Shown here: positions 1 to 64,000 of the stretch, piece after piece | Layout of the letters: every line of letters starts with the position of its first letter | Numbering within the stretch: the first letter of the stretch is position 1 | Source of the DNA: a phage | Assembly (NCBI GenBank): GCA_028130375.1 | Contig: GCA_028130375.1_3658.1 | Direction: 5' to 3' (one strand) | Length of the DNA stretch: 64,000 nucleotides | Made by a program: the position numbers and the translations under genes | Notes under the pieces: model-generated | Seen by the model: only the letters and a program-made list of their open reading frames with translations | Database searches by the model: none | What the model was told of the DNA's origin: nothing

Positions 1-1
1 A

Positions 2-18
2 GGGGAGGCCTCCTCCCC
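2..18 (+). promoter_or_regulatory. 5' stem-loop (GGGGAGG / CCTCCCC, 3-nt loop) directly upstream of the RBS of the first gene
   Basis: Perfect 7-bp inverted repeat at 2-8/12-18, followed by AAGGAGAG and ATG at 46; same hairpin-RBS layout recurs upstream of many genes. Confidence 0.35.
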
Positions 19-45
19 ACAAAAAACTAAGGAGAGCACCAAACG

Positions 46-1371
46 ATGAGCAAAACCAAATTAGAACTTACCTGGATAGGTAAAAACGAGCGCAAAAAGT
101 TAGAGCCCCACATTTTGTTAGAAGATTCTAGCAAATCTTACCACAGCCAGAAAGTGACCGAAAACGATATTTTTGATAATAAACTGATTTTTGGAGATAA
201 CTTATTAGCATTGAAGGCGCTAGAGCAAGAGTATGCAGGCAAAGTGAAGTGTGTTTACATAGACCCACCATTCAATACCGGGAGGGCTTTTGAGCATTAC
301 GATGATAGCCTGGAGCATTCCATTTGGCTGGGCTTAATGAGGGATAGGTTAGAAATAATTCGTAATCTTCTAAGTGATGATGGGGTAATATTCGTTCACT
401 TAGATGATTGCGAAATGGCGTATTTAAAAGTTTTGATGGACGAGATTTTTGGTCGTGCAAATCAGTTAAATACCATATCGATGACCACAAATTCCCCTTC
501 GGGATTTAAGGCAACAGGAGCCACAGTTTTCTCCACAGCAAACTTTTTGCTTGTATATGCAAAAGATCGCACCCAGAAACCGCTTAACAAAATCTATATA
601 CCTAAAGGGTATGATACAGGATATAACAAATACCTATTAAACCCGGATGACCATTATAAAAATTGGACGTGGTGCGGTATTGCCGATGCGTTTGCAAAGG
701 CCAATGGCTATAAAGATGCAAAAGAAGCCAAGAAAAAACTGCCTGATACATTCGATGATGAATTAGCACAATTCGCAATTGATAATGCAGAACGTGTATT
801 TCAATCTGTTGCAATTGGTGGTGGTGCTAAAATAAAGAGAAAAGAAACTATCGAGAAGTCAAAGAAAGATAGGGATAAGGTTTATGTACATCCAAATGAG
901 GATGTTGAAGGATTTTATATCGCAAATGGTAGGCAAATGGTCTTTTACTCCAATAGGCTTTTGGAAATTGACGGTGAGATGCAACCTGCGGAACTAATAA
1001 CTGATGTTTGGACAGACATTAGTTGGAATGGAATAGCAAATGAAGGCGGCGTTAGTTTCAAAAATGGGAAAAAACCAGAAGCGCTTTTGAAGCGGATTTT
1101 CGAAATGTGCACGCGAGAAGGCGATTTGGTATTGGATTCATTCGGTGGTTCTGGAACTACTGCTGCTGTAGCTCATAAGATGAAAAGACGCTGGATCTCA
1201 ATCGAGCTAGGTGATCATTGTCATACCCATATTATTCCGCGCTTGGAAAAAGTGATCGATGGCGAAGATCAAGGTGGTATTTCTAAGTCTGTAAACTGGC
1301 AAGGTGGTGGTGGCTTCCGTTATTACAAACTTGCCCCGGCCTTAGTTGCGAAAGATAAGTCTGATCAATAA
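46..1371 (+). CDS. DNA methyltransferase, beta-class amino-MTase (N6-adenine or N4-cytosine); motif IV DPPF precedes motif I
   Basis: 441 aa; ..VYIDPPFNTG.. near N-terminus and ..DSFGGSGTTAAVA.. (FxGxG SAM-binding) near C-terminus; RBS AAGGAGAG. Confidence 0.8.
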   Translation: MSKTKLELTWIGKNERKKLEPHILLEDSSKSYHSQKVTENDIFDNKLIFGDNLLALKALEQEYAGKVKCVYIDPPFNTGRAFEHYDDSLEHSIWLGLMRDRLEIIRNLLSDDGVIFVHLDDCEMAYLKVLMDEIFGRANQLNTISMTTNSPSGFKATGATVFSTANFLLVYAKDRTQKPLNKIYIPKGYDTGYNKYLLNPDDHYKNWTWCGIADAFAKANGYKDAKEAKKKLPDTFDDELAQFAIDNAERVFQSVAIGGGAKIKRKETIEKSKKDRDKVYVHPNEDVEGFYIANGRQMVFYSNRLLEIDGEMQPAELITDVWTDISWNGIANEGGVSFKNGKKPEALLKRIFEMCTREGDLVLDSFGGSGTTAAVAHKMKRRWISIELGDHCHTHIIPRLEKVIDGEDQGGISKSVNWQGGGGFRYYKLAPALVAKDKSDQ

Positions 1372-1384
1372 AGAGTACAATCAA

Positions 1385-1690
1385 ATGATGAAACGTTATA
1401 AACCATACACTTTTGAAATCGATTTCGAACTTGACGATATGTTCACTGTGGAAGCTCAGGCAGTTGTCCAGTTGCCAGACCCAGAGTGTCGTGATTCTGA
1501 TGTTGACTATTATGGATTTAGACAGATCACTGATGTGCATGTTTACCACAACGGTGAAGAGGTGGACTTCCACAAACTGCCAAACGATATGCGCCACTCA
1601 ATTTACAAACGTGCAGCCCGTGAACTAGAGTCCTATCTTGATGCAGCGACGACAGCAGCTGCATTTGCCGAAGAAGTGGGAGGTTTCTGA
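1385..1690 (+). CDS. hypothetical protein
   Basis: ORF; first ATG after upstream stop at 1369-1371 chosen over the track start 1346. Confidence 0.45.
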   Translation: MMKRYKPYTFEIDFELDDMFTVEAQAVVQLPDPECRDSDVDYYGFRQITDVHVYHNGEEVDFHKLPNDMRHSIYKRAARELESYLDAATTAAAFAEEVGGF

Positions 1691-2085
1691 TGATTACAGA
1701 TGTGAAGATTGTCCAATACCACTTAACCAAGTTGGAAGATGCTGAGAAAGAGCTTGCAGAAGTTCTGAATAGTGGATATACTTTGCTATCATGCGCCTGC
1801 TCAGACACCTACGCTGTGTGGACACTTATCAGGAAGGAAGAGCCTGCAGGGATCTTGGTGCCAAACCCTAAGATTATTAGTGAGGTGGATGACTACCCCC
1901 AGGACGGCCTGCCAGAAGGCTGGGAAGTATGGGAAGGTGGTGAAAACCCTGCACCAGGTAAGTGGGTAAAATACAAACTACGTAGTGGTGCACAGTACGC
2001 TGACTACTCTGATGACCTAGACTGGAGTCATTCTTCACCAGGATCATCTGCAAGTTCATATGATATCGTTGCTTTTCAGGAATAA
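1690..2085 (+). CDS. hypothetical protein
   Basis: 131 aa ORF; ATG overlaps upstream stop (TGATG); GGGAGG RBS. Confidence 0.5.
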   Translation: MITDVKIVQYHLTKLEDAEKELAEVLNSGYTLLSCACSDTYAVWTLIRKEEPAGILVPNPKIISEVDDYPQDGLPEGWEVWEGGENPAPGKWVKYKLRSGAQYADYSDDLDWSHSSPGSSASSYDIVAFQE

Positions 2086-2097
2086 GGAGAGGGTGTT

Positions 2098-2580
2098 ATG
2101 TCAGATTTTATGTGGAAAGTAGGCTATGCCACTCCTGAAATGTGCGAGGCTTGCTTTGTGAAAATAGGCCGCGAGGATATCGACAAAGTGATCCTTAAGT
2201 TTCGTGATGTGGCTGTGATCGGCAACCGAGTGCTTAAGCACTTAAAGAATCTGAAGCTCACTAAAAAGAAGTTCTTCGGGCTTTTCGAAGAGAAAGTTGA
2301 TGCTTGGACCCATTGCATTCAGGAAGCTAAATCTCACTACAGTGCTATCGTTACTCCAGAACGGGTAGCTAAGATGGAAGGATTCATTAACAGCACAGAA
2401 TTTGAGTGTCTGAAAGCTGCACTCGATAGTTATCCGAAATGCCTTAAGCACTTGGACAAGTATGCAGAAAAGGATGGGGAAATGTATCTAACCCTGGACG
2501 CATATTATGAGATGCAAGAAATTTTAAATTTAGATTTGACATTGGTATCCACCGAGTATACAATAGGTATCCGGGTTTAA
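2098..2580 (+). CDS. hypothetical protein
   Basis: 160 aa ORF; RBS AAGGAGAGGG 6 nt upstream. Confidence 0.55.
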   Translation: MSDFMWKVGYATPEMCEACFVKIGREDIDKVILKFRDVAVIGNRVLKHLKNLKLTKKKFFGLFEEKVDAWTHCIQEAKSHYSAIVTPERVAKMEGFINSTEFECLKAALDSYPKCLKHLDKYAEKDGEMYLTLDAYYEMQEILNLDLTLVSTEYTIGIRV

Positions 2581-2586
2581 CACTAG

Positions 2587-2613
2587 GCCCTGCCCGAAAG
2601 GGTGGGGCTTTTT
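2587..2613 (+). terminator. intrinsic terminator (GCCCTGCCC-GAAA-GGGTGGGGC, T5)
   Basis: 9-bp stem with two G-U pairs, GNRA tetraloop, then TTTTT; identical copy at 12754-12781. Confidence 0.6.
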
Positions 2614-3396
2614 GCATTAGGAGACAGCAAATTGAAATTTATCTACAAAGAACACTACCACAAAGGTGTTGTGTGGAGTCTATTTGACGGGTCTGGTGGT
2701 GCAGTCATTGACTGGGCAAAAGCTGGGTACCTGTGCCTGTGCTTTAATGCAGAAGGCGCTGATCACGGCAGTTATGCAGAGGTGATCACCGATCATCCCA
2801 ACATTCACTATGTGGACTATTGGATTGACCCGTGGTTCCCTCAGGAAACTTTTTGCATGTATCCGGCTCCAGATTTTATTCTTGCATTTCCTCCGTGCAC
2901 GCATTTAGCGGTATCAGGTGCTGCACATTTTAAGAAAAAGCTGGCTAAGGACCCCATGATCCAAATTAATGCTGTAAAGGATGCTCGGGTTGCGGAAGAG
3001 CTGGGAGAGATTTACGATTGCCCGTGGCATGTAGAGAATCCTGTGGGTGTTATGTCCACACTGTGGCGCAAACCTGATTACCGTTTTCACCCTTCGGATT
3101 ATGGCGGGTATTTACCGGAAGATGATGTAAACCCATGGTTTCCTGAATTTATAGCTCCACGTGATGCCTATCCAAAAATAACTTGCGGCTGGATAGGTAA
3201 TGGATTTATAATCCCAGCCACAAAACCTGTCCCGCAAATAGTTGACGCGGTTAGCGGGTATTCCATGCAACACGCCAAGCTGGGTGGAAAGAGTGCAAGA
3301 ACGAAGATGATTCGAAGCCTCACACCACGTGGCTGGGCAAAAGCCGTATTCCTAGCAAACGAGCCTGTAGTAAGGAGCAGAATTAATGGGAAGTAA
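2602..3396 (+). CDS. DNA (cytosine-5)-methyltransferase-like protein, compact and divergent
   Basis: Motif I-like SLFDGSGG, motif IV-like AFPPCTHLAVSGA (PC with catalytic Cys, T replacing Q), motif VI-like VENPVG; track start is GTG inside the terminator, a TTG at 2632 behind AGGAGA may be the true start. Confidence 0.5.
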   Translation: MGLFALGDSKLKFIYKEHYHKGVVWSLFDGSGGAVIDWAKAGYLCLCFNAEGADHGSYAEVITDHPNIHYVDYWIDPWFPQETFCMYPAPDFILAFPPCTHLAVSGAAHFKKKLAKDPMIQINAVKDARVAEELGEIYDCPWHVENPVGVMSTLWRKPDYRFHPSDYGGYLPEDDVNPWFPEFIAPRDAYPKITCGWIGNGFIIPATKPVPQIVDAVSGYSMQHAKLGGKSARTKMIRSLTPRGWAKAVFLANEPVVRSRINGK

Positions 3397-5464
3397 ATTT
3401 ATGGCATCTGCATACAACCGTTTCGGTGAGCCAAACCCGAAAGCAACTAAGTATAAAAGTGGGGGAAGTGTGAAACGAGACTATCGTGATGAAAAAGAAG
3501 TTGAAACTGTAGAGACTGTTTTAGAAAATACTAAAATTGTCCCTGTCCCACAACAAAATATCGGTCTGATGGCTGCACAATATTTTGGTGTGCGATCAGC
3601 ATTGTCACAAGAAGACGGTGTGACAGTCACTGCAACATATTTCCCATATTACGACCGCTACGGAAATCTGTCCGGTTTCAAAAAGCGTGACTGGACTATT
3701 CCTAAAGAACAAAGGGGCCACTTCTCCGTTGTTGGCATCGTAAAGGCCAACTCCCAGATGTTTGGTCAAAAGCTGTGTGCATCTTCCAACAACCGTAAGC
3801 AGATTAACGTTTGTGAGGGAGAAGGTGATGTTATTGCAGCATGGCAGGCTGCATATCAGATACAAGTAAAAGGGATTCTCACCAACGCTAAAGCCCCGGC
3901 AAAGGTGAAGCAGTGGGCTAAAGAGGTCCAGGACGGGATCGACGCAGTTATCAACGGTGGTGATCTGGCAGGAAAACCCTGCCTGCCTTTTGTTGGAATT
4001 AACTGTGGATGTGCAAACGCAGTAGATACTTTTGCAAACAATGAGAAGTTTATCCGTAGCTATGGAACAGTTGTACTGGCAATGGATAACGATGCAGCTA
4101 ACGAGGTAGAGAAGCAAAAACACGTCATTAAAGGTGTTGAGGCCACGCACAATATCGCAGCATTTTTGATGGCTGATAACGTTTACCACGTAGAATACCC
4201 TGGTGAAGTAAATGACCCTGACGGGGTAAAAGATATCCGTGACATGCTGAAGGCTAAAAAGCTGGAAGATATTGTCAACATGTTCCGGCATCCTGTTAAA
4301 TATGTGCCTGATGCTGTGTCGGATTTAGAAGACTTCTCTATCGAGTCTTTGCGGAAAAAGACTTCCAACGGGGTAGATATCAGCGCAGAGTTCCCAAAAC
4401 TGCAAAAAATGCTAAAAGGCTTGCACAAAGGGACACTCGTAATGCTTACAGGGCCATCAGGGGGCGGTAAAACAACTGTAGCTAAAAAACTGGAACATTG
4501 TATTGCAAGATACCTAATGGACCCGACATGCCCGAAGGCTGATGACTATGAAGAGGATGATCGTCTATGTATGATCCATCTTGAGGAGGACCCAGAGGAA
4601 GCAATTAACTCCTTGTATGCAAACCAGTTAGGGTTTGATGTTAAAGAGTTTGTTGAAGATCCTAGCCAGTTTTTAACTGATCAAGAACACGCAGAGATTC
4701 ACCAATCATGGGCAAAAGCTGGAAAAATCAAAGTGTTCAAACATTTCGGGTCTATTCCGGTGGATGAGTTGATTACCAAGCTTAAGCAAATGGTTTGCCT
4801 GTACCATTGCCGTTATATTGTGCTGGATCACCTGTCCATGGTAATTTCAGGGCTTAATGTTAAGGATGAGCGAAAAGAACTGGACATGGCTATGACTCAG
4901 CTGGCTGCGTTTTGTAAGCAGTTTAACGTGTTTATCTTGGTGATCGCTCACCTCAAACGTACAGAGATTGTGCCTCCTAAGGACAAGGATGGTAACCCGT
5001 TACCTTTCTGGTATCCTGTGCGAAAAGAGAATTTGCGAGGATCGGCGGGGCTTGAACAGTTGAGTTGGGTAGTCATAGGTGTCGAGGCCGAAGAAATGGT
5101 GGATCGTTCTCGTGGACGTGTCCGTCTGGTAGGTCTTAAAAACCGTCCAGCAAAAACTCTAGGTATTGCTGACACTTTGGTTATGGACCCGCACACAGGT
5201 AAGTTCCATGATGCCAGTAATTGGTACTGGGACAAAGAAATGCAAATGTTTACAGACGGAGAAGGTGGGGAGGTTGTTTGGAGACCTCAAGCTATGTTTG
5301 AGGATCAGGAGCATGCAGTTGTAGAAACACCTATGGGCAAGGTTGTGGCTGATAAGGTTGTAACTCCTACTGTTAAGCCTGTTGACACGCAGGAAGACCT
5401 CCAGTACGATGATCCATCCTCTGACCAGGTCCCTGGTTTTGAGGATGATGAAACGCCTTTTTAA
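3386..5464 (+). CDS. DNA primase/helicase (T7 gp4-like: TOPRIM primase + DnaB-family helicase)
   Basis: 692 aa; TOPRIM-like CEGEGDVIAAW and VLAMDNDAANE; Walker A LTGPSGGGKTT, Walker B IVLDHLS; acidic C-terminus ..FEDDETPF; RBS AAGGAG. Confidence 0.88.
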   Translation: MGSKFMASAYNRFGEPNPKATKYKSGGSVKRDYRDEKEVETVETVLENTKIVPVPQQNIGLMAAQYFGVRSALSQEDGVTVTATYFPYYDRYGNLSGFKKRDWTIPKEQRGHFSVVGIVKANSQMFGQKLCASSNNRKQINVCEGEGDVIAAWQAAYQIQVKGILTNAKAPAKVKQWAKEVQDGIDAVINGGDLAGKPCLPFVGINCGCANAVDTFANNEKFIRSYGTVVLAMDNDAANEVEKQKHVIKGVEATHNIAAFLMADNVYHVEYPGEVNDPDGVKDIRDMLKAKKLEDIVNMFRHPVKYVPDAVSDLEDFSIESLRKKTSNGVDISAEFPKLQKMLKGLHKGTLVMLTGPSGGGKTTVAKKLEHCIARYLMDPTCPKADDYEEDDRLCMIHLEEDPEEAINSLYANQLGFDVKEFVEDPSQFLTDQEHAEIHQSWAKAGKIKVFKHFGSIPVDELITKLKQMVCLYHCRYIVLDHLSMVISGLNVKDERKELDMAMTQLAAFCKQFNVFILVIAHLKRTEIVPPKDKDGNPLPFWYPVRKENLRGSAGLEQLSWVVIGVEAEEMVDRSRGRVRLVGLKNRPAKTLGIADTLVMDPHTGKFHDASNWYWDKEMQMFTDGEGGEVVWRPQAMFEDQEHAVVETPMGKVVADKVVTPTVKPVDTQEDLQYDDPSSDQVPGFEDDETPF

Positions 5465-5522
5465 TGTTTAACAAAGAGTGGGAGGGGTAGTACAACCGCC
5501 TCCCCTTTAAGGAGAACTGTAT

Positions 5523-8300
5523 ATGAGCATGTGGTCGTTCGATTTTGAGTCATCCGGTTTGCTGGAAGACCCAGATCTTTATTATCACTGCGGTCTGTTT
5601 AAAGAGCTGAATAAGAACCGTTTTATGCTGTTCCTTCCTCTAAATGACCGCACACACTACTCCGAGGAGGATATGGAGAAGGCTAAGAACTTTATTCTGG
5701 CAAAGAAAACTCTTTATAAAGATTTTGAAGTTCGCATAGCAGATTTTTCGGAGTTGGAAGGTTGGCTCACAGGCAATTCCGACTGGTCACCAACAGCTTT
5801 GAACTGCCATAACTGCTACAGTTATGACTTTATGCTGATGGAAAGATTATCCGGTATTCATTTTGATATGTTCCGTGATCCTAAATGCATGGGGACTATC
5901 AACGACCACCAGGTTAACCTGTTTGATACGTTGGCGATGAGCCGAATCTTATGGCCTGATCGCCCTTTACCAAAAGGTTGTCCTGACTCCGTATTCAACC
6001 CGGTTACTAAGAAAATGCAGCCTGTTGGTCCTCACGGCCTTATGGCATGGGGCTACGCCCTTGGTAACCAGAAAGTTCAAATTGATGACTGGCGCGATCT
6101 TCCGTTGTGGAAGTATGTGGATCGTGTATTCGAGGACGTTATCATCCAGGAGCTGCTCTGGAAAGAGCTGGTAGCGGAATCAAAAGGTGTATTCTACGGC
6201 AAATCTGACATGCAGAACTTTATGTACGATCCTGCCAAAGAGAAGCCGAAAGGGTTCAAGAAGATCACCTGGAAGAACGCATTGCGCCGGGGTATGCTGC
6301 AACACTTCCTGATGGAGCTGCAGGCCCGTCAGGGTGTGTATTTTGACATAGATGGAGCTATTGCTTTACGTGACCGTTGCGATGCGTGGATGAAAGAAAT
6401 CGCTGATCGTGTTGAACCGCAACTACCTTTAAAAGAGCTGTCAATGTCTCAGCGGCCCAAGTTCCCTGAAAAGCCGTTTAACCAAGATGGGACAATCTCC
6501 AATAATGGTTGGAAATGGTTAAAAGATAAGCTTGGCTATCCTGTAGATATGAGCGCTTTAGAGTTCAAAGCCCCGCCTAAGCGAGCATTTACCTCTACAG
6601 GAGATGTCAGTAAGATGGGGATAAAATGGTGTGAAGAGATGGGCTGCAAAGACCCCGATAAGATGGCTGATTTCTTGAGAGGCTATATTAAGGGCACCTC
6701 CACACCACAACCTTTACCTAAAGAGCTAATGGATCAGGCAATAAGTGATCTACAGCAGAAGCGAATGCCGGACTGCAAGATACCTATGAAAATCAGCAAC
6801 CAGGACGACATTAAGCGATACCTGATCAGTGCTGGTTGGCTTCCAACAATGTGGAGAACTAAGGATGTAACTAAAGACAGCAAGAAGAAAGCTCTACCTG
6901 ATGCAGATGTTGATGCACGAGTATATGCATATATGGACGAGCTTTTAGAGTCAGAGTATTGTGACCTGATTATCAACTTCTGGAACAAAACTGATGCTAA
7001 GTTCCAGACAACCGTGCACAAGTTCCGAAGCTTTCCTAACTCCGAAAGGATTAAAAAGGAAGTATTCGGGAAAATACGTAGAAAAGCTAGGGCACTTATT
7101 ACTTCTCCGCAACTGAAAGATACGTTTGGACACCTATGCCCTAATCTTGAAAAATTGAACGGAGAGATGGCTAAAGATATCGTCTTGTGGTTATCATTGC
7201 GAAACCGCAGATCGGTCCTTGATCCAATCAAGGAGGATAAGGTTGATACTGGTCTTCTTAATCACCCACGTTTGAAGATTGACCATAAGCTTCCTGCTAA
7301 AAGTTCTGGATTAACAAACACTTCCCGACAGAAACACAGTATTTGTGCAAACATGCCTAAACCATCTCCTAAAGTGGTTATGGGTAAAGAGATGCGTAGT
7401 CTGTGGGGTGTTCCTCCAGGATACTTTGAGATCGGTATTGACGGGTCCAACTTAGAGCAGCTTATCGGGGCTTGGGGTGCCTTTGAGTTCGACAACGGCC
7501 TGTATTACGATGTTGTAAGTAACGGGGACGCACACCAAAACAATGCTGAGGCATATACAAAAGTAGCAGGTAGAGAGGTGTCTCGTAACGACGGTAAACC
7601 TATCACGTATGGGGTTATGTATGGGGCACAAAAAGATAAAGTTGCAGATATGCTGGACATCTCTCCAGAGTTGGGACAAAGGGTAATCGATGCACTCTGG
7701 GATGCCAACCCTGGTCTTAAGGGGCGTAAAGAAGATCTGGAGAAATTCTGGGAAGCAACGGGTAAGAAGTTTATCTACTCTTTTGATGGTCATGCTATCT
7801 GGACCCGATCTAAACACTCTTTACTTAATGCATACCAACAAAATGGCGGTGCATCGTTGTGTGATTTAGTTGGGATACTCATGCACCACCAAATGGTGAA
7901 GCGTGGGTGGTACGATGAAGGTGTCCGTCGTATTATTTATTACCATGACGAATATCAGCTTCAAGTCCCTGACACACCGAAGTATAAGACTGTGTACACC
8001 TTCGACACAATTGAAGAACTGGAAGCATTTAAGGCAGAACAGGAGGCCAAACTTCATGTGTTCGACGGTCATAAGTACAAAAAGGCACGCAAAGATGAGG
8101 ACGGAAACGAAGTAGTTGACAGGGACGGAAACACGGTGTACGATCCTATCCTGAACGATGACGGAAAGCTTGAGCTTATCTGGAGCCCTGTGGGTGAAAT
8201 GGTGGTGCATTGCTTCTGGCAAGCTTCTAAAATGATGGGAGTCCCGTTCCAGATCACAGGTGAATACCTGTGTGGTCGTAATTGGGGTGATTGTCACTAA
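5523..8300 (+). CDS. DNA polymerase, family A, with N-terminal 3'-5' proofreading exonuclease
   Basis: 925 aa; Exo I MWSFDFESSG; motif B ..KPITYGVMYGAQ..; motif C ..YYHDEYQ..; RBS TAAGGAG. Confidence 0.9.
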   Translation: MSMWSFDFESSGLLEDPDLYYHCGLFKELNKNRFMLFLPLNDRTHYSEEDMEKAKNFILAKKTLYKDFEVRIADFSELEGWLTGNSDWSPTALNCHNCYSYDFMLMERLSGIHFDMFRDPKCMGTINDHQVNLFDTLAMSRILWPDRPLPKGCPDSVFNPVTKKMQPVGPHGLMAWGYALGNQKVQIDDWRDLPLWKYVDRVFEDVIIQELLWKELVAESKGVFYGKSDMQNFMYDPAKEKPKGFKKITWKNALRRGMLQHFLMELQARQGVYFDIDGAIALRDRCDAWMKEIADRVEPQLPLKELSMSQRPKFPEKPFNQDGTISNNGWKWLKDKLGYPVDMSALEFKAPPKRAFTSTGDVSKMGIKWCEEMGCKDPDKMADFLRGYIKGTSTPQPLPKELMDQAISDLQQKRMPDCKIPMKISNQDDIKRYLISAGWLPTMWRTKDVTKDSKKKALPDADVDARVYAYMDELLESEYCDLIINFWNKTDAKFQTTVHKFRSFPNSERIKKEVFGKIRRKARALITSPQLKDTFGHLCPNLEKLNGEMAKDIVLWLSLRNRRSVLDPIKEDKVDTGLLNHPRLKIDHKLPAKSSGLTNTSRQKHSICANMPKPSPKVVMGKEMRSLWGVPPGYFEIGIDGSNLEQLIGAWGAFEFDNGLYYDVVSNGDAHQNNAEAYTKVAGREVSRNDGKPITYGVMYGAQKDKVADMLDISPELGQRVIDALWDANPGLKGRKEDLEKFWEATGKKFIYSFDGHAIWTRSKHSLLNAYQQNGGASLCDLVGILMHHQMVKRGWYDEGVRRIIYYHDEYQLQVPDTPKYKTVYTFDTIEELEAFKAEQEAKLHVFDGHKYKKARKDEDGNEVVDRDGNTVYDPILNDDGKLELIWSPVGEMVVHCFWQASKMMGVPFQITGEYLCGRNWGDCH

Positions 8301-8349
8301 TGTAAACTATCAACACATGGAAGTGTTGTTGAGCAAAGAGGAGACTTTT

Positions 8350-8667
8350 ATGGTAGTAGAACCAACAAAAACATTTACATCCATGACTATCCCTGTTATT
8401 ATGCAGGTGGAGTGTGTTCAGGTATCTCAAGTGTGGCCAGGCACTAAAATCCCAACAGGGCCTGATTTCTTTCAGGTTGGGAAAGTGTACAATGTCTGGA
8501 AGGCACCAGATTGTCACCCTTTCATTAAAGAGAAGGCACCAAATTGCTACCCTTTCATCAAAGATGACCGTGGAATGCTGTGGTATCTTGGAAATGATTT
8601 GACACTGCACCTTGGGAATGCTATTATTGCAGTATTCAGACTTAACAAGAAGGAGACTGATCAATGA
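8350..8667 (+). CDS. hypothetical protein
   Basis: ORF; internal ATG at 8350 behind AAAGAGGAG chosen over GTG 8260 that overlaps the polymerase. Confidence 0.45.
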   Translation: MVVEPTKTFTSMTIPVIMQVECVQVSQVWPGTKIPTGPDFFQVGKVYNVWKAPDCHPFIKEKAPNCYPFIKDDRGMLWYLGNDLTLHLGNAIIAVFRLNKKETDQ

Positions 8668-8891
8668 CGACTTTGGTTAAAGCTACCTTTGTAGAAGAAA
8701 AGATGACAGACCTGTCATTCTTTAAAGAAGGAAAGACCTACGAGGTTTATTACGATAAAGCTCGTGCAAACAAGATGATTAAAGACGAGGAAGGGATTGC
8801 CTGGTTTATCTCCCATCTGGCAAACGGTGAGTATCATATCTACGGAACCACCCTGCTTGCCAAGTTTGTAGCTGTTGAAGAGGACCTATGA
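8664..8891 (+). CDS. hypothetical protein
   Basis: 75 aa ORF; RBS AAGGAG; ATGA overlap with upstream stop. Confidence 0.5.
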   Translation: MTTLVKATFVEEKMTDLSFFKEGKTYEVYYDKARANKMIKDEEGIAWFISHLANGEYHIYGTTLLAKFVAVEEDL

Positions 8892-9082
8892 AAGTAAAGT
8901 ATCTGGCTGAGGGTATGAGTAGGTATTTCACCCTTGGTGAAGAATATTGGCCCTTTACAAGCAACGGCGATGTCTACGTGAAAGATAATTTCGGCACGCC
9001 GTGGTTTCTGCACCCTAATGGGCTGGGATACTCCATTTACTGCGGTGCAGTGAACAACACAACACTTGCAGAGTTTGTATAG
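8888..9082 (+). CDS. hypothetical protein
   Basis: 64 aa ORF, coupled to upstream gene. Confidence 0.45.
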   Translation: MKVKYLAEGMSRYFTLGEEYWPFTSNGDVYVKDNFGTPWFLHPNGLGYSIYCGAVNNTTLAEFV

Positions 9083-9092
9083 AGGAGGTAGA

Positions 9093-9464
9093 ATGTTAGT
9101 AAAAGGTACCCACACAGTCAAACAACGTATTGAAGTTGAGATTGATGACTGCGAGCTGAAGCATATTTTACGGTCATGCTCCAACGTTTTGCTCCTTAGC
9201 ATTCTTCAGGAGCGAGCAGAGAACGAGTTCTTAAATGCACTGGCAGGCCGTCCTGGTGACTTCTGTGTGCGTAAGCGTGGTGACAACAAGTCATGGCTGT
9301 GGGAAATCGATGCCGACTGGGATTACCACAAAAATGAGGGTATAGATGAGCCTATTCGTGAATTGACAGACAAAGAGGTTCAGATGTACAATGAAGTTTG
9401 TCATTGGGCAACACGCCAACAAATTTACCTCGACCCTGTGTGGTTGATTGAAAATAGTCATTGA
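9093..9464 (+). CDS. hypothetical protein
   Basis: ORF; ATG 9093 behind GAGGAGG chosen over TTG 9066. Confidence 0.5.
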   Translation: MLVKGTHTVKQRIEVEIDDCELKHILRSCSNVLLLSILQERAENEFLNALAGRPGDFCVRKRGDNKSWLWEIDADWDYHKNEGIDEPIRELTDKEVQMYNEVCHWATRQQIYLDPVWLIENSH

Positions 9465-9540
9465 CAAGAAGTAAGATTAGATATAAGATGCTTCACACAA
9501 ACAGAGCGTTGATTGTTTAACACTTAAGGAGACCGCTAAG

Positions 9541-9795
9541 ATGAAAATTACTTTGAAGCCAGAATGCGTTGCAAATGACCGAGCTTTTAAAGATTGCACA
9601 GTCGGTGCAATTTATGAAGCAGAGTTTTGTGAGAACCCTCTGGTAAAAGCCCTTCTGGAAGAAGGGGCCCCTTTATCACAAGAAGAGATCGATGAGCTGG
9701 AAAACTCAGCACAGTGCCTTACCTTTAAAGATGACGAAGGAGACTCTGTCTGGTGCACTGTTAATGAAGTAGTTTTTGTAAAACCTGAACATTAA
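9541..9795 (+). CDS. hypothetical protein (paralogue of 9859-10119)
   Basis: 84 aa; RBS TAAGGAGA; shares ..RAFKDCT..(D/N)GD.V(W/F)CT.. with the next gene. Confidence 0.55.
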   Translation: MKITLKPECVANDRAFKDCTVGAIYEAEFCENPLVKALLEEGAPLSQEEIDELENSAQCLTFKDDEGDSVWCTVNEVVFVKPEH

Positions 9796-9798
9796 TAC

Positions 9799-9827
9799 TT
9801 GACAACAGTGATGGGGCCTAATATAAT
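9799..9827 (+). promoter_or_regulatory. sigma70-like promoter (TTGACA-17-TATAAT)
   Basis: Consensus -35 at 9799-9804 and -10 at 9822-9827 between the two paralogous genes. Confidence 0.55.
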
Positions 9828-9858
9828 GGCCCTATCAAAACGAAAGGGGACCACAGCA

Positions 9859-10119
9859 ATGACCAAACAATATCAACGAATTAAAGCCAAGGTTAAGCCA
9901 GACTATCTGGAGAAGGACTCTGCTTTTCGGGACTGCACAGCCGACAAAGTTTACACAGGGACTGTCCTGTTGAACGATAAACTTGAAGTAGATGTGCTGG
10001 GTAAAGAGGCCGTTATCGAGGATGACAACGGTGACTGTGTTTTCTGCACCACACGGGAGCTAGAAGTCTTAGAATACTTCGGTGAAATCTTCAACTCCTT
10101 AGACGACGAGGAAGCGTGA
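9859..10119 (+). CDS. hypothetical protein (paralogue of 9541-9795)
   Basis: ATG 9859 behind AAAGGGGA and downstream of the promoter; the track start 9799 lies in the -35 box. Confidence 0.5.
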   Translation: MTKQYQRIKAKVKPDYLEKDSAFRDCTADKVYTGTVLLNDKLEVDVLGKEAVIEDDNGDCVFCTTRELEVLEYFGEIFNSLDDEEA

Positions 10120-10508
10120 TGAAAAATATTTGGGATATTGGTATCTTTGAAGCCTCTAAGCTTGACGGTGCTGATGGGGTGATTATGGTGTCTGATGGCA
10201 AGGCAACACTAACTTCAGGAGATATCATCTATGCCTTGGACGAGCTGGCGCTTCTGAAATCTACCGGTAACACTTTAGAGGAGCGTCTTCAAGGCTTCGC
10301 CTTCAAAGAAGGCACAAATACCGCCATGATGTGCACCACACGGACAGTCCAGGTTGGTAACGGTGTCTATATGATCATTGCTGTGTGTCCTAAATTCAGC
10401 AACGTCAACAAAGATGATGCTGACGCTGTCAACGATGTGGTTGTTCTCTTCGTGGGTGACGCTATGGCAGACCTGATGAATGCAGGAGAAGCGGCAAATG
10501 AAGACTGA
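10116..10508 (+). CDS. hypothetical protein
   Basis: 130 aa ORF. Confidence 0.5.
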   Translation: MMKNIWDIGIFEASKLDGADGVIMVSDGKATLTSGDIIYALDELALLKSTGNTLEERLQGFAFKEGTNTAMMCTTRTVQVGNGVYMIIAVCPKFSNVNKDDADAVNDVVVLFVGDAMADLMNAGEAANED

Positions 10509-10800
10509 AAACATTACCCCAGCAGGGTTCTTAAAAGTATACCGTGAACTGCTATATACTACAGAGGACAGTGTTCTAGAGTATCCAGAATATCTTTTGC
10601 TGTATAAGTATCTACAGGAAGCTGGTGAAAATCTGCCAGTTAGTGCAGAAGGCGGTCCGAACTGGGTATACAGCGCATGGAGAAAGGTTGACATTCTCCC
10701 AGATCCAGGTAAAGATATGGTAGTTTGGCAGCTTATCAACAACATCGGGATTCCAATCTTTGATGAAGCTGTTAAAATCTATTTTGAACTTAACGATTAA
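10498..10800 (+). CDS. hypothetical protein
   Basis: ORF; ATG 10498 behind AGGAGAAG, overlaps upstream stop. Confidence 0.45.
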   Translation: MKTENITPAGFLKVYRELLYTTEDSVLEYPEYLLLYKYLQEAGENLPVSAEGGPNWVYSAWRKVDILPDPGKDMVVWQLINNIGIPIFDEAVKIYFELND

Positions 10801-10817
10801 TATCAGGAGACCTTAAG

Positions 10818-11063
10818 ATGACTGAAGTAGTTGCTCGCGCAGGACAGAAAGTACGTTGTGTTGAAGTAGGTTTTGGTGGCAAAGGGTGTCAAAACTTGAC
10901 TCAAGGTAAGGAATACGCTGTTATTTCTGGTGGTGGCGACGAAAGTATCGTGTTCGAGGGTCACATCCTGGATGCTGAAAACTTTGAAATCTTTGACGAC
11001 GATGGGGATCCGATCACCTGCCTGCTGGACGGGAATTGGGGAACTTTTGAAGTGATTGGCTAA
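10818..11063 (+). CDS. hypothetical protein
   Basis: 81 aa, Gly/acidic rich; RBS CAGGAGA. Confidence 0.5.
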   Translation: MTEVVARAGQKVRCVEVGFGGKGCQNLTQGKEYAVISGGGDESIVFEGHILDAENFEIFDDDGDPITCLLDGNWGTFEVIG

Positions 11064-11146
11064 CAAATATCTATTGTAATTTGCAGAAGGGGATGCTAAA
11101 ATAGTGTCTCCTTCTATGTTGTTCAAATAAAATCGGAGATTCCATA

Positions 11147-11512
11147 ATGGAACAAATGAACGATCAAACGTCGGTTGCAATGAACGAGCAAGAACAACCT
11201 CAAGAATTTTTCTTAGGGTTAAGTAAAGATCAAGTGTCTCTTTTGCTAGTGCTTTCTTCTTTCATGGGAAGACTTCAGGAGCTCACACAACAACCGGAGG
11301 CTGAACAATTATTTCAGGCTCTGCGCGAAGAAGAAAAATATCGTCGTTTGGACTATGCCTTAGGTTGGGTAGCTCAACAACGAGATATGCTGATGGCTCT
11401 CTCTGGGACCACAAGTTTTGCAATGGGCCTGTTGGCTCAAGTTCAGGACAAATTAATTCAGGCAGGGTTTGCACACACGGCAAACACTAACGAAGAACAA
11501 GGAGACAAATAA
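11147..11512 (+). CDS. hypothetical protein
   Basis: 121 aa ORF; RBS CGGAGA. Confidence 0.5.
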   Translation: MEQMNDQTSVAMNEQEQPQEFFLGLSKDQVSLLLVLSSFMGRLQELTQQPEAEQLFQALREEEKYRRLDYALGWVAQQRDMLMALSGTTSFAMGLLAQVQDKLIQAGFAHTANTNEEQGDK

Positions 11513-12738
11513 TGAGCGTTATTCAACAATTCGCTAACCCGATGAATCCGCGTGAAACTGTTTTACTGGCTCACGGCATGATTAAACGTGTCAGCATCAA
11601 GCCTATCAAAGGTGCTGATCCTACAACAGGTATTAAAACCACTGTGTGGCAAGGTAAGAAAATTGAATCCAGCCACACCATCTCTTTACTGATTTCTGAA
11701 CTGGATTCCTCTGATAACCTGCTTCAAGGTGGTGAAGAAGTTTGGATCAGTATGGGTGATAAGCTGCTTAAACCTGGTCATCAAGACTCTGTCTCTGTTA
11801 AAATTGATGACAAGTGGGAAACCGTAACGCCGGGATGGATCGTAAATATCCCTTTGAAGGCAAACGAGCATAACGGTAAGACCTATTACAAAGGCTCACT
11901 AGCTAAGATGGTCAAGCTGGGTGCAGGAGAGGCTCCAGCAGCGACCCAGCAGCAAAAACAGCAACAAGGTGCACAATCACAAGGCCAGAAGCAGAAACCT
12001 CAGCAGAATGCCAATCAGGACGTTTTACGCATCTATGGCGATGTGACTCAGATTGTTGGCAACGTGGTTACTGTTAATGACCACAAGATTGGCGAAGGTG
12101 CCATGGTTGTCACTGATGAGCAGCTTAAAGACCTGGTGGTAGGTGGTCGTGTTGCAGCCATTGTTGACAAAGACACCGGAAACATTATCAGTGGTTTCAA
12201 AGCCTATCCACCTAAGGCAGAGAACGGCACCCAAGGCTCTGGTGGCAAGCGTAAATCCTCTTACGACCCTATTGGTGTGGAGACGGGACATAGCATCAAT
12301 GCGTTGCAAATCATCCTAGATCGCGGGTTTAAGGTGGACGACCCACTAAGCGTGGCTAAAACACTGCACGTAGTCACCGTTGAGCTTAAGAAAGAGTATG
12401 CTCAAGCCACCAACCGAACTGAGGATGAAGTAGGTGCCAGTGTCGGTAATGCGGTGTTGAACGCTTGTCGCCGTATTGACAAGAAAACGAAAGTTGATGA
12501 TTTTGCAGCGGCAATTACTGCAGAAGCAAAAGATGTCTTGACTAATCTGGCTGAGCCGTTGTACGATTGGATCAAGAACGGTGCTGGGTCAACTGACCAT
12601 CAAGAACCTCAGGCTGCCAAACAGGAAGCAGCTCCACAGCAAAACACTGTAGACGCTCCTCCTGTAAATGATGAGGAAGATGACCCAATGGATCAGAATC
12701 CAGCACAGTACGCCTTTGATGATGACATCCCTTTTTAA
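11512..12738 (+). CDS. putative ssDNA-binding protein with E. coli SSB-like acidic C-terminal tip
   Basis: 408 aa; Gln-rich linker; C-terminus ..AFDDDIPF matches the host SSB tail DDDIPF; sits in the replication module; RBS AAGGAGA. Confidence 0.55.
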   Translation: MSVIQQFANPMNPRETVLLAHGMIKRVSIKPIKGADPTTGIKTTVWQGKKIESSHTISLLISELDSSDNLLQGGEEVWISMGDKLLKPGHQDSVSVKIDDKWETVTPGWIVNIPLKANEHNGKTYYKGSLAKMVKLGAGEAPAATQQQKQQQGAQSQGQKQKPQQNANQDVLRIYGDVTQIVGNVVTVNDHKIGEGAMVVTDEQLKDLVVGGRVAAIVDKDTGNIISGFKAYPPKAENGTQGSGGKRKSSYDPIGVETGHSINALQIILDRGFKVDDPLSVAKTLHVVTVELKKEYAQATNRTEDEVGASVGNAVLNACRRIDKKTKVDDFAAAITAEAKDVLTNLAEPLYDWIKNGAGSTDHQEPQAAKQEAAPQQNTVDAPPVNDEEDDPMDQNPAQYAFDDDIPF

Positions 12739-12753
12739 CAATTAGTTAACATA

Positions 12754-12781
12754 GCCCTGCCCGAAAGGGTGGGGCATTTTT
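12754..12781 (+). terminator. intrinsic terminator, second copy of the GNRA-loop hairpin
   Basis: GCCCTGCCC-GAAA-GGGTGGGGC then ATTTTTG, just after the SSB-like gene. Confidence 0.6.
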
Positions 12782-12800
12782 GTATAATGAGATCTGAAAA

Positions 12801-13217
12801 ATGACATTAGAAGATATCATTGTTAAACCTGAGAACTATGACCAATACAATCTGTCAACTCAATCTGTAGACCTCGGATGCGCCACAGTCAGTGCATGGC
12901 TGGTTAACGGAAAAGAGCTGGATAAATGCTTAGAAGCTCACATGTCTATTAACAAGTTTCTGGATGAAAATACTCACTGGCTTGAAGGTGCAGGCGTATA
13001 TGCTTCATGGTTGGAGAGTATGGGATTCGACTACCAATCTGAAGAGGGGTGGTGGAGCTATTTAGCTATCTGCCCAGAGACGCTGCAATGCTTCATGAAA
13101 TATTCTGAAGATTTGGAGTACCGGGCGGTGGTTGATAGTGCTATTGCCCGTTATAGCCGTAAACCTTTTTCCCACGACATTAAAACTGTGGAAGAATTTG
13201 TTGAAGTTTTCTGTTGA
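12801..13217 (+). CDS. hypothetical protein
   Basis: 138 aa ORF. Confidence 0.5.
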   Translation: MTLEDIIVKPENYDQYNLSTQSVDLGCATVSAWLVNGKELDKCLEAHMSINKFLDENTHWLEGAGVYASWLESMGFDYQSEEGWWSYLAICPETLQCFMKYSEDLEYRAVVDSAIARYSRKPFSHDIKTVEEFVEVFC

Positions 13218-13313
13218 CACAAGTTGAAAGGTGTGCAATTATAACTTCATAGAACGGGAGGACGTGATGAACGAAGAAAACTGGGATGTATAACTAACAG
13301 GAGGCCACTGCCC

Positions 13314-13511
13314 ATGATTTATCGAATCCGTGTAAGAGAAGATGCACCAGGCTGTTACTTTGACTGGCGTGGGTGGTGGTTTCTCCACCCGATGGATGGA
13401 CTCACAGATAGAATGCTGGATGCTGCCCTTTATACAGATACCGACATAGAATATAATCTCTATCTGAAGGACGGTATAGATAACGGTCTATTTGAAGCAA
13501 TTCCTGTGTAA
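13314..13511 (+). CDS. hypothetical protein
   Basis: 65 aa; RBS ACAGGAGG. Confidence 0.45.
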   Translation: MIYRIRVREDAPGCYFDWRGWWFLHPMDGLTDRMLDAALYTDTDIEYNLYLKDGIDNGLFEAIPV

Positions 13512-13579
13512 GAGACTGTGATAGCCATGTTTTATGATCTTCCTGTAGCACCACCACCTGTTGAACCCGGAGAACTAAG

Positions 13580-14005
13580 ATGACCTATGAAATGCCAAAA
13601 CTGATTCGTGACGATGCCCAAAACGCCCACACCTTTATCATGGGCAAACGCATGGATATTATTTGTCATAAAGATTTCTGGGAAGGGAGTTACTTCACAG
13701 AGTATTTTGGTAAACTGGACAATGGTCTGCTGATCCAGCTCTACACCGATGCGGAAAACAACATTCACTGGGAGTTCGAAACTGAAGATATCCATAAACT
13801 TTTCACCTTCCTCGGTATTAAGGTTGAGGCCAAGTTTGAAGAAGGTGAGTGCGACGATTGTGGATTCTATGAGGTAACAGATTTCTATCTCCCGAGTGGT
13901 GAGAACCTTTACTATGAAAGCCACTTCGGTAACTCCAATATGCCACAGTGCTGGACTGAGTTTTTTGAAATTGCGGAAGAGGAGCTGGCATACCGTGATT
14001 ATTGA
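13580..14005 (+). CDS. hypothetical protein
   Basis: 141 aa ORF; RBS CGGAGAA. Confidence 0.5.
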   Translation: MTYEMPKLIRDDAQNAHTFIMGKRMDIICHKDFWEGSYFTEYFGKLDNGLLIQLYTDAENNIHWEFETEDIHKLFTFLGIKVEAKFEEGECDDCGFYEVTDFYLPSGENLYYESHFGNSNMPQCWTEFFEIAEEELAYRDY

Positions 14006-14453
14006 TACTGTAGAGGGGGATTTAATCTCCCTTTTTAAGAGCGGTGCTGGTCACCTGATCCACGGTTGCAACTGCTTCCACACAATGGGCAAGGGGATAG
14101 CAAAACAGATCGCCCGTGAGTTCCCTCAAGCACTGGCAGCTGACAAAGAGACCAGACATGGTTGCCTAAGTAAACTGGGCGCGTTCTCAAGATGGGAGCA
14201 CTTATCTCCGATAGGTATTGTCTACGGAATAAATCTGTATACTCAGTTCTACCCAGGGCCTAATGCTGAATATTTCTCAATCCTGAAAGGCTTTGAGCGA
14301 GTCAATGAGGTATTCGAGGGATCGACTTTACCATTCTACATCCCTAAGATCGGGTGCGGCATAGGCGGTTTGAAGTGGGAACACGTAGAGGACGTTATTA
14401 ACCTTGCCACTTTCGACATAGATATTGTCGTGGTGGAGTACAAAAAGTGTTGA
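13995..14453 (+). CDS. macro-domain (ADP-ribose binding/processing) protein
   Basis: ..GDLISLFKSGAGHLIHGCNCFHTMGKGIAKQIAREFP.. and ..IPKIGCGIGGLKWE.. fit the macro-domain Gly-rich motifs; start uncertain (GTG 13995 used; alternatives GTG 13896, ATG 13914). Confidence 0.55.
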   Translation: MIIDTVEGDLISLFKSGAGHLIHGCNCFHTMGKGIAKQIAREFPQALAADKETRHGCLSKLGAFSRWEHLSPIGIVYGINLYTQFYPGPNAEYFSILKGFERVNEVFEGSTLPFYIPKIGCGIGGLKWEHVEDVINLATFDIDIVVVEYKKC

Positions 14454-14478
14454 CGACAATCTTCTGAGGTGATATAGT
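14450..14478 (+). promoter_or_regulatory. sigma70-like promoter (TTGACG-17-TATAGT)
   Basis: -35 at 14450-14455, -10 at 14473-14478. Confidence 0.45.
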
Positions 14479-14507
14479 TTCCACAACAACTAAGAGAGGA
14501 GAGCACT

Positions 14508-14678
14508 GTGGAGACTAAAATCTTAATTCTTGCTGTGGTAGATACAACCGAAGGAGCTATATTCGAATCTGCAGGAGGGTATTTCTACCTACCATACGGA
14601 AAAAGAACTTCCGAGCCAAGTAAAGATTCAATCCTCAAAGTGTTCCCGTGTGCTTTCTGGCTGGAGATTTTGGTATAA
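14508..14678 (+). CDS. small hypothetical protein (56 aa, GTG start)
   Basis: Not in the ORF track (<60 aa); strong RBS AGAGGAGAG before GTG at 14508; stop TAA 14676-14678. Confidence 0.3.
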   Translation: METKILILAVVDTTEGAIFESAGGYFYLPYGKRTSEPSKDSILKVFPCAFWLEILV

Positions 14679-14704
14679 GATTGCAGAGGATTTGGGAGAG
14701 AATT

Positions 14705-14899
14705 ATGAGAAACAAGAAAGAACTTTACTCTGGTGAGTGGATCAACGATCAACAGGTGGGAGAGGTAACCTGCTTCCGATGTTTTACCAGGTACAATCTT
14801 AAAACTGCACCAAAAAGTGTTCCAAAGACTGACGGTTATTACATAAAAGAACCTCATTGCCCAAAATGTAAATGCCGATTGTACTGGAGCAATCTGTAA
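14705..14899 (+). CDS. small zinc-ribbon-like protein
   Basis: ATG 14705 behind GGGAGAG; CxxC...CxxC pattern (..CFRCF.., ..CPKCKC..). Confidence 0.45.
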   Translation: MRNKKELYSGEWINDQQVGEVTCFRCFTRYNLKTAPKSVPKTDGYYIKEPHCPKCKCRLYWSNL

Positions 14900-14903
14900 G
14901 AGG

Positions 14904-14931
14904 TTGACATCTGAAAACTGCAGTGTATAAT
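14904..14931 (+). promoter_or_regulatory. sigma70-like promoter (TTGACA-16-TATAAT)
   Basis: -35 at 14904-14909, -10 at 14926-14931. Confidence 0.5.
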
Positions 14932-14962
14932 ATACGCATAAACTAACAGAGAGCGATGTATT

Positions 14963-15154
14963 ATGGTAATTTTTAACCGGGATGGTATCATAGTTAGACA
15001 GCACCCGTTCCTTGAATACTATCAAATTGAGCAATGGTGCTACGGGGATTGCAGTCACTCCTATGGACAAAGTTGGGGGTATCGCACAGTTTTTGAATCA
15101 ACAGATCTTGACAAAGTAAGACAGAAAGTTTTAGAACTTCTTAACAACAAGTGA
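14963..15154 (+). CDS. hypothetical protein
   Basis: 63 aa ORF downstream of promoter. Confidence 0.45.
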   Translation: MVIFNRDGIIVRQHPFLEYYQIEQWCYGDCSHSYGQSWGYRTVFESTDLDKVRQKVLELLNNK

Positions 15155-15164
15155 GTATCGTGCC

Positions 15165-15497
15165 ATGGTAACATTGGAAAGACGTAAAGCTATCGCCGCC
15201 ACACTGGCAGACATCTTTTGGGATTGCAACTTAAAAGATACCCGATATTGTGGCGCATCTGTAGATGTATTATTCCCACGGCCCACCATTGTTGCAATGG
15301 GCAACCTGCTCGATGTGGTATATGGAGCATGGGACAAGGAAGGTGGATTCTATATCTGGCAACCTGACTACGGGACCTGGAAAGAGGTTAGTGGTTCTGC
15401 GGACTTCACTCCTGCAGAGGCTAAAATGGATGGCTGGAAAATCTATGTCGGTAACGACATGGAACTGAAAGGCGAAATTGTTTACTGGTTACCTTAA
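15165..15497 (+). CDS. hypothetical protein
   Basis: 110 aa ORF. Confidence 0.5.
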   Translation: MVTLERRKAIAATLADIFWDCNLKDTRYCGASVDVLFPRPTIVAMGNLLDVVYGAWDKEGGFYIWQPDYGTWKEVSGSADFTPAEAKMDGWKIYVGNDMELKGEIVYWLP

Positions 15498-15517
15498 GAA
15501 AGTGCAGGAGATAAAGT

Positions 15518-15763
15518 ATGAACAAAGGGTGGACATTTGTAGACGGCGTTAAAAACATGCCTCTAGGAAAGTATATTGTAGCCATGGCAGATGAGAATGG
15601 CAAGGTGGATTTCGGAGTTTGCGAGGTTGTTCTTGCAGGATCTGGTGACTATGCTCACAAAACTGGGATAATTAACGGTCATTTCTACTTTGATTACAAC
15701 CCTGTTGTGGCGTATATGGCTATGCCAGAGTTAGAGCTCTCAAAGGAGGGTGCAGATGTTTAA
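15518..15763 (+). CDS. hypothetical protein
   Basis: 81 aa; RBS CAGGAGA. Confidence 0.5.
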   Translation: MNKGWTFVDGVKNMPLGKYIVAMADENGKVDFGVCEVVLAGSGDYAHKTGIINGHFYFDYNPVVAYMAMPELELSKEGADV

Positions 15764-15953
15764 GCTTAAATCTGCATGGAACATCGCTGTGGGGGACGAG
15801 ATCCGTATCCCAGGTGGAAAGACCATTATGAAGATATCTCGTATCGAGTACGAAGGTGATCGTGTATTTCATATCTTTGCAGAGGATGGTCGAGAAATTT
15901 ATATACAGGCAGGCTCTCACATCTATATTCGTAAGAAAGGGGACGACAAATGA
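15756..15953 (+). CDS. hypothetical protein
   Basis: ATG 15756 behind AAGGAGGG; overlaps upstream stop. Confidence 0.45.
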   Translation: MFKLKSAWNIAVGDEIRIPGGKTIMKISRIEYEGDRVFHIFAEDGREIYIQAGSHIYIRKKGDDK

Positions 15954-16279
15954 CAGAGATCATCATTTCAACTGCAGGGTATGTGTTCCTGACAATCATT
16001 GCACTGACCATTCTGGTTGTGGTATATGGAATTGTTATTCTCCCTATTCTTGAGACAATTAGTTTGTGTCGGTGTTGGAGAAAGGCTTACGGTCCACAGC
16101 CGTGGAAGGACTGGCCCCACCTTGTGCACATAGCGTTCTCTTATGCTTATGATCACGCCAGCAGTGCATGCATAACCGGGTATCACGCCCACAACTGGAG
16201 CTGGGAAGGGTTGAGGAAATGGAATGTTACAAAGACCATACCTCTCCGCATGTACAAACCTAAAAACAAAGACAGCTGA
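15950..16279 (+). CDS. putative membrane protein
   Basis: 109 aa; N-terminal hydrophobic segment ..ISTAGYVFLTIIALTILVVVYGIVILPIL.. Confidence 0.5.
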   Translation: MTEIIISTAGYVFLTIIALTILVVVYGIVILPILETISLCRCWRKAYGPQPWKDWPHLVHIAFSYAYDHASSACITGYHAHNWSWEGLRKWNVTKTIPLRMYKPKNKDS

Positions 16280-16324
16280 TACTTGAAAATTCCTGGCATA
16301 TCAAGTGTAAGGAGGATTTCTAAA

Positions 16325-16537
16325 ATGGATTTCCTCCTTTTGATATTTCACCGGGTTAGATATTTTAAAATTCTTAGAAAATCAGAAAATGGATCGAAAA
16401 CTAAAATGGATTTTTCAGAGCAGGCGCGACAAACCGAATCACTCATCCTATCGTTTGCACCATATTCCAGTCCACCATTACAGATTTCCCGCACATGCTT
16501 ACATCCTTCTACTGGAACTTCCTCCACTTACCCTTGA
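16325..16537 (+). CDS. doubtful small ORF in a repeat-rich region
   Basis: ATG behind AAGGAGG but sequence is low-complexity and overlaps AAATGGATTT repeats. Confidence 0.2.
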   Translation: MDFLLLIFHRVRYFKILRKSENGSKTKMDFSEQARQTESLILSFAPYSSPPLQISRTCLHPSTGTSSTYP

Positions 16538-16591
16538 CCTTTTATGGTAATAATCTAACCACTATCTTGAGGTTGCGGTACAGCTTTCCGG

Positions 16592-16678
16592 GTACTCGAT
16601 CTGTTTTTCGTTTCAAAGATTGAATTTTCTTAAAATTTTTCTCGATAAATTTCTCAGTACTCGATCTGTTTTTCGTTT
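16592..16678. repeat. direct repeats (2 x 22 bp GTACTCGATCTGTTTTTCGTTT) in an AT-rich non-coding island
   Basis: Identical 22-mers at 16592-16613 and 16657-16678, with nearby CGAAATCGATTTTTCG palindrome and AAATGGATTT repeats. Confidence 0.6.
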
Positions 16679-16885
16679 TCTGAATCGGATTTTCTGGAAA
16701 TCGTTCCGGAGCTCGACCTGAAATTTTTGGGAACGAAATCGATTTTTCGTTTTCAGAAATGGATTTTTAAAATTTCTATATGGGAATATTTTATGGGATA
16801 CTGTTTTATAGGAAATTGTTACGGAGGGTAATTAGCACGCTAATTAAATTTATTAAATGCGAGGAGTTCTCATTTAGAATTTTGA

Positions 16886-17215
16886 ATGATAATCATTCTC
16901 GTTTGCAGAATAACGGGCACCCCCGGTGATTGTCTCCCGGCCCCTGTTGCCCCGGCTTGTTATTATAGTATCACACAGGACAAAGAAGGCAAGGATTTTT
17001 TGCATAAATTTTTAAATGATAATGATAACCGTTCTCATTTTATGCAGCGCCCATCCCCGGTGGTTATCTCCCCCGTCACCGGTGCCTGCCGTCCTTTCGA
17101 TAGGTATATTGTGCCACCTGGCGGGGCCGCTGTCAACACCTTTCAAAAAAAATTATAACCAGGTGCGCCCACTGCCAGGACCTGGCGGGGCCAGTCTGGC
17201 AGGGGAGAGTGAAAG
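16886..17215. repeat. GC-rich repeated element family (two ~80-bp imperfect copies plus three ACCTGGCGGGG boxes)
   Basis: TTkAATGATAAT..CCCCGGTG(A/G)TT(G/A)TCTCCC.. at 16886-16965 and 17016-17100; ACCTGGCGGGG at about 17116, 17180, 17399; the 17-mer CCCGGTGATTGTCTCCC recurs inverted at 26051-26067. Confidence 0.5.
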
Positions 17216-17451
17216 CTTGCAAACCTGGTAGGGCTATGCTATAGGGTAGGCAACAACTGGAGAGGAGGTACAAAAATGAAAGGTAATATGATCCCCTGGA
17301 AAATGTAGCGACTAATGACGCTGAGGCTATCGCCATGGTTGAAAAGGCTATGGCGGGAGCGTTGGAACATAAAGAAGAGTACGAAAAAATGGTGGTTAAC
17401 CTGGCGGGGGCGGCAGGTGGATTCTATCATAAAAATAATTTAAAATAGTCG

Positions 17452-17479
17452 TTGACAACAAGGTTAATCATGGTATTAT
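17452..17479 (+). promoter_or_regulatory. sigma70-like promoter (TTGACA-16-TATTAT)
   Basis: -35 at 17452-17457, -10 at 17474-17479; first of a long series of promoters preceding the small genes. Confidence 0.5.
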
Positions 17480-17529
17480 TACCCTACAAGGTGAACAACA
17501 CCGCACTAACCAGTAAAGAGGATAAATTT

Positions 17530-17727
17530 ATGAACGCATACGGGATCAAAGTACGTCGCAACACTCGCCAGGTGGTCACCAATCAAGTGATTTGCCGGGT
17601 GGATGTAACCATCAACAACGGGCAAGGCCTTTATAAATTTCGTCGCGGTCATAGCTATACCCTGCAACAGCTTAATCGTTGCGCCCTGACAAAAGGTCAG
17701 ATCAACCACTGGTTTAATAAAAAATAA
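17530..17727 (+). CDS. hypothetical small basic protein
   Basis: ATG 17530 behind AAAGAGGA and downstream of promoter; track start 17452 is the -35 box. Confidence 0.45.
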   Translation: MNAYGIKVRRNTRQVVTNQVICRVDVTINNGQGLYKFRRGHSYTLQQLNRCALTKGQINHWFNKK

Positions 17728-17730
17728 GTA

Positions 17731-17759
17731 TTGACATATAGTCCGACACCAAATACACT
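17731..17759 (+). promoter_or_regulatory. sigma70-like promoter (TTGACA-17-TACACT)
   Basis: -35 at 17731-17736, -10 at 17754-17759. Confidence 0.5.
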
Positions 17760-17791
17760 AAAAGCACAAAAGACACTAAGAGGATAAAATC

Positions 17792-18190
17792 ATGAAAACC
17801 ACTACCTTTAATTTTGATAATGCAGACTTTTCTTTTTCTGATGTCAAGAACTGCCGCCGTGATCGTGGATTTTACAAGGCTTATAATCTGGTGGGCCTGG
17901 ACGATGACAATAATTTGCACGAAGTAGCTGAGATCCGGTATTATGCCGCCGCCAGCGGGAACACTTACTACTGCGTTTTTTGGATACACGACAACAAGAA
18001 CAATAAGTACGGCTATACTGGCGGCAAGGCGAGCGGTCACGGTTATGATAAAGCTAACGCAGCACTTGAGAGCGCATTAAATGCTATGGGGATCACTGCC
18101 GACGGCTGGATCTACGAAGAAGAGTTTTTGTCGGCACTTGCTGACCACCTAGGCTATAAAAAGCACATTGTAACATGCGCCCACGAATAA
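17792..18190 (+). CDS. hypothetical protein
   Basis: 132 aa; RBS AAGAGGA. Confidence 0.55.
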   Translation: MKTTTFNFDNADFSFSDVKNCRRDRGFYKAYNLVGLDDDNNLHEVAEIRYYAAASGNTYYCVFWIHDNKNNKYGYTGGKASGHGYDKANAALESALNAMGITADGWIYEEEFLSALADHLGYKKHIVTCAHE

Positions 18191-18196
18191 AAATCA

Positions 18197-18225
18197 TTGA
18201 CACGCTGCAAAATTTAAGTAAACTA
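18197..18225 (+). promoter_or_regulatory. sigma70-like promoter (TTGACA-16-TAAACT)
   Basis: -35 at 18197-18202; followed by 5' hairpin GGCGGGAA-TGT-TTCCCGCC at 18235-18253, then RBS and ATG 18273. Confidence 0.5.
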
Positions 18226-18272
18226 GACACAAAAGGCGGGAATGTTTCCCGCCAGCACAAAGGAAAAAGATC

Positions 18273-18677
18273 ATGAATAAGAACGTACGCCGCATCATGA
18301 ACGAGTTGGCAAACGATGAAAAAATTATTGACATGCATTTGATCAACATTTGCCGCCGTTGTGTAACATATAACAACCGCGCCGCAAAAGCGCGTGAGAT
18401 GAACGCAAAAGGCACCTTAAAGCCATTCCAGGTGGTGGTAAAGGCCATTAAAGATGTAACTAATACGGCAAACCAGGTACAGGGGAACACCAACGAGAGT
18501 ACCAATATTGATCCAGCTTACATCATGAAACGGATCCGGACCTGCAAGAACAAAGAGCAAGTGTATAATGTCATAGACTGGTTGGATTCTATGGGCGATG
18601 TGGTTTACAATAGGTTTTCTGCAGCTATCGAGATCCAGCTTGACAGGTTGGACGGTAAAGTACTGAAAACTTACTAA
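18273..18677 (+). CDS. hypothetical protein
   Basis: 134 aa; RBS AAAGGAAAAAG. Confidence 0.55.
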   Translation: MNKNVRRIMNELANDEKIIDMHLINICRRCVTYNNRAAKAREMNAKGTLKPFQVVVKAIKDVTNTANQVQGNTNESTNIDPAYIMKRIRTCKNKEQVYNVIDWLDSMGDVVYNRFSAAIEIQLDRLDGKVLKTY

Positions 18678-18679
18678 GT

Positions 18680-18725
18680 TTATTTTTAGATGGCCTTGAC
18701 TTCAGGGCCATCAATAAAGTAAACT
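18680..18725 (+). repeat. repeated 46-bp promoter/stem-loop element, copy 1
   Basis: TTATTTTTAGATGGCCTTGACTTCAGGGCCATCAATAAAGTAAACT: inverted repeat GATGGCC/GGCCATC encloses a -35-like TTGACT, then -10-like TAAACT. Confidence 0.6.
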
Positions 18726-18757
18726 AATCTCAACTAAGCGAAAAAGGGGGCTTTAAG

Positions 18758-18877
18758 ATGAGCACTACACGCCAATACACAAAGGTAACTATTATCGTTT
18801 GCGTTGTCGGTTACATCCTGGCGCAAATGTTAATGAGTAGCGCTAACAGTTTTGCAAAATTTTTCTTAAATTTTTAA
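18758..18877 (+). CDS. small hydrophobic peptide (39 aa)
   Basis: Not in the track; RBS AAAAAGGGGG; MSTTRQYTKVTIIVCVVGYILAQMLMSSANSFAKFFLNF. Confidence 0.3.
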   Translation: MSTTRQYTKVTIIVCVVGYILAQMLMSSANSFAKFFLNF

Positions 18878-18905
18878 TTGACAAACTGACTTAGATCGAT
18901 ATACT
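18878..18905 (+). promoter_or_regulatory. sigma70-like promoter (TTGACA-16-TATACT)
   Basis: -35 at 18878-18883, -10 at 18900-18905; followed by 5' hairpin GGGAA-AAC-TTCCC at 18919-18931. Confidence 0.5.
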
Positions 18906-18956
18906 TAAACACGTAAACGGGAAAACTTCCCAGAGCACACAAAAGGAGAAAACACC

Positions 18957-19298
18957 ATGACTACTATGACCGCCGCAGAAAAAGCTATGCAGATCGCCGC
19001 GCTGAAAAAACAGATCGCAGACCTTGAGAACAAGATCGATAACTTTGAAATCGACGAGGACAAGTACGACGAAAACTATGATGAATGGTTAGACGAGATC
19101 TACGGCGAAATTATGATCGGAAACATTTCTTTTCTTCCGTCGCGTATCCTCAAGGAGCTAGATCCTATCGCTTACCGCTGCGGATTTGGCGACTACATCG
19201 ACAGCCTGGATATTGAGGACGATGAAGAATACCAGGAACTACAGACAGAGTTAGAAGAAGCAAAAGAAGAGCTTGCGGAGCTGGAAGAAAACGAGTAA
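18957..19298 (+). CDS. hypothetical acidic coiled-coil protein
   Basis: 113 aa; Glu/Asp-rich helical repeats; RBS AAAGGAGAA. Confidence 0.55.
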   Translation: MTTMTAAEKAMQIAALKKQIADLENKIDNFEIDEDKYDENYDEWLDEIYGEIMIGNISFLPSRILKELDPIAYRCGFGDYIDSLDIEDDEEYQELQTELEEAKEELAELEENE

Positions 19299-19299
19299 G

Positions 19300-19345
19300 A
19301 TTATTTTTAGATGGCCTTGACTTCAGGGCCATCAATAAAGTAAAC
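19300..19345 (+). repeat. repeated 46-bp promoter/stem-loop element, copy 2
   Basis: Identical to copy 1. Confidence 0.6.
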
Positions 19346-19387
19346 TTTATACTGTTAACACTGAACTAATTCAGAGGAGTTAAAACC

Positions 19388-19633
19388 ATGGCAGCACTAA
19401 TCACCAAATATTATGCCCCTACCAACACCAAAAGCGCCCGTATCATGGTAAAAGGCTTCGGACGTAAAAAGGTTTACACCTGGGATTATGCCTTAGACAC
19501 GGAAGACAACTACACCAACGCGATGACCGATTTTATTAATGATCTGAACACGCGGATCTTGACAAATTATAAAATTACCGATATTGCCTATATAGGGGAA
19601 GGCGGGATCTGTTTTGTCGGTATCGTCAAATAA
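19388..19633 (+). CDS. hypothetical protein
   Basis: 81 aa; RBS AGAGGAG. Confidence 0.5.
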   Translation: MAALITKYYAPTNTKSARIMVKGFGRKKVYTWDYALDTEDNYTNAMTDFINDLNTRILTNYKITDIAYIGEGGICFVGIVK

Positions 19634-19709
19634 GCTGTTTTTTCGGTGGTCCTGGTAGCAGGGCCATCTATAAAGATAGTTTATCAACACAATGAAAGGA
19701 GAAAGTAAC

Positions 19710-20063
19710 ATGATCAGCGGGGCAAGTTTTATTATTGGCGCTATTGCTACGGCTTTAATTGTAAACAAGATCCAATCCAAAAACGAAAAAGAGAGCAACG
19801 CGCTTACAGAATACCCATTTTGGGTATTCAACGACAATGAAGACTACATTATCAAGTACAAGGATGAGAAAGGGGACCAGGTAACACCGAGACCGATCCC
19901 AGCTTACAAGATGCAAGAAACATTATACCGCTTAAAGGCTGGCGGCGCAAAAATCGTAGACTTTTGGGGATATGATTGCAAGGATCAGGAGACTATAAAA
20001 CGTCGTATCCGGGCGATTCAGGCAAATATTGAGATCAGTAAAGGGGGCGTTTATGAAAATTAA
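19710..20063 (+). CDS. hypothetical protein with N-terminal transmembrane segment
   Basis: ATG 19710 behind AAAGGAGAAAG; ..ASFIIGAIATALIV.. Confidence 0.5.
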   Translation: MISGASFIIGAIATALIVNKIQSKNEKESNALTEYPFWVFNDNEDYIIKYKDEKGDQVTPRPIPAYKMQETLYRLKAGGAKIVDFWGYDCKDQETIKRRIRAIQANIEISKGGVYEN

Positions 20064-20250
20064 TTTCGAAAAAATTGTAAAGCGCCCCCACGATTCCGAA
20101 GAGCTGCCGGAACGCCGCCAGCGTAACAATAAACTGAATAAACCGAAAAGGTTCGGGAAGATCTGGAGAAATCACTATGATCGCAAATTACCGAGCCTGC
20201 TTTTGGAACGTGAACGACAGGCGGAACGATACCGCCACAAAGACAAATAG
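20053..20250 (+). CDS. small basic protein
   Basis: ATG 20053 behind AAAGGGGG; Arg/Lys rich. Confidence 0.35.
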   Translation: MKINFEKIVKRPHDSEELPERRQRNNKLNKPKRFGKIWRNHYDRKLPSLLLERERQAERYRHKDK

Positions 20251-20431
20251 CAACCAACGCCCCGCCATTGTGAGGGGCTTTTTATTTCTATCCCGCCGAT
20301 AGCGCCCCTGGTTGGCCCTACAAGCGCCATAAAGGCCCCTACCTATGCAATCCCCTTTCTTAACCTGAAAACAGCGTCTAGGGCCGTTTTATGGCGTTAA
20401 AAATATTATTGACAGTGATTCTATTTAAAGC

Positions 20432-20460
20432 TTGACACCTTGGGATAGTCCGGATATACT
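20432..20460 (+). promoter_or_regulatory. sigma70-like promoter (TTGACA-17-TATACT), with a second TTGACA at 20409
   Basis: -35 at 20432-20437, -10 at 20455-20460. Confidence 0.5.
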
Positions 20461-20495
20461 AACCACATCAAAGCAAGAAGGAAGGAGTAAACGCC

Positions 20496-20756
20496 ATGCG
20501 TAAATTAAAAAATTTTGATAAAGTCGATGTTGTCCTGAATAATTTTTACTACTGCAATAATAAAGCCGTTTGGTGGCGTGATAGTTCCACCGATAAAGTT
20601 AAAGCGCGCTTTCTCCAAGGGCACTGGCAAGGCCGTCCAGTGATTAAAATCCTGGGGCAATTGGTAGCGTTTAAAAATTGCCGCCGTGTTGATGACGTTG
20701 AAGAGATTCTAAACATTTTACGCCACAATAATTTAAAAAATAGTGTTGACAAGTAA
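20496..20756 (+). CDS. hypothetical protein
   Basis: 86 aa; RBS GAAGGAAGGAG. Confidence 0.5.
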   Translation: MRKLKNFDKVDVVLNNFYYCNNKAVWWRDSSTDKVKARFLQGHWQGRPVIKILGQLVAFKNCRRVDDVEEILNILRHNNLKNSVDK

Positions 20757-20773
20757 GTCTCAATAAGTATACT
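20746..20773 (+). promoter_or_regulatory. sigma70-like promoter (TTGACA-16-TATACT)
   Basis: -35 at 20746-20751; followed by 5' hairpin GGCGGGAA-GTT-TTCCCGCC at 20784-20802. Confidence 0.5.
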
Positions 20774-20830
20774 TAAACACACAGGCGGGAAGTTTTCCCG
20801 CCACTAACAAAGAAAATAGGAGAAAATATC

Positions 20831-21454
20831 ATGACCACCGTTAACATTACTACAGGTTACAATTTATCTTTCGACGTGCTGACCGGCGAACAAAAAGAAA
20901 AAGCTGTTGAAATGGTCCGCGAAAGAGAAGAACACAGCGGGGATAACTTTTTTGCAGAAAGTGTAATTGAGTACTATAAAGAATATGTTTTTCCAGAGTA
21001 TGGCCTTGAAGATACCGAAATACATTGGTCCGGCTTTTGGTGTCAAGGCGACGGCGCATCAATTAGCGCTGAAAATGTAAACTTAGAAAAATTCTTGCGT
21101 AAGGTTAAAGCGCTTACAAAATTCCGCTTAATTAGACACTTGTTCGGCACAATGCATGATGGCGAACTGTCAGCCAGCGTTGAACGTATCCCGTTTAGCC
21201 ATTATCATCACGAAAACACAATAGGCGGGTGCATCGATACCAATTGGCTAGACCTGACCACCAAGCAAGAGGATAAAGTTGAAGAGCTGGAAGAGCTGAT
21301 CACCGAGACGGTACGGGAGTTATCCCGCAAGGTTTACGTAGACCTGGAGCAAGCCTATCTTGAACAATTCACCACCGAAAACCTGATCGGCCTTATCGAG
21401 GCCAATGATTGGCGGTTTGATGTGGATGAATATGGCGAGATGACTTTTTCATAA
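20831..21454 (+). CDS. hypothetical protein
   Basis: 207 aa; RBS AATAGGAGAAA. Confidence 0.55.
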   Translation: MTTVNITTGYNLSFDVLTGEQKEKAVEMVREREEHSGDNFFAESVIEYYKEYVFPEYGLEDTEIHWSGFWCQGDGASISAENVNLEKFLRKVKALTKFRLIRHLFGTMHDGELSASVERIPFSHYHHENTIGGCIDTNWLDLTTKQEDKVEELEELITETVRELSRKVYVDLEQAYLEQFTTENLIGLIEANDWRFDVDEYGEMTFS

Positions 21455-21462
21455 ATAAAGTG

Positions 21463-21490
21463 TTGCAATAACCTAAAAACCTGCTATATT
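21463..21490 (+). promoter_or_regulatory. sigma70-like promoter (TTGCAA-16-TATATT)
   Basis: Followed by 5' hairpin GGGGCAA..TTGCCCC at 21500-21518. Confidence 0.45.
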
Positions 21491-21542
21491 AGAACTCAAG
21501 GGGCAAGAAGTTTGCCCCACACAAAACAAAGAGGAAAACATC

Positions 21543-21923
21543 ATGAAAAGCACCACTAAAGCCATTGACACCGTTATGTTTAACCTGGTTACCTTTCGCG
21601 AGGATATGAAAGATCTTCCACGTGAAACAGTGCGCGATCACATTGAAAACTATCGCAAACTAATCAAAGAGTTGCCTTTAAAACGTGACCAGTACGCGGC
21701 TAACGCTATGCTTAACGCTATGATCAAGAAAATGATCCAGTGTGATTTGACTTTAGCTTATGATTATGCAGGTGGTCGTTTTGCAGTATACAATCAGCCC
21801 GTGCCCGGTATGAGCACCACCGAAGAATTGCACGCGTTAAATCTGAAACAAGATGTATGGGATAACATGCCCCGCGTGGTGGTGTGGGCAGAAAGCGGAA
21901 AGATTTACGGCGATAATTTTTAA
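21543..21923 (+). CDS. hypothetical protein
   Basis: 126 aa; RBS AAAGAGGAAAA. Confidence 0.55.
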   Translation: MKSTTKAIDTVMFNLVTFREDMKDLPRETVRDHIENYRKLIKELPLKRDQYAANAMLNAMIKKMIQCDLTLAYDYAGGRFAVYNQPVPGMSTTEELHALNLKQDVWDNMPRVVVWAESGKIYGDNF

Positions 21924-21933
21924 TCAGGTAACA

Positions 21934-21959
21934 GGCGGCATATTTGCCGCCTTATTGTT
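21934..21959 (+). terminator. intrinsic terminator (GGCGGCA-TATT-TGCCGCC, T-rich tail)
   Basis: 7-bp stem then TTATTGTT. Confidence 0.5.
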
Positions 21960-21987
21960 AAACAGAACTGCAAAAGAGGTACATAGA

Positions 21988-22359
21988 ATGGAATTTATTA
22001 TTTTGGCTGTAGTAGTTGCCTTGTTCAACGCCTGGATAGCTGGCAAAATAGGTAGATCCGCTTTTCTATGGTTTGTTATATCTATTTTCCTGGGAGTGGT
22101 TGCAACCATTGTACTAGTTATCCTTGCAATTGTTGACAAGGATAATAATAAGAAGGGTAAAGTATTTTCCGACCTGTATGACGCCCAAACTTTTGTTAAC
22201 GCCTATTATAGTGATCTTCCGGTCTCCTTGCGCTGCAGCCTGGCGCAACAAGTTTTTGATGAGGCTAAAACCAGAGATCAAGCCCATGAGATATGTTTAA
22301 CTGAGGCGGATCGCCTATTTGAGAGGAATAGAAAATATGTGGGCCAACCGTTTAAATAA
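21988..22359 (+). CDS. putative membrane protein (two transmembrane segments)
   Basis: ATG 21988 behind AAAAGAGG; ..ILAVVVALFNAWIAGKIG.. and ..FVISIFLGVVATIVLVILAIV.. Confidence 0.5.
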   Translation: MEFIILAVVVALFNAWIAGKIGRSAFLWFVISIFLGVVATIVLVILAIVDKDNNKKGKVFSDLYDAQTFVNAYYSDLPVSLRCSLAQQVFDEAKTRDQAHEICLTEADRLFERNRKYVGQPFK

Positions 22360-22582
22360 TGCCACGTTAATTAATCCCTTTAGTGAAGATTTGAAGCCAG
22401 CCGCCTGGCGTGACGGATTCAATAACGAACGCTTTATTTTCAGGCCTGATCTTGAGGAATTTTATAACAATGGATCGAACAACAGCGGAGATAATTTTTC
22501 TTGTGGTGTGTGTCGTGATGGTACTCCTGGGGGCCATTGTAAACCACGTCACTACTACCAGGAGGAAAGGGGGAGACGATGA
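22337..22582 (+). CDS. hypothetical protein (frame choice uncertain)
   Basis: ATG 22337 behind GAGAGG; an overlapping alternative frame (22410-22595) encodes a hydrophobic peptide. Confidence 0.3.
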   Translation: MWANRLNNATLINPFSEDLKPAAWRDGFNNERFIFRPDLEEFYNNGSNNSGDNFSCGVCRDGTPGGHCKPRHYYQEERGRR

Positions 22583-22698
22583 CAACCAAGGATAAGCCAT
22601 GCACCGATAAGGTGCGCCGCGTTATGGTATGGCTTGAGATTATCGCCCTTGAAATATTGCTAGGAGTAGGGATGTACTTTATCGCTGTAAGTAACTAG
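22579..22698 (+). CDS. small hydrophobic peptide (39 aa)
   Basis: Not in the track; strong RBS AGGAGGAAAGGGGGAG; MTTKDKPCTDKVRRVMVWLEIIALEILLGVGMYFIAVSN; followed by a terminator. Confidence 0.35.
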   Translation: MTTKDKPCTDKVRRVMVWLEIIALEILLGVGMYFIAVSN

Positions 22699-22702
22699 GA
22701 AC

Positions 22703-22731
22703 GGCCCCCGATCATGGGGGCCTATCTTTTT
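22703..22731 (+). terminator. intrinsic terminator (GGCCCCC-GATCAT-GGGGGCC, TATCTTTTT)
   Basis: 7-bp GC stem followed by T-tract. Confidence 0.6.
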
Positions 22732-22837
22732 AAAAAATTTTTCTTCCGTGGTGTTGCAATCCGGTCCGGAATGTGGATAATAACAATCAACGGGGAGCTA
22801 ATCCCCACCACCACAAAAACCAGAAAGGAGAAACAAA

Positions 22838-23038
22838 ATGAGCAACAATATCCGCGTTATTAACTTCAAAAAAGAAGAAAAAATTGCCGTGCTGATTGAC
22901 GGTCAAGAAATCTTCAAGGGCGACTATGAAGATCATCAAACGGCGATTAGTATCACTCGCGTGATTGGTTACCATAATTTTTACCCCCAAGGCGCTGAGG
23001 CAGCGGTTAAACGAATCAAAGAGATTGTAGGCCTGTAA
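22838..23038 (+). CDS. hypothetical protein
   Basis: 66 aa; RBS AAAGGAGAAA. Confidence 0.5.
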   Translation: MSNNIRVINFKKEEKIAVLIDGQEIFKGDYEDHQTAISITRVIGYHNFYPQGAEAAVKRIKEIVGL

Positions 23039-23041
23039 AAT

Positions 23042-23087
23042 TTATTTTTAGATGGCCTTGACTCCAGGGCCATCAATAAAGTAAATT
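23042..23087 (+). repeat. repeated 46-bp promoter/stem-loop element, copy 3
   Basis: TTATTTTTAGATGGCCTTGACTCCAGGGCCATCAATAAAGTAAATT, two mismatches to copies 1 and 2. Confidence 0.6.
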
Positions 23088-23131
23088 TAAACCCTGTTAA
23101 AATACCACACAGTTAACAAGGAGTGATAGAC

Positions 23132-23431
23132 ATGTTTATCCAGGCTAATAATCTTTATTTCTTTGATGGTCAGATCGTAGATGGTGTGGAAGTGGAGATC
23201 ACCGGGTGCCCTGGCGGTCAGGCTATGACTTTTCGGAATAATGCCTTTGATGATTCTCATATCGTTATGAGAATGGAAGTTACGAAGCTGGACGACAAGA
23301 AAACACTTATTGACTATTCTGTGAAAGATCATCCAGACTACCGCATGATCCATGGCGATTTGTGCATTGTTGACCGTGACAAGGTGGGCGGCATTGTGAT
23401 CGCTATTGTGAACGATGTTTTCTCAAACTAA
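23132..23431 (+). CDS. hypothetical protein
   Basis: ATG 23132 behind CAAGGAG. Confidence 0.5.
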   Translation: MFIQANNLYFFDGQIVDGVEVEITGCPGGQAMTFRNNAFDDSHIVMRMEVTKLDDKKTLIDYSVKDHPDYRMIHGDLCIVDRDKVGGIVIAIVNDVFSN

Positions 23432-23448
23432 TTTCAGCAGGCGATTTT

Positions 23449-23799
23449 ATGAAAGTCAAACTATATTACCTTAATGAGCTTAACCCCCTTGCCCAGGTCC
23501 GCGCCCTAGCTAATACCTTGATTTGTGAGAAATCTGTATATTGTGTTGAGCTTAACGCCATGCGTGAACGTCTCAAAGGTGGTTACTTTGACATCCATGC
23601 TGCAATCAACGGCCTGAATATAGAATTTATACGCTTACGTAACAGCCGCCGGAATCTGGCAAGAATGGAACAAGATCCGGCCCACCTTCGTAAGCTGGTT
23701 ATTGAAAATCATCTGATGTTTAATGCCGAGGGTGATTATTACCATTTTCACCGCAAACGCTGGTACCGTGGCGGCAATACAGGCAAGAATGCAAAATAA
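23449..23799 (+). CDS. hypothetical protein
   Basis: 116 aa ORF. Confidence 0.5.
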   Translation: MKVKLYYLNELNPLAQVRALANTLICEKSVYCVELNAMRERLKGGYFDIHAAINGLNIEFIRLRNSRRNLARMEQDPAHLRKLVIENHLMFNAEGDYYHFHRKRWYRGGNTGKNAK

Positions 23800-24001
23800 G
23801 GCCCCAGGCAGGGCCTACAGCGACCTAAACACTAGCAGGCTATGCAATCGCATAGCCTTTATTGTTTTGACGTTACAACGGCCCTAAGGTGCTTAAAAAA
23901 AAATTTTAAATAAAGGCTTGCATCAAGTCGAACAATATGGATAATAAGAGGTGTAGGGAGGTGATGCCTCCAATCATTAACAAAAACAGGAGTTAAAGAA
24001 T

Positions 24002-24286
24002 ATGGCTATTGTTACCGCTGGCGATGTAGTAAAAATGGAAGCGAAGTATTTAAAAGCTGGTATGCATATCATCCGCAATGATCTTGAACTGGTCCTCACT
24101 ATGGTTGATTATAACCCTGGTCAAGATTATCCAAGTGTTGACTACTTTTTTGAGTATGTCGATGAAGAGCTAAAAGAGGATGAGGCCTACTGCGGAGAAT
24201 TCTGCAACTACTTTTGCCCTGACGAGGTTGTAAAAGTTATCTACCAACCTGGCGTACCTTTCCCGCTACACGCTATCAATAAATAA
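24002..24286 (+). CDS. hypothetical protein
   Basis: 94 aa; RBS ACAGGAG. Confidence 0.5.
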   Translation: MAIVTAGDVVKMEAKYLKAGMHIIRNDLELVLTMVDYNPGQDYPSVDYFFEYVDEELKEDEAYCGEFCNYFCPDEVVKVIYQPGVPFPLHAINK

Positions 24287-24341
24287 ACCCGGCGGGGCCG
24301 AAAAGGCCCCCAATTATGAAAATAAAGAGAGGTAAATCATC

Positions 24342-24575
24342 ATGATGGAACAAATTAAACGCACTGAGGCTATTAATGGCAATGTGATCTATTTTGTCAG
24401 CAAAAACGAAAAAGGCGTACCCTATGCGGCGGTAACAGTACAACCTGACGGCGATTATTGGTTTACTGTGTACGGCGCTTATTCTTTTGGGCGTCCAGTG
24501 CATGATAAAATTTTGAAAGTAGCGAACCCTACCGGGAAGAATATCACAGCAGAAAAATTTTTTGAAAATAGTTGA
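24342..24575 (+). CDS. hypothetical protein
   Basis: 77 aa; RBS AAAGAGAGG. Confidence 0.5.
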   Translation: MMEQIKRTEAINGNVIYFVSKNEKGVPYAAVTVQPDGDYWFTVYGAYSFGRPVHDKILKVANPTGKNITAEKFFENS

Positions 24576-24650
24576 CATGACCATATAAGACTGTAATATA
24601 TAAATCAAAGGGGGCAACAAGCCCCACCAACCACAAAGAGGATAAAAATC

Positions 24651-24830
24651 ATGGCTATTATTGCAAAGACTGAGATCGTAGGCTTAGATTCTATTCTCCT
24701 CGCATATGAGGAAGCTATAGAAATGTATGTGGTTTCCTATGGTGAGTATATCCGTGAATATAAATCTATTGATCTGGCTTTTGAATGTTATATTCGCCAG
24801 GTTAATAAAGCGTACGATGATTATCGTTAA
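24651..24830 (+). CDS. small hypothetical protein (59 aa)
   Basis: Not in the track; RBS AAAGAGGA; preceded by a promoter and 5' hairpin. Confidence 0.4.
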   Translation: MAIIAKTEIVGLDSILLAYEEAIEMYVVSYGEYIREYKSIDLAFECYIRQVNKAYDDYR

Positions 24831-24921
24831 AATAGTTTGACAACAAACAACCATCTAACAAAGCATAATACATAAGGTGGTAGAATGATCCGCCACCCGG
24901 AACAAAGAAGAGGTAAACACC

Positions 24922-25026
24922 ATGAAACAAAAATTAATTGATGCTGTGATCCTGGTTATTGCCCTGGGTATTGGCCTGATTGCAACCATGGCTAATATGA
25001 TCTTGTCTTCCAACGGTATCTGGTGA
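24922..25026 (+). CDS. small hydrophobic peptide (34 aa)
   Basis: RBS AAGAAGAGG; MKQKLIDAVILVIALGIGLIATMANMILSSNGIW. Confidence 0.3.
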   Translation: MKQKLIDAVILVIALGIGLIATMANMILSSNGIW

Positions 25027-25035
25027 GGTTGGCAA

Positions 25036-25251
25036 ATGATCACTAACAAAACAGGCAAAACAGAATTTTTACGCAACTTACAGATCGGCAAGCCTGAGAT
25101 CTGGTATTGCACTAAAACACCACGTGACGAAATGAAAGACTTCACCGCCACGTTGCAACGGGTAAAGATATCCATCACGCAGAAAAAGGCCTTATTAGTG
25201 GTGGAAGGTGAGATCCCCCAAACCGTTGTTATAGTTGAGCGTACAGCATAG
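25036..25251 (+). CDS. hypothetical protein
   Basis: 71 aa ORF. Confidence 0.4.
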   Translation: MITNKTGKTEFLRNLQIGKPEIWYCTKTPRDEMKDFTATLQRVKISITQKKALLVVEGEIPQTVVIVERTA

Positions 25252-25342
25252 TTTAATTTATACCGATACCCGAAAATTAACCAACAAAGCATAAACAGGC
25301 GGTTACCGCCGCCTTAAACGTAGCAGAAAGAGGATAGACACA

Positions 25343-25627
25343 ATGAAAAAGATGATCGCAGTGGTTGCCCTGGTTGTTGGACTTAATGCGCCTGTAATGG
25401 CTAAAGAGCTGGCAAAAGAGGTTAATCTAACGGATATTCATGCCGTCAATAAAATCGGGGTTACTTATCGCTTATGCCTTGCCGCTAAAACTTTCCAGGA
25501 CGGCACGACAGAGTACTACGGATTCGAGGGTATCCGGTGCGGTGAGCTTGCTCGCGACCTTAAGGAAGATCCAGACCTGGAAGATCTGCCCATCACCGTA
25601 AACGGTAAAGCTTACGTAAACCGTTAA
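25343..25627 (+). CDS. putative secreted protein (N-terminal signal peptide)
   Basis: MKKMIAVVALVVGLNAPVMA.. signal-like N-terminus; RBS AAAGAGGA. Confidence 0.5.
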   Translation: MKKMIAVVALVVGLNAPVMAKELAKEVNLTDIHAVNKIGVTYRLCLAAKTFQDGTTEYYGFEGIRCGELARDLKEDPDLEDLPITVNGKAYVNR

Positions 25628-25629
25628 CC

Positions 25630-25764
25630 ATGAGAAAGATAATCATCACCTTGGGGATTGTGGCGGGATCGCTGGCGCTCTTTCCCCTTATGGTTAGGTA
25701 TGTGCTGATCAGTATTGTCCTGGTAGTCAGTGATCTATTGGAAACGGTTGGCACCTTGTTTTAA
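25630..25764 (+). CDS. small hydrophobic peptide (44 aa)
   Basis: ATG 2 nt after upstream stop; two hydrophobic segments. Confidence 0.3.
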   Translation: MRKIIITLGIVAGSLALFPLMVRYVLISIVLVVSDLLETVGTLF

Positions 25765-25779
25765 AGAGCGATAAAAAAA

Positions 25780-25971
25780 ATGAATGTCGAACAAGTTAGA
25801 AAGGTATTGGCGGTACTGCGTTATCATAATCATAGAAAGGTCATAGACGATCCTGATTATGTCGATTCAAACCTGGAAGAGGATACACTACAAGCCATAA
25901 GTAACATGCAAGAATTGCTAAAGCGCATGACAGAGAAAAACCGACCGGACTACATAGGCGAAAAAATATAA
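25780..25971 (+). CDS. hypothetical protein
   Basis: 63 aa ORF. Confidence 0.45.
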   Translation: MNVEQVRKVLAVLRYHNHRKVIDDPDYVDSNLEEDTLQAISNMQELLKRMTEKNRPDYIGEKI

Positions 25972-26031
25972 TATTTATAAACTACAAAACAGGGCTTGCA
26001 ATGGTCCTGTTTTTTGTTATACTTATTCCAC

Positions 26032-26074
26032 GGCAGGCACCTGGCGACGGGGGAGACAATCACCGGGCCTGCCT
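26032..26074. repeat. GC-rich hairpin element related to the 16.9-17.4 kb repeats
   Basis: GGCAGGC..GCCTGCC stem encloses CACCTGGCG and GGGAGACAATCACCGGG, the exact reverse complement of 16923-16939. Confidence 0.5.
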
Positions 26075-26181
26075 GTCATATAAGAACTATAAAAACCGTT
26101 GACATCTGCCATGGGGTGGGGTAACATTTATCTTGAAGGGGCAAAAGTGCCCACACAACAACCAGGAGAGAGGAAAACATT

Positions 26182-26454
26182 ATGTCAAGCTGGATTAATC
26201 AAGAAGTCGAATCACGTTTTAATGCTATATGGGATCTCATCGAAAAAGAGGACGGAACATCAAGCCCCTACCTCAACAATTTGGAATTCCATTTTGTGGA
26301 AGCGATGAACGCAGAACATGATCACGAAGGTGGCGCGGATGAGTTCGCTAAAGGTTATGGCTTTAACAATGCCAACGAAATGATCGAGGCGGTAGTACTC
26401 CAGGCTGAGGAAGATTATCAATTAAAAACGCTTGAATTCTGCCGCCGTAAGTAA
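26182..26454 (+). CDS. hypothetical protein
   Basis: 90 aa; RBS AGGAGAGAGG. Confidence 0.5.
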   Translation: MSSWINQEVESRFNAIWDLIEKEDGTSSPYLNNLEFHFVEAMNAEHDHEGGADEFAKGYGFNNANEMIEAVVLQAEEDYQLKTLEFCRRK

Positions 26455-26514
26455 TAAGATAATGACACGGGCCAAAAGGCCCACTAATCAGAACCACACA
26501 AAGAGAGAAAGAAA

Positions 26515-26733
26515 ATGACAACCCGTAAAATTAAAGTTGTTTGCATTGAATCGACTGGGGGCGCTTTTGTAGTTGGTCAGGAATATAATGCGGTTTTAAT
26601 GGGTACGGATTGGAAGGTTAAAGGCCTTAATGGTTACGAGTACGGCACTACTTGCGGCTTGCGTGGTCGAATCGGATACGTGAGTTTAGACAATAAAGAA
26701 AAATTTGTTTTCGACACCCTTGTGAGTAAATAG
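26515..26733 (+). CDS. hypothetical protein
   Basis: 72 aa; RBS AAAGAGAGAAAG. Confidence 0.5.
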   Translation: MTTRKIKVVCIESTGGAFVVGQEYNAVLMGTDWKVKGLNGYEYGTTCGLRGRIGYVSLDNKEKFVFDTLVSK

Positions 26734-26810
26734 CATGAATTGCTAAAGACTGATCTGCGAACTGCTGTATTATCAACTAATCAAAACGAACCACATAAAG
26801 AGTAAACATC

Positions 26811-27074
26811 ATGAAACGTCTGGATCAGCTTAAATTAGTTCAGTACATGGCCTACAGAATTCTTGAAGTCCAAAAAGGTAGCAAAAAAGAGGTTTGCGAG
26901 AAAGCTTATAAGATCTTTACCCGCAAAAAAGATGACTGGATGCTGCGCCAGACCAAAAAGGCTGACATCTTGGGGTACCTGGAAGAAGAGATCCGCCTTG
27001 AAGAGCAAGAAGAGATCCGCCGTAGTGAGGCAGATTATCAGGCAGCTTGGGAAAGCTGGATGAGTAACAAATAA
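26811..27074 (+). CDS. hypothetical protein
   Basis: 87 aa; an alternative overlapping frame exists. Confidence 0.45.
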   Translation: MKRLDQLKLVQYMAYRILEVQKGSKKEVCEKAYKIFTRKKDDWMLRQTKKADILGYLEEEIRLEEQEEIRRSEADYQAAWESWMSNK

Positions 27075-27139
27075 TACAACAAGTTACGGTCAGGGGGTAA
27101 TAAAGCCCCTTGATCACATAAAAATTATGCTATCCCTGG

Positions 27140-27169
27140 TTGACAGGGATCGGCAGTTTTGCTATATTC
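27140..27169 (+). promoter_or_regulatory. sigma70-like promoter (TTGACA-18-TATATT)
   Basis: -35 at 27140-27145, -10 at 27164-27169. Confidence 0.45.
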
Positions 27170-27217
27170 TTTTTTGAAGGGAAGTTGTAAGAAAATTAAC
27201 TAAGAGGTAAAAACACC

Positions 27218-27637
27218 ATGAACATTAAATCTAATAATCCGGCATATAGCTTTGATAACGCTTTTTGTCACGGTCCGGCGGCGAAAGGATTCGAAATCGA
27301 TGGTAAACTAATTATTGTCAATGTTGACGGGGAAGAGGTTGCAGTATATCCGGTGGCAGACGTAAAAAGTCGTTTACAATGCCGCATGGATGTTACCGCC
27401 TACCAGCTTGATCCGGTCCGCATAGTTGCCCTGGTCCTGGAAGGAGAAATTAAAGCCATGCACCATAGCAACAGGTTTATTGGTGACGCTCAGGATAATA
27501 TGAAAGTATGCCGCCATAAAGTTAATGAAGTGCTTAAAGAGTACGGCTATAAAGATCTTATGATCAAACGTGAGGAAAAATTCCGCTACCGTAACGACCT
27601 GGCAAATCGGATTTTTGAAATATACGAATCATTATAA
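27218..27637 (+). CDS. hypothetical protein
   Basis: 139 aa; RBS TAAGAGG. Confidence 0.55.
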   Translation: MNIKSNNPAYSFDNAFCHGPAAKGFEIDGKLIIVNVDGEEVAVYPVADVKSRLQCRMDVTAYQLDPVRIVALVLEGEIKAMHHSNRFIGDAQDNMKVCRHKVNEVLKEYGYKDLMIKREEKFRYRNDLANRIFEIYESL

Positions 27638-27655
27638 TTTTTAACTGAATTATCA

Positions 27656-27679
27656 AGGGGCTTAGGCCCCTTTCTTTTT
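27656..27679 (+). terminator. intrinsic terminator (GGGGC-TTAG-GCCCC, TTTCTTTTT)
   Basis: Closes the plus-strand arm. Confidence 0.55.
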
Positions 27680-28298
27680 GTCTGCTCTTCCCCCCTACCA
27701 TAAACGGCCCTACCTGGCAAGTGGAATAATTGACGAGCCATCAATCCCACACACTGTACAAATATACATGTAAAATAGCTATTGCATAACCTTTCATTGT
27801 GTGGTAGCGGTGCTATTTTTTACCCGTTTTCCTTCCAAAATTGCACGTAATGCAGTTATTGCACAAAATTTAACCTGATGCACATCTTCAATATCTTGTC
27901 AACAACTAAAAATCTTTATAAGTCATACACTTACACAAACCAAAGAGCGTGTTCTACGTGAAAAATCGAGTATAACTATAGCCGCCAGATCTCAGAATTT
28001 ACGTACGCTCGCCATTCTATAGCCTGCTAAGCATTTATTCCAACCATAGAATAACGGAATAGTCAATACCTGCATAAAATAATTATTCGTGTAAACTGCA
28101 TAACATAAATCAGCTTAGGTGTCAACATTTTTCGTAAACAGTCTGAAATTATCACGGTGAGTTATCATAAACAGAGAAATCTTTAGTCGTCTAATGTTTA
28201 CTGTACGTTACTATACTAACTGAAATCATTAGATGACTAATAGAAAGATAAGAAATAATTAACAATACAATTATTTTATCTGTAACAATAAGGCAACT

Positions 28299-28531
28299 AT
28301 GCAAACGAATGGCATGGCGCGACGGAGTCGCGACATAATATAAAAGCAGTAACCATCACCCCCGTGATAGTTTGTCTGCAAACTATTAATCAGATCATAG
28401 TTGCCTTGTATTTAGTTAATCATGACATAACAAGCAAGGCAACTATAGATCTTCTAATAGTTGCCCTGCTTTTATATTATGTCATAGATTATTAACTTGC
28501 TAATAGTTATCATGCAAACGAATGGCATGGC
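28299..28531. repeat. 20-bp direct repeat pair (ATGCAAACGAATGGCATGGC) flanking GGCAACTAT palindromes
   Basis: Exact copies at 28299-28318 and 28512-28531; AAGGCAACTATAG..CTAATAGTTGCCCT inverted repeats between them. Confidence 0.6.
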
Positions 28532-28544
28532 TTATCATTTCCAT

Positions 28545-28620
28545 GTAAACTGTCAAGGTGTAAACTATCCAGGCGTAAACAGTCTATGCGGGAACAATCT
28601 ATACGTGAACAGTGAAACAT
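28545..28620. repeat. iteron-like array (5 x GTAAAC(A/T)(A/G)TC-like units, about 15-bp period)
   Basis: GTAAACTGTCA, GTAAACTATCC, GTAAACAGTCT, GGAACAATCT, GTGAACAGTG in tandem. Confidence 0.55.
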
Positions 28621-29159
28621 GAAATAATAACAGTCGTTATTGTTCCATATTGTGTCATAGTATGTCACCATTATGTCTAAAGTGTCTAAGGTGTCAGACA
28701 AGTTTTTCTCCTCTTTGTCAAGTGCTGCATGAAAAATTTACAATCTTGTATGGTAGCATTTTTGCGGCCATGTTTACATTCAGCGATGTATGTATAAGCC
28801 TTGTTGTGTGGGCGTTTAGACGTCTAGACGGTTGGAAGTCCACAGGTCAATATCTAATCTATCGGCTGCTAACTATATCCCACACAAATAGTAATAAATA
28901 TAATTGTTATATGCGTAAACAGTAACTCATGTTATCAATCCCTGTATGTATCGCCAGTGGTGCGCATAATGGGTATTATGTTAAATTGCCCGTAATGATA
29001 ACAGTTCTCACAATGATAGGTATTCTCATTCATCCACACAAAATAGGTTGCAAATGTTGTGCCACTGTGTGAACGGCCTGGCCTATTAATTTCTCTCACT
29101 GCCTCGATATTTGAGAATTGTTATAAGAATGAGAAGTATTCCCATTCCGTCCGCCTGGC

Positions 29160-29470
29160 AGCGCTCCTGTAGGTCCTGCAAGGACTCTAGCTGAAAGCTA
29201 GACCCTTCGGGCCTCCCTGTAGGTCAGGTCAAAATCGTGGCAGAACTGAGCCTGTTCAGATATTTCTGGCTGACTCTTCAGGTCTGTGTGGGAAAAGCCA
29301 ACCTCTCCGGCGGGGCAGGGGGAGGTCAATTAAAAAATTTACGTGGTGTATGAAGCGCTCTTCAGGTAAGGCAGGTATTATGGGATGAAACCCTCTTCAG
29401 GCAATGATATTTGTGGGTGTGATATTTGCTGGAAAGCCAGATATGACGGGACTCCCGGCGGGGCAGGGGT
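29160..29470. repeat. degenerate repeat cluster (CCGGCGGGGCAGGGG x2, CTCTTCAGG x3, CCTGTAGGTC x2)
   Basis: Exact 15-mers at 29306-29320 and 29454-29468 plus short recurring words; no convincing ORF. Confidence 0.5.
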
Positions 29471-30165
29471 AGTACAGACAGGGAAAATATGAGAATGTAG
29501 TTGGGGAAATTGATCAGACAGGTAGAGTATGGAATATGTTACAAGTATGTTAAATATGGAGGTTGAATATCTGTAGGATTTGTGTGTAAAATCAAAGACT
29601 TAAGGGGTGTTGTGGTATTTTCTATAAATAATTCAAGTTTAATAGGCAATATTTGTCTCTATCCGCTTTGTGTGGTAAACAGATTCAGATTAGATTGGTT
29701 TACAAGTGTATACATAATATACAAATTAAAGATACAAGAAACCCCCCTCCCCCCTTCGGCTACCATTCACCTTTTCCTCTGACTGGTACTTAAACACTTA
29801 TTCAGACTCTTCAGGTTATCACCCATATATCATATGGCAGTGACTGGTGTCCTCCGGCCCCTCTTTCGTCACCCGTCCGCTTCGCCATGCTAATGCCATA
29901 GCTAATGGTTCGGTTGTTCACCCTGTTCACTCAGGTGTATCTCTATACCCCTTCAAACCGAAGAGAACAGAAAACCCGAATTACTCGGTAAAAGAAAAGA
30001 GAAGAACTTAATTTTATCAGGATAGGCAAGAATGTCAAGGCATGACTGCTCACTAAACAAGCAAACAGTCATGTGTGGGAGGTAAGTGATTGTGGTGGTA
30101 GGAAATTTAGTTGAAAGATGTGTTATAGGTGCTTCCAGCACTTTAGCCGGGCAGCTAATTGTGTG

Positions 30166-30381
30166 TCAGTCCAGCGGTTCATCCTCTACTTCACTGAAAT
30201 CAATGTTCATGGTCTCTTCCCAACCATCGATCTCAGCACAAGAGTGGAGTTCTTTAGGGTTTACTCCCAAAGCCTCAGCAACAGAGTCTATATTTAACAC
30301 CTCTGGCAGGTATGATTCATCGAATTCAAGGTAAATCAGGCCACGAGTGTTGTCAGCTCCACCAAATATCTCTATCTTCAT
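30166..30381 (-). CDS. hypothetical protein
   Basis: 71 aa acidic ORF. Confidence 0.45.
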   Translation of the reverse strand: MKIEIFGGADNTRGLIYLEFDESYLPEVLNIDSVAEALGVNPKELHSCAEIDGWEETMNIDFSEVEDEPLD

Positions 30382-30502
30382 AAAATCTCCTCTGGGAATG
30401 AAAGTGTGAACAGGGTTTTATACGTTCTAATGCACAGGAATTATACACGTTTGCCTCTTCAGGCCATGCTTTAGCATGAGGAACCTGTGTGGGCTCGGTG
30501 CT

Positions 30503-30715
30503 TCATAGTCTACCACCTCTGAACTCTTCGTGCTCAGGCATAATAGAGAACCAGATATCTACGATGTCCTCCCACGTCAGGTCATCAGCCTCAGGATCTG
30601 TCTGGGACGAAGATGAAGAGTCCTCAGAATCTAAGTTTTCCTCTTTAACTGGCTCATCCAAGGGACATATGGTCACTCCTTCGGATGTCTCTTCAGATGC
30701 ATGTGTGTTGATCAT
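30503..30715 (-). CDS. hypothetical acidic protein
   Basis: 70 aa ORF. Confidence 0.45.
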   Translation of the reverse strand: MINTHASEETSEGVTICPLDEPVKEENLDSEDSSSSSQTDPEADDLTWEDIVDIWFSIMPEHEEFRGGRL

Positions 30716-30813
30716 GTTCCACCCGTGAGTATTCCGGCAACAGCCGCTATGGAAGTAATGATCATCAGGATCACCACTAAAACTTCAGACAATGTTCTCA
30801 TTGTGTATTCCAT
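30712..30813 (-). CDS. small hydrophobic peptide (33 aa)
   Basis: Not in the track; SD GGAG; stop overlaps next start (ATGA); MEYTMRTLSEVLVVILMIITSIAAVAGILTGGT. Confidence 0.3.
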   Translation of the reverse strand: MEYTMRTLSEVLVVILMIITSIAAVAGILTGGT

Positions 30814-30833
30814 ATTCTCCAAACTGTGTGTGG

Positions 30834-30862
30834 ATACTATCACGGGAGCGGTAATGTGTCAA
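30834..30862 (-). promoter_or_regulatory. sigma70-like promoter on minus strand (TTGACA-17-TAGTAT)
   Basis: TGTCAA at 30857-30862, ATACTA at 30834-30839 on the plus strand. Confidence 0.45.
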
Positions 30863-31020
30863 CAGAAACGCCGCGAGGGTTTGGTTAAAATCCGAGCGTA
30901 TGGTGATTTGGGTCAAAACGGACGTGCGTTCTCGCTACGCTCGAAAGAGAGATTTGTTTGTAGGAAGCTCTTAAACGCTCTGTAATGAGATTATCTGTCC
31001 AAGGTATGCAATCGTGCACC

Positions 31021-31050
31021 AGATAAAGAAAAGGACGCCACAGAGCGTCC
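31021..31050 (-). terminator. intrinsic terminator (minus strand)
   Basis: GGACGC..GCGTCC hairpin followed on the minus strand by TTTTCTTTATCT. Confidence 0.5.
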
Positions 31051-31075
31051 TAGGTGTCTTAAATTTGATATTTTG

Positions 31076-31387
31076 CTATACCCATGAGGGCTTATCAAGG
31101 TTGGAGTAGCTGAAAGGTGTCAAAAGGTGACTGTCAAAATCTCTCAAACTATCTAAATCTTTTTCCTCGTCCTGACACCATCTGTGCCTACATTTATTGT
31201 TGTAGTGCATAGAATGCATAGCGTTCTGCAATTTAACAGGCACAAGTGATTCAGGAGTAGATAGTATTGTTGGGTATGCCAGAACCACCTCAAACAGTGG
31301 AAACACATCGAAACTAAAGTCTACCTCTGCAGAGGTTGATGGCATGTAAGAGTATTTAGCCGCCTTTGTAGACATAATCCACCTCAC
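31076..31387 (-). CDS. hypothetical protein
   Basis: 103 aa ORF. Confidence 0.5.
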   Translation of the reverse strand: MRWIMSTKAAKYSYMPSTSAEVDFSFDVFPLFEVVLAYPTILSTPESLVPVKLQNAMHSMHYNNKCRHRWCQDEEKDLDSLRDFDSHLLTPFSYSNLDKPSWV

Positions 31388-31710
31388 ACAGGTTTGATAA
31401 TACCTTTACCGAATAACTCTTCGTATCTAATCTTATCCGGATCCCACTCCTGGATAATTTCGAAGACAATATCCAACCCTGGGATAATCACTTCTCCAGT
31501 GTCGAGCTTAGCAAGAACAAAACCGGAAGGTTGAATGGTTTCCCAGTTGCGCCGATTGGAATAGAAGACCTCGAAAATATCGCCGACCTTTATCTGTTGA
31601 TCAAGATGTTCAAGATTCTCTTTCATATAGACGCAGCGGATTTTTCGTGCAGGCCATAGACCACCTGCATCACGTTCATTTAGCTCTTTTACAGTGATTG
31701 GTATACCCAT
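31384..31710 (-). CDS. hypothetical protein
   Basis: 108 aa ORF; ATGA coupling. Confidence 0.5.
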   Translation of the reverse strand: MGIPITVKELNERDAGGLWPARKIRCVYMKENLEHLDQQIKVGDIFEVFYSNRRNWETIQPSGFVLAKLDTGEVIIPGLDIVFEIIQEWDPDKIRYEELFGKGIIKPV

Positions 31711-31730
31711 CTCAAATCTCCTTCATAGAT

Positions 31731-31756
31731 AGTAAAAAGAGGGGCCCAAGCCCCTC
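31731..31756 (-). terminator. intrinsic terminator (GAGGGGC-loop-GCCCCTC, T-tract on minus strand)
   Basis: Hairpin 31739-31756 preceded on the plus strand by AGTAAAAA. Confidence 0.5.
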
Positions 31757-31765
31757 TCTTTGTCA

Positions 31766-32071
31766 TTATTCTACAGAGCGTTTGAACAGAATGTCTGCCT
31801 CAGACATGTGCTCAACCTCTTCTTCGATTTTAGCGCGACGTTTTTCAGCCTCATAGCGAATATCGAACTCGGTAGCCACCAGAGATTTGATGAATTTAGG
31901 AGAATACAGGTGATCCTGCTTCTCAACGAGAATGATATCCTTAATGGCATCTTTCAGATCTTTAATCTGAAGTTGGAGTTCTACCAGTTCTTCGATTGTT
32001 TTGCGAAGGCGATCACGCTCTGCAGTGTCAGAAGGAAGAGAGGTGAACAGTTCAACTTTAGATTTAGCCAT
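31766..32071 (-). CDS. hypothetical coiled-coil protein
   Basis: 101 aa, charged helical composition. Confidence 0.5.
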   Translation of the reverse strand: MAKSKVELFTSLPSDTAERDRLRKTIEELVELQLQIKDLKDAIKDIILVEKQDHLYSPKFIKSLVATEFDIRYEAEKRRAKIEEEVEHMSEADILFKRSVE

Positions 32072-32099
32072 AGTAAGAGTCTCCTTATGTTGTTTTAAA

Positions 32100-32351
32100 T
32101 TAACGTTCTACAAAAATACCGTTCAGTTCAATAACCAGGAATTTCTGGTCTTCACTATCGTCTCGTGCCAGCACCTCACAGACGTATCGGTCATCCCCAT
32201 CATCATCGCAGTCAAATACAAGACTGAGGACTTTATCATGGTAAACCTTCGCCACTACCGCCTCGTAAGTATTGCCGATTGTGAATCCAAGATAATCTCC
32301 GATGCATTTGACAACAACATGGTCTCCAGCATTTAAGTCAATCTTCGTCAT
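32100..32351 (-). CDS. hypothetical protein
   Basis: ATG 32351 behind AAGGAG chosen over TTG 32417. Confidence 0.5.
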   Translation of the reverse strand: MTKIDLNAGDHVVVKCIGDYLGFTIGNTYEAVVAKVYHDKVLSLVFDCDDDGDDRYVCEVLARDDSEDQKFLVIELNGIFVER

Positions 32352-32478
32352 TACTGCGCTCCTTGGGTAATAATACTGTATGTAAAACTTTAACCAGAGA
32401 TGTGAATAACGCCCCAAAACACACCGATAGCGCTAAAACAGACAAGGCCATCATTAAAGCTTCAGTAAAATCAGTCAT
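32338..32478 (-). CDS. small hydrophobic peptide (46 aa)
   Basis: Not in the track; RBS AAGAGGTGAGGA; MTDFTEALMMALSVLALSVCFGALFTSLVKVL.. Confidence 0.3.
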   Translation of the reverse strand: MTDFTEALMMALSVLALSVCFGALFTSLVKVLHTVLLPKERSNDED

Positions 32479-32506
32479 TCCTCACCTCTTGTTAGTCACT
32501 ATACTA

Positions 32507-32770
32507 TCATTTATCCTTGTCGTCAAGAACTTTTTTAAATCTTTCAGGGATATCTCCCGTTCTTAGATAGTTCATGACCTCGCAAGGTTCCCACTTGAAT
32601 TTCTTACAGAGCAGGGCGGCTGAGATTGTTTCATTGCGAAAAGAAAGGATATTAATATCCCACTCTGAGAACCCCAACTTCCGAAGGGTAGCTACAGAAA
32701 TCCTCACCGCAACCCAGCAGCAAAAACATGCAACAAACGCCACTGCTACAACCCACATCAGGATGTTCAT
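32507..32770 (-). CDS. putative membrane protein
   Basis: 87 aa; N-terminal hydrophobic ..MWVVAVAFVACFCCWVAV..; RBS AAGGTG. Confidence 0.5.
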   Translation of the reverse strand: MNILMWVVAVAFVACFCCWVAVRISVATLRKLGFSEWDINILSFRNETISAALLCKKFKWEPCEVMNYLRTGDIPERFKKVLDDKDK

Positions 32771-32779
32771 ATAAGCACC

Positions 32780-32863
32780 TTACTGAAATACAAGACACAG
32801 TGTTAAGGTTACTGACCAGCAAATAATTAACAGTGCCGTTGCAACCTTGGCAAGATTTATCAT
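32780..32863 (-). CDS. small hydrophobic peptide (27 aa)
   Basis: ATGA overlap with upstream stop; MINLAKVATALLIICWSVTLTLCLVFQ. Confidence 0.25.
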   Translation of the reverse strand: MINLAKVATALLIICWSVTLTLCLVFQ

Positions 32864-33147
32864 AGTGCCTCTAAGATTTCATATCCTTCGGGTCGGAATA
32901 CAAGCCACTCCGTGGCTCCGTTTGGTCGATACGCTTTATACAGAACAACCTGGTCTCGGCACATGCACATGGCTACATAGTTTTCATCCACACCTGCAGC
33001 CTGCATTGCATCTTCTTCTCCGGCAACTGCTTTGCTTACAACTTCCTTGGTAGGCAGGTGTGCGATCAGCTCGTCACCATCATTAATTCCAAAATGGCTG
33101 AGTTCGCCGTTGGTATCTTTAATCTTAATCTTAACCAGATCTTTCAT
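32860..33147 (-). CDS. hypothetical protein
   Basis: 95 aa ORF. Confidence 0.5.
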   Translation of the reverse strand: MKDLVKIKIKDTNGELSHFGINDGDELIAHLPTKEVVSKAVAGEEDAMQAAGVDENYVAMCMCRDQVVLYKAYRPNGATEWLVFRPEGYEILEAL

Positions 33148-33476
33148 TAGTCTTCCCCCAGGTTCAAAGGTCCTAAGATTTCATATGCCAGATTAGAAGT
33201 TACAAGAGGGTCTTCTGCGTCTTTAGTATTATACCACCCGTGAATAACCAGAGCCCCACTTTGTTTCATGTCCAACTGGAACTCTTCTGCCGTTTCCTCA
33301 TCCAGCTCCAAGATTTCCATAAGGTATTTGATGTTAGGGAGGTATGCAGCTGTTACAGTCCCCTCTACCAGACCTTCAGGCCAACCTACATCTGGATGAC
33401 AAGTAGGAACCAGGTTGGTCAGCTTAATGGTGTACGCTTTTTCTGCACGAGCCTTCAGTAACGGGTCAATCTTCAT
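33147..33476 (-). CDS. hypothetical protein
   Basis: 109 aa ORF. Confidence 0.5.
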   Translation of the reverse strand: MKIDPLLKARAEKAYTIKLTNLVPTCHPDVGWPEGLVEGTVTAAYLPNIKYLMEILELDEETAEEFQLDMKQSGALVIHGWYNTKDAEDPLVTSNLAYEILGPLNLGED

Positions 33477-33826
33477 TATTCGTCCTCCTCTTCGGTACCT
33501 GCTTCCAGTAATAAGTTAAGAATATCTTCTGCACAAGGTTCATAGAACTCTTGGCCTTCATTATCGATGATTTTGTAGTCATCTCCACGAATAATCAGGG
33601 GATCACTCTCAAAATTATCGAGACCTTTAACAACGACAACACGATCGATTGCCATCATTGTAAGAACTTTATCGACATCTTCCTCTGCTACACCATACTG
33701 CAGCAGAATGTCTTTGGTAGGAGGAACAGCATCCACCACAACGCCGTTACCAAAACCTTCTGGAAGTTTAGCTAAAATATCTTCCGGAACCACATTCACA
33801 TCAAAACCGGTAATTTCTACTTTCAT
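33476..33826 (-). CDS. hypothetical acidic protein
   Basis: 116 aa ORF. Confidence 0.5.
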   Translation of the reverse strand: MKVEITGFDVNVVPEDILAKLPEGFGNGVVVDAVPPTKDILLQYGVAEEDVDKVLTMMAIDRVVVVKGLDNFESDPLIIRGDDYKIIDNEGQEFYEPCAEDILNLLLEAGTEEEDE

Positions 33827-34087
33827 TTACAGCACCTCTTCGTCAACTACTTCATAAAAATGGCCTGGGATTGCAATAGCGTTCTCACCTTCACCTACAA
33901 ACACAGTTCCGTCAAGAATCAACATCATAAGAATTTCTGTAATATCCTCTTCCGGAACGTTGCCAAAACCTTTAATCAGCTCGTAGGTTGGAATATTTAC
34001 CTCTAAGATGTCACCATCTTTAGAACGGAAATCAACACCGTCCTGAATCTCTGCCGTTTCAAGGTTTTTCAATTTAATCTTCATCAA
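33827..34087 (-). CDS. hypothetical protein
   Basis: 86 aa ORF. Confidence 0.5.
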   Translation of the reverse strand: MMKIKLKNLETAEIQDGVDFRSKDGDILEVNIPTYELIKGFGNVPEEDITEILMMLILDGTVFVGEGENAIAIPGHFYEVVDEEVL

Positions 34088-34163
34088 TCGGTCCCCTGTC
34101 TTGTTAAGATGAAGGTATTATTTCACACAGGGTTGGCGTTGTCAACACCTGTGTGCAAGAAAA

Positions 34164-34559
34164 TTACTGAAACAGTGCGGATAAATTACCTTCTGGTGGG
34201 AACTTATCTGCCAAAAACGGTGTTAGCACAGTAGCCTTCTGAAGATCTGGGGTCCACTCGTTGTTCAGAACATCCCAGTAGTACGCAATGTTGCTGTGTG
34301 GGTGCCGCATTACGAACTTTTTCCCTTCGTAGTCATCTGAAACCTCTACAGAAGAAATAACAACAGAATCTTCAAGGGTTTCTTCATAGAAAGATCCACC
34401 TTCAAATTTCCAACGAGATGCAAGAGCCCCTGCCTTGAACGCTGCAGATAACGGACTGTCGGCAAGAACATACATTTCTTGCACTCTGTCGCTGCGATCT
34501 TTGCTTCTTACGTTGTATACAGTATCTGAGCTATACTCAACACGGTATAGGCTTACCAT
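34164..34559 (-). CDS. hypothetical protein (paralogue of 36371-36769)
   Basis: Shares ..(V/R)HP(D/H)S..YW....(T/E)WTP.. with 36371-36769. Confidence 0.5.
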   Translation of the reverse strand: MVSLYRVEYSSDTVYNVRSKDRSDRVQEMYVLADSPLSAAFKAGALASRWKFEGGSFYEETLEDSVVISSVEVSDDYEGKKFVMRHPHSNIAYYWDVLNNEWTPDLQKATVLTPFLADKFPPEGNLSALFQ

Positions 34560-34891
34560 TACCGCACCTCCTCAATAACTTCCACATCTGAACCTACCAC
34601 AAATGCAAAAGGACAGGTTTCATGAAAGATATCCGGATCGCCGCCAAGCTTGCTAACAATTTCTCCACCACTAATAAACACAAGCTCACCGATATTCATC
34701 AGATTGCTGAAATAGTACCCATAATGATTAAAGAATGCAGCAGGGTCAGGTAGACTAGTAGCCTCAAGCACTACATCGGTTGAGGTTACTTTCTTATCAT
34801 AACCTCTCGCCTTTTGAGATGCAAGATCTGCAGAATCCTCAGGCGACCGGAGATGCATAGGAATTGTTTCACCAATAAAGCGTACTTTCAT
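34559..34891 (-). CDS. hypothetical protein, MKVK-type small paralogue family
   Basis: ATG 34891 (MKVRFIG..) chosen over TTG 34918; C-terminal ..FVVGSDVEVIEE.. resembles 36782-37036. Confidence 0.45.
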   Translation of the reverse strand: MKVRFIGETIPMHLRSPEDSADLASQKARGYDKKVTSTDVVLEATSLPDPAAFFNHYGYYFSNLMNIGELVFISGGEIVSKLGGDPDIFHETCPFAFVVGSDVEVIEEVR

Positions 34892-34895
34892 ATTA

Positions 34896-35159
34896 TCACC
34901 CAACAACCATAGCTTCAAAAGGAGTCATGAACGAATAAACGGCATCATCATCTGCTTCAGGGAATGCTCCCAAAGACTTCATATCTGAGCCCTTGACAAA
35001 TACAAGGTTTTGATCAAAGGCTTCTTGGGGGTCAATCCGATACATATTTCGTAAAATATCGCTTACCTCCTCATCAAGAGGTGAGTATGCTGTGCACGTT
35101 TTTCCGATCAAGCTTTGAGAATCAGGGTATCCACCTGAAGTTTTAAAATAAACAATCAT
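34896..35159 (-). CDS. hypothetical protein
   Basis: 87 aa ORF. Confidence 0.45.
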   Translation of the reverse strand: MIVYFKTSGGYPDSQSLIGKTCTAYSPLDEEVSDILRNMYRIDPQEAFDQNLVFVKGSDMKSLGAFPEADDDAVYSFMTPFEAMVVG

Positions 35160-35250
35160 ATAGTATCACCTCTGGTAAGAGATTGGGACTCCTTTCCCAC
35201 AAATAATTACAAATCTTCCTTAGCGAGGAAGTATGCTAATCCAAGCAGGA

Positions 35251-35520
35251 TTATTCCTCTACAATCTCATACACATCAGGAGTTACAATCAACTCTTCTC
35301 CGTTACCCGGTGCAACAAACACCACCAAACCTTCAGGTGTGTGCTTTTTAGCCATCTCGATAACATCTTCTCGCAGAGCTGGCTCCATCAGATCAAAACC
35401 TTCACCTAGGGCATCACGAACCACCTTCATATAGTCCACTGGTTGTGCTTCAACAATCATGCCTTCAACCAGTCCACAATTTTTGTCTGCCAGCTCAGTT
35501 TGGAATAATTTAATTTTCAT
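35251..35520 (-). CDS. hypothetical protein
   Basis: 89 aa ORF. Confidence 0.5.
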   Translation of the reverse strand: MKIKLFQTELADKNCGLVEGMIVEAQPVDYMKVVRDALGEGFDLMEPALREDVIEMAKKHTPEGLVVFVAPGNGEELIVTPDVYEIVEE

Positions 35521-35546
35521 TTAGAGGTCTCCTCAATTATTTGATA

Positions 35547-35648
35547 TTAATAGCCGTAACCTAACACATTAACTACAACTGCGATTGCAAACATAATTTC
35601 AAAGCATGCAATCTCTACATTTGGGACTAATTTCTTAATCACACCCAT
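35547..35648 (-). CDS. small hydrophobic peptide (33 aa)
   Basis: Not in the track; RBS GGAGAATGAGGTG; MGVIKKLVPNVEIACFEIMFAIAVVVNVLGYGY. Confidence 0.3.
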   Translation of the reverse strand: MGVIKKLVPNVEIACFEIMFAIAVVVNVLGYGY

Positions 35649-35657
35649 TGTAGCACC

Positions 35658-35978
35658 TCATTCTCCAAAGTCAATCTTTACTTTGCCTTTCCCCTTACCT
35701 TTCTTTCCACCGCATTTAGCCAGCTGACGTGCTGCAACATCTACCATACGGTCAGTTGCCTCGTAAGCATCACTGCCTTTAGCCTTGGCAATAACTTCTT
35801 TTCCAGAATTGTCAAAAATGAACGCCATAACTTCCTGGTGATCATTTTCAACTTTTACACTCACACGTGCATAGTTAACAGAGGGATGTAAACGCTCCAG
35901 CTTGGACATTTTGCGGGAAATAAAAGATACCATACCTTCTGTGATTTCTACATTGTTGCCAGTGATTTCAATTTGCAT
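35658..35978 (-). CDS. hpf: ribosome hibernation promoting factor / RaiA (S30AE family) homologue
   Basis: 106 aa; MQIEITGNNVEITEGMVSFISRKMSKLERL.. closely parallels bacterial HPF (MQLNITGNNVEIT..AKLEQ..) and ..AARQLAK.. matches ..LARQLTK..; own promoter and RBS. Confidence 0.8.
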   Translation of the reverse strand: MQIEITGNNVEITEGMVSFISRKMSKLERLHPSVNYARVSVKVENDHQEVMAFIFDNSGKEVIAKAKGSDAYEATDRMVDVAARQLAKCGGKKGKGKGKVKIDFGE

Positions 35979-36027
35979 AACGTGTTCCTTTTAAGGAAGA
36001 GGGAATAACTATCTCTCTTTGAAAACA

Positions 36028-36056
36028 ATGATACTAAATCTGAAGCGTTGTGTCAA
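36028..36056 (-). promoter_or_regulatory. sigma70-like promoter on minus strand (TTGACA-17-TATCAT) upstream of hpf
   Basis: TGTCAA at 36051-36056 and ATGATA at 36028-36033 on the plus strand. Confidence 0.5.
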
Positions 36057-36062
36057 CAGTTT

Positions 36063-36353
36063 TTACAGCTTGTTGTCGATAGTTTTTAAAATATCCACAG
36101 CAAGATCTGCCATTTTTCGAACATACTCTGCAAACTCAACAGGATCCTTGATCAAAGAATTCACAGGGTCGTACCCTAGAGCGTTTAAAATGGCTGCAGC
36201 ATCTACAACCTTCTCATCATTTGCGAAGATCTCTCCGTCAAACTTGTAGGTCCATTTCGAGTCAACCTTAGCAGAGCAGGGTTTGTCCATGCTTGTTACA
36301 CTATCGTCTTTAAACTCTCCTGCGTTATCAATATTTAGAATTAAATCCATCAT
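36063..36353 (-). CDS. hypothetical protein
   Basis: 96 aa ORF. Confidence 0.5.
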   Translation of the reverse strand: MMDLILNIDNAGEFKDDSVTSMDKPCSAKVDSKWTYKFDGEIFANDEKVVDAAAILNALGYDPVNSLIKDPVEFAEYVRKMADLAVDILKTIDNKL

Positions 36354-36370
36354 GGTGACACCTCACTGTT

Positions 36371-36769
36371 TCAGTTTAGCTTTTCTTCAACAACCCCATA
36401 ACTTGGGGCAGAGTCAAGAGCTTTCTGGTTTAAAAGTGGCGTAGCAGAATCTGCAAACGGTGTCCAAGTTTTTGTTCTGGCATTCCAGTAATGCTTCACT
36501 CTGGAATCTGGATGCACTATAACAAAAACTTTTTCACTTGTCAACACATTAATTTCTTCTACACCCTTGCTGATAATTTCTCCGTCATAGCCCCCAGTCT
36601 GGTATCCTTCGTACCAGGTTCTTGCATAGGCATAGCCAGCCTGCCAGCATGCAGCCTCCTCCGAGGTGGAGACTACGTAGAAGTCTTTCTCAAATTCTGG
36701 AACACGCCCTTGCTTTACGCTCCAAGCCCCGCGAATTTTCATTGTAACTTTAAACAGTTTATTTTTCAC
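36371..36769 (-). CDS. hypothetical protein (paralogue of 34164-34559)
   Basis: 132 aa; ..VHPDSRVKHYWNARTKTWTPF.. Confidence 0.5.
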   Translation of the reverse strand: MKNKLFKVTMKIRGAWSVKQGRVPEFEKDFYVVSTSEEAACWQAGYAYARTWYEGYQTGGYDGEIISKGVEEINVLTSEKVFVIVHPDSRVKHYWNARTKTWTPFADSATPLLNQKALDSAPSYGVVEEKLN

Positions 36770-36781
36770 AACGGTTACCCA

Positions 36782-37036
36782 TCACAGCTCTACAATATCT
36801 GCATCTGACCCTACCCCAAAGGCATAGTAGGACTCTTCCCCGAAATAATATTCAGGTGCACCAGCGGTGATCAGGTCTGATCCCAAGATAAACACCACGT
36901 TGTGGCCTACATAACTGTGATGTTGCCGCACAGGATCATCCCACGGCAACCCTTCAAAGTATACCGCAGGAACGACCTTTCCATTCAGGAAGGATTGTCC
37001 CAAGTAGATGTTAGAATCAAGAATTTTAACCTTCAT
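36782..37036 (-). CDS. hypothetical protein, MKVK-type small paralogue family
   Basis: MKVKILDSNIYLGQ..DLITAGA.. Confidence 0.5.
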   Translation of the reverse strand: MKVKILDSNIYLGQSFLNGKVVPAVYFEGLPWDDPVRQHHSYVGHNVVFILGSDLITAGAPEYYFGEESYYAFGVGSDADIVEL

Positions 37037-37253
37037 GATCGTCCTCCACTACCTCTACATCCTCACCTAGGGCAAAGTTATAGGTCCACTGACTGTCAAA
37101 GCATTCCTGAGATGCACCAGCGGCAATAAGATCTGCTCCTTTTATTTTTAAAAGGTCAGGGTAATCTTCGTTAGGGACAGCAGTAAACACTTTTCCTACT
37201 AAAGGCTCCTGACCAATATAGAAGCTTGAATCTAAAACTTTAACTTTCATCAA
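37026..37253 (-). CDS. hypothetical protein, MKVK-type small paralogue family
   Basis: MMKVKVLDSSFYIGQ..DLIAAGA..EVVE.. Confidence 0.5.
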   Translation of the reverse strand: MMKVKVLDSSFYIGQEPLVGKVFTAVPNEDYPDLLKIKGADLIAAGASQECFDSQWTYNFALGEDVEVVEDDHEG

Positions 37254-37537
37254 CGGTCTCCATCAGGTGGTTGTGGGACGTAAACACTGTTACGAATATC
37301 GTCAGCAGTGTAGTAATAAGTGGTTCCAACCCTGTCTCGGGCTGCAATGTACTCTGCTATACCAATAAGTGCCATTGATTTGGTGGCGTATCTTCCCAAC
37401 TCGTTAGCTCCCCAGTAGAATTTAGACCAGTAGGGAATAAGACCGAACAAATATACCTTTTGACGAACTTCCCAGTAAGTGCCTTTTCCGACAAGTTTAA
37501 ACTCTACTTCACTACTGTTAATCTTTTTCATTATCAA
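37250..37537 (-). CDS. hypothetical protein
   Basis: 95 aa ORF. Confidence 0.5.
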   Translation of the reverse strand: MIMKKINSSEVEFKLVGKGTYWEVRQKVYLFGLIPYWSKFYWGANELGRYATKSMALIGIAEYIAARDRVGTTYYYTADDIRNSVYVPQPPDGDR

Positions 37538-37830
37538 TCTCCCTCTACCGTGGTCGGATTGTCAGTAAGAAATTGAGCATTGGCTGGAGGCACGCCTGAC
37601 ATTTTCCACACAACCATAAGTTTGTAACCAGGCACTCTATTAAGTGCAGATCGAGTAGAGTTTGTGCACGTATACTTTCGCTTTCCAAACCCGTTCTCCA
37701 TCATAATCCAGTACCCAGTATCTTTGTCACCAGGTATCGGTAGACCACCTTCATCAACCCACTGAATGGACCACGGCACGATGGCTACAGCTTTATATTT
37801 AAACTTTTTAAACCACTCAAAAAGTTTCAT
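37534..37830 (-). CDS. hypothetical protein
   Basis: 98 aa ORF. Confidence 0.5.
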   Translation of the reverse strand: MKLFEWFKKFKYKAVAIVPWSIQWVDEGGLPIPGDKDTGYWIMMENGFGKRKYTCTNSTRSALNRVPGYKLMVVWKMSGVPPANAQFLTDNPTTVEGD

Positions 37831-38015
37831 AATTCAGCCTCGCTTGGCAACTCTTCTACCTTAACATGCCGAAAAGTGTTACCGTAATGGTTGATCCATG
37901 ACATCAGCTCGCTTTCTTGCTCTTCCTCTGGGATGAACTCTCGAATGCTGACAAGTTTTAAGAAAACCCAATCACAATCTGCACCCATTCTACCAGACAG
38001 GCAATAGTGCTTCAT
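37827..38015 (-). CDS. hypothetical protein
   Basis: 62 aa ORF. Confidence 0.4.
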   Translation of the reverse strand: MKHYCLSGRMGADCDWVFLKLVSIREFIPEEEQESELMSWINHYGNTFRHVKVEELPSEAEL

Positions 38016-38033
38016 AAAACCCTCCTGCCTGGT

Positions 38034-38228
38034 TTAGAATATTGCTTCTTCCATTGCGCCTGAGAGCAACAAAGAGGTGATCTGGCTAACATTCATCTCA
38101 GACTCTACTTCCTCCCCTTTGAAAGGTTCGCGGCAGAATAGGACTGTTTCAGGACTTTTACTTCGAACAATATAATACAAATCATTCAATGTGTTGTAGT
38201 AATAAGTGTTAAAACGTAAGTTTTTCAT
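38034..38228 (-). CDS. hypothetical protein
   Basis: 64 aa ORF. Confidence 0.4.
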   Translation of the reverse strand: MKNLRFNTYYYNTLNDLYYIVRSKSPETVLFCREPFKGEEVESEMNVSQITSLLLSGAMEEAIF

Positions 38229-38512
38229 TTTCTAGTCCTCTTCTTAGATTTTTGGGGAGAAACGCTTTCTGCAATACGAGACAGACGTTCTTCTGAAGCC
38301 TTACCTACTCCAGGTTTTTTGAGTGGATTATCTTTATGACCACAATCCAACTGGATATTGGATACCTCTCCAACTTTGTAAGTCAATTCTAGCAAAAGGT
38401 TGTCGTCCTTGTCAAATGTTTTTACGATAAATTTTTTATCGTTCTCCTGAACTTCATATCTGGTACCTGCAGTATACAGCATGGTGCCATCAGCATAGGA
38501 TATCCAGATCAT
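38225..38512 (-). CDS. hypothetical protein
   Basis: 95 aa, basic C-terminus. Confidence 0.45.
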   Translation of the reverse strand: MIWISYADGTMLYTAGTRYEVQENDKKFIVKTFDKDDNLLLELTYKVGEVSNIQLDCGHKDNPLKKPGVGKASEERLSRIAESVSPQKSKKRTRK

Positions 38513-38856
38513 TGAGCCTCCTTTTGCTGCAACAGCATTAACTCTTTGTTAGAGATCTTTACTGCTGTTTTTATTGTTCCATCTTCACGAAACCACGACC
38601 AGAACTCTACAGTGTCACCACTATCAAGTAAAGCATGCCCATGGTAAAAATCTTTGTCCTTAGACAGTTTCTCATCTATATCTGCATCAACACATTCGTG
38701 ATCCATAGCATTTTGCCTGAACGCATCGGTTATGCCAATGCACGCCTTGCTCTCAAGACTGGTATATCCGATATCTTTTAATTCAGTTTCCCAAGTCCAG
38801 TACCCTATAAAAGCTAAAACAGCTACCCACAGTAATAACGTTTTAATCTTTGGCAT
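38509..38856 (-). CDS. putative secreted or membrane-anchored protein
   Basis: 115 aa; N-terminal ..MPKIKTLLLWVAVLAFIGYWTWE.. Confidence 0.5.
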   Translation of the reverse strand: MPKIKTLLLWVAVLAFIGYWTWETELKDIGYTSLESKACIGITDAFRQNAMDHECVDADIDEKLSKDKDFYHGHALLDSGDTVEFWSWFREDGTIKTAVKISNKELMLLQQKEAQ

Positions 38857-38918
38857 TCTCTCTACCTCTTTCTTAGTTTATTTCACTATGGCACATCCTT
38901 TGTGCCATATCTCAACTA

Positions 38919-39389
38919 CTACTTAAATAGTAGTTCAAAATAGTGCAAAATTAACAGAAGTTGAACTACACCTAGTGCAACGGCGAGTATGTTAATCTTA
39001 GAATCGAAAAACTTCTTAACTTTTACTCTAAAAGGTTCCTTAATGTCCTTTACGATCCTATCTATAGATGACCTCATATCTCTGATTACCATCCTGAACA
39101 TTAAAGACGGATGCTCCCCCATCTCTGTAACGGAATCGAAAACATACTCTCTTCGGTCATAAGGGCCGCCAGCTCTGCGTATTAACCTCTCCACAGAGAC
39201 CTCGAACGTCACACCTGTAACGTAATCATCTATAACAAGTCGTGACGGGTCTTTACCTTTACTATCAAGAGGTATCAAAGTTATCTTTCCAGATTTTGTT
39301 AAAATTTCCCCTTTTTCAAGCAAGGTGTACCAATGCTCTCTGCCAAGACTGTTGAGGCACGTTTTTACATATTTAACAAACATCGTCAC
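38919..39389 (-). CDS. hypothetical protein with C-terminal transmembrane segment
   Basis: 156 aa; ..ILAVALGVVQLLLILHYF.. at C-terminus. Confidence 0.5.
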   Translation of the reverse strand: MTMFVKYVKTCLNSLGREHWYTLLEKGEILTKSGKITLIPLDSKGKDPSRLVIDDYVTGVTFEVSVERLIRRAGGPYDRREYVFDSVTEMGEHPSLMFRMVIRDMRSSIDRIVKDIKEPFRVKVKKFFDSKINILAVALGVVQLLLILHYFELLFK

Positions 39390-39589
39390 CCCTCATCGCA
39401 CGTCTGATATAACCACTCTATAAAATCTTGATACCATTCGCCCTCTGAGCGCTCCGTAGGCCAATAATCTTCACCCTCTCGTGCATTAAAATCTGAGTAT
39501 TCAACTTTCCACTCCTTTACCAGCTCGTGGAGAAGGTTTTCAGCCTGCTCTAAAGATTTATTTTTTACCATTGCTGTCTCCTTTTTCAA
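39386..39589 (-). CDS. hypothetical protein
   Basis: 67 aa ORF. Confidence 0.45.
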   Translation of the reverse strand: MKKETAMVKNKSLEQAENLLHELVKEWKVEYSDFNAREGEDYWPTERSEGEWYQDFIEWLYQTCDEG

Positions 39590-39790
39590 GATAGTTATAC
39601 ATCAGAACTGCACCACCTAAGATGGCTACCAGTAACAATATCCCAGATAGCATCTCAATAAACATGGCTTGAAACACTGGAAGGTCTCCCTAAATTAACG
39701 CACCATTTTAAATACATGCTCTTTTCCCATAAAGGTGCCTGGCTAAGATCTGCGTAGAACGCAATCTCTTTAAGAACAGTATAGATAGTT

Positions 39791-40018
39791 TTAGGTGCGG
39801 TCTCCATCCCTACTCTCCTTCCTGATATTCTTGTAGTAATCAACTAGGCACATTATTACGATGAAGATAACAACAGGCCAAAAAGGTGCAGCAGTGATGA
39901 TGGTGATAAAATCATCAAACTTCACCCTTCGTCTGGACACGATGCATACACCTGTCAAGAATACCGCTGTTATAACGGACATTACCAGGTAACCTATTAG
40001 CACAACATTTATACTCAT
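39791..40018 (-). CDS. putative membrane protein
   Basis: 75 aa; two hydrophobic segments. Confidence 0.45.
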   Translation of the reverse strand: MSINVVLIGYLVMSVITAVFLTGVCIVSRRRVKFDDFITIITAAPFWPVVIFIVIMCLVDYYKNIRKESRDGDRT

Positions 40019-40048
40019 TGGTCCTCCCTTTGTAGGTTAAATTGTATA

Positions 40049-40582
40049 CTACAAATGGTCGCTGAGGGTGTCAAGAAAATTATCCCGTTCTTTCTCAGAG
40101 TTTTCATGTGTGTAGCTGAAAAACATATCGAGAATAACCTTATTGATATATTCCAGCTCCTCTGTGTTCAGATGCTTAGCAGGATCTACAATGACATCCC
40201 AAATATCATACAGACCACACTCATGATACCCATAACGCCACTCAATTGTCAAGCTGAGCGGCAAATCTTTACCTTCACAAACAACCTTCCATCTACATAT
40301 GTTGGTATCTGGTCGTACCTGTGCACGGTACACCTGCACAAAATCCAATTTGAATTTGAGGTACTCGTCATACAATTTAAGCACAAAGCTCTCGATTTGT
40401 GGAGACACTTTTGCAGCAAACTGTGCGTATTTGTACTTGCACTGGATGATCTTTCTGCGTTTTGCAGTTAAATTTTTTGCCGCCAGTTGTTCTTCAGTGT
40501 ATCTCCACCTACGATCAACAAACGCAACAGGGTCTTTGTCCCCATAGAGGTCTTCCCAGTTAATCAGAAGCATACCTGTCAC
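40049..40582 (-). CDS. hypothetical protein
   Basis: 177 aa ORF. Confidence 0.5.
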   Translation of the reverse strand: MTGMLLINWEDLYGDKDPVAFVDRRWRYTEEQLAAKNLTAKRRKIIQCKYKYAQFAAKVSPQIESFVLKLYDEYLKFKLDFVQVYRAQVRPDTNICRWKVVCEGKDLPLSLTIEWRYGYHECGLYDIWDVIVDPAKHLNTEELEYINKVILDMFFSYTHENSEKERDNFLDTLSDHL

Positions 40583-40812
40583 TCCTCCACAACTTCAAGG
40601 CCTTTACCGCCTCGCTCTGGCAGATTACTTAAAGATAGGTAATACATATAATCAGGAGAGATCCTGCCAGACTCTGCACCTGCAGCTAGTAAATCCTTAC
40701 CTTTAACCAGGACAACATTCTCGTTTGCAGATAGCCGTTTTGCTTCCACAATTTTACCAACACAGTCAACCAAGGAAGGGTACCCTAAATCTGTAAGAAA
40801 TTTAACTTTCAT
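40579..40812 (-). CDS. hypothetical protein, MKVK-type small paralogue family
   Basis: MKVKFLTDLGYPSLVDCVGKIVEA..DLLAAGA..LEVVEE. Confidence 0.5.
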   Translation of the reverse strand: MKVKFLTDLGYPSLVDCVGKIVEAKRLSANENVVLVKGKDLLAAGAESGRISPDYMYYLSLSNLPERGGKGLEVVEE

Positions 40813-40849
40813 GCTACCTCCTACCTACCGTCCCTGGTAAGATAAATTA

Positions 40850-41248
40850 TTACTGAACAGAGCGCGGTGCTGGGAAGGATAACTCTTCTAAAGAGAAGAT
40901 TTCATTTCCTACCACCCAAGTTGCTGGGTCATCTGGATCAACAGGTTGGATAATCATTACCTCATCCGCCTCGCACACACGTTTACCACCCATAGTAGCG
41001 TCAGCCACTAACATACGCGGCTCTTCAGAAATGCACAGGTAGCCACCTCGGCCCACTGTTCCTTCCACGGGATCCTGCCCTTTGACCACAATGAATACCT
41101 TCTCTCCTGTGGAGATATTACTTTTCACACTAACAGTTTGACCAACTTTAGATGTACCGATCTTGGTGGCTTCAAACATTAAATCCCGAATTACTGTTGC
41201 ATAGTTGCCGGACACTTTCTTACCTTCTTTAGTAATCTCAATCTTCAT
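40850..41248 (-). CDS. hypothetical protein
   Basis: 132 aa ORF. Confidence 0.5.
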   Translation of the reverse strand: MKIEITKEGKKVSGNYATVIRDLMFEATKIGTSKVGQTVSVKSNISTGEKVFIVVKGQDPVEGTVGRGGYLCISEEPRMLVADATMGGKRVCEADEVMIIQPVDPDDPATWVVGNEIFSLEELSFPAPRSVQ

Positions 41249-41484
41249 AATCTAGGCTCCTTAAATGAATCTATGTAATCAATTAAATCCCAAGCATCGC
41301 GATGGGCTGTCAGAGGGTATACTTCTCCGAGAGGGATCATAGCAATAAGTCTATCAAAAACCCAGTCTGGACGCAACATTTTATGGTGATATTCCCACTC
41401 ACCTTCCACAGATTTTTTCTGAGTGATCAGGATCTCTGTGTAGTGTTTCGCCTGTCTTGAGTAGATTGAAAATGACTTGTACAT
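41245..41484 (-). CDS. hypothetical protein
   Basis: 79 aa ORF. Confidence 0.45.
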   Translation of the reverse strand: MYKSFSIYSRQAKHYTEILITQKKSVEGEWEYHHKMLRPDWVFDRLIAMIPLGEVYPLTAHRDAWDLIDYIDSFKEPRL

Positions 41485-41520
41485 AAATTACCCCCTCTTG
41501 TTGAAAACAACAATACACAA

Positions 41521-41835
41521 CTACCAGGTTACTGTCAAGTAGGCAACCGTATTATTTTTCTCTGGGGAGATGCCAACAACATCTACCTGCAGACCTCCTG
41601 CCCTTAAATCTCCAACAATGTGCGGGAAGTAATCTGAGAGATGCGAGGGTAGATTTATCGAAAATCCGCACCCCAGAAAGCCTGCTAACGCTTTATTTTG
41701 TATCTCCCCTACAATCGCATCATAAATGGAGTTAAGCTCGTCAGGGAGCGTTACAGGGCGTTTTAGCGCTAGCTGGTGTAATTTGTCCTTAGCACTCATT
41801 TTCATTTCAGGTCTACCTCTGGGGGTGCCAACCAC
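41521..41835 (-). CDS. hypothetical protein
   Basis: 104 aa ORF. Confidence 0.45.
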   Translation of the reverse strand: MVGTPRGRPEMKMSAKDKLHQLALKRPVTLPDELNSIYDAIVGEIQNKALAGFLGCGFSINLPSHLSDYFPHIVGDLRAGGLQVDVVGISPEKNNTVAYLTVTW

Positions 41836-42335
41836 ATAAATGGCGGCAAGTCTAAACGGTTTTTCTTATCCCACACAAAATATGCATATGCTTGCCCGTC
41901 AGTTCTGCCGTTTGATTGAAATGATGGACGCTTAGATATTGTGATCACAGTAGTAGGTGCATTATCAAGCCACCATTCAAATCTGGCTTTGCTTTCCAGA
42001 AAATTAAGACGCAAAAGCATAATAACTACGTCAGCATCTTTCAACGCCTTGTCTACAAACTCACGAGCCAGGCTGTATGGTGGGTTGGTGATAATACAGT
42101 CAACATGGTTGTATTCTGTATTCAGATAGTCAACACCTTCTTGTATTTCTCCCCATGCAGATCCTAACGGCATACGGGAGTAGAACACACCTGAGGCACT
42201 ATTCCTGCAAGGCTCTAAGTAGGTCCAGTCTTCTGGGAACGGAATAAGGTCATACAGCCCTTCTGCACACCACTCCGGTGTCACATACTCATCGTAGGCG
42301 TTACGTTGTTCATCAGGTTTTCTAGCACAAGTCAT
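41802..42335 (-). CDS. small DNA N6-adenine methyltransferase (NPPY motif)
   Basis: 177 aa; ..YLEPCRNSASGVF.. (motif I-like) and ..DCIITNPPYSLA.. (motif IV). Confidence 0.65.
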   Translation of the reverse strand: MTCARKPDEQRNAYDEYVTPEWCAEGLYDLIPFPEDWTYLEPCRNSASGVFYSRMPLGSAWGEIQEGVDYLNTEYNHVDCIITNPPYSLAREFVDKALKDADVVIMLLRLNFLESKARFEWWLDNAPTTVITISKRPSFQSNGRTDGQAYAYFVWDKKNRLDLPPFMWLAPPEVDLK

Positions 42336-42350
42336 GCAAATCTCCAGATC

Positions 42351-42374
42351 ATAAAAGCCCTCCGAAGAGGGCTT
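42351..42374 (-). terminator. intrinsic terminator (minus strand; UUCG-type loop)
   Basis: AGCCCTC-CGAA-GAGGGCT on the plus strand with flanking ATAAA, giving a T-tract on the minus strand. Confidence 0.5.
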
Positions 42375-42386
42375 TAGAATTAATGT

Positions 42387-43436
42387 TTAAGCTTCTTCGA
42401 CAATTCCTGCACCCAGGATTTTTTCATTGAGCTCTTTTGCTGTTTTAATAATATTGTCCACCAGACGCTTGCGGGTCTTATCTTTCACCTTAACCTCTTC
42501 ACCGCCGTTCAGAGTAGTCTTCAGTTGAGACAGAATATCCTGAAGTTCAACGACAGAGAATCTCTGCAGATCTTCTGAAGTAATCTCACTCAGGGCAATT
42601 CTGACGGTCTCGCCACTTTCCATCTGCAGATTCAGGAACACAGTGTGAACATCACCTTTCGAACCACCCGCTTTTGCAGATTCAACAGCATGAACTAACT
42701 CATCTAAAGATGTGCACTGGTGAATCTCCGGAAGACCTGCTTCACCTAACACGCCTTCTTCATCACCTTTTGCCAGAAGCTTTTTCGGTTTTTGTCCGTT
42801 CTGGATGCGTTGTATGTTGCCTTCATCCAGAATAATAGCTCCAGTGCGTGCTGCCAGCTCTTCTCCGTCCAACCACACTTCGCCACCAGCTGTGATGGAT
42901 GCGATCTCATCTTCTGTCAGCACCCCACCGTAGTATTTTTCGATCAGGCGTTCAAAACGTTTTTTCCAGTAGCTGACCTGAGTATTCATGTTCACACCGT
43001 TACCATAAGTGCCACCTTGATAGTAGTGGAACATAAACTCTGTGTCCGGAGCCACAGTACGTTCTTTACAACCAAGCCATAAGATTGTTCCAGCAGAGCA
43101 GCACATCCCTTCAGCATGTGCAACAACGCTTGCCTGAGACTCTCGGAATGCCTGCAGATAAGCCATTGCAATGTGCACGCAACCCCCAGGGCTATTGATG
43201 ATCACCCGAATGCTTTCTTCCGGCTGAGCCATACGGATCGTCTGCAGACGAGACATATGATCTTGTAAGTCTTCCAAATCGTCGATATAAAGAACGTGGT
43301 CAACAACAGGTGTTGGGTAGCTGTATGTTTCCATGATACCGCCCGGCATACCAAACATTTTATTACTCATAGGTTCGAAACCGTTCTGTTTTTCTTTCAT
43401 GCCGTGTACCATGGTTCTGCGAGGTGTTAAATTCAT
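42387..43436 (-). CDS. ClpP/S49-family serine protease-like protein with long C-terminal helical extension
   Basis: 349 aa; ..VIINSPGGCVHIAMAY.. and ..GMCCSAGTIL.. resemble the ClpP INSPGG and active-site Ser motifs; C-terminal third is charged/helical. Confidence 0.55.
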   Translation of the reverse strand: MNLTPRRTMVHGMKEKQNGFEPMSNKMFGMPGGIMETYSYPTPVVDHVLYIDDLEDLQDHMSRLQTIRMAQPEESIRVIINSPGGCVHIAMAYLQAFRESQASVVAHAEGMCCSAGTILWLGCKERTVAPDTEFMFHYYQGGTYGNGVNMNTQVSYWKKRFERLIEKYYGGVLTEDEIASITAGGEVWLDGEELAARTGAIILDEGNIQRIQNGQKPKKLLAKGDEEGVLGEAGLPEIHQCTSLDELVHAVESAKAGGSKGDVHTVFLNLQMESGETVRIALSEITSEDLQRFSVVELQDILSQLKTTLNGGEEVKVKDKTRKRLVDNIIKTAKELNEKILGAGIVEEA

Positions 43437-43496
43437 GAGAAATCCTTAATATTGGAAGTTGAAAGCTATTTATTTAAACCTGATTCACATTTACCT

Positions 43497-43808
43497 TTAT
43501 TTAGCAATCACTATGGAATACTTACGATTGTCAGAAGCATCACAACTCAATGATTGCCAGTCTACCACATACCACGTATCATTGTCAACAATTACTTTAT
43601 CGCCTGTTCTGTAGCAAGTGCTGCTTTCAATAATTCGAGACTCGATAAAGAATCTGTGTCGGCGCTCACGTAGCAACGCTAAGTTAATTATATTACCACC
43701 GCTGTCCTTGGTCCACACATTCTTGGATCCCTTATTTGCCAAAATTGTCTCGCCGTTATAGACAAACAGGCAGTATATTTTATTCAGTTTCTCTTGTATT
43801 GTAGCCAT
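43497..43808 (-). CDS. hypothetical protein
   Basis: 103 aa ORF. Confidence 0.5.
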   Translation of the reverse strand: MATIQEKLNKIYCLFVYNGETILANKGSKNVWTKDSGGNIINLALLRERRHRFFIESRIIESSTCYRTGDKVIVDNDTWYVVDWQSLSCDASDNRKYSIVIAK

Positions 43809-43836
43809 ACTGTCCTTCTCTCTGTTTTGTCCGATA

Positions 43837-43865
43837 ATAATATCTAAAGCTTACCTATTTGTCAA
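43837..43865 (-). promoter_or_regulatory. sigma70-like promoter on minus strand (TTGACA-17-TATTAT)
   Basis: TGTCAA at 43860-43865 and ATAATA at 43837-43842 on the plus strand. Confidence 0.5.
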
Positions 43866-43909
43866 CAACTGTTTTAGATATTTAAGGGTGGAATAACCAC
43901 CCTTCTGTA

Positions 43910-44698
43910 TTACTCGGAAACAGGGGTCCAAATATGATTTGCACGATCCTCAATAAGATTGAGTGCGATCTGACGACCCAACCCAGAACGAACGACATCG
44001 TCTGGACTATCAAAGCTGATCATTCCAACCTCAGGATCTGGATGACGAGTAAAGAAATCCGTCACCCATGCAAGGCCAGATTTACCAGGGATGTCACGTT
44101 GGCTATTATCACCCATAATTACAAGGGTGGCTTGATCAGAGATCCTTGTGATAATTGACAACATTTCTTCAGGGTTAGTTTGCTGTGCCTCGTCAATCAG
44201 GACAAAGCATCGCTCATCGAAACTACGACCACGAATGCTTTCAACTTCACAAATCTCGATACGGCTGTTCTGACCGTCTCCCAGCATTGCGGCAAAAGCA
44301 CCTTTGCCAACACGACGACAAATCGTGTCCATCATGCTTCGAAGATAGGGCCACAGTTTCTGCATTGCATTTCCAGGTTTAAATCCTGAAGTCTTTCCTG
44401 TCTGAACGTAAGGACGTGCAACAATAATCTTATCAATCTCGTTCTTACGCAGAAGATCACCTGCATATGCAGATGCCATGAATGTCTTACCGGATCCAAA
44501 CACACCGTTTACAATAATAATCTTACGTGACCCTAGATAATCAAGATACTTTTGCTGCTTCTTATTCATTGGTCGGAGAGCTGGAGCGGTGTGCTCTCTT
44601 TCGTCAGCAAATTTCTCAGCAGCCTTACGCAGGCGATCAGATTTGCGAGCCTCTCTAGCTTCATCACGCATGCGTTTTGTTTCTTTAGCTCGACCCAT
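43910..44698 (-). CDS. phoH: PhoH-like ATPase
   Basis: 262 aa; Walker A ..VNGVFGSGKTFMA.., Walker B ..FVLIDEAQ.., ..LVIMGDNSQRD.. as in the PhoH family. Confidence 0.78.
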   Translation of the reverse strand: MGRAKETKRMRDEAREARKSDRLRKAAEKFADEREHTAPALRPMNKKQQKYLDYLGSRKIIIVNGVFGSGKTFMASAYAGDLLRKNEIDKIIVARPYVQTGKTSGFKPGNAMQKLWPYLRSMMDTICRRVGKGAFAAMLGDGQNSRIEICEVESIRGRSFDERCFVLIDEAQQTNPEEMLSIITRISDQATLVIMGDNSQRDIPGKSGLAWVTDFFTRHPDPEVGMISFDSPDDVVRSGLGRQIALNLIEDRANHIWTPVSE

Positions 44699-44736
44699 GT
44701 TGGGACTCCTTTCAGATTGAGATGTGCCAAGTACTT

Positions 44737-45087
44737 TTACTGCAACAGTTTTTCAATAGCCGCTTCCATGCTGCTTGCAACAGCCTGAACTCGGATATTC
44801 ATCTCTTCTTGGTGGATCAGCTCCTTAAGCTCTTTAATGGTAAATTCTTTAGAGAAACCTTCCACCATAATCTTGTGCAAGGCTTCTTGCGTGTCTACTT
44901 GCAAGAACTTTTCCAGTTTGTTGGCAGAGGCTTCTAAATCAGCCCGAATACGAGGGTCATCTGTGCGATTCAGCATTAGGCGTAAGCCATCAAGATTAGT
45001 AGAAATAGCATCTGCATGTTGAGTAACTAACCGTGGCAAAATGAGATCTACAAACTTATTAGCCAAATCGATACGTTCTTGTGTCAC
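44737..45087 (-). CDS. hypothetical protein
   Basis: 116 aa; GTG start overlaps upstream stop. Confidence 0.45.
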   Translation of the reverse strand: MTQERIDLANKFVDLILPRLVTQHADAISTNLDGLRLMLNRTDDPRIRADLEASANKLEKFLQVDTQEALHKIMVEGFSKEFTIKELKELIHQEEMNIRVQAVASSMEAAIEKLLQ

Positions 45088-45197
45088 TGTTGCACCCCCT
45101 CTTCATCTTCATGATGTTTCTTTTCACGCTTGTGTTTTTTCTTAAGCTCAAGCGCAATCTCTTTCTTGTACGCCTTCTTCAAGGCTTTTTTAGCCAT
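45084..45197 (-). CDS. small highly basic protein (37 aa)
   Basis: Not in the track; strong RBS AGAGGAGGTG; MAKKALKKAYKKEIALELKKKHKREKKHHEDEEGVQQ. Confidence 0.35.
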   Translation of the reverse strand: MAKKALKKAYKKEIALELKKKHKREKKHHEDEEGVQQ

Positions 45198-45227
45198 TTG
45201 GCACCTCCTCTGCTTTCATTACGGCAA

Positions 45228-45256
45228 TTATAACCAACTCAACAAAGCTTTGTCAA
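45228..45256 (-). promoter_or_regulatory. sigma70-like promoter on minus strand (TTGACA-17-TTATAA)
   Basis: TGTCAA at 45251-45256 on the plus strand. Confidence 0.45.
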
Positions 45257-45259
45257 CAA

Positions 45260-45733
45260 CTAGTCTACCTGAACCCAACCGCCTGATACTTTTTTAAACA
45301 TTCTTTGGTTATCACTGCCTCTGAACGGTTTCTTGGTTGGTAAATCTTTTACATACTTACCGTCAATGATGATATCAGCCAGTTTAAGAACATCACTAGA
45401 GATATGGTCAAATGTGAACCCAGTATATACAAGAATAGTTTTCTTGTCACCAAATTTTTCCTTAATTTTCTCCATCAGGCTAATAATATCTGGCTCATTA
45501 TAGTATGCTAAGGGTTCTCCACCCAGTAGAGAGATACCGCACACAGACGGGTTATCTAAATCTGACAAGATTTTTTGCAAGTCTTCTTCAGTGAACTTCC
45601 TCCCCTTATCTTTTGACCAAAATGCCTGATTAAAGCAACCAGGGCAAGCGTGTGGGCACCCAGATACCCACAAGGCAGTTCTAATACCTGGTCCTTCGGT
45701 GTAAGATATTTCTGTGTATCCAGCAATGTTCAT
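45260..45733 (-). CDS. nrdG: anaerobic ribonucleotide reductase activating protein (radical SAM)
   Basis: 157 aa; ..VSGCPHACPGCFN.. CxxxCxxC radical-SAM cluster motif; adjacent to nrdD. Confidence 0.85.
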   Translation of the reverse strand: MNIAGYTEISYTEGPGIRTALWVSGCPHACPGCFNQAFWSKDKGRKFTEEDLQKILSDLDNPSVCGISLLGGEPLAYYNEPDIISLMEKIKEKFGDKKTILVYTGFTFDHISSDVLKLADIIIDGKYVKDLPTKKPFRGSDNQRMFKKVSGGWVQVD

Positions 45734-45846
45734 AGATACTCCGCATCACATTTAGGGCAATGCCAAATAAAATCGTCTAGTGCCTTGCACCAACGAAGAT
45801 TACAACTACAGCCGCACTTGCAAATTTTATAAATACCTGATGACAT
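45730..45846 (-). CDS. small Cys-rich protein (38 aa, 8 Cys), coupled to nrdG
   Basis: Not in the track; RBS AGGAGGTG; MSSGIYKICKCGCSCNLRWCKALDDFIWHCPKCDAEYL; stop overlaps nrdG ATG. Confidence 0.4.
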   Translation of the reverse strand: MSSGIYKICKCGCSCNLRWCKALDDFIWHCPKCDAEYL

Positions 45847-45909
45847 ACTGCACCTCCTAGCTCACTGTGTGTCAATAATATGCCACATCCTTGTGGCTTT
45901 TGTCAAGAA

Positions 45910-48033
45910 TCAGCAACCACAACTTCCGTAGTGCTTAACTCGCTCGATAACTTCCGCTTGCTTACCTTTATTGTAAGGACGGGAGTTAGGACTGGAAAGG
46001 TATCCAGACACACGTCGAATTACACTGATCGTTCCCTCTTCATGGTTTCCACACTCTGGGCATACAAAGCCTTTAGCTGTTGCACTGAACTCACCAGAGA
46101 AACCACACTTGAGACATTTATCCACAGGTTGGTTAATACCAAAATACATAATGTGTTTATACCCGAAGTCAACAAGAGCCTCTAAAGCATCCAGGTTGTT
46201 TTTCAGGTTAGGTGTTTCTACGTATCCGATGTTGCCACCAGAGGAGATCATAGCAAAACCTTCCTCATACTCCCACTTATCAAAAGGAGAGCTATTTATC
46301 CATACTGGCTGATGGAAACTGTTGGTGAGATATTCATGCTCGTGCTTCAACACTTCCGGATATTCACGATCCAGACAGGTTGCAGCTTTATAGCATAGAC
46401 TCTCAGAAGGAGTGCCGTACAAGCTAAATGCTAGTCTACTTTCCTTCTTGTATCGCTCACAAGCATCTCTCATGTGCTGAAGGATTCCAAGAGCTAAAGC
46501 CTTGTCACCCTCTCTGCCCAAAATCTGACAGGTTTCATACACACCGATATACCCAATACTGATGGAAGCGTACCCGTCATAGAAGAGTTTATCAATACTC
46601 TCTTCAGGATCCAGGCGAGCAAGAGCGCCTTCACACCACATGATGGGGTTCTGCCCTGCCTTTGTTCCTTTTAGACGATTAACCCTTACAAGGTGAGCCT
46701 CGTATGCAAGATCCAAGTATTCGTCAAGAACTGCAAAGAAATCAACACCTTCCGTCTTGGCTTTTGCCGCAATCATTGGCAGGTTAAGGCTAACAACGCC
46801 TAAGTTAAATCTGCCAAGGTATTTCTCCTCGCCTGTTTCCAAGTCATTGTATTTGCTAAGAAAACTCCTGCAACCCATGCTAGTTACTTTGCCATCTGTC
46901 GAGCCTGTCACTTTTCTATTTAGTGGTACAGATACGAAGTCAGGATAGATACGTTCTGCACAGCATTCCAGAGCTAATCGTTTCAAATCATAGTTAGGAT
47001 CCCCAGGGTTCATGTTGACACCCTCTTCCAGGAAGAACAGCACTTTAGGGAACACAGGTGTGATACGTTCTTCACCAAGACCCATTTTGTGGACTTTCAG
47101 GTAGTTTTTGGTAATCATTCTACCAAAGACCGAGGTATCCAGTCCTAAACTCAATGTGATGAATGGAGTTTGCCCGTTGACAGAAGTTAACGTGTTGATT
47201 TGATAGAGCAAAGTCTGCATGCTGTCAAATACGTCTTTATCTGTCATTTGCATTGCAACAGTTTCAGCATCCGGCAACCAATGTTCCTGGCAAAATTTAA
47301 GGTTCTTCTCATAGGTTGCTTCAGCATACTGTGCCAGATAATGATCAATATGGCTCATAGTCTGACCACCATATTGAGCACTAGCTACCGCACTAGAGAT
47401 TTGGCTAAGGATTGTTGTTGCAACCCCTATTGACTTCGGCTTACTGACATGGGCGTTACCAATGTTGAATCCGTTTTCCAACATATCTGGATAATTTACC
47501 AAACAACAGTTTGTTAACGGACTGATCAAGTAGTCAAGATCATGCACATGGATGAATCCTTTATTGTGCTCTTCGGAGACACGGTCTGGCAGGATCTGTG
47601 TTGATGCAAGGTGTTTGCTAAGAATACCTGCAAGCAGGTCGCGATGAGTGTGTACATGATTAGTAGGCTTATTTGCGTTTTCTTTTGTAAATTCATCACA
47701 AGTTCGATCCAAGAAGCCACTAATATCTGCAAGCAGTTTTCCACCTGCCTCTCTGTTATTATCTCTTGTCTGTCTATACTGGATGTATTCTCTGGCTGCA
47801 CATTTTAAACCCATATCCATAAGAGCATCTTCAACAAGGATATGGATATTTTTTACAGAGATCGTGCACTGGTCGGTTGGTAGATTGTTAGCAACAACTT
47901 CATTAACCGCGCAGGCGATCCGGTAAGCTTCTTCTTCAGTATGTCCAGACTCAAGTAAGGCGGACTCTGCCGCCTTGATCACCTTAATTCCGTTATAGAA
48001 CTCTTCTCTACCGTCCCGTTTTACAACTTTCAC
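45910..48033 (-). CDS. nrdD: anaerobic ribonucleoside-triphosphate reductase (class III)
   Basis: 707 aa; N-terminal ATP-cone-like ..VVKRDGREEFYNG..; C-terminal zinc ribbon CLKCG..CPECG and glycyl-radical region ..IRRVSGYLS.. Confidence 0.88.
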   Translation of the reverse strand: MKVVKRDGREEFYNGIKVIKAAESALLESGHTEEEAYRIACAVNEVVANNLPTDQCTISVKNIHILVEDALMDMGLKCAAREYIQYRQTRDNNREAGGKLLADISGFLDRTCDEFTKENANKPTNHVHTHRDLLAGILSKHLASTQILPDRVSEEHNKGFIHVHDLDYLISPLTNCCLVNYPDMLENGFNIGNAHVSKPKSIGVATTILSQISSAVASAQYGGQTMSHIDHYLAQYAEATYEKNLKFCQEHWLPDAETVAMQMTDKDVFDSMQTLLYQINTLTSVNGQTPFITLSLGLDTSVFGRMITKNYLKVHKMGLGEERITPVFPKVLFFLEEGVNMNPGDPNYDLKRLALECCAERIYPDFVSVPLNRKVTGSTDGKVTSMGCRSFLSKYNDLETGEEKYLGRFNLGVVSLNLPMIAAKAKTEGVDFFAVLDEYLDLAYEAHLVRVNRLKGTKAGQNPIMWCEGALARLDPEESIDKLFYDGYASISIGYIGVYETCQILGREGDKALALGILQHMRDACERYKKESRLAFSLYGTPSESLCYKAATCLDREYPEVLKHEHEYLTNSFHQPVWINSSPFDKWEYEEGFAMISSGGNIGYVETPNLKNNLDALEALVDFGYKHIMYFGINQPVDKCLKCGFSGEFSATAKGFVCPECGNHEEGTISVIRRVSGYLSSPNSRPYNKGKQAEVIERVKHYGSCGC

Positions 48034-48308
48034 TTTTTCTCTCCAAAACCATTCTTAACAAAAGAGATGAAATCGTCGGCACCGCCTATATGGACACTGT
48101 CAAGATCGCTTTCTAAGAAGATCTGCGGCAACGTTCTGGGGACAATTGGACTGCACTTCTCAATAAGCTCTTCTTTTGTGTAGCCCTCGCCAAGTGTCTT
48201 ATATACAAAAGGCAGACCTTTGCTGATTGCAAATTCTTTTGCTCTGACACAATGTGGGCAGTTATCCTTACCGTAAATGATGATGAAAAAAGATTTTTCG
48301 CAGCTCAT
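48030..48308 (-). CDS. glutaredoxin/thioredoxin-like protein (CPHC active site)
   Basis: 92 aa; ..YGKDNCPHCVRAK.. and ..TLPQIF..IGGADDF.. typical of the glutaredoxin fold; between nrdB and nrdD. Confidence 0.7.
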   Translation of the reverse strand: MSCEKSFFIIIYGKDNCPHCVRAKEFAISKGLPFVYKTLGEGYTKEELIEKCSPIVPRTLPQIFLESDLDSVHIGGADDFISFVKNGFGEKK

Positions 48309-48311
48309 ATA

Positions 48312-49400
48312 TTAAAACTCCCAAATTTCTTCTTCAGCGTCGTTAACAGTTGTGTTGACGCGGTAGTCAGTGTTCGACATTTCTTGGTTCGCCGTCTGTT
48401 GTAATGAAGGTTTCATCCACACCTGCATAAACGGTAGCGGGTCCTTTGTTGGCGGCACAAAGTCTTTGTCGATGTCGTAGTAATCATAAATCGGTGAGCA
48501 GTTATAGTCAACCCACTCTTTAAGCAACGGTGAGTTAAGACCTATAATCGCTCTTCCTTCGCTGAAAATATAGTCACTCCAACCGTACTCTTTGGTTCGT
48601 ACTTCATCAAGAATCTCTTTTAACTCCCCCTTTATCTCAAGGAAGCTTTTCTCCCATGCGGGATCATTAAGCAAGATATCAATGATGGCAAAATCACCTT
48701 TCGAATGTAGCATTTCGTCAAGCATGATTTTTTGAACAAGCTGCGCCACCTGAACAAAGATACCCTGTTCAGCTACTGCGAAAGTGCATGCAAAACTTGC
48801 AATAAACTCAATACTTTCCAGAGCTAAAAGCGCAAAAAGCGCTCTAAGAATGCATTTCCGCACAATATCTTCTTCAACACTAGAAGGATCCAGGCGGTAT
48901 TTTGCACCAATAACCTCAAGCTCTTGCATGTATTTGACAATAACGCCGGATCTGCTCAGAACGTTTTGGTTTTCCTGAATCTCTTCTATAATCTCACGGG
49001 CATTGGGGAGGCATTGTCTAACAATCTCTGAGTAAGTTAGTGCGTGAAGAACTTCAATCTCTGACTGTTTCATCAATAGAGTGAAAAGCTCACTATTAGT
49101 GATGAATGGTGAAAAGAGGCAGATGATCGATCTTGCCGCAACGCTATCAGCCTCCCATTGCCACATCAAGGTCTGCACCATCACGTCATAAGTTGACTTT
49201 GAGCATGTTACAAAATCTGAAATAGATTGCGACAAATCCACTTCATCCTCTGCCCAATCTTGCTCTTTTTGTTTTTTGTATAGTTCAAACAGTTGTGGAT
49301 ATTTTTTGTTGATAGAGTCGTACATACCCATTTGCTGTCCCAGAAACAGCGGATAGTCACCAGTTTTATGAGCGGTGTTCTCAGCATTAAATACAGCCAT
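48312..49400 (-). CDS. nrdB: ribonucleotide reductase small subunit (class Ia)
   Basis: Ferritin-like ORF next to nrdA; ATG 49400 (MAVFNAEN..) behind GAGGTAGA chosen over the upstream start at 49460 that overlaps nrdA. Confidence 0.8.
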   Translation of the reverse strand: MAVFNAENTAHKTGDYPLFLGQQMGMYDSINKKYPQLFELYKKQKEQDWAEDEVDLSQSISDFVTCSKSTYDVMVQTLMWQWEADSVAARSIICLFSPFITNSELFTLLMKQSEIEVLHALTYSEIVRQCLPNAREIIEEIQENQNVLSRSGVIVKYMQELEVIGAKYRLDPSSVEEDIVRKCILRALFALLALESIEFIASFACTFAVAEQGIFVQVAQLVQKIMLDEMLHSKGDFAIIDILLNDPAWEKSFLEIKGELKEILDEVRTKEYGWSDYIFSEGRAIIGLNSPLLKEWVDYNCSPIYDYYDIDKDFVPPTKDPLPFMQVWMKPSLQQTANQEMSNTDYRVNTTVNDAEEEIWEF

Positions 49401-49417
49401 TATTCTACCTCTAAAAT

Positions 49418-49431
49418 GGGGCCGAAGCCCC
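49418..49431 (-). terminator. terminator-like hairpin between nrdA and nrdB (GGGGC-UUCG-GCCCC)
   Basis: GC stem with UUCG-type loop and weak T-tract on the minus strand; may act as an attenuator. Confidence 0.35.
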
Positions 49432-49438
49432 TTTAAAA

Positions 49439-51754
49439 TTATAGTGCACAGCTTTCGCAATACGGATCTTCAACTGAACTATCTGCAATCAAAGGATAGT
49501 TCTTTCTGGTTTCATCTTCAGCCTGTTTCTTGGCATGAAGTTCCTCTGCCAAGGAGTCACCAGCACCAACCCTAGAGTTTAAATAATACCATGTCTTCAT
49601 CCCGAATTTAGTGGCACGGATAAGGTACCCTAACTGCTCCTTCATTGAAATTTTACCATCTTTCAACTTGGTGTAGTCTATGTATAAATCCGCGCTGATT
49701 GCCTGACCTGTGAATTTTTGAATCACGGCATACATATCGATCATGTCGTTAGTATCAACGTCCCAAGCCGAGGTGTAATACTCTTTCAACTCATCATAGT
49801 CAGGAACGATAAACAGCACCTGCCCTTGTGGCGACTTTTTAAAGATAATGTGCTCACGGACAGGATAAACCCCGTTAGTGGTGTTTGTTGCCAGCGAAGA
49901 GCTTTCATTAGGCATATATGCTTCAAGAACGCTATTACGTAGCCCACCATTCTCAATGATTTCTTTACGTAACCCTTCCCAATCCTGTTTAAGAGAAGGA
50001 TCTTTCACCACGCTATCGACCTCTTTGTTATAGGTGTCGATTGGTAACCAACCTTCTGGATATTTTGTTTTATGCATCCACTCGCAGACACCACGCTCTT
50101 TTGCCAACCGTAAACTTGCCTTATGCAAGCTGTAGCTGTGAAGTTCTGCAAGATCGTGAACGAGCTGTTTACTTTCAGGAGACCCGTAAGTAACCTTGTG
50201 GCTGGCAATAAAATGTGCAACATTGGTAAGGCCAACCCCGATGGATCTGCGTTTTTTAACTGTGCTTTCCATATTTTCATACGGATATGTCATGATTTCC
50301 ATAACATTGTCAATCATAAGCACCGTATAGTATGCAACATCCTCATACTCCTCTGGAGTAACCCTCCCAGCTACAAGAGATGACAGGAAGCACAATGCAA
50401 CCTCTCCATCATCAGCATCGTACTTGAAGATATTACGCATATCTGAATAGCCTTTTGTCGGGAGGGCTATTTCTGCACACAGGTTGCTTGAATAGATCAC
50501 ATCTTTAAAAGGTGTATGTCTATTCATCTCATCTGTCCAGTATACGTACAGCCTTCCCACCTCAGTGCGCTGCGTGATCAGTTCAACAGCAAGATCTCTA
50601 GCTCGGATCCATGTTTTAGGAATACTGTCATCTTTAGCAATACGATCAACCTCTGCATCAAACTCCTCCATAGACATGGTGAAGATACCCTCATGCAGTT
50701 GAGGCGCGTGCTTATAAGAAACAAGCATCCAATCTAAATTCTTAGCCACACGGTTGATAAACGACCTATTAATACCGATGGAGTAGTCCATGGTGTTGAT
50801 TCTTTTTGAAGCAACAGTCATAGGGTTTCTCAAACGGATTAGCTCATCAATCTGCGGGTCCAGTGCAAGGAATGATACTGTTGCAGAACCACCACGTGAT
50901 TGTTGTCTGTTCTCCTTAACCCCAGCATCAATACCTCGATAATATGGAATCTTACCCATATGTTTAATAGTGTTACCACGAACACCATCGCCTGCAGATC
51001 TTGAGGATAAGTAGTAGCCGATACCTGCTTGGTTAACCGTCATTGTGTACGCAACTTCACGTGCCACACCAATAGATTTTGCTGTATCGTCAGCTTTTAT
51101 TACACAACAAGATGCATACCCTGTCTTACCTGTGCGCAGCCCGTTTAAGTACGGTGTTGGGGCATTGATCTTTAAGTCGGACAGATAAGTGTACAATTTT
51201 ACAACATCGTTGATACGACGTTCTTTCGGCATATTCTTCATGACAGCCATTGCTATCCCCATAAACATCATCTGGGGAGATTCAAACAAGGTGTCTTTAA
51301 GAGTATCCTTGATCCCGTATTTGTCGCGAAACTGTTTAAGGACTGCATAGCCATAACCGAGATCTTTACTGTGGTCAATAACAGCGTCTAAAGTGTTTAG
51401 CTCGGTAAAGCTATAACCCATATCCTCCCAATAACCTTTCTCAACCATGTCATTGTAAAATGATGGTAAGGAAGGGATCTTTGTAAACCCTCCAAAAGCC
51501 TCTTTATAGATCTGACCAATAAGAACACGACCAGCCATACGGGAATGTGCTTCGTCTTTACGGCTAACACAAGAGTCTATAATAGCTTGGTTAACTTCTT
51601 TGGTTGTACATCCATCATACAACCGCTTGTAGGCATCCAGTGCAATATGTGACCAATTGCCGTTACCATCGTCACCGAAAATAGCTGCCTTATTTAAACG
51701 TTCTGGATCGAATGCCACTTCACATCCGTTGCTTTTAATTACCTTGGTGATCAA
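49439..51754 (-). CDS. nrdA: ribonucleotide reductase large subunit (class Ia)
   Basis: 771 aa; N-terminal ATP-cone-like ..KVIKSNGCEVAFDPERL..; C-terminal ..CESCAL redox tail. Confidence 0.9.
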   Translation of the reverse strand: MITKVIKSNGCEVAFDPERLNKAAIFGDDGNGNWSHIALDAYKRLYDGCTTKEVNQAIIDSCVSRKDEAHSRMAGRVLIGQIYKEAFGGFTKIPSLPSFYNDMVEKGYWEDMGYSFTELNTLDAVIDHSKDLGYGYAVLKQFRDKYGIKDTLKDTLFESPQMMFMGIAMAVMKNMPKERRINDVVKLYTYLSDLKINAPTPYLNGLRTGKTGYASCCVIKADDTAKSIGVAREVAYTMTVNQAGIGYYLSSRSAGDGVRGNTIKHMGKIPYYRGIDAGVKENRQQSRGGSATVSFLALDPQIDELIRLRNPMTVASKRINTMDYSIGINRSFINRVAKNLDWMLVSYKHAPQLHEGIFTMSMEEFDAEVDRIAKDDSIPKTWIRARDLAVELITQRTEVGRLYVYWTDEMNRHTPFKDVIYSSNLCAEIALPTKGYSDMRNIFKYDADDGEVALCFLSSLVAGRVTPEEYEDVAYYTVLMIDNVMEIMTYPYENMESTVKKRRSIGVGLTNVAHFIASHKVTYGSPESKQLVHDLAELHSYSLHKASLRLAKERGVCEWMHKTKYPEGWLPIDTYNKEVDSVVKDPSLKQDWEGLRKEIIENGGLRNSVLEAYMPNESSSLATNTTNGVYPVREHIIFKKSPQGQVLFIVPDYDELKEYYTSAWDVDTNDMIDMYAVIQKFTGQAISADLYIDYTKLKDGKISMKEQLGYLIRATKFGMKTWYYLNSRVGAGDSLAEELHAKKQAEDETRKNYPLIADSSVEDPYCESCAL

Positions 51755-51981
51755 TTTGCTTCCTCCACTTCACTAACGTATTTATCAAGGCAGGTATCAG
51801 TATCTTGCTGGATAAAAGTATCCTCTTCTACAGAGATATTTATAATTTTACCTGTATACTCGTCATAATAGACATCATCATACATTTTAATATCGTTTGT
51901 CAGGCCATTGAACCAAAGCCAACCAACATACTCTGCCCGACTTGCAAAACCAAGATCCTTCCACTTGGAGTTATGACTCAT
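51751..51981 (-). CDS. hypothetical protein
   Basis: ATG 51981 behind AAGGTGGTG chosen over the longer track ORF. Confidence 0.45.
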   Translation of the reverse strand: MSHNSKWKDLGFASRAEYVGWLWFNGLTNDIKMYDDVYYDEYTGKIINISVEEDTFIQQDTDTCLDKYVSEVEEAN

Positions 51982-51991
51982 CTTCACCACC

Positions 51992-52465
51992 TTAGCTTTC
52001 AATACCGAATAATTTTTCCAGGCGATGCAGATCTTCAAAATTGAAAGGTTCATCAACAATATGAATATCTTCAGCCTTTTCAGATTGTTTTGTATACTTT
52101 CTTACATTAACACGATCCTCTACAGGGATATCATACGGGAGATCTTGAACAAGCATTGCCTCACCAGGTGCTTTATCTACATCTAAAATATCTACACCGT
52201 TATACATTTGTGGGTATCTAAAGTCTGCACGCATGACACCAGCAAATACATCTGCCTTTCGATAATGTGTTGGCTTATTTTTGCATCGAACGTTTTTTCC
52301 ACGAAGAACATCAATACTTTTTAAATCAAACCCTACGGCAAAGAGTGCAGCTCGGAGACCGTTTCGTGTGCGAACGTTAAACCCGGGGACGGTAGATAGA
52401 AAATCTAAAGTAACTGAAATAAATGTCTTTTTAGGAATCATAACATTACTCATATCTGTCTCCAT
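51992..52465 (-). CDS. hypothetical protein
   Basis: Start moved to ATG 52465 (SD GGTGAG) because a promoter -10 box abuts the track start at 52492. Confidence 0.4.
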   Translation of the reverse strand: METDMSNVMIPKKTFISVTLDFLSTVPGFNVRTRNGLRAALFAVGFDLKSIDVLRGKNVRCKNKPTHYRKADVFAGVMRADFRYPQMYNGVDILDVDKAPGEAMLVQDLPYDIPVEDRVNVRKYTKQSEKAEDIHIVDEPFNFEDLHRLEKLFGIES

Positions 52466-52493
52466 TTCTGGCTCACCAACAAAGTGAGCCATT

Positions 52494-52522
52494 ATTATAG
52501 ATTATCTAATACTATTAGTCAA
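52494..52522 (-). promoter_or_regulatory. sigma70-like promoter on minus strand (TTGACT-17-TATAAT)
   Basis: AGTCAA at 52517-52522 and ATTATA at 52494-52499 on the plus strand. Confidence 0.5.
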
Positions 52523-52551
52523 CACAAAAGTTACCTATCGCTGTGATAGGA

Positions 52552-53535
52552 TTAACCTTTCACGAAGTGGTTATTAAGCAGTTGTCTGTGCTGAACCCAC
52601 CCACAAAAGTTGGCAGACCAGAATTTACCATCACGGTCTTGATGGGTTACACCTTCCTGCCAAGTACTGATGTCTTGTGTGATTTCACATGAAGACAGGT
52701 AGTAGTTTAAACGTTCCATTGCGTTATCGTGATCCATAGGTGTTGCCTGGTGCTCGTAAGGGCTTGCATGAATACGATCCCCACCAATCAATTTTTTAGC
52801 CACACTATCTGCCTTTTCAAACGTGCTGTCAATATTTCGATAAGATACTTGTGCACAGCAACTAGCACTGATAGACAGAGCTTCTTTAGTATCGAGAATG
52901 CAGAGCTTTCCTTCTGTGTCACGTACAGCGTAGTTAAACTCTCCGTCCAAATAAACGTGCTCTACATATGGGGTGTGCCATTGACCCGGTTTAAGGATTT
53001 CAGGAGTGCTATTCTCAAGAGCCTCCCACATACAATTAGCTAACATCTGAATCGTAGGATCCGCATCGTGCCAGCAACGGAGGTGGAAAAAATTATTCCA
53101 CTCGGTGCTTGTTACAACTGTTTTCATGCGCTGGAACGGCTCCACTAAGCGGTTACATACTTGCTTATGGTAACCAGCAAGGGCGAACTTCTCTGCATGC
53201 CAAGCGGCGTTTTTTGCAGCTTCTTTCCAAAACTCTTCAGGAGTTAGCTCCATGTCAGTGTACTCTACACGGATCTTTTGATCGTGTTCCCCACCATCTT
53301 CCATTCCTCGCTTATTTACACCGAAGCGAACTGGCATTGCCGGATTCTCCACAATCTGTTGCAGCATCTTGCCGACAGGTACTGCACGGGAAGACATGGC
53401 GTTTCGGCTGAACACTCGGTGCGTCATAAGCTCTGAGTGAATAATTCGAGGATACTCTAGTTCAAAAGTGGTGATACGCTTACCTTTCTCGGAAATGCTG
53501 TCAGCAATAATCTTTGCAGTGCACAGTTTTAGCAT
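52552..53535 (-). CDS. ThyX-like (flavin-dependent thymidylate synthase family) protein, divergent
   Basis: 327 aa; ..TTFELEYPRIIHSELMTHRVFSRNAMSSRA.. aligns by eye with the ThyX core ..[30 protein letters not shown].. but RHR is THR and SxRY is SSRA. Confidence 0.45.
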   Translation of the reverse strand: MLKLCTAKIIADSISEKGKRITTFELEYPRIIHSELMTHRVFSRNAMSSRAVPVGKMLQQIVENPAMPVRFGVNKRGMEDGGEHDQKIRVEYTDMELTPEEFWKEAAKNAAWHAEKFALAGYHKQVCNRLVEPFQRMKTVVTSTEWNNFFHLRCWHDADPTIQMLANCMWEALENSTPEILKPGQWHTPYVEHVYLDGEFNYAVRDTEGKLCILDTKEALSISASCCAQVSYRNIDSTFEKADSVAKKLIGGDRIHASPYEHQATPMDHDNAMERLNYYLSSCEITQDISTWQEGVTHQDRDGKFWSANFCGWVQHRQLLNNHFVKG

Positions 53536-53735
53536 TATTTAGCTCTCCTTGTTTTAATTTTGGAAATTTCGTCTGGGTTTATGTTGGCCTTAAATGCAAG
53601 GTATCTGTTGAACATGTCAGAGCACATATCTTGGGTGATCCTAGAGGCATACACTAGCTTACCTCCTAGATCATACACCTCTAGCCAGTCACCGTATCTG
53701 ACTACAGGATCGCCACCTTTAGAACATCTGCCCAT
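53535..53735 (-). CDS. hypothetical protein
   Basis: 66 aa ORF. Confidence 0.45.
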   Translation of the reverse strand: MGRCSKGGDPVVRYGDWLEVYDLGGKLVYASRITQDMCSDMFNRYLAFKANINPDEISKIKTRRAK

Positions 53736-53736
53736 T

Positions 53737-54330
53737 TCAAATACCTTCTAAAAATTTTCCTATTTTATACCAGCTATTAGCGGTATAGTCAACACTGACC
53801 TTTAACTCCTCGAATTGCTCATAAGGCGTATCTTTTAGGATTTTAATAACTTCAGGTCGTGAAGCGAATTGGTTCAGGTATTCATGCCTGTCGTCAATTA
53901 TAACATCTACAGCCACATTCCCTTTGAAATGTGTGGCGTAGAAGCCGTGGCCCTGGGTGTGATCGTCCAGATCCATAAAATCACTGGTCCAACGCTTTAA
54001 GAACCTTGATTTAGATGCAAGGTGACCTTTCTTGCATACCGAGATAAATGCAAGCTTGTGACCACGAGCCACCAAATCTTTCATAACCTCAATAGCCCCC
54101 TCTTCAGGCTTAAGGAAGTCGTAGAGGAACGGATCACTCCAGAAATCAAAAGGTCCTATGATGTTTTCTTTGGGACGATCAGGCCAATACTTTGACAGAT
54201 CGTAATACATTAACCCATTAGAAGGTTTAGCTACTGTCTTACTGGCTGGACCATACAAACGCTCCAACCACTCCCACCATGCTGTTCCTGAATCTACCAG
54301 TGTCAGATCTACATCAATTCCGATTAACAT
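53737..54330 (-). CDS. HAD-superfamily hydrolase, putative 5'(3')-deoxyribonucleotidase
   Basis: 197 aa; N-terminal MLIGIDVDLTLVD (DxDxT motif I). Confidence 0.55.
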   Translation of the reverse strand: MLIGIDVDLTLVDSGTAWWEWLERLYGPASKTVAKPSNGLMYYDLSKYWPDRPKENIIGPFDFWSDPFLYDFLKPEEGAIEVMKDLVARGHKLAFISVCKKGHLASKSRFLKRWTSDFMDLDDHTQGHGFYATHFKGNVAVDVIIDDRHEYLNQFASRPEVIKILKDTPYEQFEELKVSVDYTANSWYKIGKFLEGI

Positions 54331-54938
54331 TCTTCTTGGGCCTCTTTAGCATCAATATACTTGCACACAATCTCCGATGCACACTCCCAAGGTGCACCTT
54401 CAGGGTTTACAACATCAAACTCAACCCCTTTTATTCCGTTCTTTTCCAGACTTAGATAGGTTCTGGAATCATTTCCCCAGTCATATCCTACACGGTGAAT
54501 ACGGAACAACAACAGATCTCCACCTGTGCTGTATGCGTACTCGCTAAGGCATGCCAGCTCCTCTTTGAATCCCCCATCGGAGTAAACAATAACCCCTTTA
54601 CCTTCAGGGAAATCTTTCTTCAAAGATGCGACTGCGGCTTTACCGAAAGCATCTTCACCAAAGATAGGTTTAATCAGATTTTCACTACAATGGATCATCC
54701 ATTCTCGCGGAGAAACATGCTTGCCGTCTATCATTAAGAAAGGGCAAGGCTCTTCTTTGTAGTGGCGGTCATAAAGTGCATTCCAGAGTTGAGGAGTTAC
54801 ACCAGCTGCCTTAATTGCCACACTGAAGAGCATTTCCTTAACCTCACGGTGGTGTGAGTTAGGAATAGCTTCCAACAAGAGATCTGCAATGTGATCCTTA
54901 CCACTGCTGGGTGGGGCGTTAAGAACAATAATATCCAT
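54324..54938 (-). CDS. deoxynucleoside monophosphate kinase (T4 gp1-like)
   Basis: 204 aa; N-terminal P-loop MDIIVLNAPPSSGKDHIADLL resembles T4 dNMP kinase MKLIFLSGVKRSGKDTTADFI. Confidence 0.65.
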   Translation of the reverse strand: MDIIVLNAPPSSGKDHIADLLLEAIPNSHHREVKEMLFSVAIKAAGVTPQLWNALYDRHYKEEPCPFLMIDGKHVSPREWMIHCSENLIKPIFGEDAFGKAAVASLKKDFPEGKGVIVYSDGGFKEELACLSEYAYSTGGDLLLFRIHRVGYDWGNDSRTYLSLEKNGIKGVEFDVVNPEGAPWECASEIVCKYIDAKEAQEEC

Positions 54939-55141
54939 TAAAAACCTCCGTGGTATTCTTCAACTGCATCAATAATACTTTTACACTTATCTACCAGCTC
55001 GTTAGCCACTACAGCATCGTCTTCCCAAACAGCCTCCTCAATCTGATCAAGCAATGATCGCATCTTACTCATCATTTCTGGGATAAAGTTTTCTGAAAAG
55101 CTGTCTGGAATTGTTAACTCTAGTGTCATTTCGGTCTCCAA
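54938..55141 (-). CDS. hypothetical acidic protein
   Basis: 67 aa ORF. Confidence 0.45.
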   Translation of the reverse strand: METEMTLELTIPDSFSENFIPEMMSKMRSLLDQIEEAVWEDDAVVANELVDKCKSIIDAVEEYHGGF

Positions 55142-55156
55142 TCATACTATGCGTTA

Positions 55157-55615
55157 TTAGAAGTTTGTTTTTACACGTCCCTTCTCATCAACCTCGTTGT
55201 TAGCTAAAAGCGTTACAAAGTCTGTGAAACGAACATGAAGAACCCTTTTCTTATCAAGGTATCCTAAAGCCACCCCTGAGAAATTTAGCATCAAAGGGGC
55301 TAAAGAAGCTCTGGCACTGAAATGCTGTTGTTCTACCCTTCCAACACCCTTAGTGTAGGATGGGTTAAGATTGTAAGTTCTGAATCCCAGTTTTGTTGGA
55401 GCTTTAGAATTAAAAACGACTTTATAGCGTTTCTTACTCAACTTATGCTCCAGGATAAGCATTCCCTTATCACCTTTGATAAGTTGAAAATCTGTAAAGT
55501 GCTCTTTTAAGACGAAAGGTAGTGCCAGTCCCATCGCCTGTCCTCTTTGTACCGCTGTCTCACCAAAAGCTTTTGCATCAGTAAGTTCTTTGGTCAAGTC
55601 TATGCTTTTGATCAT
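55157..55615 (-). CDS. hypothetical protein
   Basis: 152 aa ORF. Confidence 0.5.
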   Translation of the reverse strand: MIKSIDLTKELTDAKAFGETAVQRGQAMGLALPFVLKEHFTDFQLIKGDKGMLILEHKLSKKRYKVVFNSKAPTKLGFRTYNLNPSYTKGVGRVEQQHFSARASLAPLMLNFSGVALGYLDKKRVLHVRFTDFVTLLANNEVDEKGRVKTNF

Positions 55616-56396
55616 ACCTGGTCTCCAAAATGTATTGTAGTTCTTTCTTGCCTATACTCTTCATTCCAGCAGTCTTACCTGCTTCTTCTTGAAAAGAAGA
55701 ATAGCATTCAGCAAACACTCTGTCAACACCGTTAACTAAAGATTTTATGAAATATGTTGATTCTTCAGATTTTGGGTCATCATCCCCCAATACTTTTCCA
55801 GCATTATACCCAACACGTCTTACACAGAAGTCGTAGTCATCTGGTGTGCTAAAAGAAAATAACTTATTCTCTCCAATCTCTACAGGATCCCTATTGCACG
55901 CCTTTTTCTCCCAAATTTGGAAAACACATGGCACGTCATAAGGTTTGCCATTAAGTAAAAACGAATTCTTAGGGCACCTTTCGCTGTAGACAAGGTGCAT
56001 CGACATGTCCAGTTTGTTTGCAAAAAATATTTTTTCAAATGTCCGTGGCAAGATGAAGGCTATAGCCCCTCCAAGCTCTAGCAATGATGCACAATGGTTA
56101 AAGAATTTGCAAGCTAAGGATGAATTCTTGCCAAATGGTGGGTTACCTATGAAGACATCTGCCTTGGGATGCACCTCCAAGAAGTTTGCCTGAATGCACG
56201 GTGTTGGTCCTTCAAATTCAGGATCTGGTACTAAATCGTACGACAGTATCTCTGAAAATAGTTTTGAAAAAGAACCCCTTCCAGCAGAAGGCTCAACGTA
56301 TGCACAATTCCCATACTTATCTTTTACTTTACCAACAAGATATTCTGCATACTCAGGGTTTGTGTAGTATTTGTCGTTGGACTCTTTCTTGCTCAA
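55578..56396 (-). CDS. DNA N6-adenine methyltransferase, gamma-class (motif I then NPPF)
   Basis: ..YVEPSAGRGSF.. (motif I) then ..FIGNPPFGKN.. (motif IV); no in-frame ATG near the 5' end, TTG at 56396 behind GGAGG proposed. Confidence 0.6.
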   Translation of the reverse strand: MSKKESNDKYYTNPEYAEYLVGKVKDKYGNCAYVEPSAGRGSFSKLFSEILSYDLVPDPEFEGPTPCIQANFLEVHPKADVFIGNPPFGKNSSLACKFFNHCASLLELGGAIAFILPRTFEKIFFANKLDMSMHLVYSERCPKNSFLLNGKPYDVPCVFQIWEKKACNRDPVEIGENKLFSFSTPDDYDFCVRRVGYNAGKVLGDDDPKSEESTYFIKSLVNGVDRVFAECYSSFQEEAGKTAGMKSIGKKELQYILETRYDQKHRLDQRTY

Positions 56397-56409
56397 AGTG
56401 CCTCCAAAA

Positions 56410-56433
56410 GGAAAAGGGAGGCGCAAGCCTCCC
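56410..56433 (-). terminator. intrinsic terminator (minus strand; GGGAGGC-loop-GCCTCCC)
   Basis: Hairpin 56416-56433 with T-tract on the minus strand, after the exonuclease gene. Confidence 0.5.
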
Positions 56434-56441
56434 TATAATTG

Positions 56442-57425
56442 TTAGATTATCTGAATCAGGGTATTTTTCATTTCTTCTCTGGTGCGGATGTTGTTACGGT
56501 CACGAACAACAGATCCACAACCTTCGCAGCGATATGTTTTAAATGCACTCAGTTGAGTATACGCCAAAGCTTCTTCCTCGTGAAGGTGTTCTCCACCACA
56601 GCGTGGGCAACGAACTTTTGGCTCCTCATCCTGGTAGTACAATGACATGTTGGGGTGCTGCTTAGCAAACGGGCGAGCCAGCAAATACAGGCCTTCCAGA
56701 GATAGGATATCGCCAACATTGTACTCCCGCATCTGTTTAAACGCCTCAAGATCACCGTGAACACACTTGATCCACATTTCAAATGTGTGGTCAATCAGTT
56801 TCTGTCGGGCAAGTTGGAAGTATTTGCATGCATACTCCAAAGTGTTTGCATTCAAACGGAATGCCTTCTTGATCATTTTAAGGGTGTCAACCTCTTTGTA
56901 GGGGCTTGTTGGAGGCAATCCGTGAAATGCAAATCGTTGGTTGGCCCACCCACAGTCAAAACCTGAATTGTGGGCTACTGCGACATCACATTTATCCAGA
57001 TAATACCACAAATCCTGAATCAATTCGAGATCATTGTGAATATCCTCATCCCACATTTTGTAATCAGGAAGAGCGCAGTCAACCACACTAGGACTGTCTA
57101 ACCACTTACCTGCGAAAGTTAGCATGTAGGGCATAATTTCAATACCGCAGGTTTGAATGTTGGTCTTATAGTGCCCAAAGAACCAGCCGTTTGTTGGAGA
57201 TGTCTCTGTATCATACACCCAAACTTTAGCACCTTTGTGCTCTTCAAGGAAGCGCTCCGTTGCTTCTCCTACAATCTCTGACATATTCTCTTGTGCACGT
57301 TTAAGCTGTAGTCGGATCCAGCTCTCACGTGACTCACGGCCTAAAAATTCACGAGCAATTTGTCTATTAGTGTATCCCTGTTGCTTTAGTGTTAAAATTT
57401 GCTCAAGAGTTAACTTTGTCATCAT
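56442..57425 (-). CDS. DEDD-family 3'-5' exonuclease with N-terminal HTH-like region and C-terminal zinc ribbon
   Basis: 327 aa; Exo I ..VWVYDTETSP.., Exo II ..VAHNSGFDCGW..; ..CPRCGG..CEGCG.. Confidence 0.6.
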   Translation of the reverse strand: MMTKLTLEQILTLKQQGYTNRQIAREFLGRESRESWIRLQLKRAQENMSEIVGEATERFLEEHKGAKVWVYDTETSPTNGWFFGHYKTNIQTCGIEIMPYMLTFAGKWLDSPSVVDCALPDYKMWDEDIHNDLELIQDLWYYLDKCDVAVAHNSGFDCGWANQRFAFHGLPPTSPYKEVDTLKMIKKAFRLNANTLEYACKYFQLARQKLIDHTFEMWIKCVHGDLEAFKQMREYNVGDILSLEGLYLLARPFAKQHPNMSLYYQDEEPKVRCPRCGGEHLHEEEALAYTQLSAFKTYRCEGCGSVVRDRNNIRTREEMKNTLIQII

Positions 57426-57437
57426 CGTTAAGATTCC

Positions 57438-57659
57438 TTAGTAAAACTGAAGAATGTCTTTTAAAGCGAAGTCACGATATTCGCCCTTGTCTACATCGAA
57501 GGCACGCATCAACCACTGCTCTTCTTTATGATACTCTGTAGAGCCAAACCATAAATTAGGCTCAGTAACGCAGCGATCTGCAACAACACCTTTCCAGTTA
57601 CGGTATTTCATCCTGATCAGGACTGAGTCGCAAGGATTGAATACCTTTTTCATCCCCAT
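57438..57659 (-). CDS. hypothetical protein
   Basis: 73 aa; RBS GAGGAG; overlaps the 3' end of the HNH gene. Confidence 0.4.
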   Translation of the reverse strand: MGMKKVFNPCDSVLIRMKYRNWKGVVADRCVTEPNLWFGSTEYHKEEQWLMRAFDVDKGEYRDFALKDILQFY

Positions 57660-58203
57660 AGAAATCTCTCTCCTCAGTTTTCTTTATAAACTCCTGCATG
57701 TAGAACTCAATAGCCTCATGCTTGGTGCACTCTGGATTAATGACAAGATTGAGATCTGATTCTGCTCGTGCAATGATCGTAGCTTTAGAGCATCTCCTCA
57801 AGAACTTTGTCATATCATCTCTGTAGTTTTTGTGGAGCGGGAAGTCGCTGTAGTCTTTCTCCAAATAGTCAGCCATCCGGCGCAACGCCTCTGATAAACT
57901 GCAATCTGTATACTCGTTACAGTATTTCATCCAGTATTTAAGCACATACCCCTCAAAGGTATTAGTGCATTGTGACAAAACACCCCTGCAACGACCAGTC
58001 AGATGGTCATGATCCAAACAAGGCTTACGAAGTGGCTCGCACAAGATCGGATCAAGACCATCCTGCTCCTCTGACAATTCTTTTCGAAAGTTGGCTATGT
58101 CCTTAGAATCTTTTAACCACCCGTTATGAACGGGGGCTTTGACAGCTTTCTTTCTTATTTTACGCTTTGCGATAATCCCTCCAGATGCGCCCTGCCTATC
58201 CAA
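57598..58203 (-). CDS. HNH endonuclease
   Basis: 201 aa; ..CLDHDHLTGRCRGVLSQCTN.. classic HNH core. Confidence 0.7.
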   Translation of the reverse strand: MDRQGASGGIIAKRKIRKKAVKAPVHNGWLKDSKDIANFRKELSEEQDGLDPILCEPLRKPCLDHDHLTGRCRGVLSQCTNTFEGYVLKYWMKYCNEYTDCSLSEALRRMADYLEKDYSDFPLHKNYRDDMTKFLRRCSKATIIARAESDLNLVINPECTKHEAIEFYMQEFIKKTEERDFYGDEKGIQSLRLSPDQDEIP

Positions 58204-58784
58204 TAAGCATCTGCGAGATCGGCCTTACCTTGTACCAAATTGATCCCATCTAGGAACCCAGGTTCAGATACTTCGCAGGCCTTAACCATCAACTTTTTAT
58301 CCATCGTAACAGGTTTCTTCACAGTATGCTCTTTACCTGTCTTTTTGTCAAGCTTTTTCTTCTCCTCGAAAGCAAGTTCCTCAGGAAGATGACCACGAGC
58401 AAACTTTTTGGCAGTTGTTGGTGTCACTGTGTGGACCTTAAACAGGCCGTCATTTTCACAATCAGCTAAGGCATCCCAAAGCATAACTTCAAGACCGTAA
58501 AACAACCCAGCCAGTTCACGTGTGGCATCCCCGCGTGATCCAAAGGAAAGCCCTTCCATAACTACAGTGTCAACGCCGTGCGTGTGGATATAATATCTGA
58601 CCTGTTTGCAGATCCAGTCAATACGCTCAGCAGCTGTTGCAAAAGAAACCGTCCCTGGTTTCTTCTCTTTTGCAGATGAGCTTTGAGTTCGTAACACAAC
58701 CTTATGAACAGGCTTTCCATCGTCCCATACAACGCAAGCTGTGTGTGTCAACGACTGGTCTATGGATAATAGACGCTCTCTCAT
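58155..58784 (-). CDS. RuvC-like Holliday junction resolvase (RNase H fold)
   Basis: 209 aa; ..LLSIDQSLTHTACVV.. (N-terminal Asp), ..VVMEGLSF.. (Glu), ..GKADLADAYWIG.. resembles RuvC DAADALA motif. Confidence 0.5.
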   Translation of the reverse strand: MRERLLSIDQSLTHTACVVWDDGKPVHKVVLRTQSSSAKEKKPGTVSFATAAERIDWICKQVRYYIHTHGVDTVVMEGLSFGSRGDATRELAGLFYGLEVMLWDALADCENDGLFKVHTVTPTTAKKFARGHLPEELAFEEKKKLDKKTGKEHTVKKPVTMDKKLMVKACEVSEPGFLDGINLVQGKADLADAYWIGRAHLEGLSQSVK

Positions 58785-59116
58785 GCTTCCTCATCCTCCT
58801 CTCCTTCATCAGGAGCATAAGCCTTATCTTTGAACAATACGAGAGAGCAAAGCTTAACATCTGTTTCCACACTGGTGAACATGCATAACCGCTCGCCCTC
58901 AATCAGCTCACAATCCTCTTTTAAAACAGCAGACCATACACGGTCATCTGCGTAATCATCCGTGTACAGGATGTATGAAATGGTGTCATCTTCATACAAC
59001 CGCCACATACCTGTGGCAACAACGAATGTATTTTTTGTTTTAAGTGTCCCTGTTGTGTGATCATCCTCAAAAACAGCTTCCATAATTGCGTTATCTACAG
59101 AATTTTTAGTCATCAA
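58781..59116 (-). CDS. hypothetical protein
   Basis: 111 aa ORF. Confidence 0.5.
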   Translation of the reverse strand: MMTKNSVDNAIMEAVFEDDHTTGTLKTKNTFVVATGMWRLYEDDTISYILYTDDYADDRVWSAVLKEDCELIEGERLCMFTSVETDVKLCSLVLFKDKAYAPDEGEEDEEA

Positions 59117-60252
59117 ATTGCTCCAACATTTCTAAGAACGTTAACAAGTTTTGTTTGATCATTGAATGTTCGCTTCATATACAAACAGTCAAAAATTATA
59201 CTCATCCATTGACCTACGGAGATTCTACGATCAATACCATTGAAGTCAGTATACTTAACAACACCTTTCGGGAACCACTTCTTGTACTGATCAATAATAG
59301 CCACCCACATCTCCTTTGGAGTGCTGCACTGAGACAGTAGGTAGAATGCTGAGGCATCTCCGAACTTACCCTTACCGATAAGTCCTTGATACGGCTTGAT
59401 GTTGTCAGCAGAGTCACCACACAGCATTTGGTATCCGAAGAACAGCATTCCGTAACCACCAACCTCTCCATTAGGCTTCATGAAGATGTTCCCCATACCG
59501 TTATCGATCAGCATAGGGGTTTCCCTTACAAAATCTCCCTTATCGTTTCGCATGGGATCGAACACAAGCCCCGGTAGTGTTCTTTGGTCCTTATCAATAG
59601 AGATAATAAACTTGTTGAACTTACCTGTTTTTTGGTAGTGGTTCCAACCTTCAAATTGCTGGATAGCTAACCAGTCATCAGCCTCGATACCGTTGATCAC
59701 TTGAGCATTATACTGCTTTTGGAGATACTGTCTTGCATCTCCAAGCAGCAGTGGTCGAAGAGTATTGTTACGGTTGGCTTTGTATCTTTCCGGCATTGGA
59801 AGATCTAGTCTGAAGTTACCTGTGCCTCCCAACACCCCGACACATCGCTCTTCCGGAATACCAAGATAGTTAAGAACTGCATTTGCCTTACATTTTATTG
59901 TGTGCAAGCAGTTCTCTACAGGGTCAGGTGTTTGGATATCCAAGACATCAAAATCTTCACGTGTCCACGGAATAAACTCCTTACCAGACTTTTTACATGC
60001 GGCTTCACGGTTGGTATTCTCAGCTTTTAGCCAACCACCAACGGTGTTCTTCTGCCGCCCCCAGAACTCTGTTCGTGTTTTAAACATCTTCTTACGTCCG
60101 GAGGCTTTGTGTGTTACCTCAATTGTCCTTTTTTCACAACTTGCTGCAGCTTGATATGCAACCTGATCGAAGTCATAATAAACTATAGCGTCAGGTTCAA
60201 GAAGATCAGCCAGACAATCTATGGACTCAATAAGTGGATATTCTCTACTCAA
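59113..60252 (-). CDS. 5'-3' exonuclease / flap endonuclease (T7 gp6 / T4 RNase H family)
   Basis: 379 aa; ..VINGIEADDWLAIQ.. matches the G(Y/I)EADD signature of 5' nucleases. Confidence 0.72.
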   Translation of the reverse strand: MSREYPLIESIDCLADLLEPDAIVYYDFDQVAYQAAASCEKRTIEVTHKASGRKKMFKTRTEFWGRQKNTVGGWLKAENTNREAACKKSGKEFIPWTREDFDVLDIQTPDPVENCLHTIKCKANAVLNYLGIPEERCVGVLGGTGNFRLDLPMPERYKANRNNTLRPLLLGDARQYLQKQYNAQVINGIEADDWLAIQQFEGWNHYQKTGKFNKFIISIDKDQRTLPGLVFDPMRNDKGDFVRETPMLIDNGMGNIFMKPNGEVGGYGMLFFGYQMLCGDSADNIKPYQGLIGKGKFGDASAFYLLSQCSTPKEMWVAIIDQYKKWFPKGVVKYTDFNGIDRRISVGQWMSIIFDCLYMKRTFNDQTKLVNVLRNVGAI

Positions 60253-60553
60253 AGACCCTCCTGTTAGTTATTCTGCAAGATGGTTGGATGCTATAATGGA
60301 ATGCATCATCACTCTCTGCAATAAGTGACTCAACATCCCAATACTTTTCAAAAAGGAACGGATTAGACCCCCAGTGGTGGGTTATTTTCATCAAGGAGTC
60401 TGGTATCATATAACCACAGATCTTAATTACATCGCCAGGTTGAATTGTGTTTTCATGAAGGTTGCTTGCCTTCTTCAGAATCATACCTTTATGATTCTCG
60501 TTTGCATACAACTGGACAATATCTTTATCTTCAACAATAAAAATTTTAAGCAT
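60245..60553 (-). CDS. hypothetical protein
   Basis: 102 aa; RBS AGGAGA. Confidence 0.5.
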   Translation of the reverse strand: MLKIFIVEDKDIVQLYANENHKGMILKKASNLHENTIQPGDVIKICGYMIPDSLMKITHHWGSNPFLFEKYWDVESLIAESDDAFHYSIQPSCRITNRRVFE

Positions 60554-60586
60554 ACCTAGTTCTCCTAGTTTATAGATATCTGACCG

Positions 60587-60616
60587 ATAATATCAGATTA
60601 ATAACACTTTTGTCAA
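60587..60616 (-). promoter_or_regulatory. sigma70-like promoter on minus strand (TTGACA, 17-18 nt spacer, TATTAT-like -10)
   Basis: TGTCAA at 60611-60616 on the plus strand. Confidence 0.45.
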
Positions 60617-60906
60617 GACTTTTTAGTCTTTCTTGGAGAGCTTTTTGTTGATCTTTTCCTTTTGTGGTAGATTCCAAGTGCAGCGTTTTCTTGGGCGCAC
60701 GTTTTAACAGTTCTCAGACAAGAGCTTTCAGCTTTAGGCAGGTTTAACTCCCACCAACCAAGCCAGTAAAGTTCTGATTCAGACAACTGCTCAGATTCAG
60801 CCTTCCGATACAAGGCTTGCATACCCCTGATGATATCGTCCAGAGGTGTATCGAATACAAAAGCTGTCTTATCGAATTTCTCTTTTACAGATCTCTTAGC
60901 CATCAA
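60613..60906 (-). CDS. hypothetical basic protein
   Basis: 97 aa ORF. Confidence 0.45.
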   Translation of the reverse strand: MMAKRSVKEKFDKTAFVFDTPLDDIIRGMQALYRKAESEQLSESELYWLGWWELNLPKAESSCLRTVKTCAQENAALGIYHKRKRSTKSSPRKTKKS

Positions 60907-61360
60907 GGTAACCCTCTATCCACGAAAAGTCAGTCTTCCATTCTGGAACTTTACTAAGCTCGCGCCACTCTGCAAAGCAGTCTCGGTAATACGCCTCTGC
61001 CATACCTCTGGTGATCTTATTCACCTTAGCCAACTGATTAACTGCCTGAGCATACTTTCCACGGATATTTGCTAATCCAGGATGTACCGATGTGTGACAA
61101 TCTGGGCACAACGCTATCAGTCCGACAAGCCGGATCACTCCCTCTTCGAAAGTGTAAAGTTCATGACACTCCACTGGATGTTTGCTGCCTTTACCGCCGC
61201 ACACCTCGCAAGTGTAGTTTGCCTCTCTGTAGCACTTCTTACGGATCTTATCCCACTCACTCTTCTTCACAGCGTTTCGGAGGTTATTATACCAAGCTGT
61301 TTCTGGGATCAGTTGCACAATAAGCCTGCGTTCAGACCTCATTAAACGTCCGTCTTCCAC
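60896..61360 (-). CDS. putative HNH-like zinc-finger nuclease
   Basis: 154 aa; ..CEVCGG..HPVECHELY..CPDCHTSVH.. (CxxC..H..CxxC H pattern). Confidence 0.4.
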   Translation of the reverse strand: MEDGRLMRSERRLIVQLIPETAWYNNLRNAVKKSEWDKIRKKCYREANYTCEVCGGKGSKHPVECHELYTFEEGVIRLVGLIALCPDCHTSVHPGLANIRGKYAQAVNQLAKVNKITRGMAEAYYRDCFAEWRELSKVPEWKTDFSWIEGYLDG

Positions 61361-61369
61361 GTATCCCCC

Positions 61370-61576
61370 TTATTCAAAGAAATGGGTGCGAGGGCAGGAA
61401 CCTGCCTCGCCTTGTTTCACAAGCTCGTAGAGCTCACCTTGGCTTGTCTCATAAAGGCAAATACGTTTACCATTGTCCCGATACACATCGACAAGATACG
61501 CTGTTTCACCTGCAAACACGACACCACAGGCCAGACATGCTGCCATGAACAAAATTGCCAACAGAAAATCTTTCAT
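61370..61576 (-). CDS. small secreted protein (signal peptide), possibly lysis-associated
   Basis: ATG 61576 behind GGAGTG; MKDFLLAILFMAACLACGVVFAG.. hydrophobic N-terminus; next to endolysin. Confidence 0.45.
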   Translation of the reverse strand: MKDFLLAILFMAACLACGVVFAGETAYLVDVYRDNGKRICLYETSQGELYELVKQGEAGSCPRTHFFE

Positions 61577-61607
61577 GGTTAAACACTCCATAACATTTTA
61601 TGAGGTA

Positions 61608-61636
61608 ACAATACCACGTCCGTGTGGTTATGTCAA
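61608..61636 (-). promoter_or_regulatory. sigma70-like promoter on minus strand (TTGACA-17-TATTGT)
   Basis: TGTCAA at 61631-61636 on the plus strand. Confidence 0.45.
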
Positions 61637-61639
61637 TGA

Positions 61640-62110
61640 TCAATCCAGGACAATGCCGCCTGCCTTTTTAAACACATCGATCAACTTCTCGATCTTCTGT
61701 TCATGCTGACCATATCCAGCGCCGGGTAACGAAGCCCAGCGGGAACGGCATTTGCGGATAGCTTCGTGGATACGCCCTTCGTCAATGTCGGCGAGAGCCT
61801 TGCACTCACGGATCAGTTGCAACGCAATCTTGTCCTGACTGGCAGGGCCAAAATCTGGTAATCCTAACTGTTTCATGTAGTGTTTAGCAAACTTCTCCAA
61901 AACCTGGTAACGACCAGCAGCGGAGGAGGTAAGTTTAGCATTTAGCTTAACGTAAACACCTGGATGCTTGCTGTAATCGCTGAACAGCTTGCCGCCGACT
62001 ATGACATCGTACCCCCGATCCTTGGTAGGTTGTCTACCATTATCTGTTCCTTCCGAATATGCAATCATATCCAAGAAAGCTTTTCGTTGAACATTTTTAT
62101 CAAGTTTCAT
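61640..62110 (-). CDS. endolysin, lambda R-like lytic transglycosylase
   Basis: 156 aa; ..QRKAFLDMIAYSEGTDNGRQPTKDRGYDVIVGG.. and ..RWASLPGAGYGQHEQ.. closely match lambda R (..QRKAFLDMLAWSEGTDNGRQ.., ..IWASLPGAGYGQFEH..). Confidence 0.85.
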   Translation of the reverse strand: MKLDKNVQRKAFLDMIAYSEGTDNGRQPTKDRGYDVIVGGKLFSDYSKHPGVYVKLNAKLTSSAAGRYQVLEKFAKHYMKQLGLPDFGPASQDKIALQLIRECKALADIDEGRIHEAIRKCRSRWASLPGAGYGQHEQKIEKLIDVFKKAGGIVLD

Positions 62111-62234
62111 TTTTCATACTCTCCAGTTTGCTCATAACTAACCCGATCAACAACACTGCATAGTGTGGTTATGTAGGTGCCAATTGAAAAACCATCATTC
62201 AATTGGCTACCGTTACCTACTAAACCATCCTACA

Positions 62235-63518
62235 TCATTCCAGAACCTCCCAAGTATCTGGGTTAACATTTCGGACGCAGATACCGACAGGGAATTGGTA
62301 GTTGTTGTCTTCTGTCCTTGCTTGATATTTGAAGGTGACAAACTTGCCGATCATTTCCTGCATTCTGTCATAGCTACGCTCCTCGTGCGTACCTTTCATC
62401 TTCATTTTAACAACAATACCTTCCTTGTCAACACAGATAAGAACACCTTCATCATTCTTATCTTTCTCAACGTCAATAACTTTCACCTCTGCGTCGTTGA
62501 ACTTTTTCCATTTCAATGCTTCAGATGTTCGCTGACCGTACTCATATTTACCACAGAAGTTACGCATAATGGTACCTTCATATCCTTCGGACATGAATAT
62601 ACCAACAGATTCTTCGCAATGATCAACTGTGTACGCAAGCTCTGCGTCAACAACCTTGATATGGTCAAGCATCAGAGTGGTAACGGTATCCTCTGCATCC
62701 ATAAGATCCTTGCAGCGTCCAGACTCTGTTTCGGGATCCCACCACACCTTGTCGCTAGGAATATCAAAAATGTGATACTCCAGATCGTAGCTACAGTACC
62801 CACCGTAACGCAAATCATCACGAACAGGCTCAACATCGACAGGAATATCTACCTTGTTGAAGTTTTTGTATGTTGATAAGCCGGACTTAATTGCGGCATG
62901 ACGGCGTTTTTTATCTGCCTCATAGTCTTTATCGATCTCGGCCTGAATCTCTTCCTGTGTGCGCCACCGTTTAGCAAGAGACACTATTTTCTGCAAAGGA
63001 AGACCATGAATGTATAGTTCCCCATCAAGTTGTTTAATCCCAGTGGTAGAATGGAAAGAACGAAGTTGCTCTAAAAGCTTTCCTTGAATAGGGTAGGACT
63101 TATTACCACGGGAAATAAATTTAGGCTCACCATTTTGGAAAACAACAAGCAGACGAAGGCCATCTAACTTACGCAAGATCCAGCAAGGTAGTTTAAGTGC
63201 CTTGCCACGCTTCAGGTAGTCATGCACCAGCATGGGTAAAAGATCAACACCCTGCTCGCAATCTTCCATGTTTTCAACATACCCCAGACGGACTTGTTTT
63301 TCCCACTTGCTGATAGCCTCAAGCTCGGCCTGTTGCTCAGCTGTAGTCTCATTGGCACGACCTACGTTCTTAGGTGTGCATACCGTCTCTTTGTACTGCA
63401 ATTTACCGTCAAGCTTGCCAAACTCTACGATAACCTTTTCGCCATCAGTGAATACTTTCCACTGTTGGTAGCTGCCATCTTTGTTCAGTGCGTACAGTGT
63501 TGTTTTGATTTGATGCAT
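62235..63518 (-). CDS. ATP-dependent DNA ligase
   Basis: 427 aa; adenylation motif I K-x-D-G-x-R present as ..RKLDGLRLLV.. Confidence 0.72.
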   Translation of the reverse strand: MHQIKTTLYALNKDGSYQQWKVFTDGEKVIVEFGKLDGKLQYKETVCTPKNVGRANETTAEQQAELEAISKWEKQVRLGYVENMEDCEQGVDLLPMLVHDYLKRGKALKLPCWILRKLDGLRLLVVFQNGEPKFISRGNKSYPIQGKLLEQLRSFHSTTGIKQLDGELYIHGLPLQKIVSLAKRWRTQEEIQAEIDKDYEADKKRRHAAIKSGLSTYKNFNKVDIPVDVEPVRDDLRYGGYCSYDLEYHIFDIPSDKVWWDPETESGRCKDLMDAEDTVTTLMLDHIKVVDAELAYTVDHCEESVGIFMSEGYEGTIMRNFCGKYEYGQRTSEALKWKKFNDAEVKVIDVEKDKNDEGVLICVDKEGIVVKMKMKGTHEERSYDRMQEMIGKFVTFKYQARTEDNNYQFPVGICVRNVNPDTWEVLE

Positions 63519-63787
63519 TACTCGGCCTCTTCCTTAAAAATTTTAAACATCTCTTCTTTACTCATTACCAACCAGTCTCCCATAAAGTCAACTAGCCAAT
63601 CTCCCTGGTACAAGACAAGGTTACCAAAAGGCTCGACAAGCTCACACATGCGACGAAGATCTCTGGTCCGAACAGGTGACGATGCAAACACACCTGTATC
63701 AATCCACCGTTGCAGATCAGATACTGATGAAGAGCTTCCGTCAAACTGGTGGGCTTCTACAGGTTTAGCAAGATTAAATAACGGCAT
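63518..63787 (-). CDS. hypothetical protein
   Basis: 89 aa ORF coupled to ligase. Confidence 0.5.
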   Translation of the reverse strand: MPLFNLAKPVEAHQFDGSSSSVSDLQRWIDTGVFASSPVRTRDLRRMCELVEPFGNLVLYQGDWLVDFMGDWLVMSKEEMFKIFKEEAE

Positions 63788-64000
63788 TGCAGTCCTCCTT
63801 CTGTAGTAGGTCTTTTATAGGATAAACAAGTAAGTGTGGATCGGAATAACGTATAGTCCTATTCTGCCACACTATGAACTTTATTACAACCAAATTTACA
63901 ATATCTTTATCACCATGTAGCCCAACACACACATTTGTCCATATTTTGTGGTTGAAGATCTTGCTATCAATGTAGATTTTAGTGTCAAACTTATCTTCCA

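Follow-up and report, generated by a model that had tools for sequence, protein, structure and literature searches.

For one of the enzymes considered here (MT3 below), the closest described relative comes from phage WalterGehring (Bas51). Its product bas51_0176 forms m6A in GATC, is toxic when over-expressed and triggers the retrons Asa1 and Squ1, and the Bas51 escape mutations D69G, D79G and T83P all cause loss of function (PMC12548924). Nanopore sequencing called 6mA at 1405 GATC adenines in the wild type and at 35 in the T83P mutant; the corresponding counts for GTAC were 509 and 511. GATC and GTAC are the only m6A motifs published for Bas51, together with 349 “other” 6mA calls. In the absence of a retron, the titre of T83P was at most 2-3-fold below that of the wild type. 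On the cytosine side, the Dcm-like enzyme of phage K42 was shown by LC-MS to raise 5mC in msDNA and to trigger retron Ec86, and neither effect was seen with a C82A/E128A/K175A/K176A mutant (bioRxiv 10.1101/2023.08.16.553469). K42 and KarlJaspers share 95.4% genome identity, and that the K42 enzyme targets CCWGG was assumed by analogy with host Dcm. A different cytosine chemistry is represented by CmoX (PDB 8yf3), a phage DNA cytosine C5-carboxymethyltransferase with an SPPC motif, Arg350 and a link to a phage CmoA (PMC12783734).

Four methyltransferase genes in an rV5-like phage

The DNA analysed here, a stretch of 64,000 nucleotides (contig GCA_028130375.1_3658.1, referred to below as the window), belongs to a Vequintavirus, an E. 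coli phage of the rV5 group, and is 99.6-99.9% identical to Bas51 and its relatives. A first-pass annotation had claimed four methyltransferase-like open reading frames of three classes. All four were found where it had placed them, and the class count was right, with one beta-class enzyme (MT1), one C5 enzyme (MT2) and two gamma-class enzymes (MT3 and MT4). MT1, MT2, MT3 and MT4 differ from their Bas51 counterparts by 0, 0, 1 and 2 residues, respectively, and the GenBank annotation of Bas51 holds exactly these four methyltransferases, each already labelled as such. In the whole Bas51 genome, the amino-methyltransferase motif IV is carried by MT1, MT3 and MT4 only, and no further (D/N/S)PP(Y/F/W/H) frame was found among open reading frames of at least 100 aa. 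At 90% protein identity or more, MT2, MT3 and MT4 are present in about 117-122 phage records, essentially every rV5-like phage detected.

The finding of four genes is real, yet largely ordinary, as the genes are already in public records and one of them comes with experimental GATC methylation. Only the origin of MT1 and the assignment of GTAC to MT4 are new here, and the latter is one that we infer. These four stand-alone, SAM-dependent DNA methyltransferases are the whole complement of an rV5-like Vequintavirus, and the model that we propose is that each of them places one separate mark on newly replicated phage DNA.

MT3 methylates GATC

MT3 (positions 41802-42335, minus strand) encodes a minimal gamma-class N6-adenine methyltransferase of 177 aa that has no separate target-recognition domain. 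It carries its catalytic motif NPPY at residues 84-87 and matches phrog_799 (E 8e-67). Neither of the phage Dam profiles reached its cut-off (PF05869, 19.2 bits for a cut-off of 28.1; TIGR01712, 16.1 for a cut-off of 97), and the Pfam match to EcoRI_methylase was also below cut-off. MT3 acts like a Dam, yet it is not a member of that family by profile. It is one residue (V174A) apart from bas51_0176, annotated as “putative N6 adenine methyltransferase,” the two being essentially one gene in sister isolates. As positions D69, D79 and T83 fit MT3 only, MT3 is the Bas51 enzyme of PMC12548924.

By our own count, GATC occurs 703 times in the Bas51 genome, giving 1406 adenines, of which 1405 were called methylated in the wild type. 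MT3 methylates the GATC adenine at essentially every site, and the host Dam is unable to replace it during infection. The methylation calling that the first-pass annotation had proposed as a check was already published, for 6mA, in this near-identical phage. The small titre difference of the T83P mutant indicates that MT3 is dispensable in the laboratory.

MT4 and the GTAC mark

MT4 (positions 55578-56396, minus strand) starts at a TTG behind GGAGG and encodes a gamma-class N6-adenine methyltransferase of 272 aa, of the kind found in Type II restriction-modification systems. Its motifs DKYYT (X), EPSAGRGSF (I) and GNPPFG (IV, NPPF) follow each other in that order and are invariant in the homologue alignment, and the protein matches phrog_5172 (E 4e-129) and PADLOC MTase_II (E 4e-34). 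It is recognised by neither Pfam nor NCBIfam, the Pfam Eco57I match (E 0.019) being under the cut-off. MT4 could be aligned with M.BseCI, MmeI and M.TaqI over 228-250 of its 272 residues. With M.TaqI and M.BseCI (PADLOC MTase_II PDLC03255/03256) it shares the X-I-IV order, NPPF and 228-236 structurally aligned residues, but it is only 15-18% identical to them, is 272 aa long and is an orphan in a phage. A REase_II-like frame partners the bacterial homologues of MT4 in 24 of 80 loci, and MT4 probably derives from the methylase of such a Type II restriction-modification pair. The partner family (~215 aa) had no Pfam, NCBIfam or PDB match, and an hmmsearch with this family against the six-frame translation of the window gave no match, so that no cognate REase lies next to MT4.

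The Bas51 genome offers 516 GTAC adenines. The 509 methylated in the wild type and 511 in T83P indicate that GTm6AC is fully penetrant and independent of MT3. E. coli K-12 is not known to possess a methylase for GTAC. The recognition sites known for Type III systems are not 4-bp palindromes; they are asymmetric, and one strand is methylated. Because MT1, MT3 and MT4 are the sole candidates, because the mark is independent of MT3 and because MT1 would be expected to recognise an asymmetric site, MT4 is by elimination the most likely writer of GTm6AC.

MT1, a captured Type III mod gene

MT1 (positions 46-1371, plus strand) encodes a beta-class N6-adenine methyltransferase of 441 aa, resembling a C-terminally truncated Type III Mod. 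Motif IV (DPPF, residues 73-76) precedes motif I (FGGSG, about residues 366-370). The protein, which is identical to bas51_0070, matches Pfam PF01555 (N6_N4_Mtase, E 4e-42) and PADLOC MTase_III (PDLC03636, E 1.5e-205, profile positions 2-444 of 575), and its PDB relatives are the Mod proteins of H. pylori and EcoP15I (entries 6k0w, E 1e-28, and 4zcf, E 2e-24). It has the beta-class core of a Mod and is not full length, with 441 of 568 residues and the C-terminal ~127 absent as a result of a small deletion and a frameshift. No Res was found in the window or upstream. The helicase upstream of MT1 is Dda/PIF1-like.

The gene lies in a host-derived cassette (positions 33-1380, no strand assigned) that is homologous to the 1.35 kb at the 5' end of a Type III mod gene from E. 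coli. The cassette aligns with positions 8987-10349 of L098 at 94.2% identity (blastn), with about 95% DNA identity to mod, and of 5426 complete E. coli genomes, 24 have the mod gene at 95% identity. Compared with the E. coli Mod WP_213054361.1 (APEC E16002), MT1 shows 12 amino-acid differences over 431 codons and is identical over residues 238-357. In E. coli, the full-length Mod (E 7e-285) has a Res as its neighbor (PADLOC REase_III, E 9e-191). Unlike the chromosomal Mod, MT1 ends early, has no Res neighbor and sits in the phage replication module, where the cassette is a presence/absence insertion: in about 31 of 117 records of related phages the alignment begins only at window position 1382/1383, and phage navn has an empty site with clean junctions. 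Judged from these alignments, the phage has captured the first 439 codons of the E. coli Type III mod gene, and MT1 is this copy, truncated at the C terminus.

The captured stretch keeps both catalytic motifs and the region between them, which harbours the target-recognition region in enzymes of this class and has hardly changed. MT1 should therefore methylate the site recognised by its parent Type III system and thereby blind the system. The C-terminal ~127 Mod residues that it lacks might be needed for activity.

MT2, a compact Dcm-like C5 methyltransferase

MT2 (positions 2632-3396, plus strand) is predicted to be a compact Dcm-like C5-cytosine methyltransferase of 254 aa, counted from a TTG at 2632. 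The mechanically called frame begins at a GTG at 2602 and has 264 aa, and its numbering is used for the motifs. Among 30 family members, P97, P98 and C99 of motif IV (FPPC99T) and E145-N146-P147 of motif VI (an ENP variant) are invariant, and G30, S31 and G32 of motif I (FDGSGG) are at least 90% conserved. RDAYPK192 is VIII-like and R238-S-LTPRGWA is X-like. The protein has the three-dimensional fold of C5 methyltransferases. Curated profiles did not recognise it (no PF00145 at E ≤ 1, no NCBIfam and no PADLOC match), and a precomputed PF00145 match accompanies only 3 of the 120 homologues listed. The shortness of MT2 is explained by its membership of a large family of phage enzymes that are Dcm-like and compact, at least 3,549 proteins in all.

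The Dcm-like protein of KarlJaspers (bas06_0055) is 54% identical to MT2 over its full length (E 2e-86). The K42/KarlJaspers enzyme and MT2 share the compact architecture, a DNMT3-like fold and the residues C82, E128 and K175, but K176 is Ile in MT2, and MT2 lies beside a primase/helicase gene in a 137-kb myovirus whereas its counterpart belongs to a T1-like siphovirus. Identity to the catalytic domain of DNMT3A/3B is 14%, with a non-significant profile E of 0.08, and the regulatory domains are absent; we do not claim an evolutionary link. By analogy with the K42 enzyme, MT2 is probably a C5-cytosine methyltransferase making 5mC, and it would act by Cys attack, methyl transfer and beta-elimination through the conserved Pro-Cys and Glu-Asn-Pro motifs. 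The earlier suspicion that so short a protein might fall outside the ordinary m5C methylases is right only about the architecture, which is unusually compact, DNMT3-like and missed by curated profile libraries. As to the chemistry it finds no support, given the 5mC made by the 54%-identical K42 enzyme.

Restriction and retrons

No restriction-endonuclease-like neighbor was found for any of the four genes. The absence of a nuclease partner for all of MT1-MT4 bears out the first-pass annotation, which had called them probable orphans with no evident restriction endonuclease partner. Their bacterial homologues do adjoin nucleases, a Type III Res for MT1 and a Type II REase for MT4. The anti-restriction or epigenetic role also suggested for the set is plausible site by site, and MT1 fits self-protection against one Type III system. 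It does not hold as broad protection: when six restriction systems were tried in the BASEL phenotyping, Vequintavirinae proved “exceptionally susceptible” to them. Two of the activities are also documented liabilities, as they trigger retrons. Sensitivity to all six means that any protection is narrow, not broad. The likely benefit would be site-specific protection from matching restriction enzymes in natural hosts, and the documented cost arises when retron msDNA methylated by such enzymes triggers abortive-infection retrons. Taken as a whole (the identity of the four enzymes, the mark of each, and site-specific protection set against a retron cost), we regard this explanation as very probably correct.

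Alternative explanations

Loss of the last ~127 Mod residues by deletion and frameshift, the quarter of related phages that manage without MT1 and the absence of a third reported adenine motif in Bas51 DNA could all indicate that MT1 is what is left of a captured host gene and no longer works. This is rather improbable, as every catalytic motif is intact and the comparison with E. coli mod (45 synonymous and 13 non-synonymous differences) gives a dN/dS of 0.067 at a dS of 0.19, a value not easily explained if the gene had been decaying neutrally along the phage branch. Bacterial loci also hold a Mod of ~440 aa or one divided into 452 + 139 aa, which makes the truncation point look like a domain boundary. 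The assignments might also be reversed, with MT1 writing GTm6AC and MT4 leaving no DNA motif that can be detected in virion DNA, being perhaps inactive in K-12, acting on RNA or another substrate, or duplicating another mark. We find this unlikely because MT1 is so few residues from a bona fide Type III Mod, a class whose sites are not palindromic, and because MT4 aligns over most of its length with DNA methylases and has bacterial homologues that occupy methylase-plus-REase operons. Least probable by far is that the group which MT2 transfers is a different one (carboxymethyl from Cx-SAM, for example, as with CmoX) or that its substrate is not DNA, given the LC-MS result for K42. A CmoX assignment would call for SPPC, an Arg at the HhaI Asn304 position and a phage CmoA, which CmoX usually has beside it; the motif in MT2 is FPPC, and the Bas51 annotation lists no CmoA.

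The marks might also serve mainly to manage the phage's own DNA (avoidance of MutH nicking, timing of replication or packaging, gene regulation) rather than to evade restriction. Dam in phage P1 is a precedent for such management. GATC is not depleted (observed/expected 0.98) and is methylated almost to the last adenine, the host Dam evidently fails to do the job in T83P, MT2, MT3 and MT4 are kept by essentially all rV5-like phages, and these phages remain highly restriction-sensitive. However, point mutants without GATC methylation keep their titres close to that of the wild type, the accessory MT1 cassette was copied from a restriction system and makes sense only as counter-restriction, and among 4-bp palindromes GTAC ranks second in depletion (0.59), as is usual under restriction pressure. 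We therefore doubt that DNA management is the main role and favor site-specific protection.

Implications

For discovery the result adds little: the genes were annotated, MT3 was characterised and so was the family of MT2. It does narrow the writer of the second fully penetrant mark of the published Bas51 methylome, GTAC, to two genes, one of them favored, and MT1 shows cleanly how a lytic phage can take over the modification subunit from a Type III system of its host, with natural phages available both with and without the cassette. We see an even chance for the fuller reading in which MT4 writes GTm6AC at every GTAC, its bacterial partner belongs to a new GTAC-type Type II family and MT1 is an active shield. 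If true, this would be the first function for the uncurated phrog_5172 family, which has no Pfam or NCBIfam model, and the undescribed ~215-aa PD-(D/E)xK-like nuclease with the MT4 homologues would form a new GTAC-type Type II restriction-modification family. MT1 would guard against a single rare Type III system of E. coli, and its activity would explain part of the 349 unassigned 6mA calls.

Phage methyltransferases cut both ways, as a shield against restriction that is nevertheless sensed by retrons. Phages of the rV5 type are widely used against E. coli O157, and this double effect matters when such phages are chosen for biocontrol or therapy.

Four methyltransferase genes in an rV5-like phage

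All four methyltransferase-like ORFs proposed by the first-pass annotation are present in the window; we refer to them, in order, as MT1 to MT4. The first 6 kb of the window and the region 41-44 kb are 90-99.9% identical to ~120 phage records, nearly all of them Escherichia phages of the genus Vequintavirus (rV5-like), with WalterGehring (Bas51, MZ501111) being the closest (99.9% across 1-2700). The curated Bas51 annotation already contains all four genes, with bas51_0070, bas51_0176 and bas51_0200 each described as a "putative N6 adenine methyltransferase" and bas51_0074 as a "Dcm-like C5 cytosine methyltransferase". MT1 to MT4 of the window differ by 0, 0, 1 and 2 residues from bas51_0070, bas51_0074, bas51_0176 and bas51_0200, respectively. 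No further methyltransferase is annotated in the Bas51 genome, and the (D/N/S)PP(Y/F/W/H) motif occurs in only three Bas51 ORFs of at least 100 aa, all among the four. The four-methyltransferase observation is essentially already known. The additions made here are modest: MT1 can be traced to a host gene and sits in a cassette, and two candidates, MT4 and MT1, are left for the GTAC writer. Methylation goes unmentioned in the paper on the original rV5 genome, and our literature search for a Vequintavirus methylome or a phage GTAC m6A enzyme returned nothing beyond PMC12548924.

Two side observations concern the relatives. In WalterGehring and EmilHeitz, the genes for primase/helicase and DNA polymerase are separated by an additional gene, annotated as "putative homing endonuclease", which is absent from the window at about 5465-5600 (MZ501111 69933-70667), where the match falls into two pieces. 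Around 16-20 "Campylobacter phage" records (MG065635, MG065653, MG065674 and others; stated host C. jejuni) match rV5-like phages of E. coli at 96-99.8% identity throughout the window, and look mislabelled or derived from contaminating coliphages.

MT3 methylates GATC

MT3 (41802-42335, minus strand) has an NPPY motif and a strong phage-family match, with curated Pfam matches below threshold only; by score (19.2 bits, cut-off 28.1), it is not a member of the Pfam phage Dam family. Its role is solved by published experiment: all Bas51 escapers of retrons Asa1 and Squ1 had changes in "the N6 adenine methyltransferase", and D69G, D79G and T83P, rebuilt in clean backgrounds, abolished defence (PMC12548924). 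MT3 has D, D and T at residues 69, 79 and 83, with NPPY starting right after T83, and position 83 is not T in the translations of MT1 or MT4. Nanopore sequencing called 6mA at 1405 GATC and 509 GTAC positions in wild-type Bas51, and at 35 and 511 in the T83P mutant (PMC12548924). The whole Bas51 genome, assembled from fetched pieces, holds 703 GATC sites (1406 adenines) and 258 GTAC sites (516 adenines), so that both motifs are methylated almost completely. MT3 acts like a Dam, and GATC methylation requires it despite the presence of host Dam.

With only 35 of the 1406 GATC adenines methylated in T83P, the Dam enzyme of the E. coli host adds almost nothing to Bas51 DNA methylation during infection, a point without comment in PMC12548924 (the window itself has 351 GATC sites). 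Calls of 6mA outside GATC and GTAC went from 576 in the wild type to 349 in the mutant (PMC12548924, S4 Table). Some 230 non-canonical sites thus seem to be methylated by MT3, and the remaining ~349 calls may be noise or may mark the site of MT1, the truncated Type III Mod. Located 1.2 kb from MT3, an ORF at 40049-40573 (minus strand) is, by its length and offset, a candidate counterpart of the Bas51 "putative glycosidase" (bas51_0171); an R87* premature stop in bas51_0171 contributes to retron Asa1 escape (PMC12548924).

MT4 as the likely GTAC writer

MT4 (55578-56396, minus strand) has an NPPF motif, a strong phage-family match and a Type II methylase profile match (E 4e-34), with curated Pfam below threshold only. 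Its start at 56396, a TTG after GGAGG, had been placed correctly in the first-pass annotation. Motifs X, I and IV are invariant in the family and the structure model is a confident one, with a pLDDT of 92.3; a precomputed PF26055 label on some homologues was not reproduced with a local Pfam copy. Directly upstream of the ribosome-binding site, a G+C-rich hairpin followed by a T run (56403-56425, minus strand) resembles a terminator and would separate MT4 from the upstream transcription unit.

In bacteria, 24 of the 80 loci with MT4 homologues have a conserved ORF of ~215 aa immediately downstream (L015 1845-2498 and 23 further loci among L020-L086). This family matches a PADLOC Type II restriction endonuclease profile (E down to 5e-15), gave no match in Pfam, NCBIfam or PDB, and shares the blocks Q-x-HGK-x-FE, FD, PTSIK and LSDAR. 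The family probably represents a Type II restriction endonuclease that has not been described before. R.PabI is a GTAC-specific glycosylase, and was considered as the partner, but was rejected given the lack of Pfam, NCBIfam or PDB matches. From this pairing, we take MT4 to derive from a Type II restriction-modification methylase.

The GTm6AC methylation of Bas51 is independent of MT3, and E. coli K-12 is not known to have a GTAC methylase, which leaves only MT1 and MT4 as candidates. As MT1 is near-identical to a Type III Mod, a class whose known sites are asymmetric, MT4 is the likelier writer of the two. On this reasoning, we consider it fairly likely that MT4 writes GTm6AC in Bas51. Among the 4-bp palindromes of the Bas51 genome, only CTAG is more depleted than GTAC (observed/expected 0.59 for GTAC), and GATC is not depleted (0.98).

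MT2 belongs to a compact family of Dcm-like methyltransferases

The first-pass annotation had called the MT2 ORF with a GTG start at 2602 and suggested that so short a protein may not be an ordinary m5C methylase. The ORF is present (2632-3396, plus strand), but the 2602 start lies inside a terminator hairpin, and TTG 2632, which follows an AGGAGA ribosome-binding site, is the start in public records. That terminator-like hairpin (2586-2614, plus strand; G+C-rich, then a T run), directly upstream of the ribosome-binding site, would separate MT2 from the upstream transcription unit.

MT2 matches phrog_757 only, with no match in Pfam, NCBIfam or PADLOC, and its PDB profile matches are weak and solely to motifs I-IV of DNMT3B. 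A homology search recovered 3,549 relatives, mostly of 225-260 aa, and by tblastn 1,506 of 50,697 phage records contain a member, among them T1-like, Dhillonvirus-like, rV5-like and other phages; a lambdoid prophage also has one in its nin region. MT2 is therefore short because the whole family is short. P-P-C, E-N-P, R-D-x-Y-x-K and R-S-L-x-P-R are invariant in the family alignment, so that PCT for PCQ and ENP for ENV are family traits and not decay.

The closest experimental evidence comes from phage K42, a relative of KarlJaspers at 95.4% genome identity, whose 711-bp "Dcm-like" gene is the trigger of retron Ec86; the authors modelled the protein on DNMT3A, and its expression gave more 5mC in msDNA by LC-MS, an increase not seen with the C82A/E128A/K175A/K176A mutant (bioRxiv 10.1101/2023.08.16.553469). 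KarlJaspers bas06_0055 is 54% identical to MT2 over the full length (E 2e-86), and MT2 keeps C82, E128 and K175 of the K42/KarlJaspers enzyme whereas K176 is replaced by Ile. Given this compact family and the 54%-identical relative, the doubt about the C5 enzyme is unfounded, and MT2 probably makes 5mC as well. The CCWGG specificity of K42 was assumed by analogy with host Dcm and then supported solely by msDNA site mutation (bioRxiv 10.1101/2023.08.16.553469). Motif statistics cannot assign methyltransferase targets: CCWGG shows mild depletion against a Markov model (229 observed, about 331 expected), yet enrichment relative to base composition.

Two other roles were considered and rejected. 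CmoX-type carboxymethyl transferases require SPPC and Arg350, usually with a phage CmoA; MT2 carries FPPC instead, and the annotation lists no CmoA. M.AquI-type enzymes are split methylases with a separate recognition subunit, and no conserved partner was apparent in a non-exhaustive survey of rV5, KarlJaspers and a lambdoid prophage, where the neighbours vary (Dam, NinG and RusA in the prophage).

MT1, a probable capture of a host Type III mod gene

MT1 (46-1371, plus strand) is a clear PF01555 protein matching the Type III Mod profile (E 1.5e-205). Outside phages, its closest relative (96% identity) is a 567-aa protein of E. coli annotated as "site-specific DNA-methyltransferase", whose gene is 94-95% identical to window 33-1380 over its first 1.35 kb and is present in 24 of 5,426 complete E. 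coli genomes. PacBio-sequenced strains with this Mod include 2014C-3011 and CFSAN004176. Downstream lies a 912-aa protein matching the Type III Res profile (E 9e-191), the pair sitting within a defence island with DrmD-like, AbiD and AbiU/AIPR genes. In the APEC E16002 chromosome (L098 2919-13464), where the mod-res pair is QQA28_RS04500 and QQA28_RS04505, the island neighbours of the donor system are a mads1-like HTH gene, a DrmD-like SNF2 helicase, AbiD and an AIPR/AbiU protein; IS66 remnants lie next to the system.

MT1 and the E. coli Mod differ at 12 amino acids over 431 codons, with none at residues 238-357, and MT1 ends early through a small deletion and frameshift. Bacterial Mod forms of ~440 aa, or split into 452 + 139 aa upstream of Res, make the truncation point look like a domain boundary. 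The dN/dS of 0.067 (dS 0.19) points to ongoing selection. In about 31 of 117 related phage records, precisely window 1-1382 is missing; in one of them, navn, the two phage ORFs flanking the site abut directly, and short stretches of microhomology at the junctions surround the ATG of the downstream ORF. We infer from these comparisons that MT1 is a captured host gene, with the host-to-phage direction suggested by three features: MT1 is truncated, it occurs patchily among phages, and full-length relatives (60-75% identity) are widespread in bacteria. Mod alone is an active methylase in classical Type III systems. MT1 is predicted to methylate the phage's own DNA at the recognition site of the donor system.

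The insertion remodelled the start codon and upstream ribosome-binding region of the 100-aa ORF directly 3' of the cassette (1388-1690, plus strand; phrog_4240, unknown function), which weakly matches phrog_1573, labelled "DNA methyltransferase" (E 1e-5).

Protection and cost

No restriction partner was found with PHROGs and Pfam in the ORFs flanking all four genes or in the helicase upstream of MT1, and the HMM of the MT4-associated endonuclease family had no match in the six-frame window, in agreement with the proposed orphan status. A cost of carrying these methylases is documented, since retrons Asa1 and Squ1 respond to MT3 (PMC12548924) and retron Ec86 is triggered by the MT2 family (bioRxiv 10.1101/2023.08.16.553469). 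In the BASEL study, Vequintavirinae were described as "exceptionally susceptible" to the six restriction systems used there, none of which recognises GATC or GTAC alone, going by the sites named there. The anti-restriction role first proposed thus holds as a probably site-specific one, and the susceptibility of these phages suggests that their methylases protect narrowly, site-specifically at best.

Follow-up and report, generated by a model that had tools for sequence, protein, structure and literature searches.

An SSB-like protein of an rV5-like Vequintavirus carries the C-terminal tip of E. coli SSB, and the phage primase-helicase ends in a similar acidic tail

Closest described systems and the locus

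The hexapeptide DDDIPF is the conserved C-terminal end of E. coli SSB (PMC5872125). In phage HK620, the last six residues of the SSB recruit the phage-encoded Sak4 onto SSB-coated ssDNA (PMC5928155), and in phage T7 the tails of both gp2.5 and gp4 bind the T7 polymerase (PMC12339929). The closest described relative of the protein analysed here is Bas52_0087 of phage Bas52 (RudolfGeigy). A preprint of 30 April 2026 reports that the DRT10 reverse-transcriptase defence depends on Bas52_0087 as its phage trigger (bioRxiv 10.64898/2026.04.29.721553). The preprint also gives a prediction by Phold and AlphaFold2 of an SSB-like architecture made up of two OB folds plus a disordered C-terminus, and it already points out the FDDDIPF motif and its likeness to the E. 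coli SSB tip. The DRT10 escape mutants that it describes were missense only, either D252V or Y351C. Furthermore, its genetics links Bas52_0087 through DRT10 to the SSB-tip client SbcB/ExoI. In the model proposed there Bas52_0087 competes with or displaces SbcB, and SbcB overexpression weakens DRT10. Expressed alone, Bas52_0087 left E. coli viability unaffected and was not sufficient for DRT10 activation (10.64898/2026.04.29.721553).

The window, by which we mean the whole stretch of 64,000 nucleotides that was analysed, comes from an rV5-like Vequintavirus genome, and 117 phage records match the stretch at 90% DNA identity or more. Its SSB-like protein corresponds to rV5 gp209, PVP-SE1 gp039 and phi92 gp156. 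With 404 of 408 residues identical to Bas52_0087 (99%), there is no real difference between the two; they are the same protein in sister phages, and D252 and Y351, the residues changed in the escape mutants, are both present in the window protein, inside its helical domain. The central claim is hence already in print as a genetically supported prediction, and our reading brings little that is new beyond the interpretation given there for this 99%-identical protein. What our analysis adds is a view across the family, the corresponding tail of the helicase and a post-tip extension that appears to be undescribed; as far as its text is accessible, the preprint covers neither the primase-helicase tail nor the breadth of the family, the separate conserved helical domain or the post-tip extension (10.64898/2026.04.29.721553). 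A literature search on gp209 returned nothing relevant.

The open reading frame starts with ATG and ends in DQNPAQYAFDDDIPF, followed by TAA (Table 1). AAGGAG lies 5 nt ahead of the TAATG overlap with the upstream gene, and the terminator-like element behind the gene has a GC-rich stem of 9 bp followed by a T-run. In phages of the rV5, PVP-SE1 and phi92 types, the SSB-like gene comes last in the replication operon, behind a gp4-type primase-helicase and PolA. The pairing with a phrog_7310 upstream gene is also found in PVP-SE1. The small upstream gene of phi92 was considered as a homolog of the rV5 one as well, which was not supported since it belongs to a different PHROG.

Table 1. Coordinates of the SSB-like gene, its predicted domains, the flanking elements and the replisome genes in the window
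Feature	Position	Strand	Remarks
T7 gp4-type primase-helicase	3386..5464	+	692 aa, acidic tail GFEDDETPF (nt 5435-5461)
Family A DNA polymerase (PolA), T7 gp5 homolog	5523..8300	+	E 4e-19 to T7 gp5
Upstream gene, translationally coupled to SSB-like gene	11147..11512	+	121 aa, phrog_7310 (unknown function)
AAGGAG ribosome-binding site and TAATG stop/start overlap, coupling upstream gene to SSB-like gene	11499..11514	+	
SSB-like gene (rV5 gp209 / Bas52_0087 ortholog; phrog_4477)	11512..12738	+	408 aa plus stop
N-domain, aa 1-139, OB-like beta-barrel, presumed ssDNA-binding core	11512..11928	+	model, basic (pI 9.1)
Linker, aa 140-169, disordered, Q/G/P-rich	11929..12018	+	pLDDT < 50
Middle domain, aa 170-237, small acidic OB-fold	12019..12222	+	model; optional in family
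Four-helix domain, aa 250-356	12259..12579	+	pLDDT > 90; most conserved part
Acidic tail, aa 357-408, ends FDDDIPF (nt 12715-12735)	12580..12735	+	net charge -12
Intrinsic terminator-like hairpin and T-run	12754..12781	+	directly 3' of SSB-like gene

Family, predicted folds and the DDDIPF tip

The window protein matched phrog_4477, a family of "unknown function", from end to end (residues 1-408, E 1e-173), as did all 64 of 64 divergent relatives. With clustering at 50% identity, an exhaustive profile search gave 245 clusters, and 168 of these had E <= 1e-10. Family members come in two architectures, one of about 380-420 aa and one of about 260-300 aa that lacks the middle domain, phi92 gp156 being an example of the latter. 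GenBank labels the protein "hypothetical protein" in the rV5-type records inspected, while a few phi92/phAPEC8-type relatives were named SSB by their submitters.

Outside the tail, searches gave no connection to known SSBs. Pfam found no domain in the window protein, PF00436 included, and no consistent family among the 64 divergent members. Sequence searches of the PDB with phmmer and hmmsearch detected no similarity outside the tail, and a PDB profile search matched SSB over the tail only, at E 0.4-1.1. When the family profile was aligned with E. coli SSB by hhalign, the C-terminal last 13 residues alone aligned. BLASTP against T7 gp2.5 gave no match for the SSB-like protein. In PHROGs, besides families of "unknown function", a few weak matches were labelled SSB; these are probably driven by the tail. 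At the sequence level, the SSB-like family has no detectable resemblance to canonical SSB, to T7 gp2.5 or to any family in Pfam.

A different picture emerged from structure prediction. In a full-length AlphaFold2 model built on a 28-sequence alignment, the three folded domains reached pLDDT values of 80-96. The initial annotation had found the N-terminal region not obviously OB-like by eye; this impression did not hold, as the first 139 residues were confidently modelled on their own as an all-beta barrel of 11 strands (pLDDT 91.3, pTM 0.83). Among the best 50 Foldseek neighbours of this domain in the PDB, nearly all were ssDNA-binding OB folds, with a best E of 0.036 and TM scores of at most 0.45. 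They included RPA70/32/14, DUF2815, SSBs of D. radiodurans and other bacteria, the phage p2 SSB, PriB, the MCM N-terminal OB and the OB folds of Cdc13/CST and ExoVII. The DUF2815 structures 4klk and 4jg2 were matched at E 0.1-0.56 and TM 0.23-0.29, and no Foldseek match of the SSB-like protein to the PDB reached E <= 0.001. A search of a viral structure library gave family members that are uncharacterised, as well as weaker matches to DUF2815 and "phage ssDNA-binding domain" proteins. Across the 64 divergent members (about 20-37% identity), the N-domain conserves the aromatic positions H55, W102 and Y126 and the basic positions K87 and K97.

In the model the middle domain follows the textbook OB order b1-b2-b3-a-b4-b5. 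Full-length Foldseek searches gave matches of 65-77 columns to IF1, the proteasome Rpt OB, RPA14 and YgiW (probability 0.98-0.99, TM to target about 0.6), and because these were absent from the N-domain search we attribute them to the middle domain. The SSB-like reading of the initial annotation is thus strengthened by OB-type structural neighbours, albeit with weak scores, and by a second small domain with OB strand order, and the independent preprint concurs for the 99%-identical protein. The four-helix domain conserves G255, G259, H260, N263, G308 and G312, and no residues in the family are more conserved than the glycines of its two GxxxG-like motifs, P407 and F408. The end of the chain is disordered (pLDDT < 50 for residues 363-408).

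The overall organisation resembles E. coli SSB and the canonical PF00436 SSBs of phages in that a basic domain, predicted here to bind DNA, leads into a disordered linker rich in G, Q and P, and the free C-terminus is an acidic DDDIPF. Phage and prophage PF00436 SSBs also share the optional post-tip extension described below. In contrast to them, the window protein lacks the PF00436 domain and any sequence similarity outside the tail, and unlike the 178 aa of E. coli SSB, its 408 aa comprise two OB-like domains and a four-helix domain per chain. Several OB folds in a single chain, as predicted here, also occur in D. radiodurans SSB and RPA, and 1se8 and RPA subunits were among the top fold matches. 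However, these matches are statistically weak, domain order, linkers and the helical domain differ, and nothing indicates common descent. HK620 SSB is described as a distant SSB homolog that ends in NDYPPF (PMC5928155), and no Sak4 homolog was seen in our analysis.

That the protein ends exactly in the host SSB tip, as the initial annotation had noticed, is correct; its last residues read AQYAFDDDIPF. P407 and F408 were invariant in 28 homologs down to 31% identity. Of the close homologs with a complete C-terminus, 43 of 54 stop exactly at [IVL]PF, and an xPF end, mostly D[FW]DDD[IVL]PF, was present in 106 of 147 representatives that were mutually at most 50% identical. Given the invariant proline and phenylalanine and the family-wide [IVL]PF and xPF ends, the tip match is not due to chance, and over the 245 clusters the tip appears nearly universal. 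Several relatives end in PPMDFDDDIPF, which we take to equal the last 11 residues of E. coli SSB. The host-tip feature hence is real and biologically meaningful. In the window and one complete relative, the sole other acidic tail with a terminal Phe, apart from that of the primase-helicase, belongs to the ribonucleotide reductase small subunit (48312..49460, minus strand). Its ...EEEIWEF is the ordinary R1-binding tail and unrelated.

Primase-helicase tail and post-tip extension

The primase-helicase ends in ...VPGFEDDETPF, so that the acidic tail with terminal Phe that had been ascribed to it is indeed present. Pfam assigned DnaB_C and AAA_25 to residues 331-589, and phrog_239 ("DNA primase/helicase") covered residues 18-678. 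With T7 gp4, BLASTP gave E 3e-21 over 528 aa, and the alignment with T7 gp4A spans residues 88-611. The protein is thus predicted to be a DnaB/RecA-type hexameric helicase domain fused to an N-terminal primase region. Among 120 primase-helicase homologs, 112 end in PF, 110 of these with an acidic tail, and some read ...PDFDDDTPF. Since the acidic PF ends are conserved and PDFDDDTPF is a single residue off the SSB tip, we regard the tails of the SSB-like protein and of the primase-helicase as the same kind of signal. An exception is phi92, whose primase-helicase ends in ...ENISAGSY without an acidic tail, whereas its gp156 keeps the tip.

The analogy with the T7 tails, also drawn in the initial annotation, gains from the homology to gp4 and gp5 and from the 110 acidic ...PF ends. 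Like T7, the window phage combines an SSB-type protein with an acidic tail ending in Phe, a similarly tailed primase-helicase and a family A polymerase, and its helicase and polymerase are true homologs of the T7 proteins. In contrast, no sequence similarity links the SSB-like protein to gp2.5, and the DUF2815 fold match is weak (E 0.1, TM 0.26). The T7 tails also differ in kind, with gp2.5 ending in ...EEADEDGDF and gp4 in ...DWSNDTDF; the window tip is of the bacterial DDDIPF type rather than DGDF. PolA would be the candidate receptor for both tails. However, the basic patch of T7 gp5 (K587, K589, R590, R591, K594, R599) appears poorly conserved in it, with two of six positions basic in a BLAST alignment of 25% identity, in which Lys stands opposite R590 and R591, while a 6-residue deletion takes in K587.

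In 11 of the 54 close homologs, among them PVP-SE1 gp039 and phi92 gp156, 15-16 extra residues follow the terminal Phe, namely APIGLQYGRNFIHCI and variants of it. The extension was also seen on two primase-helicase clusters and on Klebsiella-phage primase/helicases, as well as on SSBs with a genuine PF00436 domain from two phages, a P22-like one of Salmonella and one of Vibrio. A search with a tail profile found it in 55 among the 120 matches listed. Most of these were fragments of SSBs, with names that point to genomes of E. coli, Salmonella, Proteus, Providencia and Klebsiella; the SSBs with an extension in Enterobacterales genomes are presumably borne by prophages or mobile elements. Altogether, tip and extension occur in about 230 phage records. 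Near-identical proteins can differ in whether they have the extension, and the two tailed proteins of a single phage carry it independently of each other. On one contig of the rV5 type, the extension goes together with a homing-endonuclease-like gene, and the two overlap at the start of that gene. An artefact of this downstream gene was nevertheless rejected as the origin of the extension, as PVP-SE1 and phi92 carry the extension without the gene and slur16 the gene without the extension. We found no description of the extension or its motif in the searchable literature.

One might view the DDDIPF tip as half of a portable, switchable C-terminal module in which a conserved hydrophobic extension of 14-16 residues (AP[IV]GL[QPM][YF]...[IL]xx[ILM]) is added or removed after the Phe, a proposal that we put forward as a quite doubtful one. 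Such a module would span three unrelated classes, i.e. the SSB-like family, the gp4-type primase-helicases and the canonical SSBs of phages and Enterobacterales genomes. SSB-tip pockets are understood to require a free carboxylate on the terminal Phe, and the extension would therefore switch the protein between docking of host clients and a different partner or fate. A role of the extension as a cap that evades DRT10 was not supported. DRT10 restricts phage groups with and without the extension, including the Stephanstirmvirinae, whose homologs carry it.

Possible roles of the SSB-like protein

Taken together, we consider it probable that the protein is the replicative, non-canonical SSB of a T7-type phage replisome and that its tail docks phage partners, host partners or both. 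Binding of ssDNA would fall to the basic OB-like barrel at the N-terminus, with the small second OB domain as an accessory. From its conservation and from the position of the escape mutations mapped in the preprint, the four-helix domain might mediate self-association. The disordered tail would then present the D-F-D-D-D-I-P-F-COOH tip as a docking peptide. As the primase-helicase tip is near-identical ([DE]xD[TSE]PF), both tails most likely would dock onto a common phage replisome receptor, in analogy to T7 gp2.5 and gp4. Moreover, since its tip is identical to that of host SSB, the SSB-like protein can probably also engage host SSB clients, e.g., ExoI/SbcB, and the host "partner hijacking" through the tip suggested in the initial annotation appears plausible, the published genetic link to ExoI/SbcB through DRT10 being indirect evidence for it. 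In favour of the SSB reading, the protein is the sole SSB candidate in the genome, to judge from the complete relative Bas55, encoded within the replication operon, and its tail module, including the optional 15-aa extension, is common to genuine PF00436 SSBs. Some features count against it. Sequence similarity is limited to the tail, and Foldseek gave TM scores no higher than 0.45 and nothing at E <= 0.001. The protein contains an acidic second OB domain and a four-helix domain, and we know of no characterised SSB of which the latter is part. Other observations weigh in the same direction, i.e., the phi92 helicase without a tail, the two basic positions out of six in the gp5 patch, and the roughly one-fifth of close homologs that bury the Phe under an extension.

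The tip could also serve a decoy or adaptor that is no replicative SSB but sequesters or redirects the host clients ExoI, RecJ, RecQ, PriA and chi. Such a protein would protect phage ssDNA intermediates or cripple host DNA metabolism, its OB-like domains being used for protein or auxiliary DNA binding. The identity of up to 11 residues with the host SSB C-terminus in relatives would suit this role, as would the preprint model of competition with SbcB and the weaker DRT10 response upon SbcB overexpression. However, an effective competitor of essential SSB-tip interactions would not be expected to leave E. coli viability untouched, as Bas52_0087 did when expressed alone. A location in the replication operon, a basic N-domain with conserved aromatics and a similarly tailed primase-helicase, which suggests a role inside the replisome, likewise speak for the replicative SSB. 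Because the protein is non-toxic alone and the only SSB candidate in the genome, a pure decoy is the less likely reading, and we judge it rather improbable. If instead both tails worked within the phage replisome alone, as those of T7 do by binding gp5, the identity with the host tip would be a matter of convergence and no host partner would be involved. The homology to gp4 and gp5 and the acidic Phe-terminal tails on both proteins agree with this. Nonetheless, T7 manages with ...DGDF and ...DTDF, whereas the family here keeps the exact bacterial D-D-D-[IVL]-P-F, often together with PPMDF, and a strictly phage-internal role fails to explain the retention of this consensus. The sharing of the tail module with canonical SSBs, the tip that phi92 keeps opposite an untailed helicase and the seemingly poor conservation of the gp5 patch do not fit well either, so that we regard this explanation as unlikely.

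Bas55, a complete relative of 135.6 kb with a hand-curated annotation, lists a primase/helicase, PolA, a second helicase, two exonucleases, a ligase and EndoVII, and its annotation contains no SSB, recombinase or annealase. With E. coli SSB as query, phmmer found no match among all stop-to-stop ORFs of Bas55. The absence of an annotated recombinase or annealase would leave room for a recombination mediator or single-strand annealing protein in place of a replication SSB, and T7 gp2.5 is recorded in GenBank as both an ssDNA-binding and an ssDNA-annealing protein. Phage SSB tails are also known to recruit annealases (PMC5928155). We nevertheless hold such a function to be very improbable as the actual role of the protein; Pfam and PHROGs gave no similarity to the Erf, RecT, Rad52 or Sak4 families, and annealing is compatible with an SSB role rather than an alternative to it.

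The protein family is still a "hypothetical protein" in the great majority of phage records inspected and is missing from Pfam. If it is the SSB of Vequintavirinae, Stephanstirmvirinae and their relatives, this would close a gap in the replication module for a large group of coliphages that are therapeutic candidates. In the literature searched, bacterial defence systems are increasingly found to be triggered by phage SSBs, with Retron-Eco8, Hna, AbpAB, DARNA and DRT10 as examples, and an SSB identity, if true, would explain why DRT10 senses these phages. The helicase tail and the undescribed post-tip extension provide concrete, testable leads beyond the preprint. Furthermore, the family offers a natural system for asking whether an SSB tip identical to that of the host serves phage partners, host partners or both.

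A C-terminal extension beyond the DDDIPF tip

In a minority of the gp209-family proteins (phrog_4477), the DDDIPF tip is directly followed by a conserved hydrophobic stretch of 14–16 residues with the pattern AP[IV]GL[QPM][YF]...[IL]xx[ILM], and the free C-terminal Phe is lost in proteins that carry it. The extension also occurs in some primase-helicases (homologs P0070 and P0079) and in many canonical SSBs of phages and presumed prophages from Enterobacterales and Vibrio. We found no description of it in the literature searched. The SSB-like protein of the window lacks the extension (position 12736).

The small subunit of the class I ribonucleotide reductase (48312–49460, minus strand) likewise has an acidic, Phe-terminal tail (...DAEEEIWEF). 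We considered this tail as a relative of the SSB tip and rejected it; it is the usual R1-binding tail of this enzyme.

Genomic surroundings of the SSB-like gene

Upstream, the SSB-like gene is translationally coupled to a small phrog_7310 gene. The same pairing is found in PVP-SE1, and in phi92 a different small gene, phrog_16560, holds this position. Two genes downstream lies a 185-aa ORF (13896–14453, plus strand) with a short Pfam Macro match (E 3e-6, 27.6 bits, profile positions 1–32 only); it could have an ADP-ribose-related function.

The replication module has a DNA methyltransferase gene on either side of its start. According to Pfam one is of N6/N4 type; the Bas55 ortholog of the other is annotated as Dcm-like C5 type, and the window copy has no Pfam match. 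At about 30000–32000, the GC skew flips from positive to negative, at the place where gene orientation changes from the plus to the minus strand (transcription blocks that diverge or converge).

Features in the window and in loci of other phages and contigs (L numbers, own coordinates)
Feature	Location	Strand	Remark
DNA methyltransferase	window 46-1371	+
DNA methyltransferase	window 2602-3396	+
121-aa gene, phrog_7310	window 11147-11512	+	TAATG coupling; function not assigned
PVP-SE1 gp039	L006:9001-10230		extension
phi92 gp156	L005:8521-9468		extension
Canonical SSB	L009:2078-2584		extension
Canonical SSB	L010:2027-2584		extension
Endonuclease-like gene, slur16	L001:3248-3826		inserted
Endonuclease-like gene, metagenome contig	L007:2444-3067		inserted
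PVP-SE1 primase/helicase	L008:3110-6053		joined; HNH endonuclease gene within
Bas52 DNA polymerase	L011		joined
Longer primase-helicase homologs	P0062-P0064, P0103-P0151		~975-1025 aa

Endonuclease elements in replication genes

Some near-identical phages carry a gene of ~580–620 nt, annotated as ‘endonuclease VII’, directly 3′ of the SSB-like gene stop. It looks like a homing endonuclease. The insertion point corresponds to about 12739 in the window, which itself has no insert; in one contig, the start of the endonuclease-like gene overlaps the sequence encoding the tip extension. In many relatives, the primase-helicase genes are ~300 aa longer than that of the window, or genes are split by endonuclease-containing insertions (introns or inteins). 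In this phage group, mobile endonuclease elements appear to have hot spots in the replication genes.

What the first reader, a model, noticed from the sequence alone, without database searches (positions are those of the whole stretch)
13995..14453. Macro-domain protein in the replication arm: candidate counter-defence against ADP-ribosylation
The Gly-rich motifs ..HGCNCFHTMGKGIAKQI.. and ..IPKIGCGIGGL.. fit a macro domain. Macro domains bind or hydrolyse ADP-ribose adducts, and DarG antitoxins use one to reverse DarT ADP-ribosylation of DNA. A phage macro domain could therefore undo host ADP-ribosylating defences or NAD-derived signals.
Basis: partly seen in the sequence, partly recalled or inferred. 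Interest (0 to 1): 0.55.

Follow-up and report, generated by a model that had tools for sequence, protein, structure and literature searches.

The report
Phage macrodomain that likely undoes DarT2
This gene in an rV5-like E. coli phage encodes a stand-alone macrodomain enzyme of the same family as phage T4 Tk.4 (AdfM), which protects T4 from the DarTG2 defence, so it is a correct but already-known kind of anti-defence gene.

Summary

The window is a Vequintavirus (rV5-like E. coli phage). Several GenBank relatives already annotate this gene as "macro domain protein" or "phosphatase".

The counter-defence reading is supported by homology.
- The protein is 40-44% identical over its full length to T4-type Tk.4. 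A 2025 preprint showed Tk.4 is required for T4 resistance to DarTG2 and named it AdfM.
- It is 70% identical to the protein at the tk.4 locus of Krischvirus KFS-EC.
- It has no DarT-binding C-terminal domain, and none of ten flanking ORFs matches any PADLOC model, so no darT neighbour. It is an orphan eraser, not a DarG antitoxin.

One refinement: DarG's catalytic lysine is an invariant glutamine here (NLYTQ motif), as in T4 Tk.4. Streptomyces SCO6735 has the same glutamine, needs it for activity, and cleaves thymidine-linked ADP-ribose from DNA. PhiKZ AdfM is the lysine type.

Activity in this phage is untested. Verdict: new member of a known kind, low to moderate interest.

The parts
13995..14453 (+). 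Coding sequence of the 152-aa stand-alone macrodomain protein (GTG start, TGA stop); candidate AdfM orthologue
13980..13984 (+). Shine-Dalgarno-like AGGAG, 10 nt before the GTG start
   Evidence: Read directly from the sequence
14061..14111 (+). First macro motif HGCNCFHTMGKGIAKQI. It includes H23, invariant N26 (codon 14070-14072, equivalent to DarG N22 and SCO6735 N27) and the Gly-rich loop (invariant G34)
   Evidence: invariant G24, N26, G34, A36; alignment to SCO6735, DarG, TARG1; residue roles from PMC9411070 and PMC13309987
14232..14246 (+). NLYTQ motif. Invariant Q84 (codon 14244-14246) occupies the position of the catalytic Lys of DarG (K80) and TARG1 (K84) and of the essential Gln85 of SCO6735
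   Evidence: N80 and Q84 are invariant in 57 homologues. The profile-to-PDB alignment places NlYTQ on NMIGQ of SCO6735 and BT1257, and on FPTK of DarG and ITK of TARG1. The Gln85 equivalence and its essentiality come from PMC9411070
14340..14372 (+). Second macro motif IPKIGCGIGGL (phosphate-binding loop). G120 and G122 correspond to SCO6735 G126 and G128
   Evidence: (P117, I119, G120 invariant; G122, G125 nearly invariant)
13580..14005 (+). Upstream 141-aa acidic ORF of unknown function (PHROG 8157). Its stop overlaps the macro start by 11 nt, so the two may be translationally coupled. It is found only in Vequintavirus-like phages
   Evidence: No Pfam or PADLOC hit. The AF2 model is poor (pLDDT 66.9) and the fold search found nothing significant
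12754..12775 (+). Terminator-like hairpin (9 bp stem, 7 GC pairs, T-run) that may mark the upstream end of the transcription unit holding the macro gene
   Evidence: consensus scan only
13214..13242 (+). Sigma-70-like promoter (TTGACA-17-AATTAT with extended TG) upstream of the ORFs 13314..13511, 13580..14005 and the macro gene
   Evidence: consensus scan only; promoter-like sites are only modestly above shuffles, 18 against 11.5 +/- 3.5
14450..14478 (+). Sigma-70-like promoter (TTGACG-17-TATAGT, TG) overlapping the macro stop codon, positioned to drive the next small genes
   Evidence: consensus scan only

Best explanation
The gene encodes an orphan, single-domain ADP-ribosyl glycohydrolase of the ALC1-like (TARG1 / DarG / SCO6735) macrodomain class. 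It is the Vequintavirus counterpart of T4 Tk.4, named AdfM. The proposed mechanism runs as follows. The gene is probably expressed from host-type promoters in the non-structural gene arm (inferred). The protein binds the ADP-ribose that the host toxin DarT2 attaches to thymidine in single-stranded phage DNA. It then hydrolyses the ribose-thymine bond, so replication forks are no longer blocked and DarTG2 abortive defence fails. Catalysis is probably not DarG-like, because the lysine is replaced by an invariant glutamine (Q84) held by N26. SCO6735 has the same arrangement; there the Gln positions the distal ribose and an activated water is proposed to start the reaction. Shown here: fold, class, conserved active-site residues, purifying selection, close homology to T4 Tk.4, and absence of a DarT-binding domain or a darT neighbour. 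Taken from the literature: the T4 Tk.4 knock-out phenotype and SCO6735 biochemistry. Inferred: that this protein has the same substrate and phenotype.

For: Homology to a genetically validated anti-DarTG2 factor: 40% identity, E 9e-42, full length to T4 Tk.4. 44% to ime09 Tk.4. 70% to the protein at the vs-tk.4-tk locus of Krischvirus KFS-EC. The PHROG hit pattern is identical to Tk.4. A clean tk.4 knock-out sensitises T4 to DarTG2, and the authors named the gene adfM (10.1101/2025.11.20.689424). A second, Lys-type phage macrodomain, PhiKZ gp104 AdfM, removes DarT2 ADP-ribose from DNA (PMC13309987).

Active site: N26, Q84, G120 are invariant and H23, G122 nearly invariant in 57 homologues down to 31% identity. 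They align to SCO6735 N27, Q85, G126, H24, G128. SCO6735 cleaves dT-ADPr on DNA, and Q85A or N27S abolish or nearly abolish activity (PMC9411070).

Functional gene: dN/dS 0.09-0.12.
Against: No experiment exists for this protein or any Vequintavirus orthologue. The Bas54 (Vequintavirinae) HIDEN-SEQ screens described in the preprint did not report this gene or a DarTG2 challenge. Identity to T4 Tk.4 is only 40%, and macrodomain substrate range is hard to read from sequence (PMC9503650). SCO6735 and TARG1 also de-modify proteins. Two SCO6735 lysines that help to hold DNA are not family features: K34 corresponds to K33 here but is Ala or Ser in most homologues, and K89 falls in an insertion the phage family lacks. 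Bacterial relatives sit in housekeeping contexts (downstream of rpoC or ileS) rather than next to DarT. The T4 evidence is a preprint and shows no biochemistry for Tk.4.
Confidence: 0.7

Rival explanations
1. Small-molecule ADP-ribose housekeeping. The macrodomain would hydrolyse ADP-ribose-1''-phosphate, ADPr>P or O-acyl-ADP-ribose made by the phage's own sirtuin-centred RNA-repair module (Sir2 + MazG pyrophosphatase + T4-like RNA ligase), acting as a Poa1p-like 'phosphatase'.
Against: The Sir2 cluster is more than 50 kb away on the opposite strand, and Iyer et al. note it is not coupled to a macro gene. To my knowledge T4 has no such sirtuin, yet it keeps Tk.4, and the only phenotype the preprint reports for tk.4 is against DarTG2. 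The invariant Gln matches SCO6735 and BT1257. From my memory of the Poa1p sequence, which I did not verify here, Poa1p has Ser at that position.
Confidence: 0.12
2. Eraser of protein- or RNA-linked ADP-ribose. It would counter other host ADP-ribosyltransferase defences (for example mRNA- or protein-modifying ARTs), or tune ADP-ribosylation during infection, rather than act on DNA.
For: TARG1 and SCO6735, both close structural and sequence relatives, remove ADP-ribose from proteins, and Q85 is required for that activity too. Macrodomains are promiscuous across substrates.
Against: No ART was identified in the neighbourhood. The nearest experimentally characterised phage homologue gives a DarTG2-specific phenotype. 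No data link this clade to protein or RNA targets.
Confidence: 0.1
3. Degrader or sponge of NAD-derived immune signals (Thoeris-type cyclic or histidine-ADPR messengers).
For: Macrodomains bind ADPR-derived signals; the Thoeris II ThsA macrodomain binds His-ADPR. Iyer et al. favour soluble targets for phage macrodomains.
Confidence: 0.05
4. Antitoxin half of a phage-borne toxin-antitoxin or self-modification pair with the overlapping upstream ORF 13580..14005.
For: The two ORFs overlap by 11 nt, and the upstream protein has no known function.
Against: The upstream ORF has no Pfam, PADLOC or DarT match and no ART-like fold hit, although its model is poor. The pairing is confined to Vequintavirus-like phages, whereas the macro gene occurs with different neighbours in T4-family phages.
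Confidence: 0.03

Closest known systems
T4 Tk.4 = AdfM (anti-DarT factor macrodomain), HIDEN-SEQ preprint 10.1101/2025.11.20.689424
   Same: Single-domain protein of about 150 aa. 40% identity over the full length, E 9e-42. Same PHROG hit pattern. Same HGCNCFHTMG, NLYTQ and IG[CA]GIG motifs, including Gln at the DarG-Lys position. The Krischvirus protein at the tk.4 locus is 70% identical to the query.
   Different: Different phage family and different neighbours (vs/tk.3 in T4; PHROG 8157/15268 here). The anti-DarTG2 phenotype is shown for T4 only.
Streptomyces coelicolor SCO6735 (PDB 5e3b), a thymidine-ADPr DNA hydrolase (PMC9411070)
   Same: Stand-alone ALC1-like macrodomain with Gln instead of the catalytic Lys. 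H24, N27, Q85, G126, G128 correspond to H23, N26, Q84, G120, G122. Profile E 1e-15. No adjacent DarT.
   Different: Only about 24% identity. The SCO6735 insertion carrying K89 is missing. K34 is not conserved in the phage family. It is cellular, not viral.
DarG2 antitoxin macrodomain (M. tuberculosis 5m3i, T. aquaticus 5m31/5m3e)
   Different: Catalytic Lys80 is replaced by Gln84. No C-terminal DarT-binding domain (152 aa against about 340). NCBIfam score 47.8 against a cut-off of 250. No darT neighbour.
PhiKZ gp104 AdfM and other chimallivirus AdfM (PMC13309987)
   Same: Orphan phage macrodomain, best PHROG hit 335. Biochemically removes DarT2 ADP-ribose from DNA.
   Different: Only 20% identity, E 1e-4. 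Lys type (FPTK, N23/K78), so DarG-like rather than SCO6735-like. Imported into the phage nucleus.
Human TARG1 (C6orf130), yeast Poa1p and Bacteroides BT1257
   Different: TARG1 uses a K84/D125 dyad on protein Glu-ADPr, and both residues are absent here. Poa1p is an ADPr-1''-phosphatase. BT1257 has no assigned function in its PDB entry.

Membership tests
Macro domain (Pfam PF01661) | Sequence score above the curated gathering threshold | tested here: met
   28.4 bits against 22, E 1.7e-6
Macro domain (Pfam PF01661) | Three-layer alpha/beta macro fold with an ADP-ribose cleft formed by Gly-rich loops | tested here: met
ALC1-like class (TARG1 / DarG / SCO6735 / Poa1p) | Closest structural and sequence relatives belong to this class rather than to the MacroD or viral Nsp3 type | tested here: met
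DarG antitoxin (NCBIfam NF048014; DarTG2) | Full-length equivalog score | tested here: not met
   47.8 bits against a cut-off of 250; only model positions 3-141 of 338 match
DarG antitoxin (NCBIfam NF048014; DarTG2) | C-terminal DarT-binding domain | tested here: not met
   The protein is 152 aa, macrodomain only
DarG antitoxin (NCBIfam NF048014; DarTG2) | Catalytic lysine (Taq DarG K80) | tested here: not met
   Gln84 aligns to the Lys of FPTK and is invariant in the family
DarG antitoxin (NCBIfam NF048014; DarTG2) | Adjacent darT toxin gene | tested here: not met
   None of ten flanking ORFs has a PADLOC or Pfam hit
AdfM, T4 Tk.4 type | Full-length homology to T4 Tk.4, stand-alone macrodomain encoded by a lytic phage | tested here: met
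   40% identity, E 9e-42, residues 1-150; same PHROGs; 70% identity to the Krischvirus tk.4-locus protein
AdfM, T4 Tk.4 type | Required for plating on DarTG2 hosts, or neutralises DarT2 | not testable with these tools
   Shown only for T4. I found no data for Vequintavirinae
SCO6735-type (Gln) thymidine-ADPr hydrolase | Gln at the DarG-K80 / TARG1-K84 position, positioned by the conserved Asn | tested here: met
   Q84 and N26 are invariant. They align to Q85 and N27 (chain numbering is offset by 20). Their roles come from PMC9411070
SCO6735-type (Gln) thymidine-ADPr hydrolase | Phosphate-binding-loop glycines G126 and G128 | tested here: met
   G120 is invariant and G122 nearly invariant
SCO6735-type (Gln) thymidine-ADPr hydrolase | DNA-positioning lysines K34 and K89 | tested here: inconclusive
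   K33 is present in this protein but is Ala or Ser in most homologues, including T4 Tk.4. K89 lies in an insertion that the phage family lacks
SCO6735-type (Gln) thymidine-ADPr hydrolase | Hydrolysis of dT-ADPr on ssDNA | not testable with these tools
   Needs a biochemical assay
Poa1p-like ADP-ribose-1''-phosphate phosphatase | Appr-1''-p phosphatase activity | not testable with these tools

The most novel reading that the evidence does not exclude
The T4 Tk.4 / Vequintavirus clade of phage macrodomains is a lysine-less, glutamine-type lineage. It occurs in about 2,800 of 50,697 phage records. It may work by the SCO6735-like water-mediated mechanism and may be a broader eraser than DarG, removing ADP-ribose from DNA as well as from proteins, RNA or soluble ADPr derivatives. 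In rV5-like phages it could also serve the phage's own Sir2/RNA-ligase repair module. One small enzyme would then defeat several ADP-ribosylating or NAD-consuming defences.
Probability: 0.15. Interest if true: 0.5.

Novelty: new member of a known kind. Interest (0 to 1): 0.25.

Why it matters
If the prediction holds, rV5-like phages, a group often considered for therapy against pathogenic E. coli, carry built-in resistance to DarTG2. That bears on predicting host range from phage and host genomes. The glutamine-for-lysine active site also shows that phages hold at least two mechanistic types of DNA de-ADP-ribosylase: T4/rV5 type and PhiKZ type. This is relevant to anyone designing DarG or DarT inhibitors, or using these enzymes as tools. 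It does not open a new question, because the family's role was reported for T4 in 2025 and for chimalliviruses in 2026.

Tried and rejected
- **DarG membership.** Rejected: score far below the equivalog cut-off, no C-terminal domain, no Lys, no darT neighbour.
- **Upstream overlapping ORF 13580..14005 as a partner toxin or ART.** It has only 4 homologue clusters. The AF2 model is poor (pLDDT 66.9; the other four models 39-49). Foldseek against PDB gave nothing at E <= 0.001 and TM <= 0.25. This was inconclusive and I treat it as a dead end.
- **Pfam, PHROG and PADLOC on ten neighbours.** Only unknown-function PHROGs matched.
- **The search for related loci with the 57-sequence alignment.** It failed for lack of a conserved stretch. 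It worked with a closer 11-sequence alignment.
- **Bacterial relatives.** They were inspected for DarT. Ten neighbours from seven of the 17 loci were scanned, and those sit in rpoC / ileS-lspA / NADAR contexts with no DarT.
- **tRNA scan of the window.** None found.
- **Literature.** The search term 'AdfM' was swamped by unrelated hits. One search call failed on term length. I found no paper testing Vequintavirinae on DarTG2.
- **MAFFT alignment with PhiKZ gp104.** It shifts the TK/TQ motif by two columns. I relied instead on the HMMER profile alignments and the structural equivalence stated in PMC9411070.
- **dN/dS against Krischvirus KFS-EC.** Not computable because synonymous sites are saturated.

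Full report
**1. What is in the sequence**

The frame containing the finding is open from 13896 to 14453.
- An AGGAG lies 10 nt upstream, and the start overlaps the stop of the preceding ORF (13580..14005) by 11 nt.
- RefSeq annotates the orthologue in phage APECc02 with the same 459-nt length.
- Homologues from other phages start at the same MII/MIV N-terminus.

The 152-aa product contains both quoted motifs exactly.

**2. Which genome this is**

The 2.7 kb around the gene is 95-97% identical to many Vequintavirus (rV5-like) E. coli phages, including nomo, naswa, APECc02 and the BASEL phages DrSchubert, CarlMeissner and EmilHeitz. 119 records match at 90% identity or more. Several of those records already call the gene 'macro domain protein', 'putative macro domain protein' or 'phosphatase'.

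By correspondence with the APECc02 annotation, the gene lies on the + strand about 5.7 kb downstream of the DNA polymerase gene, in a run of small genes that only match unknown-function PHROGs. A terminator-like hairpin lies at 12754-12775. Sigma-70-like promoters lie at 13214, 14450 and 14904, the last a perfect consensus. This fits a host-polymerase-transcribed gene arm, but these are consensus matches only.

**3. It is a real macrodomain**

- Pfam Macro scores 28.4 bits against a gathering score of 22.
- PHROG 335 matches at E 2.5e-60.
- An AlphaFold2 model built on 57 homologues has pLDDT 97.2.
- dN/dS against two Vequintavirus orthologues is 0.10 and 0.087.

The protein therefore belongs to the ALC1-like (TARG1 / DarG / SCO6735 / Poa1p) class.

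**4. Active site**

In 57 homologues down to 31% identity, the invariant residues are G24, N26, G34, A36, N80, Q84, P117, I119 and G120. H23, G122 and G125 are nearly invariant.

HMMER alignments place the family's NLYTQ on three known motifs:
- NMIGQ of SCO6735 and BT1257;
- FPTK of M. tuberculosis DarG;
- ITK of TARG1.

Q84 therefore occupies the position of the catalytic lysine of DarG (K80) and TARG1 (K84).

Hlousek-Kasun et al. (PMC9411070) state that SCO6735 lacks those residues and has Gln85 at the equivalent position. They also report that Q85A abolishes activity, that N27S nearly does, that G128E reduces it, and that the enzyme cleaves thymidine-linked ADP-ribose from DNA and protects against DarT.

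After correcting for the 20-residue tag in chain 5e3b, H24, N27, Q85, G126 and G128 map to H23, N26, Q84, G120 and G122 here. The two DNA-positioning lysines of SCO6735 are not family features. K34 corresponds to K33 in this protein but is Ala or Ser in most homologues. K89 sits in an insertion that the phage family lacks.

**5. Relation to known phage proteins**

A tblastn search finds the family in 2,799 of 50,697 phage records, including T4-like, Felix O1-like, Vi1-like and many others.

| Comparison | Identity | Evidence |
|---|---|---|
| T4 Tk.4 (NP_049723, annotated 'phosphatase; contains A1pp phosphatase motif') | 40% over the full length, E 9e-42 | |
| Tk.4 of T4-like phage ime09 | 44% | |
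| Protein at the vs / tk.4 / tk locus of Krischvirus KFS-EC | 70% | |
| PhiKZ gp104 | 20%, E 1e-4 | |

All four best-hit PHROG 335. T4 Tk.4, ime09 Tk.4 and the KFS-EC protein keep NLYTQ. PhiKZ gp104 has the DarG-like FPTK (N23/K78). The 70% match to the Krischvirus protein points to gene exchange between the two phage groups.

**6. What the literature says**

- The HIDEN-SEQ preprint (10.1101/2025.11.20.689424) found tk.4 as the single T4 gene depleted on a DarTG2 host. It confirmed that a clean knock-out sensitises T4 to DarTG2, and named the gene adfM.
- Independently, a 2026 Cell Reports paper (PMC13309987) named the chimallivirus macrodomain (PhiKZ gp104) AdfM and showed that it removes DarT2 ADP-ribose from DNA.
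- Iyer et al. 2022 (PMC9503650) had already catalogued macrodomains in 41% of myoviruses, and favoured soluble ADPr substrates for them.
- I found no test of a Vequintavirus macrodomain. The Bas54 screens in the preprint report other genes, and searches combining Vequintavirinae or BASEL with DarTG2 gave nothing further.

**7. Why it is not a DarG**

- The NCBIfam DarG equivalog scores 47.8 bits against a cut-off of 250, and only the macro part matches.
- The protein has no C-terminal DarT-binding domain.
- The catalytic Lys is Gln.
- None of ten flanking ORFs matches any PADLOC model, DarT included.

It works like the eraser half of DarG2 but is an orphan enzyme.

Bacterial relatives (35-43% identity; Ruegeria, Hyphomicrobiaceae and others) lie downstream of rpoC or between ileS and lspA. 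In two Ruegeria genomes they lie directly after a NADAR gene. No DarT was found among the ten neighbours scanned.

**8. Most likely mechanism**

The protein is probably made early in infection. It binds the ADP-ribose that host DarT2 places on thymidines of single-stranded phage DNA and hydrolyses it, which restores replication. Catalysis probably follows the lysine-independent SCO6735 route, with Q84 held by N26.
- Shown here: fold, class, conserved residues, selection and homology.
- From the literature: the T4 knock-out phenotype and SCO6735 biochemistry.
- Inferred: substrate and phenotype for this protein.

Confidence is about 0.7.

**9. Rivals**

- *Processing of soluble ADPr derivatives.* rV5-type phages carry a Sir2 / MazG / RNA-ligase repair cluster, seen in APECc02 just beyond the window (PMC9503650). 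That cluster is far away and not coupled to a macro gene. To my knowledge T4 keeps Tk.4 without such a sirtuin.
- *Erasing protein or RNA ADP-ribosylation.* SCO6735 and TARG1 act on proteins, so this cannot be excluded.
- *Toxin-antitoxin pair with the overlapping upstream ORF.* This is unlikely. That ORF has no family or defence-model match. Its structure model is poor, and the fold search found nothing. The pairing is confined to Vequintavirus-like phages.

**10. Verdict**

The gene is already annotated as a macrodomain in public records, and its family's anti-DarTG2 role has been published for T4 and PhiKZ-like phages. The added value here has two parts:
- the assignment of the Vequintavirus gene to the T4 Tk.4 (AdfM) lineage;
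- the finding that this lineage is the glutamine (SCO6735) type rather than the lysine (DarG / PhiKZ) type.

It is a new member of a known kind, of low to moderate interest.

Noticed in passing
window 11512..12738 (+): This 408-aa protein (PHROG 4477, no Pfam or PDB sequence hit) has a Gln-rich linker and ends in ...AFDDDIPF, the exact C-terminal tip of E. coli SSB. By its FDDDIPF tip and the gene numbering it is probably the orthologue of Bas52_0087, the SSB-like phage protein recently reported as the trigger of the DRT10 reverse-transcriptase defence (bioRxiv 10.64898/2026.04.29.721553). I did not compare the two sequences directly.
   Followed up: partly
L008 (Krischvirus KFS-EC, NC_055757) 4001-4456 compared with window 13995..14453: A T4-family phage carries, at the syntenic tk.4 position between vs and tk, a macrodomain 70% identical to the Vequintavirus one. 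T4's own Tk.4 is only 40% identical. This suggests horizontal exchange of this anti-defence gene between unrelated myovirus groups.
   Followed up: partly
L019 3472-4447 and L020 3532-4456 (Ruegeria genomes): In two Ruegeria chromosomes a NADAR-domain gene (Pfam E 1e-37 and 2e-39) overlaps the start of the Gln-type macrodomain gene. The pair would combine a guanine-ADPr and a thymine-ADPr eraser with no DarT found nearby. Other relatives sit downstream of rpoC or between ileS and lspA.
   Followed up: partly
L004 35774-37301 (APECc02 record 70473-72320), just beyond the window's 3' end: The close relative encodes a nucleotide pyrophosphohydrolase (MazG-like), a Sir2 and an RNA ligase in a row. 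This is the sirtuin-centred RNA-repair neighbourhood that Iyer et al. 2022 describe for phage V5, and a possible source of ADPr derivatives in infected cells.
   Followed up: partly
window 14904..14931 (+): A perfect sigma-70 consensus promoter (TTGACA, 16 nt, TATAAT) lies about 450 nt downstream of the macro gene, in a region with several other strong promoter-like sites.
   Followed up: no
window 5523..8667 (+) compared with L001 4870-8489: In APECc02 the DNA polymerase is annotated in two pieces separated by an HNH endonuclease gene. The window has one 925-aa ORF followed by an overlapping 135-aa ORF, so the mobile-element content of the polymerase gene differs between these close relatives.
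   Followed up: no
window 13580..14005 (+): A highly acidic 141-aa protein with a conserved CDDCG motif is restricted to Vequintavirus-like phages and is possibly translationally coupled to the macro gene. No family, defence-model or fold match was found.
   Followed up: yes
window 1..64000: ARAGORN finds no tRNA genes anywhere in this 64-kb window.
   Followed up: yes
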